Part shown: piece by piece, positions 1 to 64,000 of the stretch
Numbering within the stretch: the first letter of the stretch is position 1
Layout of the letters: each line of letters begins with the position of its first letter
Assembly: GCA_951406725.2 (NCBI GenBank)
Contig: OX597815.1
Span: forward strand, 214,830,001 to 214,894,000
Direction: 5' to 3'
DNA: 64,000 nucleotides
Origin: Octopus vulgaris
Taxonomy: Eukaryota
Position numbers and translations under genes: made by a program
The notes under the pieces: model-generated
The model's database searches: none
What the model was told of the DNA's origin: nothing
What the model saw: only the letters and a program-made list of their open reading frames with translations

Positions 1-1582
1 AAGTGTTGATACCTATTATCTTGTTTTTAGCATTGAGCTCTGTTTTCAGTATTGATCTAACTCATCTATAATATTCTTTTTTTATTTTCTCTTTCATTTG
101 TGTGTGTTGTGTCTTATCTAGTTCATGGATTCCTAAATATTTGTAAGTTTGGTTTGGTCTATTCTTTTATTTCATTGGTTTTATCTAGTGTGGTGTTGCT
201 ACTCTTAATTAGTTTTCCTCTTTTCAGGGTTACTTTGGCGCATTTTTCTAATCCAAATTTCATATCTATTTCTTTGGTAAATCCATGAACTGTCTTTAGT
301 AGTGTTTCCAGCTGTTTGTCATTTGTGGCGTATAGTTTTAGGTCATCCATATATAAAAGGTGGCTGATCTTTTTGCCGTAACATTTATATCCGCATCCAG
401 TTCTGTTTAGCATATCAGATAGGGGTGACAGTGCCAAGCAGAAAAGGAGTGGAGAGAGCGTATCTCCCTGGAATATTCCTCTTCTAATGGGGATGGCTTT
501 GGTTTTCATGAGTCCCTCTTTTGTTTGGAGCTGTAGCACTGTTTGCCATTTATTCATAGAGTGTCCTATGTACTTTATAATTGTTGGTGCTACTTTGTTC
601 ATGGCCAGTGTTTCGAGAATCCATATGTGGGGGATGCTATCAAACGCCTTTTTGTAATCGATCCAGGCCATACTGAGGCCTTTCTTCTTTCTGTGGCTGT
701 CTTCAGTTATGGCTTTATTGATCATTAGTTGATCTTTACAGCAATATGAGCCTTTGCGGCATCCTTTCTGCTCTTCTGGAAGCAGGTTGTTTTTGTCCAG
801 GTGCTTGTTCAATCTTTGCGCTATTATTGCAGTAAATGCTTTGTACATTGTAGGGAGACAGGTTATAGGTCTGTAGCTTTCTGGTTTTTCTGTCTCATTT
901 GATTTGGGAATTAAGATGGTTTTCCCCTTCGTGAGCCATTCTGGCATTGTCTCTGGCTCTGCCAGTATGTTGTTAAAATTTTCAGCCAGCTTTTTGTGCA
1001 TTCCTGTTAGATATTTCAACCAGAAGTTGGGGATCTTGTCATGCCCAGGTGCCTTCCAGTTGCTTAGTCTTTACAGTGCCTGGGTGACCTCTTCAGTTGT
1101 TATGGGGGTCCAAAGTTGCTCAGATGCTGAGTTTGTTGTTTTAATACTCTTTTTTTGGTTGTTCGTTCGCCGACCATATTTCTCTCCAGAATTCTTCCAC
1201 TTCTTCTGCCGTTGGTGCTGCAGTGATTTCTATTTTATTTTTGCCAAGTTCTTGGTAGAACTTTTTTGGGGTTGGAGTTGAACTTTTTGTTTTGTTCAAA
1301 GAAGCGCTGGCGTTTCTTGTACCGGCGGATCCTTTGTGCTTTGGCAAGAATATCTTGCTTTAGTTTTTCTTTTATCTCCGGTAAATCTTTTTCTGTGATG
1401 TTGTATTTGCGGAGTATTTTTGTTTTCTTTTTGTTGTTCAGTAGTGTTGATTGTCTACTGATTTCATTAAGAATCGACAGATCTTTTCTCATTTTTTGTA
1501 TTTTGTTTTGGATGTTATTTATCCACAGGGTTTGTTTGGGTGGTGGTACTTCTGTTTGGATGGGTTTGAGTGAGTGTCCAGC
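1..1582 (-). mobile_element. R4/Dong-clade non-LTR retrotransposon, 5'-truncated and disrupted; runs off the left edge of the window
   Basis: ORFs 1235-1492, 1141-1347 and 159-1019 join across frameshifts into an RT (YRPITCL, EQKGC, WIDYKKAFDS, GIFQGDTLSP, YMDD). It is homologous to the element at 59582-62538 and its 5' end abuts a (TAA)n tract. Confidence 0.9.
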
Positions 1583-1648
<66 letters not shown>

Positions 1649-1700
1649 TATTATTATTATTGTTATTATCATTATTATTATTATTATTATTATCATTATA
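1583..1700. repeat. (TTA/TAA)n microsatellite, Dong target
   Basis: Direct reading of the sequence. Confidence 0.95.
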
Positions 1701-1701
1701 T

Positions 1702-2385
1702 CAGGTACAAGTATGTATGACGTTATAGTGAGAAATTCACTTCACAATCATATGGTTTAGGATACAGCTCCACTTGAGTAAGTGTCTTCTACCAAAGACC
1801 TGGACCAATCAAAACCTTGTTAGGAAATCTGGTGGATGAAAAGTGAAAGAAGCCTGTCATGAATATATGTATATGTATGTATATATATGTATGTGTATAC
1901 ATGAATTTGTGTGTGTGTGTGTGTGTGAATGTATGTGTTTGTATTTCTTTGTCCTAATATCTCATGCTGATTGTAAGTAAAGTCACTGCTCATACAAAAA
2001 CAATGCCATTGATCGGTTTGTGTTCAGAGGTCTAAGGGGAAATATTACTATGCTTAACCCTTTTGTTACTGTATTTATTTTGAGATACTCTGTGTTTCTT
2101 TCAATTACTTTAAATATAACAAAGAATTTAGTAAAATAACTTAGTTTTCATTCAGCTAGTGTTAGGAACATAAGTTGTGACTAAGGTTTGGTGGAAGATT
2201 TTAATTCAAAACTTATGAAAACAAAATATTTGTACTCAGAGCCAGTGCTGGTTTCAGCCAGGTTGGTAACAAAAGGGTTAAAATAGATGAGGGTTGATAA
2301 CAGGAAGAGCATCTTGCCATAGAAAATCTCCCTCAACAAATTTCATCTAACCCATGCATACTTAGAAAAGTGGATGTTAAAAGGA
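1702..2385 (+). mobile_element. Degenerate SINE with family-A head and family-E-type tail, interrupted by a TTAA MITE
   Basis: Head matches 7808-7970; tail (..cccatgcatacttagaaaagtggatgttaaa) matches 38420-38500. Confidence 0.65.
2058..2277. mobile_element. TTAA-specific MITE (piggyBac/Kolobok-type target site)
   Basis: Perfect 12-bp TIRs CCCTTTTGTTAC/GTAACAAAAGGG with TTAA at 2054-2057 and 2278-2281. An empty-site paralog lies at 10603-10685. Confidence 0.9.
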
Positions 2386-2605
2386 GAAGGATCACTGTTG
2401 TGTATATTTCTGCCGTTTTTGTTTCGACTATGTTGCAATGTGTGTCATTATTCAAATGGCTATTTCACAATAATATATGAACAGCTTAAAAATTTCTGAC
2501 ATATCTTTTCTCTACTTCAAATAAGATCATATTATCACAACGGAAATGGCTTTTATCATAGGTCTGCTTGATTAGGGTTGACAAAGAGTGGGAAGTAAAT
2601 AGCAA

Positions 2606-2840
2606 CAAAGGTGACGAGCTGGCAGAAACGTTAGCACGCCGGGCAAAATGCTTAGCGGTATCTCGTCTGCTGTTATGTTCTGAGTTTAAATTCCGCCGAG
2701 GTCAACTTTGCCTTTCATCCTTTCGGGGGTCAATAAATCAAGTACCAGTTATGCACTGGAGTCGATGTAATCGACTTAGTCCCTTTGTCAGTCCTTGTTT
2801 GTCCCCTGTATGTTTAGCCCCTTGTGGGCAATAAAGAAAT
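2606..2840 (+). mobile_element. tRNA-headed SINE family B (Deu/Nin-domain-like)
   Basis: A/B-box-like head, GCCTTTCATCCTTTCGGGGGTCAATAAA core, and TSD AAGTAAATAGCAA at 2593-2605 and 2841-2853. Other copies lie at about 7483-7680(+), 12235-12435(-), 18030-18245(-), 25495-25680(-), 26891-27145(-), 27915-28035(-), 52143-52365(-) and 53786-54000(+). Confidence 0.85.
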
Positions 2841-3729
2841 AAGTAAATAGCAATAACAAAGTACCTGCAAAACATTTGACTTATGATCCATAAGAAAATA
2901 ATCTTTTACATTATTCAACTCACCTCTTCCTGTCTGGAGTACTGATGCAGAATTTGTTGACTGAATTTAATTTGAGTAGGATATTTCACCTCATACCTTT
3001 TCTATGTGGCACACTTCTAAGATGTTAAGAAATATTGATTTCTAATGTAGGTACAAGAGTTCAAATCATTAGAAAGTATGTTGACTATGAATTCTGGGCT
3101 TCAAAAAGGACAGAAGTAAACTTAAGCAGGATTTGAACTTAGAAGATAAAGTGACGTAACTAAATACTACAAGGCATTTGTTTGGTACTTTATCGGTATG
3201 TTCTACATTGTATTAGAATGTGTGATGTGTTGGTGTTTATGTTTTGTTTCCTTGGTATTAAAGGGTTAATGAATATATTCTTTATCTTGAGAAAGAATGC
3301 CAGCCTGTCAAAGGTTCTAAGAACTTTAACTCAGCACTGAAAGCTAGCAAAACAGTCAACTGTAAACCACTATAGTCTTCTGATAGCAAACACTTGTACA
3401 TTCCAAAGTAATCATAAACAGTTAGATGGTCTCATTTATTGAGAGCACCTTTAAAGAGTGTAACTAGGATCAGTCAACAAGTTTGGTGGTATTTATTGTC
3501 TCTCAGATATTGTCACAAAAGATGTTGAGCTTAGAGCACTAATCTAATGGAACACAAGTTTTACAGTATCTGTTACTATTTACAGCGGTTATTCCTTTAG
3601 CACTAAATGGACTGGATCCATTTGTGGCTCAGTTATTGTGATCTATGACAAAGCAACATGGGACATTAGTGCAGGATATGGACCACAGATTTTTTAGTTT
3701 ATAGTCTGATACTTTGTCAATCTGCCCTT

Positions 3730-4031
3730 GTGGAGGCACATGGCCTAATGGTTAGAGCAATGGACTTGTGGTCGAGAGATCGTGGGTTCGAATCTCAGAC
3801 TGGGCAATGTGTGTGTTTATGAGTGAAACACCTAAGCTCCATGCGGCTCCGGCAGAAGGTAATGGCGAACTTCTGCTGACTCTTTCGCCACAACTTTCTC
3901 TCACTCTTTCCTCTGGCATCTAGCAGCTCACCTGCGACATACCGGCGTCCCGTTCAGGTGGGGAACCTATACGCCAAGGAAACCGGGAAACTGGTCCTCG
4001 TGAGCTTGGTGTGGCTCGAGAAGGAACAAAC
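3730..4031 (+). mobile_element. tRNA-headed SINE family D
   Basis: A box TGGCCTAATGG, B box GGTTCGAATCT, and TSD CAATCTGCCCTT at 3718-3729 and 4032-4043. Confidence 0.9.
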
Positions 4032-4547
4032 CAATCTGCCCTTCTTTGGCTTTGTCAGCTTATAAGCTAGTTACCAAATAACTTGGTTTACTGTAGCTCC
4101 TAATTAGATAAAGGTAAGAAAAGTAAAAATGACAAGAAGATAAGGCAGTGCTTCTCTCATATGCAGATGATTTTCACACAGGGTAAAAAGAAATAACAGT
4201 AATAATAACAATAACAATGATACGTGTTTGGTAATCATTATCTATAAGTAAAAATAACCACAGCAAATTGGTTCTCATAAAGATTGAAATTTCACAAACA
4301 TACATGTGGAAAAATTCTACATTTTAAAATTTGTTTCTTGTAAATACTTGTTTGCACGACATTATGGGTTTATCCTATTTTACAGATTCAGAAAACTTTT
4401 CATGAATGCACGATATAGTGCATTACATTAATCATTTAAAATCATTAAGATTTGCTGCATAAAATAATTTGGTATGCCTAGAGCGTTGAGAACATTATAT
4501 GATACTATCACATTTCCAACAAAAACTGTGTGTGCATGCATTAGCCC

Positions 4548-4832
4548 ATAACCTCCTACCTCATAGCTATCCATCGCATGCGCTGGTACAGACATGTCCT
4601 CCAGCTCCCATTAGTTCATCCTGTTAAGACCCCACACCAGATGGCTGGACCGGATTGGGGAAGATCTCCAGAGACACAATGTCACCTGGAAGGATGCAGA
4701 GGGGCTGGCACAAGACTGCCAGCAATGGAGAGCACTGGTGAACCTGTTTAGCTCTATGCATGATGACCTCTCTGGGACCGTTAATCTGAGATGACCCCAG
4801 TCCCGTCTTATATATAGCAGCAACAGCAGCAG
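4548..4832 (+). mobile_element. RTE-clade LINE 3' fragment
   Basis: Translates to HRMRWYRHVLQLP..RPHTRWLDRIGEDL..AQDCQQWRALV, resembling the RTE C-terminus, followed by a (CAG)n tail. Confidence 0.75.
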
Positions 4833-5154
4833 CCTTGAAGCTTAAGGTGTTGTGCGAGGTAGTTCTTGTGAATAAATTAGTTGACTTAGAGTCTCTAATC
4901 AAGCATGTTAACCAATCAGTGACTGTGCTATGTATAAACTAATACTTGTTGTTTATACATAGACATAAAAGTGATGATGGTATCATTAGTTTTTATTACA
5001 ATAGAGCAGCATTGGTAAAAAATAAATTAATTAAATTTTAAAAGGAGGTTATGATGGTACTATGAAATTTACACAATACAAACATTTATCATACTTCGTT
5101 TTTGTATCTAGTTTACAAGATTCTTTATGTGAACTTGTATGTTGAAGCAAATCT

Positions 5155-5411
5155 TGTTGTGTCTGGGAAGAGTCATATTGTCTTAGTACCTTATTATCTA
5201 ACACACTCACTGGTTCAATTTCCACTCATTTATTTTTTCCTTTCAAAATTTTTGTTGCTTTTGCAACTTTGTCAACATCCATTGACAAGGTTGCAAAAGC
5301 AGCAAAAATTTTGGAAGAAAAATATATAAATAATAAATGAGTGGAAATTGAACCAGTGAGTGTGTTAAATAATAAGGTACTAAGACAATATGACTCTCCC
5401 CAGACACAACA
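5155..5411. repeat. Foldback palindrome, about 120-bp arms, 6-nt loop
   Basis: 5155-5275 is the reverse complement of 5282-5411 with few mismatches and indels. Confidence 0.95.
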
Positions 5412-5422
5412 CTTATGACATT

Positions 5423-5535
5423 CATCATCATCATCGTTTAACATCTGTTTTCCATGCTAGCATGGGTTGGACAGTTCGACCAGGGTCTAACCTATGCTAG
5501 CATGGAAAAACGGACGTTAAACGATGATGATGATG
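5423..5535. repeat. Small foldback of two inverted family-E SINE tails
   Basis: catcatcgtttaac..ccatgctagcatgggtt pairs with aacctatgctagcatgg..gttaaacgatgatg. Confidence 0.85.
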
Positions 5536-5811
5536 GTGGTGATGATGATATTGTCTTATAAATACTCATTTTCTATTCATTATTTCATCTGCCCATAATA
5601 TTACTGCTTTTATTAATTTAAGTTAACTTTTGTAACAAGTAGAAAAGGTACCATTCCATACCTTTTTGTCCAACCTATTACCTCTGTCTTTTGGCTAATA
5701 TGCTTTGTCCTACATCAACTGTATTTGTTGGCATAAAAAACATACAGGCATATTGAAGCGCCACAATTTCAATAGCACATATTTAAAAAGTCTTTTGTAA
5801 TGCATTAATGT

Positions 5812-6291
5812 CATCATCATCGTTTAATGTCTGTTTTCCATGCTAGCATGGGTTGGACGGTTCAACCAGGGTCTGGGAAGCCAGGAGGCTGCGCCAGGCT
5901 CCAGTCTGATCTGGCAGTGTTTCTACAGCTGGATGCCCTTCCTAACGCCAACCGCTCCTTGAGTGTAGTGGGTGCTTTTTATGTGCCACCGGCACAGGGG
6001 CCAGAGGAGGCTGGCAAACGGCCATGATCAGTTGGTGCTTTTTATGTGTCACTGACACGGACACCAGTCAGGCAGCGCTGGCATCAGCCACGTTTGGATG
6101 GTGCTTTTTACGAGCCAGCGGCACAGGTATCACGACTACAATTTCCATTTGATTTTGATTTTGATATTGATGTTGACATACTTGACTCAAGTATGTCAAC
6201 ATCATCATCAAAATAAAAATCAAATGGAAATTGTAGTCGTGATACCTGTGCCGCTGGCTCGTAAAAAGCACCATGCAAACGTGGTTGGTGC
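5812..6291 (-). mobile_element. SINE family E ((GAT)n tail, internal 60-bp units) with a palindromic 5' inversion at 6081-6291
   Basis: Conserved GGTTGGCGTTAGGAAGGGCATCCAGCTGTAGAAA box and tail. Near-perfect palindrome centred on 6186. Other copies lie at about 13750-14135(-), 14593-14955(+), 15335-15550(-), 18390-18600(+), 33506-33723(+), 39380-39600(-), 41290-41790(+), 48952-49143(-) and 56253-56637(+). Confidence 0.85.
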
Positions 6292-6940
6292 TTTTTACGT
6301 TCGGATATGTAATATTTAAAGCACCCTTGCATATAAGACCGAAGATAATTTCCTTTTGGAAAAAAAAAAAAAAGAACGTGTTTTATATATCATCATATAC
6401 AGCAATGGTTCTCAACCGGGGCCTATATGACCCTTGGGAGTTCATATAGGATTTTGTTGTTAAAGTTTGCGTGTAATAAATGGATTATATTTCTGCAATT
6501 CACAAAATATTTTAACAATTTTTTTATACAACTCCTAATATTTTATTATATGAATCACTGCTATCTCTAACAGTCAAGTGTCCATCATTGACAAGATCAA
6601 GGGAGTCCAAAATGATATGTGATGGATTTATCTCCCCACTAGCAATATAAACAAGTGTGCTTTTTGCTCCCTAAGCTATTGTGAGAGTTTCTTTCATAGT
6701 AACTACTGCAGTATAGCTTGTTCCAACAGAACATCCACATTTAGGTGGGGATATTACTTCTCAGGATTTAACAAGTATTTAACTCTGTAGTTAACAAGAT
6801 AGTGAATATGTGTCGGGGTGTACCTTCAAATTACAGAGAGGTGTATATAAGTGAAGTGACGGATGGGATGAGTGGGTGGGTGGGTAAGTTCATGTAAAAG
6901 AAGAGTATGAGGTAGAGGGGAAGTGACTTCAATGGACTTT

Positions 6941-7201
6941 AAAATAAATAAATGCGCCCTTTTAAAGCCTAGCCAGGCTCATGGGCCAGGTTGTCTTGGT
7001 TTCCATGGCGTATGTGTTCCCTAGCTGGATGGAACGCCAGTCCATTGCAGCATTGCTCATTTTTGCCAGCTGAGTGGACTGGAGCAATGTGAAATGAAGT
7101 GTTTTGCTCAAGAACATAACGCGTCGCCCGGTCCAGGAATCGAAACCACAATCTTACAATCATGATGCTGACACCCTAACAACTAAGCCACGTGCCTCCA
7201 C
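6941..7201 (-). mobile_element. tRNA-headed SINE family C (Meta/V-domain-like)
   Basis: tRNA-like head, GATGGACTGGCGTCCCGTCCAG-type core, and TSD TCAATGGACTTT at 6929-6940 and 7202-7213. Confidence 0.9.
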
Positions 7202-7739
7202 TCAATGGACTTTTCTGTCAAAATATTTATGTAATTAAGAAAGGCATGAATGTCAAACAACTTCATTTCTCCTCTCTTGTAAGTCTAAGAAGCTTAATGC
7301 CTACAGAAGAAATAAAACTTAACCTGTTAAGTAAATTACATAAGGTTCTTCACATTATCTGAACATTATTTTATTAATTCCCTCTCTCTCTCTCTGTCTC
7401 TCTCTCTATCTCTCCCTCCCTCTCTCCTCACCCTGTGTGTGTGTGTGTGTGTATGCATGTTTATTCTTTTCATCTATTTCTAAGGCAGTGAGCTGGCTGA
7501 ATCGTTAGCACACCAGTCAAATTGCTTAGCAGTATTTCACCCATCTTTATGATCTAGGTTCAAATTCTGCTGAGGTCGACTTTGCCTTTCACCTTTTCGG
7601 GGTCAATAAATTAAATATCAGTTGGACACTGGTGGGGGAAGGTGTCAATGTAATCAACTAACCTTTCCCACCAAAAATTCATATCAAATAGAAAGGATTA
7701 TTATCTCTTTCTTTCTTTTCTCTCAACTCTCTCACTAAT

Positions 7740-7803
<64 letters not shown>

Positions 7804-7807
7804 CATA

Positions 7808-8193
7808 GGCGTAGGAGTGGCTGTGTGGTAAGTAGCTTACTTAAAAACCACATGGTTCCAGGTTCAGTCCCACTGCATGGCACCTTGGGCAAGTGCCTTC
7901 TACTATAGCCTCGGGCCGACCAAAGTGGATTTGTGAGTGAATTTGGTAGATAGAAACTGGAAGAAACTAGTCATATATATATATGTATGTATATATGTTT
8001 GTCCCCCCAACATCGCTTGACAACCGATGCTGGTGTGGTTATGTCCCTGTAACTTAGTGGTTCGGCAAAAGAGACCGGTAGAATAAGTACTAGGCTTACA
8101 AAGAATAAGTCCTGGGGTCGATCTGCTCGACTAAAGGCGGTGCTCCAGCATGGCCACAGTCAAATGACTGAAACAAGTAAAAGAATAAAAGAG
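7808..8193 (+). mobile_element. tRNA-headed SINE family A (CR1-like tail)
   Basis: Head TGGCTGTGTGG..GGTTCAGTCCC, CCTTGGGCAAG box, internal (TA/TG)n, and tail GGCGGTGCTCCAGCATGGCCACAG..CTGAAAC. Other copies lie at about 16548-16975(+), 19559-19961(+), 20729-21095(-), 30198-30588(-), 30820-31217(+), 35283-35672(-), 44549-44907(-), 45206-45573(+) and 58329-58725(-). Confidence 0.9.
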
Positions 8194-8454
8194 TATATAC
8201 ACATTCTCTCTTTCTGTACACGTGCTTGCACAAATTCTTTCTTTTTCTCTCTCTCTCTCTCCATTTATACATATACAAACTTATATACAAACATATATAC
8301 ATATACAAACTTACATACATATATATAGACATATACAAACTTATATATATATATATATATATATGTATACAAACACACATGTATAAATGATACATAACAT
8401 ACAAATACACACATACTGATTATAGTAATGAAGAGCATATAAAAGAAATTACTA

Positions 8455-8483
8455 ACTACTACTGTTGCAGCTATACACTAAGA

Positions 8484-8523
<40 letters not shown>

Positions 8524-9065
8524 TCACTGCTAATACTAATAGTATATCATAATCATCTGTAGAGGGAGAATTGTTACTATGCACCCACTGTACATGGTGT
8601 ATGTCTGGTGACAGACACGACTGGGCAAGCTGAGTAGATCTGTCTATATATCCCATTCAGGCAGGGCAAAGAGAACAGCTGCCGAATGAAACGATGATGA
8701 AATATCTGTAGTTTATATATTATTTGGCCTGTCATCAAAAATGCTAGGATTTTCATTACCATATGGGGTTGGAATATTTGTCTGGATGGAGTGTCTGGAT
8801 AATTTTGGCTGTGGGTTGAAGGAGCAGCCACTAACTATGGTAGCGGTAGTAGTAGTGGTGGTGGTGGCGGCGGCGGCAACAATGGTGGTGGTGGTGGTGG
8901 TGGTGATGGTGGTAATGTTGCCAGTAGGATGTGGAAAATGATTGTAGGTTGTGGAAGTGGAAACCTGTGGTGGCAGGTTACATTGGGTGGTGGAATGGCA
9001 GTGAGTTGTGAAAGTCAGGTGGTGGTGGTGGTGGTGGTGGTGGTGGTGGTGGTGATAATGGTAGT
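8455..9065. repeat. (CTA)n and (GGT)n low-complexity tracts
   Basis: Direct reading of the sequence. Confidence 0.9.
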
Positions 9066-9177
9066 AGGTTGAGGAAGAGGCTGATAAATTATGCAAGTTG
9101 ATGGGGGTAATTTTGGTGGTGGGTTGAGGAAGATGGCAGTGGTTATGATAGCGTTAATATTACTGATTAGAATAAAT

Positions 9178-9840
9178 TGGTGAGCTGGAAGAATCGTTAG
9201 CACATCAGGCAAAATGCTTAGCAGCATTTCGTCCATCTTTATATTCTGAGTTCAAATTCCGCTGAGGATGACTTTACCTGTCATTCTTTCAGGATTGATG
9301 AAATAAGTACTAGTGAAGTGCTGTAATCGATGTTCCCTTGAAATTGCTGGCTTCATGCCAAAATTTGAAACTAATTATTGATTAAAAGAAAACAGCAAGC
9401 TGGCAGAATTGTTAGCACAACAGGTGAAATGCTTAGTGGTATTTCATCCATCTTTATGTTCTGAGTTCAAATTCTGATGAAGCCAACCTTGCCTTTCATT
9501 CTTTCAGGGTCGATCAAATAAAGACCAGTTGAGCACTGAGGTCAATATAATTGACTTTCCCTTATCATGAAATTACTGGCCTTGTGCCAAAATTTAAAAC
9601 AAATATTACTAATTAAAAGAAAGCAGCAAGCTGTCAGAATTGTTAGCACAACAGGTAAATGCCTTGTGGTATTTCGTCCGTCTTTACATTCTGGGTTCAA
9701 ACTCCACCGAGGATGGTTTTTTTGCCTTTCATTCTTTCAGGATCAATAAAACAAGTACCAATTGAGTTCTGATATCAATGTAATTGATTTGCTTTTCCCT
9801 TGAAATTGCTGGCCTTGTGCCAAAATTTGAAACCAATATT
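9178..9840 (+). repeat. Head-to-tail triplication of a family-B SINE (about 215-230 bp unit)
   Basis: Units start at about 9180, 9396 and 9626, separated by the same ATTAAAAGAAA linker. Confidence 0.85.
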
Positions 9841-9956
9841 GCAAATTAGAATAATATTAATTTCTGATTTAGCTATAGGGCTTCCAATTTCTAAGGATGG
9901 TTATCAGCATTATTAAATTGACCCTAGTTATTGTCAGGTGAAATAAGATATGATCT

Positions 9957-10273
9957 TTCTTTTTTCTCTTTCGTCACCCTTTTCAAGCCTAGCCAGGCTC
10001 ATGGGCCCGGTTTCCCGGTTTCTGTGGCATATGTGTTACCCCCAGCTGGACGGAATGCCAGTCCATCGCAGCGTTACTCAAGAAACAGGAAGAGAAAGTG
10101 AAAGTTGTGGCAAAAGAGTACAACAGGGGTCACCACCAAACCCTGCTGGAGCCTCATGGAGCTTTCAGGTGTTTTCGCTCAATAAACACACACAACGCCT
10201 GGTCTGGGAATCGAAATCACGATCCTCCGACCTCGAGTCCGCTGCCCTAACTGCTGGGCCATTCCGCCTCCAC
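9957..10273 (-). mobile_element. SINE with a D-like head/body and a family-C 3' end
   Basis: tRNA-like head, tail matching family C, and TSD AAGAYATGATCT at 9945-9956 and 10274-10285. Confidence 0.8.
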
Positions 10274-10824
10274 AAGACATGATCTACTACAGGTAATCAG
10301 GAAAACCAGTTCTACCTGTTTCACAGTTAACAACTAGACTAAATAACCACAACAATCCTCTTGGTCAATGGTTCTCAACTCTCTTTTGCCTGTGTACCCC
10401 TTTGGTTCCTATTTTACTCCAGTAGACCCTCACAGCAATTTAGCTCTTTAGCATTCACATTACTCTGTCAAATGTAACGTTTATTCATTAACATTGTTTT
10501 GGATTAATCATGCCTTATCTCATAGTCTTGAGATTTTGATGATGTGATTGTTTATTTTTAGAATGACATTGTAGGGTAGATGTGAGAGGCTGTATCTGGC
10601 CAGTTGAGGGAGATTTTCTATGGCAAGATGCTCTTCCTGCTATCAACCCTCATCTATTTTAAGCATAGTAATATTTCCCCTTAGAGTTGTAAATGAGTGT
10701 CATTATCATACAAGTAGTGCTGTTTGTCCTCTCAACGATTAGCCAGAGATGATTTTTAAAATGAGAGTATCTGAAATAAATTTGACTGACTCTCACAAAT
10801 GAGAATACTAAAAATGAACCTCAC

Positions 10825-11040
10825 CACTCTCAAAAATTAAAACGGGAGAAATAATCCCAAATCCTTGTCCAGTACCAGATTGATCCCAAAATCTAATCAG
10901 TTCATGCCAGTCATGAGGTCAAATATCCCTCAAAGTTTCATCTAAATCCATCCAGTGGTTCTTGAGATATCTTGTTCACAGACAAACAAACACAACTGAA
11001 AACAATACCTCCACCTTAGCAAAGGCGGAGATAGTAATAA
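10825..11040 (-). mobile_element. Helentron-associated MITE (HINE/DINE-1/pearl-like) fragment
   Basis: Terminal hairpin ACCTCCACCTT-AGCA-AAGGCGGAGAT, GTTTGTTTGTCTGT microsatellite and GGATGGATTTAGATGAAACTTTG core, inserted in a T-rich site. Confidence 0.6.
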
Positions 11041-12439
11041 TAATAAGAAGAATACCCAGTAACCAGAAAATAGAAAAGATCTAAATATTCTTATGTAAGT
11101 AATCTGTTGTTCATCGAAGTAAAGTGAAGGGAAAGGGGGGGGGGATAATGGAGATTGATTTCCCATTTTTTGTTTTTTTTGTCTTTTTCATGTTTAGGAG
11201 ATGATGTTTGTTGTATTGAGAAATTTTTGTGCAGTAAATGCAGCATATAGCTGCAGTGATAGTTTCATAAATTAGTAATGCAATATGCATAGGAAAGAAA
11301 AAGAAAATAAGATGATGCGGGAGGGAAGCTGAAACTATTGGTCATTGCTGTGGAACAAATGAACTCCATTTCAATTAACTTCAGCACAACAAGTAATTAC
11401 ATCATATTTGTGTGTGTGTGTAATATAATTTCATGTATGTGCGTATATTTGTATATATGTGTGTGTTTATGTACATGTGTAACTTACACATGAAATGCAG
11501 CAGGATTTGGAAAGATAGTGATGATGTTTACACTACATATATCTATGCTATAAACTACATCAGCTTGTATGCCAAAAAATACTCTATGTGTGTGTGCGTA
11601 TGTGTGTGTGTGTGTGTATACATGTTTGTTCATTTGCAATTTCATATGTGTTTGTGTGCATATGTAACTTCATATGCAACTGAATGGGTAAGAAGTGTTC
11701 TTTGCAATCACAGGATCCTAGTTTCAACCTCACTACATGTTACCTTGGACAGGTCTCTTTTATCTATAATCTTGGGCAGACTGCCATGCCTTCTGAATGG
11801 AATTGGGCAATGGAAACTGACTTGCTGAACATATTCTACCTGCAATTTAAAGACCTAGCCTCATCACAAATTGTGACTCACTGACTCTGCTGGAGGATTA
11901 CACCAAGGATTTGTGTGTCTTGGACATACTACTTGTACTTGTGATGGCATTCATCAAGGGTGGGCTGGGCCAGCTCTGACCTATGAGTTCACCAGGTCCC
12001 TCATGAATGCTAACCACATCCAGCGAGGGCCAGATTACAAATTTGACAAGTGCCCCACTAGGAGAGCAATCATATCAGATAGTGCAGACGTCATAGCAGT
12101 AGTCATTCACTGTTGAGGTGTAGAATTCATGTTATTGGACATACCTCATGTTAGTTTTATCAGTCGTATTTCCAACACCAAACTCTCAGACTATGTCAGA
12201 ACTGAAGATCCAAGGCAGATAACTAAATTGGTTTCAAATTTTGGCACAAAGCCAGCAATTTTGGAGGAGGAATAAGTTGATTACATCACCCACCATGCTC
12301 AACTACTACCTATTTTATCAGCCGTGGAAAGATGAAAGGCAAATCAACTCTGGAGGAATTTGAATTCAGAACATAAAGATGGACGAAATGCTACTAAGCA
12401 TTTCACTCAGTATGCTAATGATTCTGCCAGCTTGCCAAA

Positions 12440-12700
12440 ATATCACAGATGACCAGAATATCACTAATCACTTCCGTCATCAAAATTAATATACTTAAAC
12501 TGTTTAGCCACTCTGAGCAACTTGTTTGTGATGTCAGCAAGATCCGTTTTGAAGTCATGATCAATGGAAAGAGAAACTGAAGTGAGCAACCTAAGAAACA
12601 GAGATAACATCACAGCATGGATAGGGCTTGAATCAGTTTTCCTGAATGCTCTTGTTAAAGATCAAATACTGTGGATGCAACTATTTCATGTTAGAGTGCA
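12440..12700 (+). mobile_element. Old RTE LINE 3' remnant
   Basis: Degenerate translation KIRFEVMINGKRN*SEQPKKQRDNITAWIGL resembles the RTE C-terminus. Confidence 0.45.
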
Positions 12701-14359
12701 TTCTGCTGCAAGCAGAGAAAGCAGGAATTGATGATATGCATCTGTGGAATATTCAGCCACTTATCGGCTAATTCAATGAGCTGGTAGCTTACTTGATCAA
12801 ACAACTGAATATTTATCTATGAACTTGATGTTGCTACATTTACATACTTTATGTATCATCATCATTGTTTGACCAGGCTGGCATGGGTGGCATGGTTTGG
12901 GAGGATCCAATGAGTTCAAGGATTGCATCATACTCCACTCTCTACTTTGGCATGGTTTATATAGTTGGATGCCCTTCCTAATGCCAACTACTTTGTAGTA
13001 GGTACTGTGTGCTTTTTTGTGTCACCAACACTTCTGAGATCACCATGGAGTTCCTAAAACTATGAACCTTGAAGGGTGGAATGAGACAACTTTATGTTAG
13101 GAGAATAAGGAATAGAGAATGGTAGAGTATGAGAGAAAAGGGCCAGAACAGAAGTTTCTTGCTGCAGAGGAACGACATGACTACTCATGGCTACTCACTT
13201 TTTAGAAAAGAACGTGGGGAGTGACATATATAATTTGTGTGTCAGCACAGACATAGCTATGTGATTAAGAATTTCACTTCCCAGTTATGTGGTTTTGGGT
13301 TCAGTTCTACAGCATGGCGCCTTGGGCTGTTGTCTTCTACTATAAGCCTCAGGCTAACCACAAAGCAAGGGAATTTGCTAGAAACTAAAAGAAACCTGTC
13401 TTGTGTGTGACTGCGTGTTTGTGCATATGTGTGTGCACGTGCGTGTGTGTGTGTGTAAGATAGATTACCCATGTCTTAACATTACATGAGAGTTGTAAAT
13501 GAGTGTCACTGTCATACAAGTAGTGCCATTTGTTTTCCGTCTTCTGTAAAAAATGTATCTGGTCAGGTGAAAATATTAGCTTATGGGGAAACAGGTAAAG
13601 GTAGGCAATAGGATGGACAATTTGCTGTCTTCGACTTCTATCCAGACATGATTTTCAACTTACATATGCTTCAAGATCAAATTCCCCCCAAAACTATTTC
13701 ATATCCTCTTCAAAATTTATAAAATTCTTATAAAACCCAAAATATACGTCATCATCATCGTCATCATCATCATTTAATGTCCATTGTCCATGCTGGCATA
13801 GGCTGGATGGTTTGACCAGGCTGGCAAGCTGGAAGGCTGCACCAGACTCCAGTCTGATTTGGCATTGTTTTCTACAGCTGGATGCTCTTCCTAACACCAA
13901 CCATTCCAAGAGTGTAATGGGTGTTTTTACATGCCACTGGCACAACACCAAGGTGCTTTTACATGCCACTGGCATGGATGCCAATTGTGTGACACCAGTA
14001 TCTGCCATGACTGTGATTTTGCTTGGCTTGATGGCTCTTCTCAAGCACGACATAATGCCAAAGGTTTGGTCATTGCTTCTGTGAAGCCCAACATTTGAAA
14101 GGAACTCAGCCACTTTGCCTCTGTGAGGCCAAACACTCACACCAGCATGGGTGCACTTGCTTTGATGGGTCCTCTCAAGCACAGCACATTGCCAAAGGTT
14201 TCACTCACAAGTCATTGCCTCTGTGAGGCTCAAAGTTCAAATACACACCAATCCATGCCAGCATGGAAAACAGGCATTAAATGATGAGGATGATGATGAT
14301 ATATACAGAGTGGGCCAAAAATCACACACCAAAACATTTGACATTATGTTTATATTACC

Positions 14360-14416
<57 letters not shown>
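14360..14416. repeat. Pure (TTA)n microsatellite
   Basis: Direct reading of the sequence. Confidence 0.95.
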
Positions 14417-14418
<2 letters not shown>

Positions 14419-16097
14419 TTTGTACAGCTATGTGAATTTTCATCATTATATTATTTATTTTGTTCAATTTTAGAAAAATTGACACAGTCTTTGAAAGTTC
14501 TAGAGCAAATGAACTTATTTTGTGCATGACTTTTGGACTACCCTATATATATATATATATACACACACACATATATATACACATGTATTTGAACATTCGG
14601 CCTCACAGAGGCATAGTGGCTGATTTCATTTCAAGCATTGGCTGAGCTCCTTTCAAGTGTTGGGCCTCACGAAGGCTATGACCGAGACCTTTGGCATTAT
14701 GTGGTGCTTGAGAAGAAGACCCATGAGCTGAGAAAAATCAGTCAAAGCAGATATTAGTGTCATGTAATTGGCACCCATGCCAGTAGCACGTAAAAGCACC
14801 CATGTCACTCTTGGAGTGGCGTTAGGAAGGGCATCCAGCTGTCGAAAACCATGCCAAATCAGACTGGAGCCTGGCACAGTCTTCCAGCGTGCCAGCCCAG
14901 TCAAAGTGTCCAACCCATGCCGGCATGGACAACAGACATTAAATGATGATGATAATGTGTGTGTGTAGACAAATAGATAGATTAAAAACAGCTCTCCATC
15001 ACTTACACCAACAAAGGTTCAAGACACTACCCAAGTTTCTATAGAGAGGGATTAAACTGAAAACCATGAGGTTGAGAAGCAAATTTCTTACCTTCACATT
15101 GACATCTGTATCTACTTTTTTAAGACAATGTCACAGTGTGATTTGAGGATGCATTGGCCACTATTTCTTTCAGATCTAACCACCATGAAGCATCTCTTTA
15201 TTTGAATTATTTCAGCTTAGTTTGATTTAGTATGTTAATATACAGTTTAAGTAAATTGTTAAATCTAAAGATCACCCAAATATCTACTCTAAGTATTTTC
15301 TGAAGTAAACACATAAAACTAATATATGAGCTACATCATCATCATCATCATCATCACTAAACGTCCATTTTCCATGCTGTCATGGGTTGGATGGTTTGAC
15401 AGGAGCTAGCCTGTTTGGCCATATCTGTTTTGGCATGGTTTCTATGCCTGGATACCCTTCCTAATGCCAATCATTTTACAGAGTGTACTGGGTACTTTTA
15501 CATAGCACCGGCATGGGTGTTCTTTTACATGGCACCTGCACCCATGAACCTGCAAGATCTGGATTGCTTAGCTGAGGAGGGATGTAGGGGACATGCCTGT
15601 TTGCAAGGACAACCTCGATTTTATTTTCTAAATTACTAAATTACTTGTACGAAAAGAATTACTAAATTCCTACCTCTGCAAAAACAAAACAAAAAAAAAC
15701 CCACAATGACCTTCTTAAAGAGACAACATTAAACTACAACAAACAAGTTTATTTACTTACTCACATGAATGGATTTGAAAGAATTTGCCAGAGTAAAATA
15801 AGTCACATCAAACAGTACACAAAATAAAACAACCTCGTGTCGTTTTGTTCTAAAATTGGAAATCTCCCAAAACCTATGCTTGGTTTAAAAATAGAAGGCT
15901 TTCTCAAGAGTACCAAAGAGACAAAGTGAAGATATTTATATACTGTATACTTAAAGCTAAACAAATTACTGTGGTCATTGAAAACAAGTAATAGTTAGAG
16001 TTCCAAAGTTAATCAGTATGTTCTTTAGTACTATTAATTAGTATATTTATTTTATGTAAACTACTACAGTTCATTGTGTGATTCCCTCATGTACAAT

Positions 16098-16354
16098 AAG
16101 AAAATAAATGCGCCTTTTAAAGCCTAGCCAGGCTCATGGGCCCGGTTTCCTGGTTTCTATGGCATATGCGTTCCCCAGCTGCACGGGACGCTAGTCCATC
16201 GCAGCGTTACTCATTTTTGCCAGCTGAGTGGACTGGAGCAATGTGAAATGAAGTGTTTTGCTCAAGAACACAATGCGTCGCCTGGTCCAGGAATTGAAAC
16301 TGCAATCTTACGATCATGATGCTGACACCCTAACCACTAAGCCACATGCCTCCA
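16098..16354 (-). mobile_element. SINE family C
   Basis: Full-length copy with a 13-bp TSD CCTCATGTACAAT at 16085-16097 and 16355-16367. Confidence 0.9.
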
Positions 16355-17596
16355 CCTCATGTACAATGCTGTAATATATTTGTTTCATAGTTTATGTTTT
16401 GTTCAATATAAATTTGATAGAGTAGTGGATCCAGGGCTTAGTAACTTTGGTTATATTCTTTATCTTGTTTAGGTTTGTAGTAAGACATCATTGGTCCCAG
16501 GCGGGATAAGCTTTTACACTAAAAAGTCAATGTTTTTTATTAGAACCAGGTGCCTGTATGGCTGCATGGTTAAAAAGTTTGCTTTTCAACTACATCATTT
16601 CAGGTTCAGTCCACTGCACAGTAGTACCTTGGGCAAGTGTCTTCTACTACTGCCCTATGCCAAATGATACTTTGTAACTGAATTAGGTAGAAAGAAGCTA
16701 TGTGAAAGCCTGTTGTATATATAAATGTGTGTGTGTGTGTGTGTATGTGTGTGTGTCTGTAGATATGTATGTGCATATGTGTGTATCTTTGTTCCCCACC
16801 ACCATCTCTTGACAGCCTGTGTTGGCTTTATTGCATCTCCATAGCTTAGCAATTCAGCAAAAGAGACTGACAGAAGAATCACCAGACTTACAAAATAAGC
16901 ACTGGACTAAATTTGACTAAAATTCTTCAAAGTGGTGCCCCAGCATGACCACATTAAAACCCAGTGAAAGATGAAACAAATCAAGGTAAATGAAGCCTCT
17001 TTTTCCTTAGACACAAACATTCTAGGTAAAGAAACCATGGTCAGGCATAACCAAAAAATATGTTGAAGTACCAAAACTAGTGAAAAGTTAATTTAGCAAT
17101 CCGGTTTCAACCCCTACATGTTACTAAAGCAACATGGTAAATGCATGAACTTGATACAGTTTCATTTCTTATTAAGTTGAATCTTGTGGGAAATCCCAGT
17201 GTGAAGTTATTCAAAAGCCACATAGCAGTCATTGGTACAATAGCTGAAAGAACAGAGTTTTCCATAAGTAGCTCTAAAATAACTCTGATATTATTTATAG
17301 CGCTTGGATAAGTTCCATAAAGCTCGTCCTTCATCTTTGGTTTTGGCAAAGAATATTGATGGTCTGGCATCCCAATGCTGACGTCTGCCAAAATTATATT
17401 ACTAGTTTCACAATGGCCTACTATGAAACCTTTTGACTGTTAATTTATACACACGTACATATGTACATAATATACCCACATATATATATATACACACACA
17501 CACACACATATTATATATATGTATAAATATGTGTGCGTGTGCATATATATATATATATATAGATATATATGTATGAATGTATATGTATATATATAT

Positions 17597-17782
17597 ATTA
17601 TTTAAAACAGTTTCATTTGGTTCCATGCAACTTAAAGTTTTGCAGGCTTCTAACAGAAGAACATCTCTTTCAGGCTTCAGGTTACCAGTTTGGTAACCTA
17701 AAGTCTGAAAGAGACTGTCTTCTGTTAAGAGGCCTGCGAAACTTTAAGCCACCTAGAACTGAACCAAACTGTTTGAAATAAT
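17597..17782. repeat. Foldback palindrome with a decayed hammerhead-like motif
   Basis: About 90-bp arms around a GTT loop (17688-17690). The right arm reads CTGAAAGA..CTTCT-GTTA-AGAGG..GC-GAAAC-TTTAA-GCC; the other arm has GTT at the last triplet, giving consensus GTC. Confidence 0.8.
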
Positions 17783-19076
17783 ACAAGTAATTCCTACCAA
17801 TTGTGTTGAGTACCCTTTTCTCTCGTTTGTCCACCCATTTTATATATATAATGTGAGTTTGTGTTCATTTGTTTAATGTCCATTTTTACATACCTGCAAG
17901 GGTTTCAATAGAAACTTACCTGTCATAGGATTCTATGGCTGTAGAGTACACCCTGACACATCTAAGTTTGGGGTGTACCCTTACAGATCCTCATCGCTAT
18001 TCTCCTCTTCAACCTGGGGTAACTACATATCTTCTTATTTCTTTATTGCCCACAAGGGGCTAAATATAGAGGGGACAAACAAGGACAAACAAACAGATTA
18101 AGTCGATTACATCGACCCCAGTGTGTAACTGGTACTTAATTTATCGACCCCAAAAGGATGAAAGGCAAAGTGGACCTCAGCGGAATTTAAACTCAGAACG
18201 TAACGGCAGACAAAATATCGCTAAGCATTTCTGCCAGGTCGCCACGTATCTTCTCTACAGTAAGACACCTGTTACTGTCCCCCTATCATACTTTAACTTC
18301 TCATCACCTGGCATAAAGTCACTTCTCTTAATACTGCTTTCCCTTCCCGCAGCTGAGCTGAGAGGGATCTAGTTTTGTGTGTGTGTTTCTTGGTAACCTC
18401 ACTAGTACCAGTACCACATAAAACATACCCAGTACACTCTGCAAAGTGGCTGGTGTTACAAAGGGCATCCAACCATGGAAACCATATCAAAGCCAACATT
18501 GCAGCTTAATGCAGTCTTGTGGCTTGCCAACACCTGTCTAACCATCCAACTCGTACTAGCTCGGAAATGGACATGGTTGATGATGATGCTGATGATGATG
18601 TTTTTACTGTCACCAACATTTATTTAATTTTCAAGTAAGGGACTTTTTATTCCACCATTTTGTAAAACTGTTGAGCAACAGGTTATAACATCAACAAAGA
18701 ATCTAAACCTCACTGTCTCTCTCAAATGAAGCTATGGGCTGTCAACATTCAGGCACATATGCTTTCATGTAGGCTTCCTACAGTTTCTGCCTGCCAAATT
18801 CATACACAAGACATTGAGTGACTCTGAAGTTGTGGCAGATATTTGTCCAAAGTATTGCATAGTGGGACTAAACCTGAAACCATCTGATTGTAAAACAAAA
18901 ACCCTAACCACACAGCCATTCTTGCATCTCTAATTATGAGTGTGTGTTTGTGTGTTTTGCATCAATTTCCCCATCGTTTCTTCGGTGGAAGGCTTTGAGT
19001 ATTCCAAGCAGTTGAACATGATTTGTTCATAAACTTTATTGTGAAATAAAAACTTATTTAAAACTGACACCTGCCT

Positions 19077-19114
<38 letters not shown>

Positions 19115-21589
19115 CATACACCTTGCATGCATCCACATACACATCGTATGTACATCACACACACACTCACTCACATACACTCATTACATACGTCACACAC
19201 ACATACATCACACAGACACACACACATACATCATGCACACACACATATACTCCATTAACCACTTGCTGTACTTATGACCCATGTGTTGGTAATCAATCTT
19301 ATATATTATTTACTCAATCACTGAGGTTCTGTTACAGCTTTTAGAGCAAGGCTAAATATATGTTACTGAACTCAGGGAGGATCATTCTACAAATAAAACA
19401 CATGTATTGGTTGTAGTTCACTTCTTTATTGTTAATTAGTTATTTGATTGTTTTGTCAAAATGTTTTGCTACACAATTGATATTAATGGCACAATCATTC
19501 TGCCAAAGTACAGTCTCCGTTACAACATTATTTTGTGGCATGAATACAAGAACTAAATAGGCACAGGTGTGGCTGTGTGGTAAGAAGCTTACTTCCCAAC
19601 CACATGGTTCCGGGTTCAGTCCCACTACATAGCACCTTCGGCAAGTGTCTTCTACTATAGCCTGAGGCCGATCAAAGCCTTGTTAGTGGATTTGGTAGAT
19701 GGAAACTGAAAGAAGCTTGTCATAAATATGTGTGTGTGTGTATCTTTGTATTTGTGTTTTTCTCCCCACCATTTCTTAACAACCGATATTGGTGTGTTTA
19801 CTTCCCCATAACTTAACAGTTCGGCAAAAGAAACCAATAGAATAAGTACTAGGCTTACAAACAAAAAGTCCTGGACTCAGTTTGTTTGACTAAAACCCTT
19901 CAAAGCAGTGCTCCATTATGGCCCCAGTCAAATGACTGAAACAATTAAAAGAATGAAAGAATATATTCTTATGTGTGAAGACATATGGCGTGGTTGTTGG
20001 GGTGTTGCACTCATGACCTCAAAATCTTGGTTTTGATTCCCAGACCCGTGGTGCATTATGTTCTTGAGCAAACCACTTCATTTCACTTTGCTCCAACCCA
20101 CTCCATAGCAAATGGATAACCTTGTGATGGACTTGTATTCCATTCAGGAGGAATTTTGGCCTGCCTGCCTTATCAGTGGTGTAACATCATTTGAAAGTTA
20201 CAACATGTAGAATTAGTTCATATGCTGTGTGGTGTGTTTTGTATTTTTTTTCATACAGTTATTGTCAGATGTGCACCACCTCTACCACAAAGGGATTTAT
20301 TCCTCTTATTGATTGGCAGATAAACATACTGACTTATATAAAGCTTATAATGTTCTAGCAACACTGAAACCAAACTATAGTAGAGCTGTGCTGAAATTTT
20401 TGTCAACTTGTAATTTTCAATCATCATCATCACCATCACCATCATCTAGTGTCTCTCAGGATCCAGTGGATCCAAGGACTGCATTGCACACTAGTGTCTC
20501 CTTCGGCATGGTTTCTATGGCTGGATGCCCTTTCTAACATCAACCCTATTTTATAATTTTATAATAGGTATATACATACGCATGCACACACATATTTATG
20601 TACATCCCTTCATACAAACATTTACACGTGCATATATAAAGTCAATTACTGGCACAGCAAAGATTTGTAAAACATTCCAGGGATTTTTCCTTTTAGGTCT
20701 CTAAACTGAACATATGTACACAATCACATTCTTTTACTTGTTTCACTCATTTGACTGCGGCCATGCTGGAGCATCGCCTTTAGTTGAACAAATTGATACC
20801 TGGACTTATTCTTTGTAAGCCTATTCTATCGGTCTCTTTGGCTGAACCACCAAGTCACAGGGACGTAAACACACCAACATTGGTTGTCAGGCAATGGTGC
20901 AGACACACAAATACATATATATATATATATGTATATGATGGGCTTCTTTCAGTTTCCATTTGCCAAATCCACTCACAAGGCTTTGGTTAGCCTGAGGCTA
21001 TAGTAGAAGACACTTGCCCAAGATGCCACGCAGTGGGACTGAACCTGAAACCATGTGGTTGGGAAGCAAGCTTCTTACCACATAGCCACTCCTGTTCCTA
21101 ATGTGCATACATACATGTGCATAATGAAAACACTCATGTACACATATACATCATCAAACTTGTTGACTAAAGTAGCATGCAAACCCATTGCATGAGTGCC
21201 AGGTTCTCCACACATTCTCCTTCATAAATGCAATCCCTAATTCACATATTCACAACCCCTCTAAAGTTAGTCTTGATTCAAACAAAAGAGAGCATTGTCA
21301 CTTGTTTAGTAATGTATACACATATTTATATAGATATATACTTTTATATACACACATACATATACATGTATATTATATATACATGTGTGTGTGTATGTGT
21401 ACATACATGTATGTATGTATGTATGTATGTATGTATGTATGTATGGTATTTGAGCAAGTATCTTCTACTATAGCTTGAGGTTGACCAAATCTTTGGGAGT
21501 GAATTTTTGTAGAACAGAAATTGAAAACTACCTGTTGTGTGTGTGTGTGTGTGTGTGGTTGTGCGTGTGTGCATGTGTGCCTGCATATA

Positions 21590-22457
21590 CAGGATGCAGT
21601 GAGTAAACTGCCATCTAAATTACTCAAAAATGAAAATAACATTGACATCTATTTTTAACAGATATAATTAGCAAAATTACATAAAAAATATCTTGAAATA
21701 ATAAAGAATAAATTTATTCAATAAAATGGCCATTGGTTTCAACCACAGCCTCCAGATGACTTCGGAACCTCCTGCAACTCTTCTGGACTGTCTCTTTGTT
21801 TAAGTTGGTGAATGCTGCCATAATCCTTGCCTTCAGTCACCTTTGGTGTTACAAGGAGTTTTGTTGATCTCTTGCTCAACTGCACCCCACACATAATAAC
21901 CAAAGGGGTTGCAGTCTGGGAAGTTAGGTGGCCAGATGTTAGGGGTAATGTGGTTGCAGCAATTGTCTGACAGCCATGACTGGGTTCTCCTGCTTGTGTG
22001 GCATGGTGCAGAGTCCTGTTGCTCAACACAGGGTCTTCCAGCAGCCACCCTCTTGACTCAGGGCAGCACTACCTCCTCCAGGCATTTGATGTAAGCCTCC
22101 ATGTTGAGTTTGAGACCATGTGGGAAGATGAATGAAGGCTTAACATTGTCATCACTAGTGATGTTGACTGTATGTTTGATTTTTATCACTCTTGGTACAA
22201 GTCCTCAGATTGCACTATCCTCAGATTGACACCAAATACTCTGAAACGTTCATATTGGAGCTTCTGGTGCAAATGCCAAGAAGTATAGCAGGTCATTTCC
22301 AAATTTCTGATAGAGTGAATTGCATCATGGTGCTGTTTTTTCTCACAGATGGTGCCCAACTGACCCTACTATACCATGTAGTTGACAAAATCAAAAACAA
22401 ACAATGCACTTGCACAAAATTGAAAATATAAATTAGTAACAATTTACCCATTGCATC

Positions 22458-22460
<3 letters not shown>
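21590..22460 (-). mobile_element. Internally deleted Tc1/mariner element (DD37D/maT-like)
   Basis: TIRs CAGGATGCA..G.GTAAA.TG, TA on both sides, and transposase remnant QQDSAPCH..WPPNFPDCNPFGYYVWG. Confidence 0.9.
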
Positions 22461-22493
<33 letters not shown>

Positions 22494-23896
22494 GCTGCAT
22501 ATTGTGTTCTTGAGCAAGACACTTATTTCATGTTGCCCCAATTCACTCAGCTGTAGAAATGAGTTATGACATCACTGCTGCCAAGCTGTATCAGCCTTTG
22601 CTTCTCCCTTGGATAACATCGGTGGCATAGAATACAAACACAAACACACACACACATGTGACAGGCTTCTTTCAGTTTCCATTTCTATTTACCTATTTCA
22701 CTCACACAGCTTTGTTCAACATGAAAAATTGGTTAAAAAAATATTTCCTTTAGATGCTACACAGTAAGTTTGAACCTAACATCTCTAGTTGTGAAGCAAA
22801 CTTCTTTATCACTACACCATAAATGTAATGAAATAGAGGTAAAATTGCAGTCATTCATGTGACAGATCTAATTTTTAGTTGCAAAGATAACGCCACACAC
22901 ATTATACCAAATAATTTAGACAACAGCATGAATGTGCAGAATCTTACATATCTTTATTGTATAAATATTAAGCTTTATGTCTTCATAGGAGATCAGAATT
23001 CACTTTGGTAATTTTCTTTTCGTGTTTATTGTTGCAAGGAATCCAGCTTTCAATTACCCATTCTTATATATTATTACTTCCTCTTGTAAATTGTATTCAA
23101 ATGGAATATGGTTCTTGTTTGTGTATTTTAGCTTATTATATCAAAGTTCAGTACTAACCTTAGTCATGTTGCCAATATCCAATATCTGCATTATTCAACT
23201 TTTGTTGCAAAAGGTTTGCAGACTTACATCTGCAAATAGAAAAATACAAATAGTCCATATGGATTTAAGTTAAGCATGTTCTGTCCTTTTTGGCAAATTT
23301 TCTCAATTCATCATCCTTTCTTTTATAAAAGCAGTTAGTTTCTAATTGCTCAGTGAATGTTAGAAACTAAAGCTGTATGCATTTTGTGGAACAAAGGCTT
23401 TTAAAACTTGATTTCTGTCCAACTATTTAGGAAAGAGATTTTGTGAAGTGAGTTGTATTCTTCTTGGCATTCATATTGGAGAGATAATATATTCCATCGA
23501 GTTACATCCTTTTATTCATCAGTCCATGGATTAAAGAATGTAACCTCATCACCTTTTCAGGAACTCTTAACCTAAGAAATAAATATCCCTGGATCAGGTT
23601 AATGTTCAGTTTACATTATTGCTGGTTAACCTTTTGATACCAACTCGCCTTAGATGGCCTCTGCTTCTATGAGACAAAACAAAAACTGACCATTTTAATG
23701 ACTTCATACTTATAGTAACACATAAATGTAAAAAGCAGGCATGGCTGTGTGATTAAGAAGTTTGCTTTGAAACCACATGGTTTCAAGTTCAGTCCCACTG
23801 TATGGCACCTTGGGCAAGTGTCTTCTCCTATAGCCCTTGGTAAATCAATGTCTTGTGAGTGAATATGATAGATGGAAGCTCATTGTGTATGTGTAT

Positions 23897-23946
<50 letters not shown>

Positions 23947-23967
23947 ATGGATGGGTTGTGTATATAT

Positions 23968-24332
23968 GTGAAAGTGCATGGCTCAGTGGTTAGAGTATTG
24001 AGCTTACTATCACGAGGTTGTGGGTTTGATTCCCGGACTGGGCTGCATGTTGTGTTCTTGAGCAAGACACTTATTTCACGTCGCCCCATTTCACTCAGCT
24101 GTAGAAATGAGTTGTAACATCACTGGTGCCAAGCTGTATCGACCCCTTTGCCTCTCCCTTGGATAACATCAGTGGTATAGAGAGGGGAGGCTGGTATGCA
24201 TGGGCGACTGCTGGTCTTCCATAACAACCCTAGGTTGTGTGTTCACCAGTGTGTCGACTTTCCACCCAGACTTATACCCCAGAGAGGAATCTCTTAGGTG
24301 CACCCATGGTCATTCATGACCGACAGAGTCAA
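23968..24332 (+). mobile_element. tRNA-headed SINE family F (C-like head, distinct tail)
   Basis: A box TGGCTCAGTGG, B box GGTTTGATTCC and TTCTTGAGCAAGACACTT box. A partial copy lies at 22491-22632. Confidence 0.75.
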
Positions 24333-24755
24333 GTTATATATATATATATATATACACACACACATGCATACACACACGCACACACACTCCCCACAATCCC
24401 ACACACTCACATTCATATATTTATATTGTTATACTTGCAGATGGCTATGTTTTGCCAATTAAACACACAAACTATTTATTTGATCTTCACTTTGTTTTAT
24501 AAATATTATTTTTTTCTTTTTCTTTTAGTTTATTTGTCCATCAAAGTTCCTTTGTCACACATTCATTTGTTGTTAAAACCACCTTATTACAGTTGGCAAA
24601 ACTGTAACATAGTAGTATATTTGTATTACCAGAAAAAGTGTGCACCTGTATTATAAGTACATTGCTTTAATATAAGTTATTTTAATATGCAGTGTCATAA
24701 CAATAGTCATAAAATCTTATTGGCTCTGATAGTTTTTTATAATGTCTATCAAGAT

Positions 24756-25097
24756 CAGTGGTTCTCGACTGGGTTCCATATGACCTCTGGGAGGCCCATA
24801 TAAGATTTTTCAGGGTCCATGCTAGCAGAATACTAAACTGGAGGTCCACAGTAGTATTTTAAGGGTCCATGAAAAGCTTTGCTTTAAATGTATGTATTGC
24901 AAGAAACAGCTAGGTTTCTTTCTCTAACATTTTATATAGTTCAACCTATACAAGTGAATGAGTGAATTACAGGAAGTTTGAAAGAAGTATCTATAAAACT
25001 AGTTTTTAAACATTGAATGGCTATAGGGGTCCGCCAGAATAAAATATAGAATAGTAATCAAAGGGGTACATAGGTGAAAAATGATTGAGAACTACTG
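24756..25097. mobile_element. hAT (Charlie-type) MITE
   Basis: TIRs CAGTGGTTCTC/GAGAACTACTG and 8-bp TSD ATCAAGAT (24748-24755) / ATCTAGAT (25098-25105). Partial copies lie at about 6403-6560 and 10366-10440. Confidence 0.85.
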
Positions 25098-26082
25098 ATC
25101 TAGATATTGATTTTAGGAATAAAAAAAATTTTTAATGGAAAGAGCTTGTGAGGTTGGTGGTGTGGAGAATAGGCATGAGTTGAATGTTGAGAACAGCAAA
25201 AGATTTGTCATTTGTGCTACCATTGTGAGTGGATTAAGAAAATTAGGAAGTATAGTGTCACACTGATTTCCAAAAGAAGCAAATTGGGGTACATACCAAG
25301 TGATAGTAGGTCAAATTAAGTTTTAAACATATTAGTTTTGCTCACAGTATAATAGCAGTTGTAATGATCTGAAATGATTTCCCTGTAACTAATAACACAT
25401 AATGTGACCTTACAATAAATGTTTCTCTCAAGGAAATTTAAGTATCTAATTAATGATAACATCATATAACATAATATATAATCCTTTCTGCTGTAGGCAG
25501 AAGGCCTGAAATTTTGGGGGAAGAGGATAGTCAATTACATTGACCCAGGTACTTATTTCATCCACCCCAAAAGGATGAAAGACAAAATTGACCTTTGCAG
25601 AATTTGAACTCAGAACGTAAAGACAGATAAAATACTGTTAAGCATTTTGCCCAGTGTGCTAACAATTCTGCCAGCTGGACCAACTTTATTGTAGTATATA
25701 ATACAAACCAACAAAGGAGGGGTTATGTTATTGCTTGACCTGCTAGAAATAATAGCCAATTTTTGTTTAAAATGTAAATGATCTTTAAAAAGTGGTAGGC
25801 TACAGTTTTAAAAAAGAAGAACAGTGCAATCAATTGTCTCTGCTCTTGAAAAAAATAAGAGGAAAGAACACATTGAATCTGAAATGCAGTTCCCCTATGT
25901 CACAGCTGCCATTAAAACCCACAGGATTTAATCCATTTAGAGCCACTTAATTAATCTCACTATTCACAGAGAAAGCATAACATTATCTCTTTACCTTGTA
26001 ACATTATCTTGGCTGATGGAAGAAAGTATTTGAGTTGATAGAATTATTTTAACATGTATTATTTGCTTTATGTCTGTTACAG

Positions 26083-26233
26083 ATAGCCAGAGAGTGGTTA
26101 TTCTACCAGATGCAGTGAGTGCTAAGGCCCAGAGATTTCTCAGAGAGAACATTGACATTACATTTCTTGCTACATTAAAGCAAGAAATTGGAGATAGTGG
26201 AAGCATTTTGTCACTCTCGACAGGCATTAACAG
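26083..26233 (+). CDS. NELL: NELL-family protein (protein kinase C-binding NELL1/2-like), internal exon, TSPN/LamG domain
   Basis: ttacag acceptor and gtacaa donor; 151 nt, phase 1 to 2. Encodes (D)SQRVVILPDAVSAKAQRFLRENIDITFLATLKQEIGDSGSILSLSTGIN(R), similar to vertebrate NELL2 DTPRSIKA..FTILVTLKQ..NSGVILS. It splices in frame to 36722. Confidence 0.85.
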
Positions 26234-28043
26234 GTACAATATTCCTTAGTTTTTGTTGTTTTTTTTTTCTGTGGATTTAAAGCTGTTATGGCATGGTGAT
26301 GTGTTATCTGTGGACCCAGTGTGTGGCCTATTGTTAATTATTTTTGTTTTTTTATAGCCACTTATATTTAAGTAGCTAAATAATGTTAAGAGATACTTGG
26401 TCCTCAAAACTCCTCATTTCTTCTATTAATCTCAGATTTCGTAAGTAATTATTATTTATTGGCAAATAGAAAGAAACTAATGCATGCTAATTTATGTGAA
26501 TTCATGTGAGATAAACTTTCCTTTTCCTCACAGCAAAGTAATATCTAAAAAGGCTTGCTAGTCTACCTCATAGTTCCAGCAACAATGGAAAAGGTGTTAC
26601 TCCAGAGGATGGCTGGAACAGCCACTCTGACTCATAGGACTCGCATTTGTAGATAGCCATCTCTCTTCCGATAGTAATGAGGAGAAATATAGTCCAGGGG
26701 CTGAGAATGCTGAAATTTCCTCTACAATAGGCTCCACTGTAAACCTGTTAGAGAAGCATAACTTATCTTGGAAATTTTTAATTTTATTCTTTTTCCATCA
26801 TAAACATGTAATGTAAGCATTCAAACATCATCAAATATCTTTCCAAATCTTGTTGCATTTCACTTGGAATTTTTGATCCTCCAAAGTTGTTATTTCTTTA
26901 TTGCCCACAAGGGGCTAAACATAGAGGGGACAAACAAATACAGACAAAGGGATTAAGTTGATTAGATCGACCCCAGTGCATAACTAGTACTTAATTTATT
27001 GATCCCAAAAGGAGGAAAGGCAGAGTCAACCTCAGCGGAATTTGAACTCAGAACGTAGCGGCAGACAAAATACCGCTAAGCATTTTATCCGGCGTGCTAA
27101 CGTTTCTGCCAGCTTGCCGCCTTAGCTAAGGTTTCTGCCAGCTCGCCTCCAAAGTTGTCTTGAAGAATCAGTCAACCTTTTTTTGGCAATGGTAGTCACT
27201 GTATATGAATTTATTTTTCTTGACATTTATCTGAGAAGTTGAAGAACCCATATATCTCATTTTAGTCTCCTTAGACTATAAGTTTATAGATATTATGTTA
27301 ATGTGTTAGCACAATTAATGTTCTGTTAATTATCAATGTGTTATTATAGGATGATCATTGAAGGGATAATGTAAATGCAAAAGATATCCCAGAAAAGGGC
27401 AATCTTGGAGAAGAGGGGTAGAATAGGGCCTGGAAGTTGACCTTTTAACCAGGAGAGTAAAGCTGTGATCATCTCCCTTTACCAGGCCTCTGAGACTAGG
27501 GACAGAAAAGAGGTAGCTATCCTCAAGCCAAAGGTAGCCTAAACACTTGTAATAGTGTGGGCTTCGCTAAAGGCACCTAAGATGTTAGATTGGGCATGGG
27601 CAATCTTTTTTGAGAAGCAGGTCACATGAGACAAGGTTCACCATCAGGTGAGCTGTACTACTGAAAGAATTCAAGCCAATTTTTGATTAGGCATGCTATT
27701 CAGAATTCAAAAAGCCCTATGAGCCACAGTTTGCCTGTGATTGTACTAGATGGTAGTGTTAAACCAAGTGACGGATAAAGCCTATCATTCAAATAGGCTT
27801 TGATGAGATTTGAACTCGGGACATAAAGTGCCAGAACAATTACTCCCCAATACATGACATCCAGTACTCTACTGTTTCTACCAGTCAGTCCACCACTTTA
27901 GAATATTACTTTATATATCAACCCCAGAAGGATGAAAGGCAAAGTTGACCTTGGCAGGATTTGAACTCAGAATGCTAGGTACTAGAAAAAATATCACAAG
28001 GTATTTTGTCTGAAACTAATGACTGCTCATTTGCCTACAAAAT

Positions 28044-28150
28044 ACTGTAAAAACCCATGTAATTTGTACACCTGTGTAATTTATACAGGTGATTTTCAGG
28101 ATAAAAACTGTTAAAAAAAAGCTTCTACTCATGTAAAATTGGCTGCATCG
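28044..28150 (+). mobile_element. Possible pogo/Tigger-type MITE end
   Basis: TA-CTGTAAAAACCCATGTAATTTGTACACC TGTGTAATTT resembles a Tigger-like TIR with a subterminal repeat; no partner end was found. Confidence 0.3.
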
Positions 28151-30968
28151 CCTTTTTCTATGTATATTCTTCATTTCCACCTTATCAGGAATCCAACAGC
28201 GATGACATTTAAAATAATCCCACTATAGCAGGAACATGACATGACAGGGTTAAAGTTGTCTTTATTGATGCCTGTTTTTGCCCTTCAATACCTTTAAGAG
28301 CAAATACCAATTGTTACACTTTTCATGACCAGCAATTGAGGCAGGAAACTAATGTAGCTGATATTCCGTTTTGTCTTGTTTTGTGGTGTATCAGTGACTT
28401 GAATTTAAATTCACGGATTTGCAATTGTTTGTCAACATCTGTCCATCACTAGACAAGCATGCAACAACAGAAATACCTGCATCATTATCTTTCAGACAAA
28501 TCAACCAATCAGCTAATGTACAATTTCCTTCATTTACATAGCCATACTAGTGCCCAAACTATCCTACGTCATCAGCTTTTCTAACCAATCAGCAATCATT
28601 CCTATATAATTTGTTTCTCACTGATCAGCAATTTGGATTGTCGTTATGCTAATGAGTGTCATTAATTAGGGTTGTCTTGAGAAGCTTACAAAGCAGAGAG
28701 TTGACTTACAGTTTGTAAATGACTTATATTTTTTTAGTTAAAACAATGTTATTCTCTTTCAGCACTGCTTATCTTCTGGCATTGATTTTGTCTCCATTGT
28801 ATAGGTCACAAGTTCAAAACCTGCCCAAAGCATTATTCTCTTCTGTCTATTAATGTCTGCTTTGCATTAAAAAAAACTATATCTGTCTTACTACATAGGT
28901 TATGTTGACATTCACAACTTCATTAAAGCTAGAATATCTGTTATCTTACAAAGTTTCATTGACATTTCTATATCAACAAAACTGTGTTGACCCTTGAAAT
29001 AAGACTGCTGTCATAACAATGACAAGGTTTTCTTTTTTTGGGAAAATATTATAGGATGTATTGTAGCACTACTAGTCATAGTAGTATTGTAGCACTACTA
29101 GTCATATCTATGAATGATGATCTGTAACTTACTTAAGAAGATGCCTGTCAAAATGAACTAAAGACAACCAGAGAAGGAAGAAAATCTCCTACAGCTATAT
29201 GCCAAATTAGGACTTTCCTAAGACTTAAGAACTCCATGTAAGCAGAGATTTTCTTAAGCTAACAGCCTAAGTAGAACATAATCTAATTAGATTTCGGATT
29301 TATCATATGTTCTCGTTAAAACCCGATTGATAACAATGCACTGAGCTGATCTAATAATCACTTTATACCTTGCTATTATTGTGCTATAATTGTTTTGTCT
29401 GATTTGGTGCTTTCAACCATTGATTATAGATTAGAAATAAAGAAGAAAATATAGTAACCAGAAACTGTTGCTATTTTGCATTTTGTCTGTGGTTCATGAA
29501 CTTTATGAAGATTAGGAAGTTAAATGACAACTTTATATGTAATTATTTATCAAACTCTATCTTTCTTTTTTCATAAGATAGTCAGAGGTGAAGGAACAGT
29601 GCTCAATAATCATTGCCAATCCTTTCCAGGTTTATGAGATTGGTATGGATGATATAGCCCAAGGTTCCACACAGTGGGACTGAACCTGGAACCCTGCGGT
29701 TGGGAAGCAAACTTCTTACCACACAGCCACTCCTGCTTTGGCAACATCATAAATATATGAGTGCATGGGCAACCAACTGATATTGTGACATCTACCATTT
29801 GTAGTAACTTTACAAGATTTAATGGTGTGATCTGTTATTCAGGACTAGAGTGAGTGATGATGTACAGAGCTGCTTTCTTAATATGAGTGATGACTCAGTC
29901 TTTGTGTTGATGAAAGAAAGACAGTTGTGTCTAACATCAAGTCAAAGAGACATTCTAAAAGCGCTCAGTCATGATTACTTCTGCCAACTCAAACACTTTC
30001 TGTCTTTTTATGATCTTCAACAAATGAAAGCTTGGTGGACTTGGTTGGGACACATGAGAGAATCTGCCACTTGTTAGCAACGACATTTTCAGATTTGGTA
30101 CACATCTAATAAAAGAAAAACTGAAAGGAGTTTGTGTTTTAAAACTGGATTCACTTCTTATATCATGATTCAAGAAATATCTATCTGCAACAATGTATCT
30201 TTTACTTGTTTTCAGTCAACTGACTGTGGCCATACTGGGGCACTATTTTGAAGAATTTTTGGTCTAATGAATCAACCCTGCTACTTTTTTTCTTCTTGTA
30301 AGCTTGGTACTTATTCTATCAGTCTCTTTTGCCAAACTGCTAAATTACAAGGACATAAACACACCAACACTAGTTGTCAAGTGGTAGTGGGGCACAAACA
30401 CACATACACACATATATATGTATACACAACAGGCTTCTTTCAGTTTTCATCTACCAAATCCACTCACAAGGCTTTGCTCAGCCTAAGGTTATAGTAGAAG
30501 ATACTTGACCAAGGTGTTACGCAATGGGTCTGAACCCAGAACCATGTGGTTAGAAACAAACATCTTACCACACAGCCACGCCTGAGCCTATGTATAGAAA
30601 AATAATTAATATAGTAGAATTGAGATGATAATAAAATAAAACCACACGAGTTTGAAGTATCCAACAGTTCCAGATTATTTAATACAATATTCAGTCATGC
30701 TAAAACTTTATCAAGTTATATATTCAAAGTTGTTTGTTGGCGAGAAGATGTAATATTTTAGATTTATTCTCAATGTTCTCATTAAATTTGACTGATGACG
30801 AAGTTGATTTAATGATTTCTGGCTGTATGGTAAGAAGCTTGCTTCCCAACCACATGGTTCTGGGTTCAGCCCCACTGCGTGGCATCTTGGGCAAGTGTCT
30901 TCTACTACAGCCTCAGGCCCAACCAAAACCTTGTAAGTGGATTTGGTAGACAGAAACTGAAAGAAGCC

Positions 30969-31011
<43 letters not shown>

Positions 31012-32172
31012 TATGTATATATATATATATGTGTGTGTGTCTGTGTTTGTCCCCCCGATGCTCGTGTGTTTACATCCCTGTAACTTAGCTGTTCGGCAAA
31101 AGACACTGACAGAATAAGTACTAGGCTTCCAAAGTATAAGTCCTGGAGTCGATTTGCTGAACTAAAGGTAGTGCTCCAGCATGGCCACAGTCAAATGACT
31201 GAAACAAGTAAAAGAGTATGTTTCTTTATCTATTTATTATTTATTTATTTTGTTAATGGAATACACATTGTTTACAATAACCGTTTATTGCAGTTGTGTC
31301 AGTTGAGGGAACAACATAAAGAGAAATGGATGAAGAGTAAGAGCTTAGAAATCAGATGGCAATGATTGATTCAGTTACCTGGTTCTTTCAGTTCAATTGG
31401 GTGGATTTAGCAAATTGTGAACATGTAGCATGTCAATGTCCTTTGAGGATGTCAGTACTCTCCTTTATTCACTTTTCCCTAGGCTCAATACAATACTCAA
31501 TCTCCATGTACCCTGTTACAGAGCTGCTTTCCATACCATCGTGAACACTTTAAAGCAGATTACTTCTATAGAAAGCAAGGTGCAGGCATGGTTGTTTGCT
31601 TAAGAAGAAGCTTGCTCCCTGACCATGGGGCCTTGGTCAAGTGTCTTTTATTATTGCCCCAGGATGACCAAAGGCTTATGAGTGGATTTGATTGATGGAA
31701 ACTGTAAGAAGCCTGTTGTGTGTGTGTGTGTGTGTATTGGTCCCTTAGCTGACCAGTCACAAATTCTGTCTCTCCATTCTCCATCATTCAAAACATTTTC
31801 TAAGCATTACCCACTATTCTTATTTTCCTGGCCCCAAGGCCATATTTTGTTCAACTGTTTGTCCTCGTCCACCATCCTAAATCACACTGTGTCGTTTTGC
31901 TTGTTTTGTTTCATTTTGTTTGCTCTTGACCCTAATTCTACACAAGAAAACTTTTTTTTTTACGGACACCACCAATTGGGAAGCATTCAGTCTTATCGTT
32001 AAAGGTGCGAAACTGAAAAGTACCATTGGTCAATAACTGATGAAGAATTATGGACTTTCTCTTTGTTTCACATTTGTTTTTACATTCTGTATACATTATG
32101 TTGTTTGTTTATACATTTTAAAAATTTATATCTATTTAGACATGTGTGTGTGTGTATGTGTGTGTGTGTGTG

Positions 32173-32331
32173 TTATCTTGGTCAAGTTAGTCTTGCTATA
32201 GTGAGTAACACCTGTAAGTGCACAGTGTCTTCAGGAAAGTTATGACTTATAACATAAGTCATAACTTACCTGAAGACCCTGTGCACCCACAAGTGTAACT
32301 CAGAGTAGCAAGACAGACTTGGCCAGAATAA
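32173..32331. repeat. Foldback palindrome with a decayed hammerhead-like motif
   Basis: About 78-bp arms with loop 32251-32253. The right arm reads CTTAC-CTGAAGA-CCCTGT..ACAAGT-GTAAC-TCAGA-GTA-GCAAG. Confidence 0.8.
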
Positions 32332-32535
32332 AATACATTATATCATTAATCTTTACTATGGTGTTGTGTTCTCTTTTTTTCTGACAGTCATCTCTAAATA
32401 GTTTAAAATGGTAATAATGAATGTAAATACATCTCTCTTGGTTTCAACACTGAGTATTCTATTGTTTGATCAACTGAAGAAAAGCTCACACGCGCATAGC
32501 TTTGCATGTGTATATATATATATATATATATATAT

Positions 32536-32792
32536 GGAGGTACGTGGCTTAGTGATTAGGGTGTCAGCACCATGATCGTAAGATTGTGGTTTCGATTCCT
32601 GGACCGGGCGACGCATTGTGTTGTTGAGCAAAACATTTTATTTCATGTTGCTCCAGTCCACTCAGCTCGCAAAAATGAGTAACGATGTGGTGGACTGGTG
32701 TCCCGTCCAGCTGGGAAACACATACGCCATAGAAACCGGGAAACCAGGCCCATGAGACTGGCTAGCATTTAAAAGGGTGCATTTATTTATTT
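32536..32792 (+). mobile_element. SINE family C inserted in a (TA)n tract
   Basis: Same sequence as 6941-7201 in the opposite orientation. Confidence 0.9.
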
Positions 32793-32854
32793 TATATATA
32801 TGTATATATATATATGTATATATATATGTATATATATATATATGTATATATATG

Positions 32855-32885
<31 letters not shown>

Positions 32886-33024
32886 GTATATATATATATA
32901 TATATATATGTGTATATATATGTATATATATATATGTGTATATATATGTATATATATATATATGTATATATATATGTATATATATATGTGTATGTATATA
33001 TATATATATGTGTATGTATATATA

Positions 33025-33084
<60 letters not shown>
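32793..33084. repeat. Long compound (TA)n/(TATG) microsatellite
   Basis: Direct reading of the sequence. Confidence 0.95.
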
Positions 33085-33088
<4 letters not shown>

Positions 33089-33444
33089 AGTAGTTGAATG
33101 AATTATCTTATTAAGGATAATTCGAATTAACCGATACCTGGGTAGCAATTTCACATTAGAAAAAACACGGTTGAAGTTACGTGCCTAGGGGATAGATTAC
33201 GTGCTTTTGTGTGGAAATTTGTATGTTTATTTTGTAAATATAAATATATGAAAGAATGGAGCTGAACGACGAAGTAACAAAATTCCTTTATTTTCGACAT
33301 ATGTTTCGAAGGCTGCATATTCCTAATTGCGAAGGAATAAGGAGTACATTATGCCGCTTTCTCATCAGGAAAAGCAAGGAACATATGTCAAAAATAAAGG
33401 AATTTTGTTAATTCGTCGTTCAGCTCCATTCTTTCATATATTTA

Positions 33445-33447
<3 letters not shown>
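33085..33447 (-). mobile_element. Penelope-like pLTR-type non-autonomous element with inverted partial repeat
   Basis: 33238-33304 is inverted at 33381-33447, the element carries a hammerhead motif, and it is flanked by (TA)n on both sides. Confidence 0.7.
33285..33379 (-). ncRNA. Minimal type-I hammerhead ribozyme, apparently intact
   Basis: The minus strand reads CCUUGCUUUUC-CUGAUGA-GAAAGCGGCAUA...UAUGCAGCCUUC-GAAA-C-AUAU-G-UC|GAAAAUAAAGG. All core nucleotides, stems I-III and the GUC triplet are present. Confidence 0.85.
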
Positions 33448-33487
<40 letters not shown>

Positions 33488-33739
33488 GTGTGTATATATA
33501 TATATGTCTGCCAGCCTCGTCTGGCACCTGTGTCGGTGGCACATAAAATCACCCACTATACTCTCAGAGTGGTTGGCGTTAGGAAAGGCATCCAGCTGTA
33601 GAAACACTGCCAGATCTGACTGGCCTGGTGCAGCCTTCGAGCTTGCCAGACCCCAGTTGAACCATCCAACCCATGCTAGCATGGAAAGCGGACGTTAAAC
33701 GATGATGATGATGATGATGATGATATATATATATATATA

Positions 33740-34673
33740 CTCCTACAGCAGGAGTTGGACTCAATCTACAGATGGGCGCTGAGGATAATAATATGCAGTT
33801 TAATGCTGAAAAATTCCAGGCCCTGCACTACCAGCATCCAAAACTGAATATTAAACTTACAGGATACACCGGTCCACAGGGAATTTCAATCCCAGAGCCT
33901 AAGTCTGTGAGGGACCTGGTTATCGACATGAGTGATGATACCTCTTTCCAAGTGCACATTACCAGGATGGTGACAAAGTGCAGATGACTGGCTCGGTGGA
34001 TCCTAAGAACATTCAGAACCAGAGATAAGGAAACCATGATGGTCCTCTGGCGGACATTCGTCCTCAGCCACCTGGATTACTGCTCACAGCTATGGTCACC
34101 CACCAGTGTGAAATTAACAGCAGACCTTGAAGCAATCCAGAGAAGATTCACAAAGAAGATCGTCTCTTTGCAACACCTCAGCTACTGGGAAAGGTTGAAA
34201 CAGCTAAGACTCTACTCCCTGGAGAGAAGACAGAAGAGGTATGCAGTAATATATGTCTGGAAGATCCTGGAAGGAATTGTGCCAAATTTTGGCATTGTAA
34301 GCTACACCAATGCTAGAACGGGATGACACTGCATAGTGCCAAAGATCCCAGCAATGTCATCACGCTTCAGGACCAGCTTCTGCAACAGCCTGGGTTTCAA
34401 GGGCCCACAGCTTTTTAATATTCTCCCAAAGAGTCTGAGGAACTTGCACAAAGTAGATGTAGCGGTTTTTAAATCAAAGCTGGACATCTTCCTGTCAAGA
34501 GTCCCAGATGAACCTACCTCACGGCAAGAGGTGCAAATGAGGGTAGCTATATCAAACTCCGTTCTTCACCAAGTGTCACATATTAGACGAGGTTCTTTGT
34601 AATAACAGTGTAGCACAAAACGGCGGTGCATCAGCATGGCTGCAGCTCTGAGCTGAAACTAGAGAAAAAAAAA
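33740..34673 (+). mobile_element. CR1-clade LINE, 5'-truncated 3' fragment (RT C-terminal part and 3' UTR)
   Basis: ORFs 33772-33987, 34036-34326 and 34336-34602 share one frame broken by two TGA stops. Motifs include SVRDL, SHLDYCSQLWSP, LEAIQRRFTK, YWERLKQLRLYSLERR and FKSKLD. It ends in an A-rich tail. Confidence 0.9.
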
Positions 34674-35703
34674 ATGTATACATATATATATATATATATA
34701 TTGTGTGTGTGTGCAAGTACACACACACACACACCTGGTATCCACACATATTCTGTCTACCAAATTCATTCACAAGGCATTGGTCAGCCCAATGTTAAAG
34801 TAGAAAAGACTTGCTCAAAATGCTATGCAGTGGGACTGAACCTGAAACTATGTAGTTGCAAAGCAAGCCTCTTAACCACACTGCTATGTCTGCACCAATA
34901 TATTTATTATGCACTGTGAATACATGCAACAGCTAAAATATTTAAGATTGTCTTCATTCAGTTTTAAATCTTATGCACTGTTATACAGATCAATGTTATA
35001 CAAATCTCTGAACTCATAAGACTAGAAGGCCATGTACATTTGGACTTCACAATACTTTCATATGCTTGAAATATAGCCAAGTAAATACCAAAACTGAGAA
35101 TGCCATCATCATCATCAGTAGCAGCACCTGCATCATTTATTGTCTGTTTTCTGTGTCAGCATGGGTTTTGTGATTCAGCAGCACCTGGTGAGCTACATGG
35201 CTGCATCATACTCCAGTATCAGCTTCGGCAGGGTTTCTACAGATGAGTCTTCTTCCTCACATCAACTGCTTTATAGGGTCTACTCTCACTCTTTTACTTA
35301 TTTCAGTCATGCTGGAGCACCGCCTTTAGTCGAGCAAATCGACCCCAGGACTTATTCTTTGTAAGCCTAGTACTTATTCTATCGGTCTCTTTTACCAAAC
35401 AGTTAAGTTACAGGAACATAAACACACCAGCATCGGTTGTCAAGCGATTGTGGGGGGGGATAAACACAGACACACAAACATATACACACACATACATATA
35501 CATATATACGACGGGCTTCTTTCAGTTTCCGTCTACCAAATCCATTCACAAGGCTTTGGTCGGTCCGAGGCTATAGTAGAAGACACTTGCCCAAGGTGCC
35601 ATGCAGTGTGACTGAACCTGGAACCATGTGGTTAGTAAGCAAACTACTTACCACACAGCCACTCCTGCACCTATTTGTGCTGGATTTTTTTTTTTTGTGT
35701 TTT

Positions 35704-35841
35704 GTGAGGTTGCTAAGTAACTTGCAAACTAGTGAGGTTGCTAAGTAACTTGCAAACTAGTGAGGTTGCTAAGTAACTTGCAAACTAGTGAGGTTGCTAA
35801 GTAACTTGCAAACTAGTGAGGTTGCTAAGTAACTTGCAAAC
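35704..35841. repeat. Perfect 28-bp minisatellite, 4.9 copies (GTGAGGTTGCTAAGTAACTTGCAAACTA)
   Basis: Units start at 35704, 35732, 35760, 35788 and 35816. Confidence 0.95.
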
Positions 35842-36179
35842 CAAAATAGAACAAGAAAAATGAAAAGATCCCTTGACTAAGTAAGAGTGTGCATTTGAGA
35901 ATGGGGGATTTCCCCAGGGAGAGGTGACTTTATTATAGGTGTTCGAAAGGAAAGGGTTAAAGTATGATGGGGAGAAAAGCACTAGTGTCTTGCTATGGAG
36001 AAGGTGGATGGCTTCCTTGCATTATATGATGGTGGGTGGGAGTAACAGGAAAGACCATAGAGATGTTATTGATAGTGTGCCAGAGTGAATCCTTAAGGAG
36101 CAAGAGAGGATCTGATTGGTAGATTAAGAGTGGAATGGAAAAGTGTATGTATGAGGGGAGACTAAACTGATTAGAAGAG

Positions 36180-36485
36180 TTGTTGTTTGTTCCTTCTCGA
36201 GCCATGCCTGGCTCATAGGGCCGGTTTCTGGTTTCCTTGGCGTATAGGTTCCCCACCTGGACGGGACGCCAGTCTGTCACAGGTGAGCTGCAAGATACAG
36301 GAGGAAAGAGTGAGAGAAAGTTGTGGTGAAAGAGTCAGCAGAAGTTCGCCATTACCTTCTGCCGGAGCCGCGTGGAGCTTAGGTGTTTCGCTCATAAACA
36401 CACACATCGCCCAGTCTGAGATTCAAACCTGCAATCCCTCAACCGTGAGTCCGCAGCTCTAACTACTAGGCCATGTACCTCCACT
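36180..36485 (-). mobile_element. SINE family D
   Basis: Reverse complement of 3730-4031. Confidence 0.9.
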
Positions 36486-36721
36486 TGATTAGATGAGAGT
36501 AGTGGTTAATGTAGTAAGTGATGAACAAAAGTGGAGGTGCTGCTTGATGGAAAGTATCTGTTTGGAAGGTGGGGGTAAGGTGAGTGTGATAGAAGTGATC
36601 CAAGGATGATAGATCAGGAAATAGGGGATGACTGTTTAGGTTGGTGAAAATTATTTCCATTGTGTTATTTCTACTTATAATGTTTTTTTTTTCTGCTCTT
36701 CTCTTTGCATTTGCCGGACAG

Positions 36722-36992
36722 GATTCTCGAAATTGAAAGTAGTGGCAGGAGGAACGAAGTGAGGTTTTATTACACACATGACCAAAAAATACAAATTGAA
36801 ACATTCCCTTATAAACTTGCTGACAATCATTGGCACAAATTAGCACTAAGCCTAAGTGCAACAGACCTCACCTTATTTGTAGACTGTGAACAGATCTATA
36901 GACGAGTCATACTGACGTTGGACACAAATTTTAAAGCTGACAAAATATCACTGTTTTTAGGTCAACGTAACAGAGAATATGCACATTTTCGG
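36722..36992 (+). CDS. NELL: NELL-family protein, internal exon, TSPN/LamG domain
   Basis: Polypyrimidine tract with acag acceptor and gtaagt donor; 271 nt, phase 2 to 0. Encodes ILEIESSGRRNEVRFYY..ETFPYKLADNHWHKLALSLSA..LFVDCEQIYRRV..LFLGQRN..HFR, closely matching vertebrate NELL2 YLELESSGHRNEVRLHY..EVFPYILADDKWHKLSLAISA..DCNKIYERV..WLGQRN..YFK. Confidence 0.93.
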
Positions 36993-37990
36993 GTAAGTTC
37001 AATAGTCATTTCATCAATCTTCAATACATATTTCTTTTTTCATTTTTCTGGTTCTTCGTTTTATTATGCCTTTTGCATTGAATTTTCCTTCCATTTTATA
37101 TTGTTAAAATTTCTTTGTATTTGTATGTGTGTATAGCTAAAGTCAATATCTATTGACTATGCTTATCTATATATGAGTCATTTGTAATACAACTTTTATA
37201 AAAATGACAAAAGATTGCTTGACGAGTCATTCTGTGTTTCTTTTATAAGTATTATTTTTCCTTATATATATTCATAATGCAGCCGTCAGTTCAAATATCA
37301 CCACTTCAAACAACTTTCTTTTCTTCTATGAAACTCCAGATCATATTTGTATTTCATTGTCTGTATATTTTGGACATTTTACCAGAGAAAAACAAAAAAA
37401 AAAAAAGATACTTGAAAAGAAAATATTAATCTAGATTACCCGAAGTTAATCTGAAAATGTTAGTCTATACAAAACCTAACCTTTCTTTGAACTGTCTTTG
37501 CATTCCAATCCATAAAGATCAAACAAGCTTTGTCTTTAGTATGTCTCCTCTCAAATGATATGTACATAAGCAGAATGCCAAAACCTTATTTATTCTAGTT
37601 CAGAATGCTGAAAACATTGTGCAGTGCTGTGGAATATATGAGGGCTTGTAAATGAAATTCCAAATCTCTTTTTCTTTCCATTTTTTTCTCATATTATCAT
37701 CTCCCATCTTCAGAACTGAGAGAACACTTGTAAAATTTACAGTACTATCACCACTTTGAGAGTGGATTGTATTACATTGTGGTGCCCAATTACATCTAGG
37801 TGGACTGGGTTATTAAGAGCTATGTGTATTGACTATGAACCAAACACCTCTCTAATGACAATAGAAACAGCAAACTCATAATTTACTTCTTTGATGCCCT
37901 TTTCACTCTGTTAACGAGACTTAATTTATATCTATTCTTACACAATTCTTGTAATTGTGTGTCATGTGTTCACGTATCATCATCATTGCA

Positions 37991-38041
<51 letters not shown>

Positions 38042-38070
38042 ATATGTGTATACATGCATCATGAATCTAG

Positions 38071-38500
38071 GTACAGGTGTGACTGTGTGGTAAGAAGTTT
38101 GCTTCCTAACCACATGGTTCTCGGTTCAGTCTCACTGCTTGCCACCTTGAGCAAGTGACTTCTTGTACTATAGCCCCAGATGACCAAAGTCCTGCTAGTG
38201 GATTTGGTAAACAGAAACTGAATGAAGTCCATCATGTGTGTCTGTGTGTGTGTGTGTGTGTGTTACTGTCTCCTTACCTTGACATCATGTGAGAGTTGTA
38301 AATGAGTATCACCATTATGAAAGTTGTATCCTTTGTTTTCAAGGTTCTGTGAAAATTTGTCTCTGGTCATGGACAAATATTACCTTTCTTGGAAGCAGGT
38401 GAGTGTTGACAATAGAAAAGGCATCCAGTTGTAGAAAATTCCACCTCAACAAATTCCATCTGACTTTTGCAAGCATGGAAAAGTGGACACTAAAATGACA
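38071..38500 (+). mobile_element. SINE with family-A head and family-E-type tail
   Basis: Head as in 7808; tail AAGGCATCCAGTTGTAGAAAA..GCAAGCATGGAAAAGTGGACACTAAAATGAC. A related copy lies at about 13250-13625. Confidence 0.75.
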
Positions 38501-38579
38501 ACAGCAATGATTGTGTCTGTGTGTGTGCCTGCATGCGTGCGTGTGTGCGTGTGTGCGTGTGTGTATGTGTATATATACA

Positions 38580-38619
<40 letters not shown>

Positions 38620-41600
38620 TCAATACATACTATATAGATAATACACTGACCTCAGTTTCTTGAAGTGAATGCTGAAATACTTCATACACTCCTATCATCT
38701 CACAGACTAGAGACACAAAATACATATACCCACCAAAATAGCAGAAAATGTTATTGCTTCCATAGACCAAAACTTTGCTTTGGGATTACCAGCCTTTTCT
38801 AACAAATCCCTTGGTTCCAACCTTATTTGTACTATTATTTCGTTACAGTCTACAGATGTAATACGTTAACTATGGAATAAAATTGAAGACATTATCTGTT
38901 ATAAATAGAACATATATGTGATATTGCTTGTAAGATGGTTAGTAAATATTTTTTATTAAATGTGTCATATATTAATGAAACATTTATCTAAGAATCCACA
39001 GCTAGATGGAGCAGCTGTTGTATTTTGTTCACTGGGATTGTGGAACTGAGAATTCAAGTCCAGATCTTTTCGTTCTTTGATATAAAACTAACAATGTAAC
39101 ACAACATACAGAGATTTGTTAAAGCTTTACCAACATAGCTGTACTGCAGCAGAGTAATATCATAGATAAATTATGCTTTTGATTTTTTTCCATAGTTAAG
39201 ATTGTTTACAGCTTGACATAATGATTAAAATAATAACTACACTCAAAATGAAACAGGTAGAAAGTGTATAACAAAAAATTTAGTTTTCAGTGATGTTCTT
39301 TCTTAAAGCTGCAGGTACCTCCACTACTACCTTTGTAGGTTTTACAGTCTCAAGAGCCAAATGCTTCTGAAAATGTACATCATCATCATCATCATTTAAG
39401 TCCTCCTTCCATGCTGGCATGGGTTGGATGGTTTGGCAGGAGCTGGCCAGGTAGAAGACTGCACCATTTTTCTGTGTCTGTTTTGGCATGATTTTTATGA
39501 CTGGATGCCCTTCTACACCAACCACCCTGCAGAGTGGACTGGGTTATTTTTAAGTGGCACCAGCACTGACAGGGTCACTAAGAAACTTCACAAAACAAGA
39601 GTTTCAAGAATTTCTAAACAAAATAAATAATTAGGATTTTGAATTTGTTTTCCTAAAACTTTGTTCTGAAACCAGTGTTGAGACCAATATTGTTGGATTT
39701 TGGATAAGTTATAATTGATAAAGCCTATAAACACACTCACCAGTTGTTGCTTGTCTATATTTCACTTTTCTTTCTTTTTTTCCAAAATAGTTGATGTTTG
39801 TTTATGCCCCCCAAAATATTTGTACTGCAATAGTTTATAGCTTTTTCAATGGTTGTACATCTTTTCTTTTAAAAATAATCCAAAAACAAAACACACACAC
39901 ACATACACACATTTTGTACTAGCATATGTAAAAAAAAAAAATTAAAACACCATACAGCTTGTATACTTGCTACTTTGGAGGTTGAACAATTGCAAAAATT
40001 CAGTTGTAAACTAGAAACTAAGCATTTGAAAAAAAATGTATATCCACTGAGAAAGCTACATAGAACTGCTTCAAAAAAAAGAAAGAGAAGTAAAATATAG
40101 ACAAGCAACAACTGTTGGGTTTGTATAAAGGCTTTATCACTTACATCTCTTCCCAAATATAACAAAAAAAATACATATTTTAGGAGCCCCAAGGAATTTC
40201 TAACAATCTGTTTTTTCAAAATAACAGCAGACTTTCCTTAGATGCTGCTAGTTTATTCATAACAGACAGGCTTTAAATTTTTTTTTTCCAATGAGTTTTT
40301 GAATAATAAATGAAAATAAATCAGAATTATTCATGCAAGCAAGAATTTTCTATTTTGCATCTTGAAAAATTAGAAGCTTTTCAGCAAAAAAAAAAGAAAA
40401 AATAGGAAGTGGGTAGGAAAAGATTTTAAAATTTCATTGTTCTGTAATACCATGCATTATGAATGGGTATTTAGGGTTAAAAAAAAAAAACAAAACAACA
40501 TTTACATCTATAATTGTTTAAGCTCACAGATTTGATATTTTCTGAAAGAAGATTTTCATAGGAAGAATTCAAAAGGAAAAGCTTTACATAATATTATTGA
40601 CGAATCTTTTAATTTTTCATATGTTTCTTTCCACATATTATTTCTCTTTCCATGGCTTTTTTTACAGCTTCCTGTTACTTTCCTATACAAATTCGTTGTC
40701 AGTTTAGTTTTAAACCAAACACAATATATTAACATGTTCCATTATTTCCAGATAATAATATTCATTGTTAGACAATCTTCTATAATTTCTTAGTTGGCAC
40801 TTGTAATCCTTAGTCATATCTAATTTTCTGAACGGTGTTATGCAAATAAAGAAAATATTTCTTTTTTTTTTTAGAATAAAGTATTTAAACATGCATTTAA
40901 TTTTTCAAGAAACAAAAACACATTGCAGTCTATGATGAATTTCTTTAACCCTTAAATGGTGAACATCATCAATTGACATTTCAAAAGTGTTACATGGATA
41001 CAGCCGTCACCAGTTGATGTCTGAACATCTACTTCGTCAACTGTGCCTAAGCATAAGCAGCCATTATCGATGGGATTTATTCAGCAAAGAAATTTTTTTT
41101 TTAATTTCCTTCATCAGATGTTGTACATGATGATTATGATTATGATGATGTTCTAGATAACAGAGAAGAATGTGATGCTTCAAATCAGTTTTGGATGGAA
41201 AAAGTGCGCCTATTTTCTCCATTTGTACATTTAGTTGACAACAACAATGCAGAAATTTGAAATGAAGACCCGACAAATAACGTGAGTTCATGGCTGTTTC
41301 CTGCACCAGTTTCACATAGCCCCAGCCCATCCAAAGTACCTTGGATTGCAGAATGACCTGCTGTGCTTACCTTGGATCATAGGGTGACCTGCTGTGCTTG
41401 AGGAGAACTATTGAGTGAAATACATCAACATCAAAATAAAAAATCAAAGGGAAATTGTAGTTGTGATACTTGTGCCGGTGGCACATAAAAAGCATCATCC
41501 GAACATGGCCAAGGCCAGTGCCACTTTGACTGGCTTCTGTGCCGGTGGCATGTAAAAAGCATCAACCAATCGTGGTGGCTGCCAGACTGCCCTGGCATGT

Positions 41601-42144
41601 GTGCCAGTGGCACATAAAAAGCACCCACTACACTCACGGAGTGGTTAGCATTAGGAAGGGCATCCATCTGTAGAAACACTACCAGATCAGACCGGAGCCT
41701 GGTGCAGCCATCTGGCTTCCCAGACCCCGGTCGAACCGTCCAACCCATGCTTGCATGGAAAAGGGACGTTAAACAATGATGATGATGATGATTGCATGCA
41801 AAGGAAAGTGAATATTTTACAATACGTTTTGATAATATAATTAAAAATTTTATAGTGCAAAAGATTAAGAATCAGTTAATTACTCTTTGTACTTATTTAA
41901 AGTGGAAATTAGTAATAAAATTATCCTTAAGAAAGGGAGATACTTTTTGTTTTTTGCCTATTTGGCACACACTTTTATTCGACCCTTTCCTATTGTTTAA
42001 GAGTTAAAGTAAAGAAGTCATTGACCACTTTCTTAATAGTGCATAACTATCCCCTCCTCCAGCATGGCAGTACCATTTTGATGGTCTGTATGTGTGCATA
42101 CAAACACACACATATATACATGCCCACACAAACATACATACATA

Positions 42145-42495
42145 TCTATTATATAAAATCCGTCCTGTGTGTCTTCTAGGATCTCGGGCATCCTCCATTT
42201 GATATGTAGATACCGACGGTATCAGGGCGTGTATAAGGGTTGAAAAAATTACAAAAATCAATTCCAGGTGAGAATGCAATCAATAAAGCTGTGGGAACAT
42301 ACATTTGTAAAATTGTTTTTCTTGGAATAGAAAAAAGTCTATTTTTATTTCTTCTTTTGCTGGTGTCTCAAATTTAGGTTAAATCAGTGTTTCTCAAAGG
42401 GGAGGCCAATGGGACGGTCGGACAAGTTGTTTTGAGAAAATTTGGTTTAAATGTTTGACAACTCAGCACCATCCATTGGACGGGGTGGGGGCGTT
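42145..42495 (+). mobile_element. Possible Helitron-type non-autonomous 5' fragment
   Basis: Begins A|TCTATTATATAAAATCCGTCCTGTGTGTC and is CpG-richer than its flanks; no 3' hairpin or CTAG end was found. Confidence 0.3.
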
Positions 42496-42522
42496 ATATA
42501 TATATATATATGTATGTATATG

Positions 42523-42567
<45 letters not shown>

Positions 42568-43304
42568 TTTATAATTAGGGTACAGCAAAGATTTGCTTCA
42601 CCACATATTGAAGTTTAGAAATAGCAGTCAAAAAATCTTAGCTATTCCTTCTACTTTAAAAGGGGCTCCCAGAAAAACCAAAGTACTTGAAAACAATCCA
42701 TGCAGGCAAAAGGGAAAATAACGAATATCATCAATCTATGCACACAGCATACAGTGAAGAGTAAAACCATTTTCATCTGATTTGGTAGAACATAACTTAA
42801 AGAAGCCTCCCATCTATGTATTCTTTTCTTTTATTCGTTTACATGCTTCAGTCATCTGACTGTGGCCATGTTGAAGCACCACCTTAAAGGGTTTTAGTCA
42901 AAGAAAACAACCTCAGGACTTATTCCTTGTAAGCCTAGTGCCTATTCTATCAGTATCCTTTGCTGAACCACTAAGTTACGGGGAAGTAAACACAACATCA
43001 GTTGTCAAGCCATGTATCTCAAAGCAATATTTCAGGCTCTGTTTATGAATTTTCCCATCAGTATGTGTGTGTGTGTGTGTGTGCATGTGCGTGCATCCAT
43101 ACATGCATGTGTGTGTATTAATGAGGAAAAGTGTAATATTATCTGCCCTACTGGTCACATAAGCTTTGCTTTCCAGAGAAGTCAGGAGATTGATGAGGGA
43201 GTAGAACAGCAGTGAAATAGAGTGATTGAATGATGAGTGAATGCACAGCAGAGAGTTACCGACCAGGCCCAACCAGCATGAAGTTATAAAACAGTGAGAA
43301 ATAT

Positions 43305-43640
43305 AATAACACTACTCATTACTGGACTGGTGTGTATAACATAGTTACATACTGGACCATGTTATGTGTGTATAGGTCATGTCACTGTGACATAGCTGTA
43401 TACCAGAGTGGTGAATGTGTGTGGAGTGGCATTCATATCAGTGTTACATGGTCATGTACTGGGCTGTAGGGGGCAATGGTCATATCATTGTAACAGTTAT
43501 ATATTAGACTGCTATATGTGTATGATAGGGTCATGTCATTGTGACATAATTAAATACAAGACTGCTAATTGTTGATCATGTTGTCAGTGTAATCTGGTTT
43601 ATTTATAAATCAGACTGGTGTGGGAGTCATTACAAGACAA
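43305..43640 (+). repeat. Degenerate 45-bp minisatellite (GGTCATRTCAKTGTAACATAGTTATATACTRGACTG..)
   Basis: About 7 diverged units; further patches at 48690-48840, 49900-49960, 50182-50345 and 50645-50672. Confidence 0.65.
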
Positions 43641-45610
43641 ATTTATAATTACATATGTATATATTCAGCAATATTGAAAGCTTATTTTTTAAACTAGAAA
43701 AGGGCCCTTCCTGAAATATATTGTGAGAATTTATGATCTCTTTACATGACATACAAATTTATTTATATCTGCAAATTTTACTAATGCTTTTCCTGTTCAA
43801 AACATTTTCACAAGTTTGTCTCCTAAATGTCCATGCTTGTCTTCAGACTTATAATTAGCTTTTGTTTCACATGTTTTGAATAATATAAAGCTTTCTTTTC
43901 CTAGGTCTCAGGTTACACTGATAGTTGAAACAAAAACTTGGGAATGTGTATCATATATGATGTATAAACACCAGAGAAACATATTCTGTGCACAAAGCAG
44001 GCAAAGGCTTAAACTAATTTTTGCTGAGGTAGATCACCTGTGTTTTTCTCAGGTTCCAGGTTCCCAATTGTTATAAATCCATAATTATGAATTCTGACAA
44101 CTATTAGTTTGAAAAGGTTCAAACAACAACAAAAAATTGTGTAGGTGTGACATGAATTTTTTTCTTTTTTTTTATAAATAGAGTGTTAGAAAAAAAAAGA
44201 AGTGGTTTTGAAACGTGATATAATTTTGGCATTCACTTTTTGTGTGAACTGATTAAATGTGCTGTTTACTAACCTCATGTTCCCATGAGATTTTTTGGAT
44301 CAGTCTATATAAATCAAAAGCAGGTGTCAGTTTGCTTTCCTATTGTTTTATGTTATACTCCAACATATTGTTTTAGTTTTATTTTATTGTATTTCATTAA
44401 ACCATTTCTCTGTTAAATGAGCAACAGAGAGAAGAGTTGCCAGAGTTGATATAATAAATGGTAATTTAGAAACAGACATGTTTATACTGGGAAATTTAAG
44501 GATTCCTGGCTTTCCCTGTTGGAAAGATTTTCTTTCATTTTTTTTTTTTTTTACTTGTTTCAATCATTAAACTGTGAACATACTGGGACGGCACCTGGAA
44601 GGCTTTTAGCTGAACAAACCAACCCCAGTACTTCTTCCATCAGTCTCTTTTACTGAACCACTGAGCTACATTGGTTGCTAAGCGGTGATGAGGGGGTAAA
44701 CACAAACACACACACACACACACACACAAACACACACAAACACACACACACAGAGAGGCTTCTTTCACTTTCCATCTACCAAATCAACTCACAAGGCTTT
44801 GGTTGGCTGATTGGCCTGGGGCTATAGTACAAGATGCTTGCCCTTGGTGCTGTACAGTGGAACTGAACCCAAGACTGCATGGTTGGGAAGTAAGTTTCTT
44901 AACTACAGGAATGTTTATTAAGTAGTAATGTTTATTTTAAACTTTTAAACATTGGTAACTGAAAGGAATAACAACAGGTTCAAAGAAATGCAGCTCTCAG
45001 AAAAGAAAAAAATCACACAGGTAAGTCAAAGTGCTAAATGTTCAATCTAGAGCTGGGCTTGGTAAACTATTCTTAAAGGTGAGCTAGATTAAAAATATTT
45101 TTGTGTCTTTCTGGCTTAAGCAAACAAAAATATAAGACCATGATCACTCAAGGTTATAGGGACAGTTTTTATTTTGTTTTTAAACAGGTGCAGGCATGGT
45201 TGTGTGGTTAGAAGCTTGCTTTCCAACCACATGGTTCCAGGTTCAGCCTTACTGTGTGGCACATTTGGCAAGTGTCTTCTACTATAGCTTTGGGCTGACC
45301 AAAGCCTTGTGAGTGGATTTGGTAGGAGAAAACTGAAAGAAGCCTGTTGAATGTGTGTGTGTGTGTGCATGTTCCCCCCCCCCCATCACTTGACGACCAG
45401 TGTTGGTGTATTTATCGCCCTGTAACTTAGTGGTTCAGCAAAAAGACACTGAAGGAGTAAGTACCAGTCTTAACAAAAAAGTAAGTCTGGGGTTGATTCA
45501 TTCAACTAAAAAAATTCTTCTAGGTGGTGCCCCAGCATGGGTGGATTATAATGACTGAAGCTAGTAAAAGATAAATACCTGTTGTAATGCAGGTATCATT
45601 ACACATTTAA

Positions 45611-46094
45611 CCCTTTATTGTTCAGATTTCTCTGTCAAATGTAATGCTTATTTATTCACATTGATATGAACTAGTCATGCATTACGTTGTAGCTTTGAGA
45701 GATTTCAATGATGTGATTGTTTGTTTAGAATAATAATGTAGGGTAAGCGTGAGAGGTTGGATCTGGCCAGTTGGAAAATAAAACATTGTAGCCATATATA
45801 AATAAAAATAAATGTGCCCTTTTAAAGCCTAGCCAGGCTCATGGGCCCAGTTTCCCAGTTTCTATGACGTATGTGTTCCCCAGCTGGATGAGACGCCAGT
45901 CCATCGCAGCGTTACTCATTTTTGCCAGCTGAGTGGACTGAAGCAACGTGAAATGAAGTGTTTTGCTCAAGAACACGATGCGTCACCCAGTCCAGGAATT
46001 GAAACCACAATATTACGATCATGATGCTGACACCCTAACCACTAAGCCACATGCCTCCACATAGCCATATATGGCTGGTTTAAATGCTAAAGGG
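45611..46094. mobile_element. TTAA MITE containing a nested family-C SINE (about 45800-46061, - strand)
   Basis: TTAA-CCCTTTA..TAAAGGG-TTAA ends; SINE TSD TAGCCATATAT at 45789-45799 and 46062-46072. A partial MITE copy lies at 10446-10604. Confidence 0.85.
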
Positions 46095-46139
46095 TTAATG
46101 ACATAAGCATCAGTATGTTCCAAGCATCACACAGCATAC

Positions 46140-46385
46140 TCTATCTATCCATCCACTCACTTGAAGTCAACTCTCGGTTACTTGATGGATCAGTGTTCTC
46201 CAGCCAGTTCTATCCTGGGTGGCTTCTTTCAGATTGGCTATGGCCATTCCCGTGTCACTCTTGATGGTGTCAAGCCAGCGGGTTCTTGGTCGGCCTCTTC
46301 CTCTCTTGCCACTGACCATTCCGAGCATGATGTCCTTCTCCAGGGATTATCTCTGTGTAATATGACCAAAATATGTCAATCTATG
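46140..46385 (-). mobile_element. RTE/BovB-type LINE 3' fragment with TSD
   Basis: Translates to RLTYFGHI..SLEKDIMLGMVSGKRGRGRPRTRWLDTIK..ATQDRTGWRTLIHQV. TSD CACACAGCATAC at 46128-46139 and 46386-46397. Confidence 0.9.
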
Positions 46386-46744
46386 CACACAGCATACAGT
46401 GAAGAGTAAAACCATTTTCATTTGGGCTGAATGGGGAGTGATGAGGTGGTGAACTCATTGGGACTTCACAATAAAAACAGTAACTGCCAGTTTATATGCT
46501 TTGTTTTTTTTTTTTATTCAACAGACAAGTAAACATTTTTTTATCACTTCTTTCTTTCTTGGAGTCAATCAGTCATGGAAACAATATTGTGAGTGTGTGC
46601 GACACAGTTAGTCCTGAAGCTCCATTTATTTAGAGGAGTAAAGAAAAAATATTTACTGCTTAAAAATATTACACATTGCATAAATTTTGGTTTTTACCAA
46701 GTGAGGAAATACCATTTACTCTTTTACATAAATATATACATATT

Positions 46745-46956
46745 TACATGGAGTTAAATATATGTCCGGTCATAGAGTGACCAATGGTTTTGCACCCATA
46801 AAGTGCTTTGCTTTATAGAGGGCTTGTCTGACTTTAATGGCAGAAGGCATATGTCTTCTGTCATTTGAGTCTGACAAGTTGTCTACAAAGCTGAATACTT
46901 TATGGGTGCAAAAACATTGGTCACTCTATGATCAGACATATATCTAACTACATGTA
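46745..46956. repeat. Foldback palindrome with a decayed hammerhead motif in both arms
   Basis: About 105-bp arms centred on CATATG (46848-46853). The arm consensus is GAGT-CTGACAA-G..ATAAAG-loop-CTTTATGGGTGC-AAAACC-ATT-GGTC-ACTC. Confidence 0.85.
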
Positions 46957-47191
46957 TAATGTATTTACGTTACTGGTCTATCTTTTAGAGTGTGCTTTTT
47001 GTTGGATATATGTGGGTGTGTGTGTATATATATGAGGGAATGAACAAATAGAAAAAGTGACACTCAATACATTTGGAAAGTGTTACATATAAGTTTTAAT
47101 AACAGTTCAATTCTTCTTCCAATATCTGATAAGATGGGTTTATTCTATATGTTCATGAAACTTTTTGTCATATGGAGCTGAATCAAACTGT

Positions 47192-47224
<33 letters not shown>

Positions 47225-47439
47225 ATATATATACATATATATATACATATACATACATATATATATATATTAAATTCAAATTACAATGAACATAAACAAA
47301 CAAACGAAGTTTGCTTTAGAAGCGTTGAGATGTCTTAGAAAGTTAAAGAAGTGATTTTAAATTCTCAATCGCAGGATAATGCTAATAATATAGCTGAACA
47401 GGATTAGATGTCCCTATTTTGTAGAAAAAAGTGTTGGCA

Positions 47440-47505
47440 GCCAGCTATGAAACACTTCTGTGATTACGCATCGCGGTGCTCTGAACCATTAAGCTAAACC
47501 ACCCA
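47440..47505 (-). other. tRNA-like fragment (pseudo-tRNA or SINE head)
   Basis: GGTGGTTTAGCTTAATGGTTCAGAGCACCGCG has an A box and D-arm, but no convincing T arm or B box. Confidence 0.35.
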
Positions 47506-47760
47506 CACCACAAATTCTTCCGCAAATTTAAAATATATAGAAATCTCGCTTTATGAGACGCTATCATACGTTAGATTCAAATTGTGATGAATGTAAACAT
47601 TTTATCTGAAAGCACTTCAGTGAGGCTTTGAGTGAATCTTTGAAGCATTTTTTTCTGTTCACTTTATGTGCACATACCTTCTGCCAATTCACTGTAAAAC
47701 TTTATTTTGGGTCATCATGTGTTATGTATGTATGTGTGTGTGTATATATGTGTGTGTGTG

Positions 47761-48600
47761 CAGGGTGTGATGGGTTAATTGTTACAATTTTATATTTTTA
47801 GTTTCAGGCATACGCATTGTTTGTTTTTGATTTTGTCGATTACACAGTATAGAAGGGTCAGTTGGGCACCGTCTGTGAGAAAAATGGCACCATGACACAT
47901 TTCACTCTGCCAGAAATTTGGAAACAACATGCTATACTGCTTGGCATTTGTGCTGGAAGCTCCAGTATGAACATTTACCAAGAATGTTAAAAATCAAGCA
48001 TCCAATCAACATTGTGATGTTTAGAGTGATCACTAGTGATGGAAGCGTTATGCCTCCATTCATCTTCCCACATGGCCTCAAACTCAACATGGAGGCCTAC
48101 ATCAAGTGCCTGGAGGAGGTAGTGCTGCCCTGAGTCTAGAGGATGGCTGCTGGAAGACCCTGTGTTGAGCAACAGGACTCTGCACCATGCCACACAAGCA
48201 GGAGAACCCAGTCATGGCTGTCAGACAATTGCTGCAACCACATCACCCCTAACATCTGGCCACCTAACTTCCCAGACTGCAACCCCTTTGGTTATTATGT
48301 GTGGGGTGCAGTTGAGCAAGAGATCAACAAAACTCCTTGTAACACCAAAGGTGACTGAAGGCAAGGATTATGGCAGCATTCACCAACTTAAACAAGGAGA
48401 CCGTCCAGAAGAGTTGCAGGAGATTCTGAAGTTGTCTAGAGGCCGTGGTTGAAGCCAATGGTGATTTTATTGAATGAATTTACTCTTTAGTATTTCAAGA
48501 TATTTTTATGTAATTTTGGCAAATATATCTGTTAAAATGAGATGTCAGTGTTATTTTCAATTTTGTGTAATCTAGATGACAGTTTATTCACCGCACCCTG
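47761..48600 (+). mobile_element. Second copy of the deleted DD37D/maT-like Tc1/mariner element
   Basis: TIRs CAGGGTG..; TA at 48601; same transposase remnant as 21590-22460, in inverted orientation. Confidence 0.9.
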
Positions 48601-49146
48601 TATATATATGTGTGTGTAACATTGATTCATTTAAAGCCACTGCAAAAATTTTATTTTTGCTCTATCTTTTATACAAAATTCCATTGTGTATGGGTCATTG
48701 TTACTGTGATATAATCATATTCTAGGTTCATGTTGGTGTAACATAGTTATATATTCAACTATGTGTGAGTCATATCATTGTAACACAGTAACTTATTTGA
48801 CTGATATTATGTGAGAAGTTACATTGTGATACAATGATATGATTTTCTGATTTGCTCCCTCTACGATATGCTTTCTAGTCCTACAAATTTAAAGTGCTGG
48901 AAAATAGAGGCAATTAGTCTGTGCAAAAGTGGAAAGGCTGGCATGTTGAGATATCATCATCATCACCATCATCATCATCGTTTAACATCCGTTTTCCATG
49001 CAAGCATGGGTTGGACGGTTCAACCGGGGTCTGGGAAGCCAGGAGGCTGCACCAGGCACCAGTCTGATCTGGCAGTGTTTCTACAGCTGAATGCCCTTCC
49101 TAATGCCAACCACTTCGTGAGTGTAGTGGGTGCTTTTTACGTGTAC

Positions 49147-49660
49147 AATTGCCCACTAGGTCTGGAGTACAGATACAGATGGTGGTATAACCAAGTAGAG
49201 TATTGGCTGGTGCTGTAACAGAGAGGTAAAGCAAATTAACAATGGTGAAGGACCACAGATAGTGAAGCATGGGAAGATAAAGTTTTGCAAGGAAGGTGAA
49301 TGCTGCAAGCTAGCCACTGTAAAGGAATGAGAAGGTCTGTGTTGATCTTGATGGTAAAAATCACTTCCTACTTTTTACCGTCAAAAAATGCAACCTTGTC
49401 ATATGGTGCAAAGATGGTAGAGCTGGCAATTTCCTCAGGAAAGACAGAAAATGAAGGCATTAGTTGAACTCTGTGAAAACTATTGGTGGGAAATAATATG
49501 CCTTCCTGTAGAGATAGATGTTAGAGAATTTGTCAAAACCAGGGTTCACTTTATACTCATGAGTGTTGGACTAGCTATGAAGGAGACAAAAGATGTTTCT
49601 AGAAAATTGTTGGAAGCCACTGAGAAAACAAGTTATTACATTTGACTATAGAAGGACAAG
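49147..49660 (+). mobile_element. Degenerate REL-endonuclease non-LTR fragment (HERO-like)
   Basis: Remnants CPLGLEYRYRWWYNQV, KIKFCKEGE, VDLDGK and LVELCENYWWEIICLPVEIDVREFV..LLEATEKTSYYI resemble the HERO-type RYxWRHNQV..PVEVGxRGFV..AAExxSxWIW C-terminus. Confidence 0.55.
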
Positions 49661-49962
49661 TGGTTGAGTAAGAACAAGTATTGAGAATGGTGGTCACATT
49701 TGGCCCAGAGTCACTCAACAAAGCTCATTCTGTTGTGGGACTTTTATCACCTACATCAGTGGGTGACCCCAGGCAGCTCTGGTACTACAGTGGAAGGGTC
49801 TTGCTTTACTACCTGATGAGATATTGACTCCTGTATTCAGAGACAGAGTACAGCAGTACCTTCAGCACACGTGTTTACCCTAAATACCAGGCACTTGTGT
49901 GAGTCATGTTGGTGTAATATATAATATATTGAATTGGTGGGTTAGTGTAATGTTGTTATCTA

Positions 49963-50179
49963 TGAAGGTGTGCTGAAAATTTCCTGACTTTAAGGGTATC
50001 ATGAAAAGCCTGATCAGAGGCCCAATTTTCCAAGTTCTTTTACAGGGCTTAGTAAAACTGAAGGACTGCTGCAGTAAGTGTGTGAATCCAAGAGGGGAAT
50101 ATGTTCAATAAAATCATAATTAACTGATCCCCCTGTATTGTCTTTTACCTAAAGCCAGGAACTTTTCAGCACACCCTCA
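49963..50179 (+). mobile_element. Mariner-derived MITE
   Basis: About 28-bp TIRs TGARGGTGTGCTGAAAAKTTCCTGRCTT, TA on both sides, and C-terminal remnant KCVNPRGEYVQ*. Confidence 0.85.
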
Positions 50180-50674
50180 TACTAGACTGTTGTGGATCAT
50201 GTCAGTATAATTTAATTATACATCTAAGGAGTTTATGACTCCTGTTACCGTGAGTTAATTGTAGAGCTAATTGTTGGATATGAATCATCTCGGTGTAACA
50301 CAGTTATATACTAAACTGGTTTGTGGGTCACATCAGTATAAGTTACCATCTATGTCAGTACATAAGACAACTGGGTCTGTAACACAACCCCAAATATTGA
50401 AAACACAAAAGATTAGAGTCCCAAAAGTTTCAAATCTCTCTAAAATAAACTCCATATGCCATAAAATATATTTTCAAGATATCAGTATTTGGGATAATAA
50501 CCCAAATCCATCAATCTAATCTAGTTACATACCAGGCAGCTGATGGGGGTAATATTAATTGTAGCCTAATTATTTACTGGATTGGTGTGACCTAGCAGTT
50601 TGTCATAAAAAGATGACATAGCCCTATAAAAATCTGCTATATGAAGTGGTATCAGTGTAACCTTATTTTATATA

Positions 50675-51238
50675 TTGGGTTGTCCAGAAAGTTCGTGCCG
50701 ATTTATAGTAGCTTACCTTTTGACTTATTTTAGAACATGGTTGTTTCCATAAAACAGGATTTGACTACACCTCCATTTAGAGAACAGTTTAAGCTATCTT
50801 TTCATGAAAGGAGGTTTATGTTCCTATAACCTGTGTTAATTCTGTATCCCTTTAAAATGGAAGATAAGAAAGTTCATTTTCGGCAATTGATGCTTCAAGA
50901 ACCAGACAAAAATTGCTGAAGTTCGGCTGGGATGTTACCCCACCCTCCATATTCGCCAGATATTGCTCCTTTGGATTTCCACTTATTCAGGTCTCTGCAG
51001 AATAGTCTTAATGGTAAAAATTTCAATTCCTTGGATGATGTAAAAAGATACCTTGATGAATTCTTTGCCATGAAACCACCTCAATTCTGGGAAGAGGGTA
51101 TTTTCAAGTTAAAGGAAAGATGGAGATGTATTGTACAACAAAATGGTGCATATTTGGTTCATCAAAAATGTAATGGTAAGTATTTATTGACCTTTTCCTT
51201 TCCTTTAAAAATCAGCACGACCTTTCCGGACAACCCAA
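50675..51238 (+). mobile_element. Internally deleted mariner element (DD34D type)
   Basis: TIRs TTGGGTTGTCCRGAAAG.TCGTGC.GATTT with TA TSD. The N-terminus MEDKKVHFRQLML is joined directly to the C-terminus PHPPYSPDIAPLDFHLFRSLQN..ERWRCIVQQNGAY. Confidence 0.92.
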
Positions 51239-53210
51239 TATTATCATTTTCATCAACATTTAATATCCGTATAAATGTTATACTATTACTATAACATTTT
51301 CTGGTATAATTTTTCATATGAGAATTTACAACCAAAAAAGGATAGGTCATCTTACACATCAAGACATCTTTGAACAACCAAAAATTCCATGTGAAATGTA
51401 GCAGGATTTTGGTAAAATAGTGATGATGTTTGAATGTTTACATTTCAGGTTTGCCATGATGTCATATAACAAAAATTTTAGTTAACTGTTAATTCTCTTT
51501 ATACTTATTTTAGTGTTCATGTTAATGTGTGATTATAACCACAAATAAAGGCAAACATTAAAAATCAAATTTGAAATAATTAAACATTATTTCAAATGGA
51601 AATTTGTGGGATTTTTTTCCCTTTAGCTTTATGTAATACACATAAAGTTAAATAGCTGAGTAGGTCTTCAAAGTTATAACTAAAATAGGAACAGTAAATA
51701 ACACTTACTTACAATCACTATGTACATCATGACAGCTGAAAGAATGTACTTCATTCAAGAAACAAGCGACTAGAGATGAAGATTATGTAGATCTTGGATC
51801 TCTTCAAACTGATTTAGGAACATACACTAATAGAGTCATGTCTTAGAAATGCATTAGAAAAGTCCATACTTGCCATATCTATAAAATCCCCCCCCCCTGG
51901 TAAAACTGGACTTCAACTTAGTGACCACTATTACACATTTCTACAGCTCTTCACCAGCTTTTTTTTTTATTTTAATATTGTACATATATAGATTTAACAC
52001 TACTTGAGTTTCTACTGGCTTTCTCAGTTTTTTATGCAATGACTACGGCTTTTAGTCAGGTCATAAGGATGAGCTTCCTTGAATTTAGTTGGCATTTTAT
52101 TGAGATGTCATTCAGACTAATGATTAATGTTTGTAAAACCTATTTCTTTACTACCCACCAGGGGCTAAACACAGAGAGGACAGACAAGGACAGACAAATG
52201 GATTAAGTCGATTATATCAACCCCAGTGCGTAACTGGTATTAAATTTATTGACCCCGAAAGGATGAAAGACAAAGTCAACCTCAGCAGAATTTGAACTCA
52301 GAACATAACGGCAGATGAAATACGTCTGTGCATTTTGCCCAGCGTGCTAACATTTCTACCAGCTAAATTGTCTGCCAAATCATCAAATTCAAATATTCAA
52401 TAAAATTTCTACCATTTTGTTTTGATAGTGAGAAATTTGTCTCTAGCATAAAAGAGATTAAACAAAAATTTTCAGTTTTCTGTAACACCTATATATACAG
52501 TTTTACTATGGTCTTCCTCATTTCTGTGAAACTTGCAAAAATATCTTGATTTCATTCACCAATTTTGCATAGTAGAAGTAGTGGTAGTGATGATGGTTAT
52601 AGTGGCAGTGGTGGTGGTGCAAATTTCACTTTATCAGCTGACTCAACATTCCCAACAGCCACCAAAAGTTATGTAAAAATCTTCCCTCCTTGAACAGATG
52701 CCATCAGTTTATCAGGTAAATTAACACCAGATATAAGGTTAACAGCCAGGAATAGATATTCAGCTACTTAATAGTATTTGTTAGACAGCAAAGTTACTCA
52801 TTCAATTAATTACTTCAATTAAAATCTGTAAGTGATTCACTACCAGCTACATTACTATCAAAGAAAATAGGAGCAATGAAGCACCATGAGTACGTATAGC
52901 ATACTTTGATAAAGTAAGTATTCTGATTCATCAGACATATCTGTTATCTTGTTATAACTACATGTTTCATACTTCACAATTATTACCCAGGCTGCAAACT
53001 AAAACTGTTCTTTTCTCAAGATAAAGACTGCAGACAAACTGACTCTCATCTTTAGCTGTACATGTGTCAGTGATTCTTTTTTCTTTATCGTTTGTTGTCA
53101 GTTTTTTATAATGTCCATTTTTCCATACTTGCATGGATCAGATTGAGTTGTATTGAAGCAGATTTTCTGTGGCTGGACGCCCTTCCTGTCACCACTTTTT
53201 ACACAATAAT

Positions 53211-53300
53211 ATCAGGTCATCCCATAAGTTCTGTCTGATTTTTACCTTTTTTAAAATTGAATGAAGTTTAATAGTATTTTAGAATGTCTAATGGAATTAA
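53211..53300 (+). mobile_element. Mariner-like single TIR fragment
   Basis: TA-TCAGGTCATCCCATAAGTTCTGTCTGATT; no partner end was found. Confidence 0.35.
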
Positions 53301-54489
53301 AAATTATTTTTATGCATTTGTGTACATTTAAACTAATGAAATATTATTTTACAGAATAATAGAATTAAAATGTCTATTATTCTGTAGAATAATAGACAGA
53401 ATACTTTTTTTTACAAATATTTGCGAAGAGTTTTGGAAAGTAGTAATTTGCATAATTAAAAATAGAAAAAAAAATGAAATAAATAAATCGAGTGAGCTAG
53501 TGGTATGTTGTTAGATAAATATGAGATGATGTACTGAATGAAATGCAGATAATTCTCAATTAATTGTAATTTTCCCCTTTGTTGAGGAAAGAAATCTAAA
53601 ACTTAGCAGTAATTGTTAGTGATGCTAATGAAAAATGGAATAATTTCAAGTCTTTGAGAATTAATCACACAAAATGTCTGTGTGCCTTGGATGGAAATCT
53701 GATCTTTATTTGCAGGTGATGTGGTGGTGGTGGTGGTGGTGGTGGTGGTGGTGGTGGGCAGTCAGTCAGTCTTACTGACACTCACAAGGCAGCGAGCTGG
53801 CAGAATTGTTAGGACAACAGGCAGAATGCCTAGCTGCATTTTGTTTGTCTTTGCATTCTGAGTTCAAATCCCACCAAGGTTGACTTTGCCTTTCATCTTT
53901 TCAGAGTCAATAAAATAAGTACCTGTTGAGTGCTGGGGCACTGAAGTCAATCCAATCAACCTATCCTTCCCCCAAATTGTTGACTTTGTGCTAAAACACA
54001 AAAGCAATCTTGCTGGACCTCATCAGAAAAGCTGCTTTGATCAACAAAAGAAATTAAAATTTAGTATTAGTTGTTTGTAATTCTAAAGGAAGTGGGAAAT
54101 AAATTCATGCACTGTGCAAGCAAACAAGGGCCCTTCTCCACAGTTCCACTTCTGCCTCGACATCATAGTCAAATCTGCATCACCAAATTTCACCTTTACC
54201 ATCTTCAAAATGGGGGAATAATGTGTTTTGACACAAGCTGTTTAATTAACTGAACAACTTGCTCATTGACTTAACATGTAAGTGGCTGAGTATTCCACTG
54301 GTATGTGCACCCTTAATGTGATTCTCAGGCTGGACCAAGCATGTGGAAAAGGTGTACCATTAAATTATAAGTTCAAAAACTCCTCTGGTTGCCATTTTCC
54401 CAGTTTCATTCCTGAGTCAACCTAAGAATGCAAAGCATACTTCTTAACCATTCAAAATCATTCAGCAGCCACTTATTTACTGCTCATAC

Positions 54490-54900
54490 ATATATGTTAT
54501 TACTTAGCCATTCCCTTCCTCCCTATGGAGTAAAGGCCATCACCACTTTTTCTCCCCCAACACAGAGCTGTCTTTTCTGCTTCTCTCCAGCTGTACCCCT
54601 GCTTTTTCCACTCAGTCTTAGTCTGTATTTTGCCTATATTTCTGTGTTTCCCTGGAGGATGGCTTCCTTTTCTCTGGTCCTGTTGGTTTTGAATTGTCAT
54701 TGATGCTTCTGTAACTTTGTTTTTCTAGATGGAGCTGTTGGCCCTACACAAGCCCATTTTTACCCCAGGTTGGGGTTGTCTATATTAGTTTGGCCTCTAT
54801 CTTTTGATCTGTCCAGTATAGGACACCCTACCATAAGATTGCATTTCACTGGCATAGTTTTTATTGTCATCGAGGTACACAAGCCCCCAGACTGCAACAA
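54490..54900 (-). mobile_element. Internally deleted RTE derivative (5' UTR joined to 3' end)
   Basis: An RTE-type 5' UTR (GGGGGCTTGTGTACCTCGATGAC..ATGGTAGGGTGTCCTATACTGGACAGATCAAA) is followed by GYSWREAEKTA..GLYS, resembling the RTE C-terminus. Confidence 0.55.
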
Positions 54901-56586
54901 TGCCTGCATATTGTATATTATGCAAGTTTAAGGGAAGACAACTCTGATTACAATACACAAACATTGCATTGTGCCTTCAAGCAAGACACAACTTTTTGTT
55001 TACCTCAATCTGCCACTCCTCTTCATAGCTGAGTTGTCAAGAAGGTCATCCAGCATTCAAATACTTAACTTAAACAATTTGAACATGTAAAAATAAAAAA
55101 AAGAGAGATGATATCAAAGTTATGCAAGCGTGGGAAAAAGAATTTATAATTGTAATAAAAATGTACAGACAAATTTATTCAAAAAGTTACATGGTACATT
55201 GAGGTGTTGATAAATACACAAACAATATAAATTATTGAAATTCGTTTCAAAGGAGGAATGACATGCATTGTATAAACTTTATAATTTAATTCATGAAACC
55301 ACGTTTTGTCAGTCTTGAGCCAAGTACTACTGCCTTTCCTTAAAAATGATACATTTCATATGTTTTTGTGATTCCTTGTATTAATTAGTTCTGCAAGTTT
55401 CTGCTTGACCAAATCTAAGTGCACAGATGTGATGAAGTTTACTTTCTTTTTGTGTTAAACTTATTTTACCAATTCCAACACTTCGTAAACATTATGCAGT
55501 TCATAGCTTTGTAAATTTCTTGGTGAAAAATTTCTGCAAAGAAATATTTGTTTCAACAACATATTTGCTTCAAACAACATTTACTCAGTGTATATTACCA
55601 AGAGGTAGGTGATATATGGAAACCTGTAGTTATTCAACTGGCTATACAAGTTTAACACCATCACCTGATACATGGGTGTCTTTTACGCATCCTCTCTGTT
55701 ATAGGATGTGTTTGAGTCAGGGCTCATCTCTGAAAATAACTTTCTCTTAATCAGCCTTGGAAGCCTTGAAAAAATTCAAAAACCATATATAGTGCTATTC
55801 TTCTATTTCGTGTTACAGCTAGAGGGAGAGAGGGCTGCACCAGTTCTCAGTTGGTACTCATTATTAGATTGGAGCAACTGTGCTTTGCTCAAAAACACAA
55901 TGCACTCCCACCTTGTCTTGAAATTAAACCCACAATTTTACAATCATGAACCCAACATCCTAACCTGTAAGGCGCATACCTGCTAAGTACCACTACCCAT
56001 ATCCCTCTTTATCTAAGTATCATTGCTGATATCCTTAATTACCTTCATTACTGATATCTACTGTTACTTAAGTTTCATTATAGATATTGCTGGCACACTT
56101 TAGATTGTAGACAATATTAATGAGAGCCTTTTTATGGCTATTATTTTCTGAGATATTACTGAGGATTTTCTCCTTACGTTGTTAGATGGGACTGTGTTTA
56201 TTCATTCATTGTTAGGATTTTTTTTTTTTTTTACTGCTGAACGTCTTTCCTAAAAATTCAAATGGAAATTGTATTTAAGACACCAGTGCCGGTGACATGT
56301 AAAAAGCACTGTCCAAACGTGGCAGATACTAGCGTCACCTGACTGGCATCCGTGTCGGTGACATGTAAAAGTACCAACCGATCGTGGCTGTTTGCCAGAC
56401 TCCCCTGGCTCCTGTGCTGATGGCACGTAAAAAACACCCACTACACTCATGGAGTGGTTGGCATTAGGAAGGGCATCCAGCTGTAGAAACACTGCCAAAT
56501 CAGACTAGAGCTTGGTGCAGCCTCCATGGCTTACCAGACCCCGGTTGAACCGTCCAACCCATGCTAGCATGGAAAACGGACGTTAA

Positions 56587-56640
<54 letters not shown>

Positions 56641-57462
56641 TACTCAACTGTTTAGTGGTAAAGCCTATTGTGGCAGAAGAGTTCTTTGTTTCGTTTTCCT
56701 GTCTATGCAAGGCTGATTTCATGTGGAATCAGCCTTGTTGAAGTAGACCTATTATCAAAGAAAGTCTAGATATGCCCAATCTAGATTTTCAGGCATAAAT
56801 TACTTCAAACTACATTATCCAAAGAGCACCTTTCTCTTTTTATCAAAACAAAAAAGAAGACTACTATGTGAGTGATTTGAGAAAGATTTAGTCATTATTT
56901 CTTGTAGGTTGAGTGACCACATTGAGGCCCTCTCCTCATTGGCTGGCATGCTCAAAAGAAACAATACAATAGCTGAAGTAGCAAGGTTTGAACTCCTGAC
57001 CATGTGGTCAGTAGTCCAACACTTTAGCTCCACAACTATAACAATCACAACAGTGATTCCTAATGATTTAAGTAGATTATATAAATTAACCACTTGAGGA
57101 TTGATACAGAAAAATACATATTGTAGACAAAAAGTTTGTAACCACATTGATTATTTGAGAGCTTTTCTTTCCATTTTTTTAGTTTTTATGATTTTTGTTG
57201 TTTTTTTTTTCAAGGTGGTGGTTATAAAAAAAATATTTGCATCCCTTATTTTAAACTTTTGGCTTGGAACCAGAAGTGAAATGTCAGATAAAGTTCTTTT
57301 GAGGAAAAACTGCACGAATAATCCTAGACATGATGTTACAGGTTTGGCAGAAGTCAGAAAATATAACTGTCTGAAACAGACATTGAGATTACTTCTACAA
57401 CAATGTTGTTTGTGTTGTTGCTCTTGCTACAGTTATTGCTTTTACATTTTTTTAAAAACTTT

Positions 57463-57658
57463 AAAAACCGTTAGATTCACTTCAACATTTAAGTTTAATT
57501 TGTCAAAATGTTTTCGTCGCTTTGAGACCACAACCTGCTCACTGACAAAATTCCGTGCTGCATCTCAGAATTTTGTCAGTGAACAGGTTGCGGTCTCAAA
57601 GCGATGAAAATATTTTGACAAATTAAATTTAAATGTTGAAGTGAATCTAACGGTTTTT
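57463..57658. repeat. Foldback palindrome, about 91-bp arms, 14-nt loop
   Basis: 57463-57553 is the reverse complement of 57568-57658. The apex reads CTGACAA-AATTC-loop-GAATT, possibly the 5' half of a hammerhead. Confidence 0.92.
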
Positions 57659-59368
57659 GTGTGTTTCTTAAATGGCTTATAAACACCTTTCACGCTGCAA
57701 TTGTTTTCGTTCCAGCACATGATCTCAGATCAGGTCACTTGCTATGCAAGTACATCTCCATGAAAACTTTTATTTCATCAATTAATAATGATTCTTAAAC
57801 AGAACTTAAGATAGAGGCAAGCAATGGTGTATTCCACTAGCTTAATATTCATGAAACACTGGCTAACTAAAACATTTCCCTTTTTTTTAAGCGTTAAACT
57901 AATACAGCATGTGTTAAAATCTGTCTCTCCTGTGTTGTCTTCTTTTTGTACTCATTGCCTTAACATACAGCATTAATGAAATTAATCAGAAGACTATTAC
58001 ATATAAAACACTAATCAATCAGTTCTAATGTAATCAAAAAGTTTTGATGCGATCAATCAGTTTTGATGTGATCGATCAGTTTTAATGTGAAGCAGAAACT
58101 TCTGGGACGAGTTCATGTAAAGTTTCAAGTGCTTCTGGCTGATGAGATACATCGAAACAGAATCTTTTGTGCCAATGAGCCAAGTATGTTATAAAAACAG
58201 TCATCGTAAAAGAGAGAAGTTCTCCTGTGACATACACAACAGCAACTAGCATATTTGCATTTGAATCTCCTTGAAAGTATTAAGAATAAATATGCAAACC
58301 ATCATTTCAGATCTTGGTGTATACACACTTTACTCTTTTACTCTTTTACTTGTCTCAGTCATTTGACTGTGGCCATGCTGGAACACCGCCTTTAGTCAAG
58401 CAAATCAACCCCAGGACTTATTCTTTGTAAGCCTACTACTTATTCTATCGGTCTCTTTTGCCAAACCGCTAAGTTACGGGGACGTAAACACACCAGCATC
58501 GGTTGTCAAGCGATGTTGGGGGGACAGACACAGATATAAGCACATGCATATATATACATATATACGACAGGCTTCTTTCAATTTCCGTCTACCAAATCCA
58601 CTCACAAGGCTTTGGTTGGCCTGAGGCTATAGTAAAAGACACTTGCCCAAGATGCCACACAGTGGGAATGAACCTGGAACTATGTGGTTGGTAAGCAATA
58701 CTACTTACCACACAGCCACTCCTGCAAATAACAATTGTTTAATCAATGTTAGGGATGGTAAAAAACCCCAACTCTTACTGCTCTGTGTTCCTATATAACT
58801 GAGGATGCCATTGGATGTCTTTTGTTTGCAATACATTCTAGATAGGATCTCACTGCACCTATTTTGACCCTCTCTCCATTCCTCTTTTGTGCAACTCACC
58901 GGTACAGGATCCATTTCCTTTTCATTCACTGTGCCACCACCCTCATCACTCCAGCCCATCTTATTTCCTGTATATAGGTGGCTACATCAGACCCCTGATT
59001 TACAGCTCACTCTACTTTCACCCTGCCTTCCTGTACAGCCTGACCCCGGTCTCATGTCAATCTCTCTACCAGCATACTTGTATTTCTTTCCTTTTACACA
59101 TCCTGGATCTCCGTCATCACTCTGTCTCCTGGGTCACATAGGCTTCTGTCACCTCCCTGCCATCTCAGTCATGTTGCCTTGTATACATGTACCTCTCTCA
59201 AAATACTGAATTCTCTCATCAGTCCATCACTTATCCCATATCTCTCTCATCACTATCATTTACTCTTCTGTCACTCAAGTTTTTCATGCTGTAAAGAGGC
59301 AAGCAAGACAGCAGAGATGTAGAGATGTGAGGTTCTTTTAGTCATGACAAAAACATGCTTACATTATT

Positions 59369-59581
59369 TACATTATTCACATTCGACGGATATTTGTCCT
59401 CATCTTGTTTGTTGTTGTTAACACATTTCGGCTGATATACCCTCCAGTCTTCATCGGATGTCTTGGGGGAAATTTCAAACCTGGCTTCTCATTCCTAAGG
59501 TATTTTTCGATGTTATTATTATTATTATTATTGTTGTTATTATTATTATTATTATATTTATTATTATTATTATTATTATTA
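59369..59581 (-). mobile_element. Left outer arm of a tRNA/(AAT)n/hammerhead foldback element, split by Dong
   Basis: 59369-59520 is the reverse complement of about 62780-62929; hammerhead relic at 59420-59462. Confidence 0.85.
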
Positions 59582-62536
59582 TCTTTTTTTTTCTTCTTTC
59601 AAATTTGCTTCCATTTCTTGCCGAGTGTCTTCCCGACTCCTAGGGCAGAGAAACTCATAGTATACATTGGTAGTCCATTACACTAAACTCACTAGTTCGT
59701 TCATTTTTTTTTTTTTTAAGTTAAATTAAAATACATCGACAATGCTCTTCTCAATACGTGTGATGTACCAGTTAAGACAATCTTTTGCACTTCTTGCAGG
59801 GATGGTAAGCCAGGGATAATTCTCATATAATTTTCGGTTCCCTTCTTGATCATTCCTAGTGCTCCTACGATCACTGGTATTGTAACCACCTTGAGATGCC
59901 ACATTTTCTCAATTTCAATGAGTAGGTCTTTATACTTTCTGAGCTTGTCAAACTCTTTCACTGAGATATTATAATCACAAGGGATGCTCATGTCAATCAA
60001 TAAGCAAACTTTATTGTTTTGGTCTTTCACAACAATATCTGGTTTATTGGCCTTGATGGTTCGGTCTGTATGTACTGGAAAGTCCCACAGAATGGTTACA
60101 TTTTCTCCTTCAGTTACAGCCTCAGGGTGGTGATTATACCACTTGTCGGCAGTTTTGATATTGTAATGCCGACTTATTAGCCAGTGTAGATATTGGCCAA
60201 CTCTGTCATGTCTTAATTTATACTCCACTGGTGCTAAAACTTTACATCCAGAGATTAGGTGGTCCACTGTTTCAATCATGTCGTTGCAGAATCGGCATTT
60301 TGGGTCTGCTCCATTTTTCATCACATTGGCCTGGTAGTTCCGGGTTAATAGGCTTTGATCTTGAGCAGCCAGGATGAAACCTTCACTCTCTGCTTTTAGC
60401 CCTGAGCTCCGTAGCCACTGATGGGTTTGCTTCTGGTCAACATCAGCTTGTTTGCTGCGGTTCACATATTTGCCGTGCAGAGGTTTCTCCTCCCACCTAT
60501 CAGCCAATAGCTCGTGTGCTTTTTTCGTTGCCATTATTTTCACCTTCTTTGCTGTACTTCCCTCGGGTTGTTCAGTTTGGGTATCCTGCACGAGATCAAT
60601 AGCAAATTTTTTGCTTTCCTTTATGATAGAATGAAGCTTCTTTCGTCTCTCGTGATTTTCCACGAGCTTTAGCATCCAGTCATTTGTTATTTCGAGATAT
60701 TTGGCCAGTCCAATTGTGGTTGTTTTGTAAGCTAATTCAAATTGGATCAGGCCTCGACCTCCTTGGGCTCTGGGAAGGTAAAGGCGATCTACGTCTGCCT
60801 TTGGGTGGTGCATCCTATTACAACTCAGCAGCTTGCGTATTTTCCTATCTATATTCTTTACTTCACTCATATTTCAGTTCAACACATTGTAGCTATAAGT
60901 AACAACTGGAACTGCTAAGGAATTTATAGCTAACACCTTGTTACGTGCATTTAGTTCAGATTTCAGGACTGCACGAACTCTCCTATAACATTCCTTCCTG
61001 ATCTTCCATTTCATGCTTGCATGCTGAATACCAGAGCCTTCATTTATCCCTAAATATTTGTAAGTTTGTTCTTGCTCAAGCTCTCTTATGACTGTGTCAA
61101 CATCTAACACGACTGAATTTGTGGTCTTCACTTTCCCTTTCTGGAAAGTGGCCTTGGCACACTTTTCAAGTCCAAACTCCATCCCGATGTCATCACTGAA
61201 TGCTTTCACAGTGCGCAATAGGCCTTCAAGTTCATTATTGTCTTTACCATAAAGTTTTAAGTCATCCATATAAAATAGATGGCTTATTTTTTTATTGGCA
61301 ATTTTATACCCATACCCTGTTCTGTTTAATTCACTTGTAAGGGGTATTAGGGCTATGCAGAATATTAAAGGTGAAAGTGAGTTACCTTGATAAATTCCAC
61401 AGTTGATGTTTATATTTTCTGAGGCAAGTACTCCATTAGAGTGGTATAATTGGAGATTCGTATTCCACAACGACATATTGTGCTTCAGGAAGTTTGAAAT
61501 CACAGGGGAAATTTTGAAGATGTCCAGCGATCTCAAGATCCATGGATGCGGTATACTGTCGAAGGCCTTTTTATAGTCAATCCATGCGGAGCTGAGATTT
61601 CTGCTCTTGTTGTGACAGTTCTCAAGGATCATACGATTAATTAGCAGTTGATCTTTGCATCCGTATGAGCCTCGGTGGCACCCTTTTTGTTCAATGGGGA
61701 AAATATCGTTCTTCTCCATGAATGCGTATGTTTTCTCCGCCAGGATAGATGTTAGGATTTTATACGTGGTGGATAGACAGGTTATAGGCCGATAGTTTTT
61801 TGGAAGGTTGGTTTCGTTATTCTTTGGGAGTAGGTAAGTAATACCACTTGCTAACCATTCAGGTGTTTTCTTTGGGTCTCTCATAATTCCATTGAGCAGC
61901 TGAACTAGCTCACCGTGTGCGCATGGGAGCGATGCGAGCCAGAAATTCGGCACCCTATCTTTACTGGGGGATTTCCAATTATGGGCCTTCGTGAGTGCCT
62001 TTCTTAGGTCTGCTATTGTGATGTCTTCCCATGCTTGTTGTTGTAAATTTTGGTAGGATCCTTCAGTTTGTATAATCCAGTCTGCATTTATGTTGTACGT
62101 CTTCTTGTCACTCCAAATCCTTTTCCAAAAGTTTTGAACTTCATCCATGGGAGGGGGGTCTTTAACGGTTACTTTCTCCTTCCCTATTTCTCTGTAGAAT
62201 TTTTTGGCATTGGATGTGAACAGCTTATTTTGCTTGTAAAACTTGTTTCTCTTCTCAAATCTTCGTATTCTTTGGGCTTTTGCTTGGACTTTTTGTTTCA
62301 GCGTTTCTTTTATTGATATCAGTTCTTCTCTTGGTGAGGATCCAAATTTTCTCTTCATCTTTCTTCCTGTTCTGGATCTTACATCATTCCCACATATTAG
62401 TTCATTTAATATTGATATTTCCCCTCTCATAAATTCAATCTCTTTTTCAATTTTACTTCTCCAGGTTTGATTTCTTCCCAGGTTTGGTTTTCTTTGTTTT
62501 TTCGGAGGCATACAGCTGGTTTCAATTGCCGTAGCA

Positions 62537-62538
<2 letters not shown>
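59582..62538 (-). mobile_element. R4/Dong-clade non-LTR retrotransposon (RT, CCHC, REL endonuclease), 5'-truncated, one premature stop
   Basis: ORFs 60874-62511 and 59716-60870 share one frame, separated by a TGA at a Trp-like position. Motifs include YMDD, CRFC-X8-H-X4-C, RHD and KPD..LID..K..KY. It has a 3' UTR of about 135 nt and (TAA)n on both sides. Confidence 0.95.
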
Positions 62539-62578
<40 letters not shown>

Positions 62579-62601
62579 TATTATTATTATTATTATTATT
62601 A

Positions 62602-62641
<40 letters not shown>

Positions 62642-62949
62642 TGTTCAGGTCATTGCTTGGAATTAAACTCGGAATCTTGGGGTTAAGATCACAGGCTACT
62701 AACCCCAAGATTCCAAGTTCGATTCCAAGCAGTGACCTGAACAATAACAATAATAATTATAATAATGATAATAATAATAATAATAACATCGAAAAATACC
62801 TTAGGAATGAGAACCCAGGTTTGAAATTTCCCCAAAACACCTGAAGAAGGCTGGAGGGTAAATCAGCCAAAACGTTGTGTTAACAACAAACAAGATGAGG
62901 ACAAATATCTGTCAAATGAAAATAATGTACATAATTCCTCATCTCTTAA
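62539..62949 (+). mobile_element. Remainder of the foldback element: (TAT)n, inner tRNA-like hairpin, (AAT)n, hammerhead arm
   Basis: 62641-62685 is inverted at 62700-62743 and includes the B-box-like AAGTTCGATTCC. Confidence 0.85.
62836..62881 (+). ncRNA. Minimal type-I hammerhead motif with a G12A core mutation (probably inactive)
   Basis: AACAC-CTGAAGA-A-GGCTG-loop-CAGCC-AAAAC-GTT-GTGTT; the inverted copy at 59420-59462 retains GAAA. Confidence 0.7.
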
Positions 62950-62951
62950 TT

Positions 62952-63733
62952 ATCATCATCATCATCATCATCATTTAGCATCCGCTTTCCATGCTAGCAT
63001 GGGTTGGATGGGTCAACTGGGGTCTGTGAAGCTGGAAGGCTTCGTCAGGCCCAGTCAGATCTGGCAGTGTTTCTACAGCTGGATGCCCTTCCTAACGCCA
63101 ACCACTCCGCGAGTGTAGTGGGTGTTTTTTACGTGCCACCTGCACAGGTGCCAGACAGAGCTGGCAAACGGCCATGAACGGATGGTGCTTTTACGTGTCA
63201 CCGGCACGGGGCCCAGCCGAGGCTGGCAACGAACATGAACGGATGGTGCTTTTACGTGCCACCGACACGGGGCCAGACAAAGCTGGCAAACGGCCACGAA
63301 CGGACGGTGCTTTTACGTGTCACCGGCACGGGGGCCAGCTGAGGCTGGCAACGGACACGAACGGATGGTGCTTTTACGTGCCACCAACACAGGGCTAGAC
63401 AGAGCTGGCAAACGGCCATGAATGGACAGTGCTTTTACGTGTCACCGGCACGGGGCCAGGCGAGGCTGGCAATGAACACGAACGGATGGTGCTTTTACGT
63501 GCCACCGACACGGGGCTAGACAGAGCTGGCAAACGGCCATGAATAGACAGTGCTTTTATGTGTCACCGGCACGGGGCCAGGCGAGGCTGGCAATGAACAC
63601 GAACGGATGGTGCTTTTACGTGCCACCGACACGGGGGCCAGACAGAGCTGGCAAACGGCCACGAGCGAATGGTGCTTTTACGTATCACTGACACGGGTGC
63701 CAGACAAGGCTGGCAGTGGACACAAACGGATGG
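62952..63733 (-). mobile_element. Family-E SINE with an expanded internal array of ten 61-bp units
   Basis: Tail at 62952-63120. Units start at about 63121, 63184, 63245, 63306, 63367, 63428, 63488, 63549, 63609 and 63671. Confidence 0.9.
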
Positions 63734-64000
63734 GTCACTTAACACCTGCTTTCTGATATAACTAGATAGAACTATAAAAACATGGTTAGCTCTCTAGTGC
63801 TGATGTCACCCCCAAAAAAACACTTAACATCCTCTGTTAAGTGTGAAGTTGTGAAGGGGGGTCGCTTTAGTTTTGTTAAAGATATGACACCTCTCTAGTA
63901 TTAGTGGGATGGAAAAGCACCCAGTACACTCTTCAAAGTGGGTAGTTTCAACCTGCAGACACCAAACCAAAATATAATACAAATAAAATGAAATACTCTC

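Follow-up and report, generated by a model that had tools for sequence, protein, structure and literature searches.

Seven short palindromes lie in a 64,000-nt stretch of Octopus vulgaris DNA (the window), and an initial annotation had described them as unrelated elements of an overlooked repeat class sharing hammerhead relics. The question raised by this locus is whether such foldbacks are copied as units of their own or are left behind by a known insertion machinery.

Foldbacks in the window

All seven hairpins (E1–E7) were recovered where they had been annotated by alignment of their arms, which are 80–97% identical, computed over aligned letters: 95.0% for E1 (5155–5411), 80.4% for E2 (17597–17782), 81.0% for E3 (32173–32331), 97.1% for E4 (33238–33447), 83.0% for E5 (46745–46956), 94.5% for E6 (57463–57658) and 91.1% for the split E7 (arms 59363–59512 and 62786–62935). 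Microsatellites adjoin E2 [(TA)n], E3 [(TG)n] and E4 [(TA)n], and an A/T run adjoins E6. The octopus NELL1 gene was mapped, with exons at 26076–26234 (+; protein residues 67–119) and 36717–36992 (+; residues 118–209, laminin G-like), and E1–E7 all lie within or upstream of the mapped exons.

Self-comparison of the window gave nine foldbacks of at least 100 nt, seven of which are E1–E7. The other two (5423–5535 and 6081–6291) derive from a common interspersed repeat and, scored in the same way as E1–E7, contain no convincing hammerhead. The foldbacks occupy 1,957 of 64,000 bp (~3%), at a density of about one per 9 kb within one gene. Long intronic hairpins are predicted for E1–E7 by folding, and at the level of a folding prediction the annotated source of intronic dsRNA is borne out. 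The elements are mostly unrelated in sequence, as had been claimed; the exceptions are E1 and E6, identical at 19/23 nt within the hammerhead, and E2, which is related (78% over 36 nt) to an unpaired hammerhead relic at 47122–47192 (+).

Hammerhead motifs

A strict canonical pattern found a single intact motif in the whole window, at 33296–33368 (−) inside E4, in agreement with the annotation of 33238–33447. Both strands of the 64 kb were then scored for a minimal type I hammerhead with any Watson–Crick 3–8 pair allowed; the top five matches all fall in the elements (E6 twice, E7, E4 and E1). Scores were compared with 400 dinucleotide shuffles and 400 rebuilt-palindrome shuffles each, counting those that reached the observed score; the relaxed score was composed after the elements had been inspected, and these counts somewhat favour hammerheads. 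The counts were 0 and 0 for E4, E6 and the right copy of E7, 1 and 0 for E1, 0 and 5 for E3, 38 and 15 for E5 as a single sequence, 96 and 137 for the left copy of E7, and 140 and 127 for E2, which is not above chance. No background tile (0/302) reached a score of 34. With both arms used and CpG decay reversed, 0/150 shuffles reached the score of E5 and 63/150 that of E2, the column-shuffle null used here being a weaker control.

In six of the seven foldbacks, minimal type I hammerheads reading outward thus exceed the shuffled controls; the motif of E2 does not. The expected enrichment holds for E1, E3, E4, E6 and E7 directly and for E5 with both arms and CpG reversal. Motifs annotated as repairable stand for E5 (46867–46926) and E7 (62836–62881); that of E2 (17700–17752) does not rise above the controls. 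An Rfam search of the window returned no hammerhead family. Sub-threshold Rfam miRNA matches were observed at these foldbacks.

The two motifs regarded as partial and tentative (5282–5310 and 57542–57572) turned out to be among the best kept. In E1 the hammerhead (5278–5315, +) is near-complete, with a U3–A8 core, a 4-bp stem I, a 5-bp stem II and G12 changed to A, and the left arm carries its mirror image without the 5′ stem I strand. In E6 the cores are complete and lie at 57572–57622 (+; G3–C8, palindromic helix III) and 57499–57549 (−; G3–C8, 7-bp stem I, stem II and U at position 17); the two differ at the free position 7. The E4 motif (33291–33373, −) retains all core letters, a 5-bp stem I, a long stem II and a palindromic helix III, the right arm having only the 3′ part. 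E3 holds a decayed hammerhead (32265–32312, +) and its mirror (32192–32239, −), and E5 one in each arm (46867–46926, + and 46775–46834, −), significant only in the combined test. The hammerhead-like relic of E2 (17701–17752) has one surplus core base; in its relative at 47122–47192, which forms no foldback, the corresponding position is occupied by a near-canonical motif. Stems I and II were formed in the predicted folds of E1, E6 and E7 alone, those of E4 and the lone 47122–47192 copy being otherwise. The motifs show published traits of Penelope-like element (PLE) hammerheads: they are of type I, helix III is short and palindromic, and one base precedes stem II in E1, E6 and E7.

Insertion structure of E6

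E6 belongs to a very high-copy family. A one-sided tail of 104 nt (57659–57762, +) belongs to the same repeat family, whose ends cluster at 57759–57761, 57706 and 57665–57666. The insert (57463–57762, 300 bp, AT-rich target) is asymmetric, with an arm on one side and the tail on the other, and is bounded by a target-site duplication (TSD) of 8 bp exact, or 10 bp with one mismatch (57455–57462 and 57763–57770, both +). An exact 8-mer match was also found at 17/500 random boundary pairs; the proof of the TSD therefore rests on the empty site, a 2,882-nt contig in two runs of a relative (organism E) that joins 57454 straight to 57763, with flanks differing by 4.7–5.2%. Both insert junctions are present in runs of organisms A and C. 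The annotated lack of a TSD is thereby overturned for E6, and the absence of fixed terminal inverted repeats flanked by a TSD is upheld, since arm and tail form the two ends of the insert and the family ends vary.

The summed contig depth of the family is 1.1–4.1 million over 57619–57675 against 5–67 in the flanks. The depth is 4–7 × 10^4 times that of the flanks in three of four runs and 2 × 10^5 in the fourth, and the proposed abundance is supported to this extent. At least 11 different resumption places (57590–57694) were found among 12 paralogue skip joints, taken from 15 of 239 joints listed. In run X1, for which 12 of 135 rows were listed, all seven centre joints given with intervening letters have one copy beginning at ~57556–57566 and the other at any point up to 57739. 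At least two head-to-tail joints (57641 to 57566; 57585 to 57569) occur among the paralogue matches listed. Because the fold-back points vary, the E6-type palindrome was likely formed anew at each insertion and not propagated whole, contrary to the annotated retrozyme-like unit. Family-level evidence comes from E6, one of the seven elements.

Tails and flanks of E1–E5

A likely one-sided tail of E1 (5088–5154, −) is supported by a contig translation that matches the E1 frame ~60 nt past the arm end; a tentative 11-bp duplication with one mismatch lies at 5082–5092/5418–5428. Likely tails reach ~17838 in E2 and span ~150 nt (33086–33237) in E4, where element and tail are flanked by two (TA)n tracts. 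No tail was seen for E3 or E5. Comparison of flanks gave no clean TSD for E1–E5 or E7; those of E2 and E4 would be masked by TA tracts.

The composite element E7

The left copy of E7 begins with an outer part (59363–59582, −) comprising a pLTR-like stretch, a decayed hammerhead (59414–59462) and part of a TAA tract. The element is split because a LINE (59583–62536, −) was inserted in this tract. The LINE (~2.9 kb, two frames split by one stop) has a reverse transcriptase, a zinc finger and a C-terminal restriction-like nuclease motif, and from its features, rather than from a tree, we take it to be R4/Dong-like. The inner part of the left copy (62537–62686, −) holds the remainder of the TAA tract and a truncated head, and is followed by a tRNA-like head (62685–62725, +) with a B-box at tRNA spacing, its 5′ part lost at the fold point. 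The right copy (62743–62949, +) comprises the TAA tract, the pLTR-like stretch, the hammerhead (62836–62881) and a short likely tail that runs into an adjacent repeat.

Letters of the B-box and anticodon loop, spaced as in a tRNA, occur three times in the window where 0.12 would be expected, for a pattern picked after E7 had been inspected; the two occurrences outside E7 fall in SINE-like heads. ARAGORN and Rfam did not detect the tRNA-like head of E7, and the A-box region is missing from both copies. From its sequence E7 is possibly a Penelope-borne SINE, which would be a new point.

Proposed origin

The hairpins are probably dead-end products of several PLE families, each consisting of two 5′-shortened hammerhead ends placed head to head. 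As in published PLE biochemistry, the GIY-YIG nuclease would make a staggered cut of both strands at an AT-rich or microsatellite target, and the reverse transcriptase would prime on both cut ends from differing points near the RNA 3′ end, and it is proposed that the tail is one-sided for this reason. Both cDNAs would end early and be joined in the middle, one usually reaching a fixed point ~6–24 nt ahead of the hammerhead core, with no set end point for the other. The ribozymes would thus lie on opposite strands, excluding the tandem dimer that minimal motifs require, and a read-through transcript of the intron would enclose each of them in a long hairpin; for both reasons no ribozyme activity would be expected of the copies, which would then decay. 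Protein would be provided in trans by full-length PLEs. Short non-autonomous RNA, as opposed to truncated full-length RNA, is the likely template for E7 and perhaps for E6, and the analysis leans this way from the tRNA-like head and the clustered 5′ ends, respectively.

This origin, which the annotation had also favoured, matches the published pattern in its hammerhead traits, inverted arms and the E6 tail and TSD. Outward inverted copies are seen in 7/7 elements, a result that together with the variable E6 centres supports integration as inverted pairs. A TSD is shown in 1/7 (E6), and a one-sided 3′ tail is shown for E6, supported for E1 and inferred for E2, E4 and E7; the E6 and E4 tails (104 and ~150 nt) exceed the usual 30–40 nt. 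A reading frame in fixed register to the core has 13 stops in 341 codons against 21.6 ± 4.3 in shuffles (53/2000), which weakly fits the pLTR/ORF-start overlap of PMC11167929, and is poorly carried by four of the seven elements (E2, E3, E4 and E5). In O. vulgaris, 30 Penelope families have been active recently (PMC13282606), which places the machinery in the genus. No ORF with reverse transcriptase and GIY-YIG was found in or beside any element, the reverse transcriptases of the window being LINE-type only. Used as protein queries, the E6 and E4 frames had no match among longer proteins, and the E1 frame matched one 94-aa product of a 959-nt contig with no known domain; as a weak test, these searches tied no full-length PLE to the elements.

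Alternative explanations

A class that propagates itself, in which the complete palindrome or a retrozyme-like circle derived from it is transcribed and re-inserted, would account for the missing ORFs, the copy number and clustered 5′ ends of the E6 family and, through the head-to-tail joints, for partial tandems. It is very unlikely given the many centres of the E6 skip joints and the asymmetric insert; moreover, published non-LTR retrozymes are head-to-tail canonical type I arrays, in which 0/7 elements are found, and motifs on opposite strands are unable to pair in cis. Another reading takes the elements for ordinary MITEs or foldback DNA transposons whose resemblance to hammerheads is fortuitous; these too are short, ORF-less and inverted, and an 8-bp TSD is also compatible with some DNA transposons. 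This reading is already contradicted for E6, where the TSD bounds one arm and a tail and the paralogue ends and centres vary, and the hammerheads of six elements, always outward, beat the controls; we regard it as extremely improbable.

For some elements, E2 foremost and perhaps E3 and E5, generic inverted duplication by LINE/SINE twin priming or repair, with chance motifs, is unlikely but deserves more weight. E2 fails the controls, E5 depends on CpG reversal, and the two hammerhead-free foldbacks from another repeat indicate that head-to-head duplication in the window is not exclusive to PLEs; against this stand the near-canonical motif at the corresponding place in the E2 relative and the control results for E3 and E5.

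Implications

What appears to be new, on the sequence, is a natural G3–C8 hammerhead core in a high-copy family; the class itself is a known insertion pattern at high density. Such a family, if true, would be a natural confirmation of a tertiary pair otherwise swapped only in the laboratory, according to the cited literature. For annotation, copies of this kind resemble MITEs or microRNA hairpins, and a missed tail leads to misplaced ends. How PLE inverted structures form is described as unsettled (PMC8557442), and it becomes testable in a young family that offers thousands of junctions together with a close relative's empty sites; E6 already gives one arm a near-fixed start and the other a free start.

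The genus Octopus has very high RNA editing. On a wider and rather doubtful reading, thousands to tens of thousands of octopus SINE-like RNAs, among them one bearing a tRNA head and another a natural G3–C8 hammerhead, would hijack PLEs. Since two copies would be inserted head to head, each jump would plant a ready, 100-bp perfect hairpin; PLEs would be a main source of the intronic dsRNA behind A-to-I hyper-editing, and the fixed arm start by a splice-acceptor-like site would preserve a trace of the way in which the inverted structure forms.

Comparison with known systems

Inverted truncated pLTR copies with tails and 8–10 bp TSDs are the published PLE insertion pattern (PMC3846280, PMC8557442), AT-rich or microsatellite targets have been reported for PLEs (PMC8557442, PMC11167929), minimal hammerheads are paired on opposite strands 100–700 bp apart in Schistosoma (PMC4209133), and 6.83% of the O. 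vulgaris genome has been assigned to Penelope-like elements (PMC13282606 supplement); the view of an overlooked repeat class is hence not supported. Endonuclease-positive PLEs (Penelope/Poseidon, Neptune, Adineta vaga Pen1–6 and Anolis PAc; PMC3846280, PMC8557442, PMC11167929) share with the octopus elements the head-to-head 5′-truncated pLTRs, AT-rich or microsatellite targets and a hammerhead lying within the pLTR close to where the ORF begins, together with the one-sided tail and short (8–10 bp) TSD shown for E6. Unlike them, the octopus elements consist of two ends only (160–300 bp), with reverse transcriptase and nuclease gone, tails of ~60–150 nt and a density of about one per 9 kb in a single gene.

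Metazoan PLE minimal type I hammerheads (PMC4209133) resemble those of the octopus elements in having a short stem I, an added base ahead of stem II and a helix III that is palindromic or missing; diversity within a genome is likewise high, and pairs on opposite strands lie 100–700 bp apart. The U3–A8 core of E1 matches a known variant (PMC4209133; also PMC3088659), whereas E6 differs in having G3–C8 in both arms, a swap that the cited literature records solely as a double mutant made in the laboratory and partially active (PMC11167929), although the variant survey PMC5785218 may list it.

Animal non-LTR retrozymes (PMC7229834; bioRxiv 10.64898/2026.07.22.740005) are also short, ORF-less, dispersed and PLE-related with a type I hammerhead, but are described as tandem arrays joined head to tail, which yield circular RNAs and show depletion in the introns of Xenopus. 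The octopus elements are inverted pairs, intronic and variable at their centres; no tandem array was found at E1–E7 within the window, and only isolated head-to-tail joints among the E6 paralogues listed. Schistosoma Sm-alpha and Sj-alpha (reviewed in PMC6765202) combine a polymerase III-type promoter with a hammerhead in a short repeat; E7 resembles them in its tRNA-like head, TAA spacer and hammerhead and differs in its inverted pair, minimal PLE-type motif and loss of the A-box from both copies. The palindromic Harbinger repeats of Xenopus are ADAR substrates (PMC5625713) and share the ~200-bp self-folding form and a hyper-editing host, the predicted dsRNA fraction of octopus being unusually high (PMC5625713), but are DNA transposons. 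The elements of this locus fit the published PLE insertion pattern and not MITEs or tandem retrozymes.

Foldback elements and host gene

Seven foldback elements, numbered in positional order, had been described in the initial annotation: E1 (5155–5411), E2 (17597–17782), E3 (32173–32331), E4 (33238–33447), E5 (46745–46956), E6 (57463–57658) and the split E7 (59369–62949; arms mapped here to 59363–59512/62786–62935). All seven are real, with arm identities of 80–97%. The window contains nine self-foldbacks of at least 100 nt; the other two, at 5423–5535 and 6081–6291, are built from the ends of another common repeat, which has internal units of 61 bp and terminates in (CAT)n. Neither shows a convincing hammerhead; other retroelement machinery in the window may also insert head-to-head. 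AT-rich short palindromes of 35–73 nt (48770–48842, 53342–53394 and 4928–4962) gave no hammerhead score; that at 53342–53394 has a candidate 9-bp duplication at a distance of 78 nt. Tandem arrays were observed at 9333–9848 (period 233), 35704–35841 (period 28, 100% identical) and 63127–63733 (period 61/122).

Mapping of the Octopus sinensis NELL1 protein placed exons at 26076–26234 and 36717–36992 on the + strand, and an 89-residue exon translation was 100% identical to this protein. Residues 1–66 and 210–833 had no match within the window. E3 and E4 are located between the two mapped exons; E1, E2, E5, E6 and E7, which flank them on either side, are likely to be intronic as well.

Hammerhead motifs

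A strict pattern identified one intact hammerhead in the window, in E4. A relaxed score, devised after the elements had been inspected, was built on published traits of the minimal type I motifs of Penelope-like retroelements (PLEs), accepting any Watson–Crick 3–8 pair (hammerhead numbering). The five top-ranked sites in the window were in E6 (both arms), E7, E4 and E1; the sixth, within an unrelated repeat, was only 0.4 points below the fifth, and single sites are therefore not far above background.

Each element had two control sets of 400 sequences, dinucleotide shuffles in the first and rebuilt palindromes in the second. The observed score was reached 0–1 times for E1, E4, E6 and the right copy of E7, and 0 and 5 times, respectively, for E3. 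E5 (38, 15), the left copy of E7 (96, 137) and E2 (140, 127) were not significant alone. With arms pooled and CpG decay allowed, the score was reached by 0/150 controls for E5 and still by 63/150 for E2; the control foldback at 6081 gave 4 and 11 of 150. Every accepted motif reads outward. The observations of the initial annotation were largely right, with corrections. Its motif location in E6 (57542–57572) was rejected, as it scored 30.0 versus 35.4 and 34.4 for the two outward motifs. Rfam returned neither hammerhead nor tRNA families, giving sub-threshold hairpin matches only.

The core of E1 is U3–A8. E6 has a G3–C8 core in both arms, with a stem I of 7 bp, and the arms are unlike each other at the free position 7. 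Among E6 paralogues, G is present at position 3 in both snippets covering it, and C at position 8 in the one snippet clearly covering that position. Cleavage by a PLE hammerhead was partly restored in a C3G/G8C double mutant (PMC11167929), and U3–A8 is the only natural core variant reported in section 8 of PMC3088659.

An eighth hammerhead relic without a foldback was observed at 47122–47192 (+). It lies at a distance of 170 bp from E5, terminates at a TA tract and is related to E2, with 78% identity over 36 nt. An 11-nt opposite-strand match between this relic and E4 was discarded as chance (E = 0.09).

Insertion site and family of E6

Four public runs (X1, X6, X11 and X13) were compared with 56650–58330 using DNA-type contigs at 80% likeness. 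A search for RNA data sets containing 52500–59300 listed none, which carries no weight as to expression. In both runs of a relative, organism E, a 2882-nt contig joins 57454 directly to 57763 with zero letters between; its flanks differ from the window by 5.2 and 4.7%. X1 and X6 have contigs that read across the two insert junctions. The 308 bp absent from the organism E contig are accounted for by the 300-bp element with its tail (57463–57762) and one copy of the exact 8-bp target-site duplication (TSD) that flanks it, so that the earlier claim of no TSD was wrong for E6. A 19-bp tandem repeat at 58014–58090 is one unit short in organism E (19 letters missing at 58028).

Contig depth rose from 5–67 in the E6 flanks to 1.1–4.1 million over 57619–57675. 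Contig depth is not equal to copy number. Overlap among contigs may raise it by as much as ~30-fold; after this discount thousands of copies would still remain, organism E included. Depth peaks of 1000–8000 at 56850–56940, 57850–57960 and 58190–58330 are other, lower-copy repeats. The E6 repeat reaches 57759–57761, ~100 nt past the right arm, and other frequent ends are at 57706 and 57665–57666 (among the 24 of 2245 loose ends listed).

E6 paralogues have many different fold-back points: the 12 skip joints listed resume at 11 places. Since start clustering in the larger joint table may partly result from the reference ending there, reliance was placed on rows with short known inserts. Among the rows listed, the letters between the two copies are known for seven centre joints of X1; in these, one copy starts within ~10 bases around 57564, whereas the start of the other varies freely as far as 57739. 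Loose ends of 13–14 contigs from two runs carry the family 5′ of the 57564 start point, into a word resembling a branch point, followed by a pyrimidine run and then AG, a putative 3′ splice site.

Targets, putative tails and frames of the other elements

The TSD search gave tentative candidates for E1, E2 and E4 and no clean match for E3, E5 or E7. TA or TG tracts adjoin E2, E3 and E4. In E2 and E4, stretches of 56 and ~150 nt of unique sequence, respectively, separate the element from the next TA tract and were read as putative tails. The protein search with the E1 frame gave one match, the 94-aa product P0006 (57% over 44 residues, ~60 nt beyond the arm end), which belongs to a family of one member with Atlas scores below 0.8; the match past the arm end supports a tail at E1. 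The longer copy begins 6–24 nt before the core in E1–E6, which is partly an effect of the selection of the elements. In one of the frames that keep a fixed register to the core, 13 stops were counted versus 21.6 expected (53/2000 shuffles), weakly supporting a former ORF start.

In E7 two copies form a single foldback, and in each of them a TAA tract links the head to an end of 150 nt; the longer copy starts ~160 nt before the core. The head fits the invariant spacing of a tRNA (three matches in the window versus 0.12 expected); ARAGORN returned 0 genes, and neither ARAGORN nor Rfam called a tRNA in the head. A 16-mer of E7 found at 49 viral loci was taken as chance, the longest alignment to E7 being 28 nt.

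A 2.9-kb LINE (Pfam RVT_1, E = 5e-29) lies within the TAA tract of the left copy. From its C-terminal restriction-like nuclease and TAA target we take it to be R4/Dong-like. This long copy (59583–62536, −) has two long frames with a single stop between them, and any TSD would be hidden by the TAA tract. Dong-R4 is reported to be active in O. vulgaris (PMC13282606). Another LINE fragment, of comparable type but distinct from the first (RVT_1, E = 5e-33), was observed at 159–1582 (−), adjoined by a TTA tract at 1583–1699. A 124-aa frame at 50920–51294 (+) had no Pfam match; by motif it resembles the end of a mariner-type transposase.

Relatives

In searches for a full-length PLE partner, the E6 frame gave two protein candidates, neither scoring, and the E4 frame none. 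The E6 DNA pattern had no hits in metagenome and prokaryote contigs and no plasmid match; the E4 pattern had none in metagenomes. The human repeat UCON13, a candidate palindromic PLE remnant, was not relied on. It is placed under Penelope in PMC5753468, the main text of which is silent on palindromes. PLEs make up 6.83% of the O. vulgaris genome in 190 families, with 30 Penelope families recently active (PMC13282606); neither 'hammerhead' nor 'palindrome' matched in the supplement of that paper. Penelope is also among the expanded elements in coleoids (PMC8967140), and 235 hammerhead matches are reported in the giant squid (PMC6962438). Searches of the openly accessible literature found no report of a natural G3–C8 core, a tRNA-headed PLE-borne SINE or palindromic hammerhead repeats in octopus; subscription journals, Repbase/Dfam and the Zenodo library of PMC13282606 may contain such reports.

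Proposed mode of insertion and comparison with known systems

E1–E7 are probably PLE insertion products of a known kind. Four of the five features tested for such products were found, with full demonstration in E6 only. None of the seven qualified as an autonomous PLE or as a retrozyme (compared with non-LTR retrozymes; PMC7229834; bioRxiv 2026.07.22.740005), and E6 did not qualify as a MITE. The initial interpretation, Penelope-dependent or retrozyme-like elements integrating as inverted dimers, was right in kind and wrong on TSDs and on novelty, opposite-strand hammerhead pairs 100–700 bp apart being already known (PMC4209133).

In the minimal type I motifs of PLE ends, stem II is preceded by an extra base and helix III is either palindromic or missing; a U3–A8 variant also occurs (PMC4209133). 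PLE insertions include inverted 5′-truncated copies with tails of 30–40 nt (PMC8557442). Both strands are cleaved and extended at AT-rich DNA, two internal start sites make the tail, and insertion proceeds without hammerhead cleavage (PMC11167929). The foldbacks probably arise when the two ends of a staggered cut each prime a copy, both copies stop early and the copies are then joined to each other in the middle. An alternative route to the same product would be self-priming on an antisense template, as proposed for PLEs, which show head-to-head junctions, 8–10 bp TSDs and solo pseudo-LTRs (pLTRs) (PMC3846280). Intact hammerheads inside the copies are consistent with the finding that uncut RNA serves as the template. 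The hairpins, with predicted energies of −96 to −181 kcal/mol, would bury each motif, and opposite-strand motifs would make a tandem dimer impossible; the copies are therefore expected to be inert as ribozymes.

The G3–C8 family, the tRNA-headed E7 and the question of RNA editing are leads worth pursuing; for the last, octopus hyper-editing is described together with frog palindromes that offer a parallel (PMC5625713). The putative 3′ splice site of E6 is comparable to the intron end beside helix I in D. virilis (PMC4209133), and E7 to the hammerhead-bearing SINE-like elements of Schistosoma (PMC6765202).
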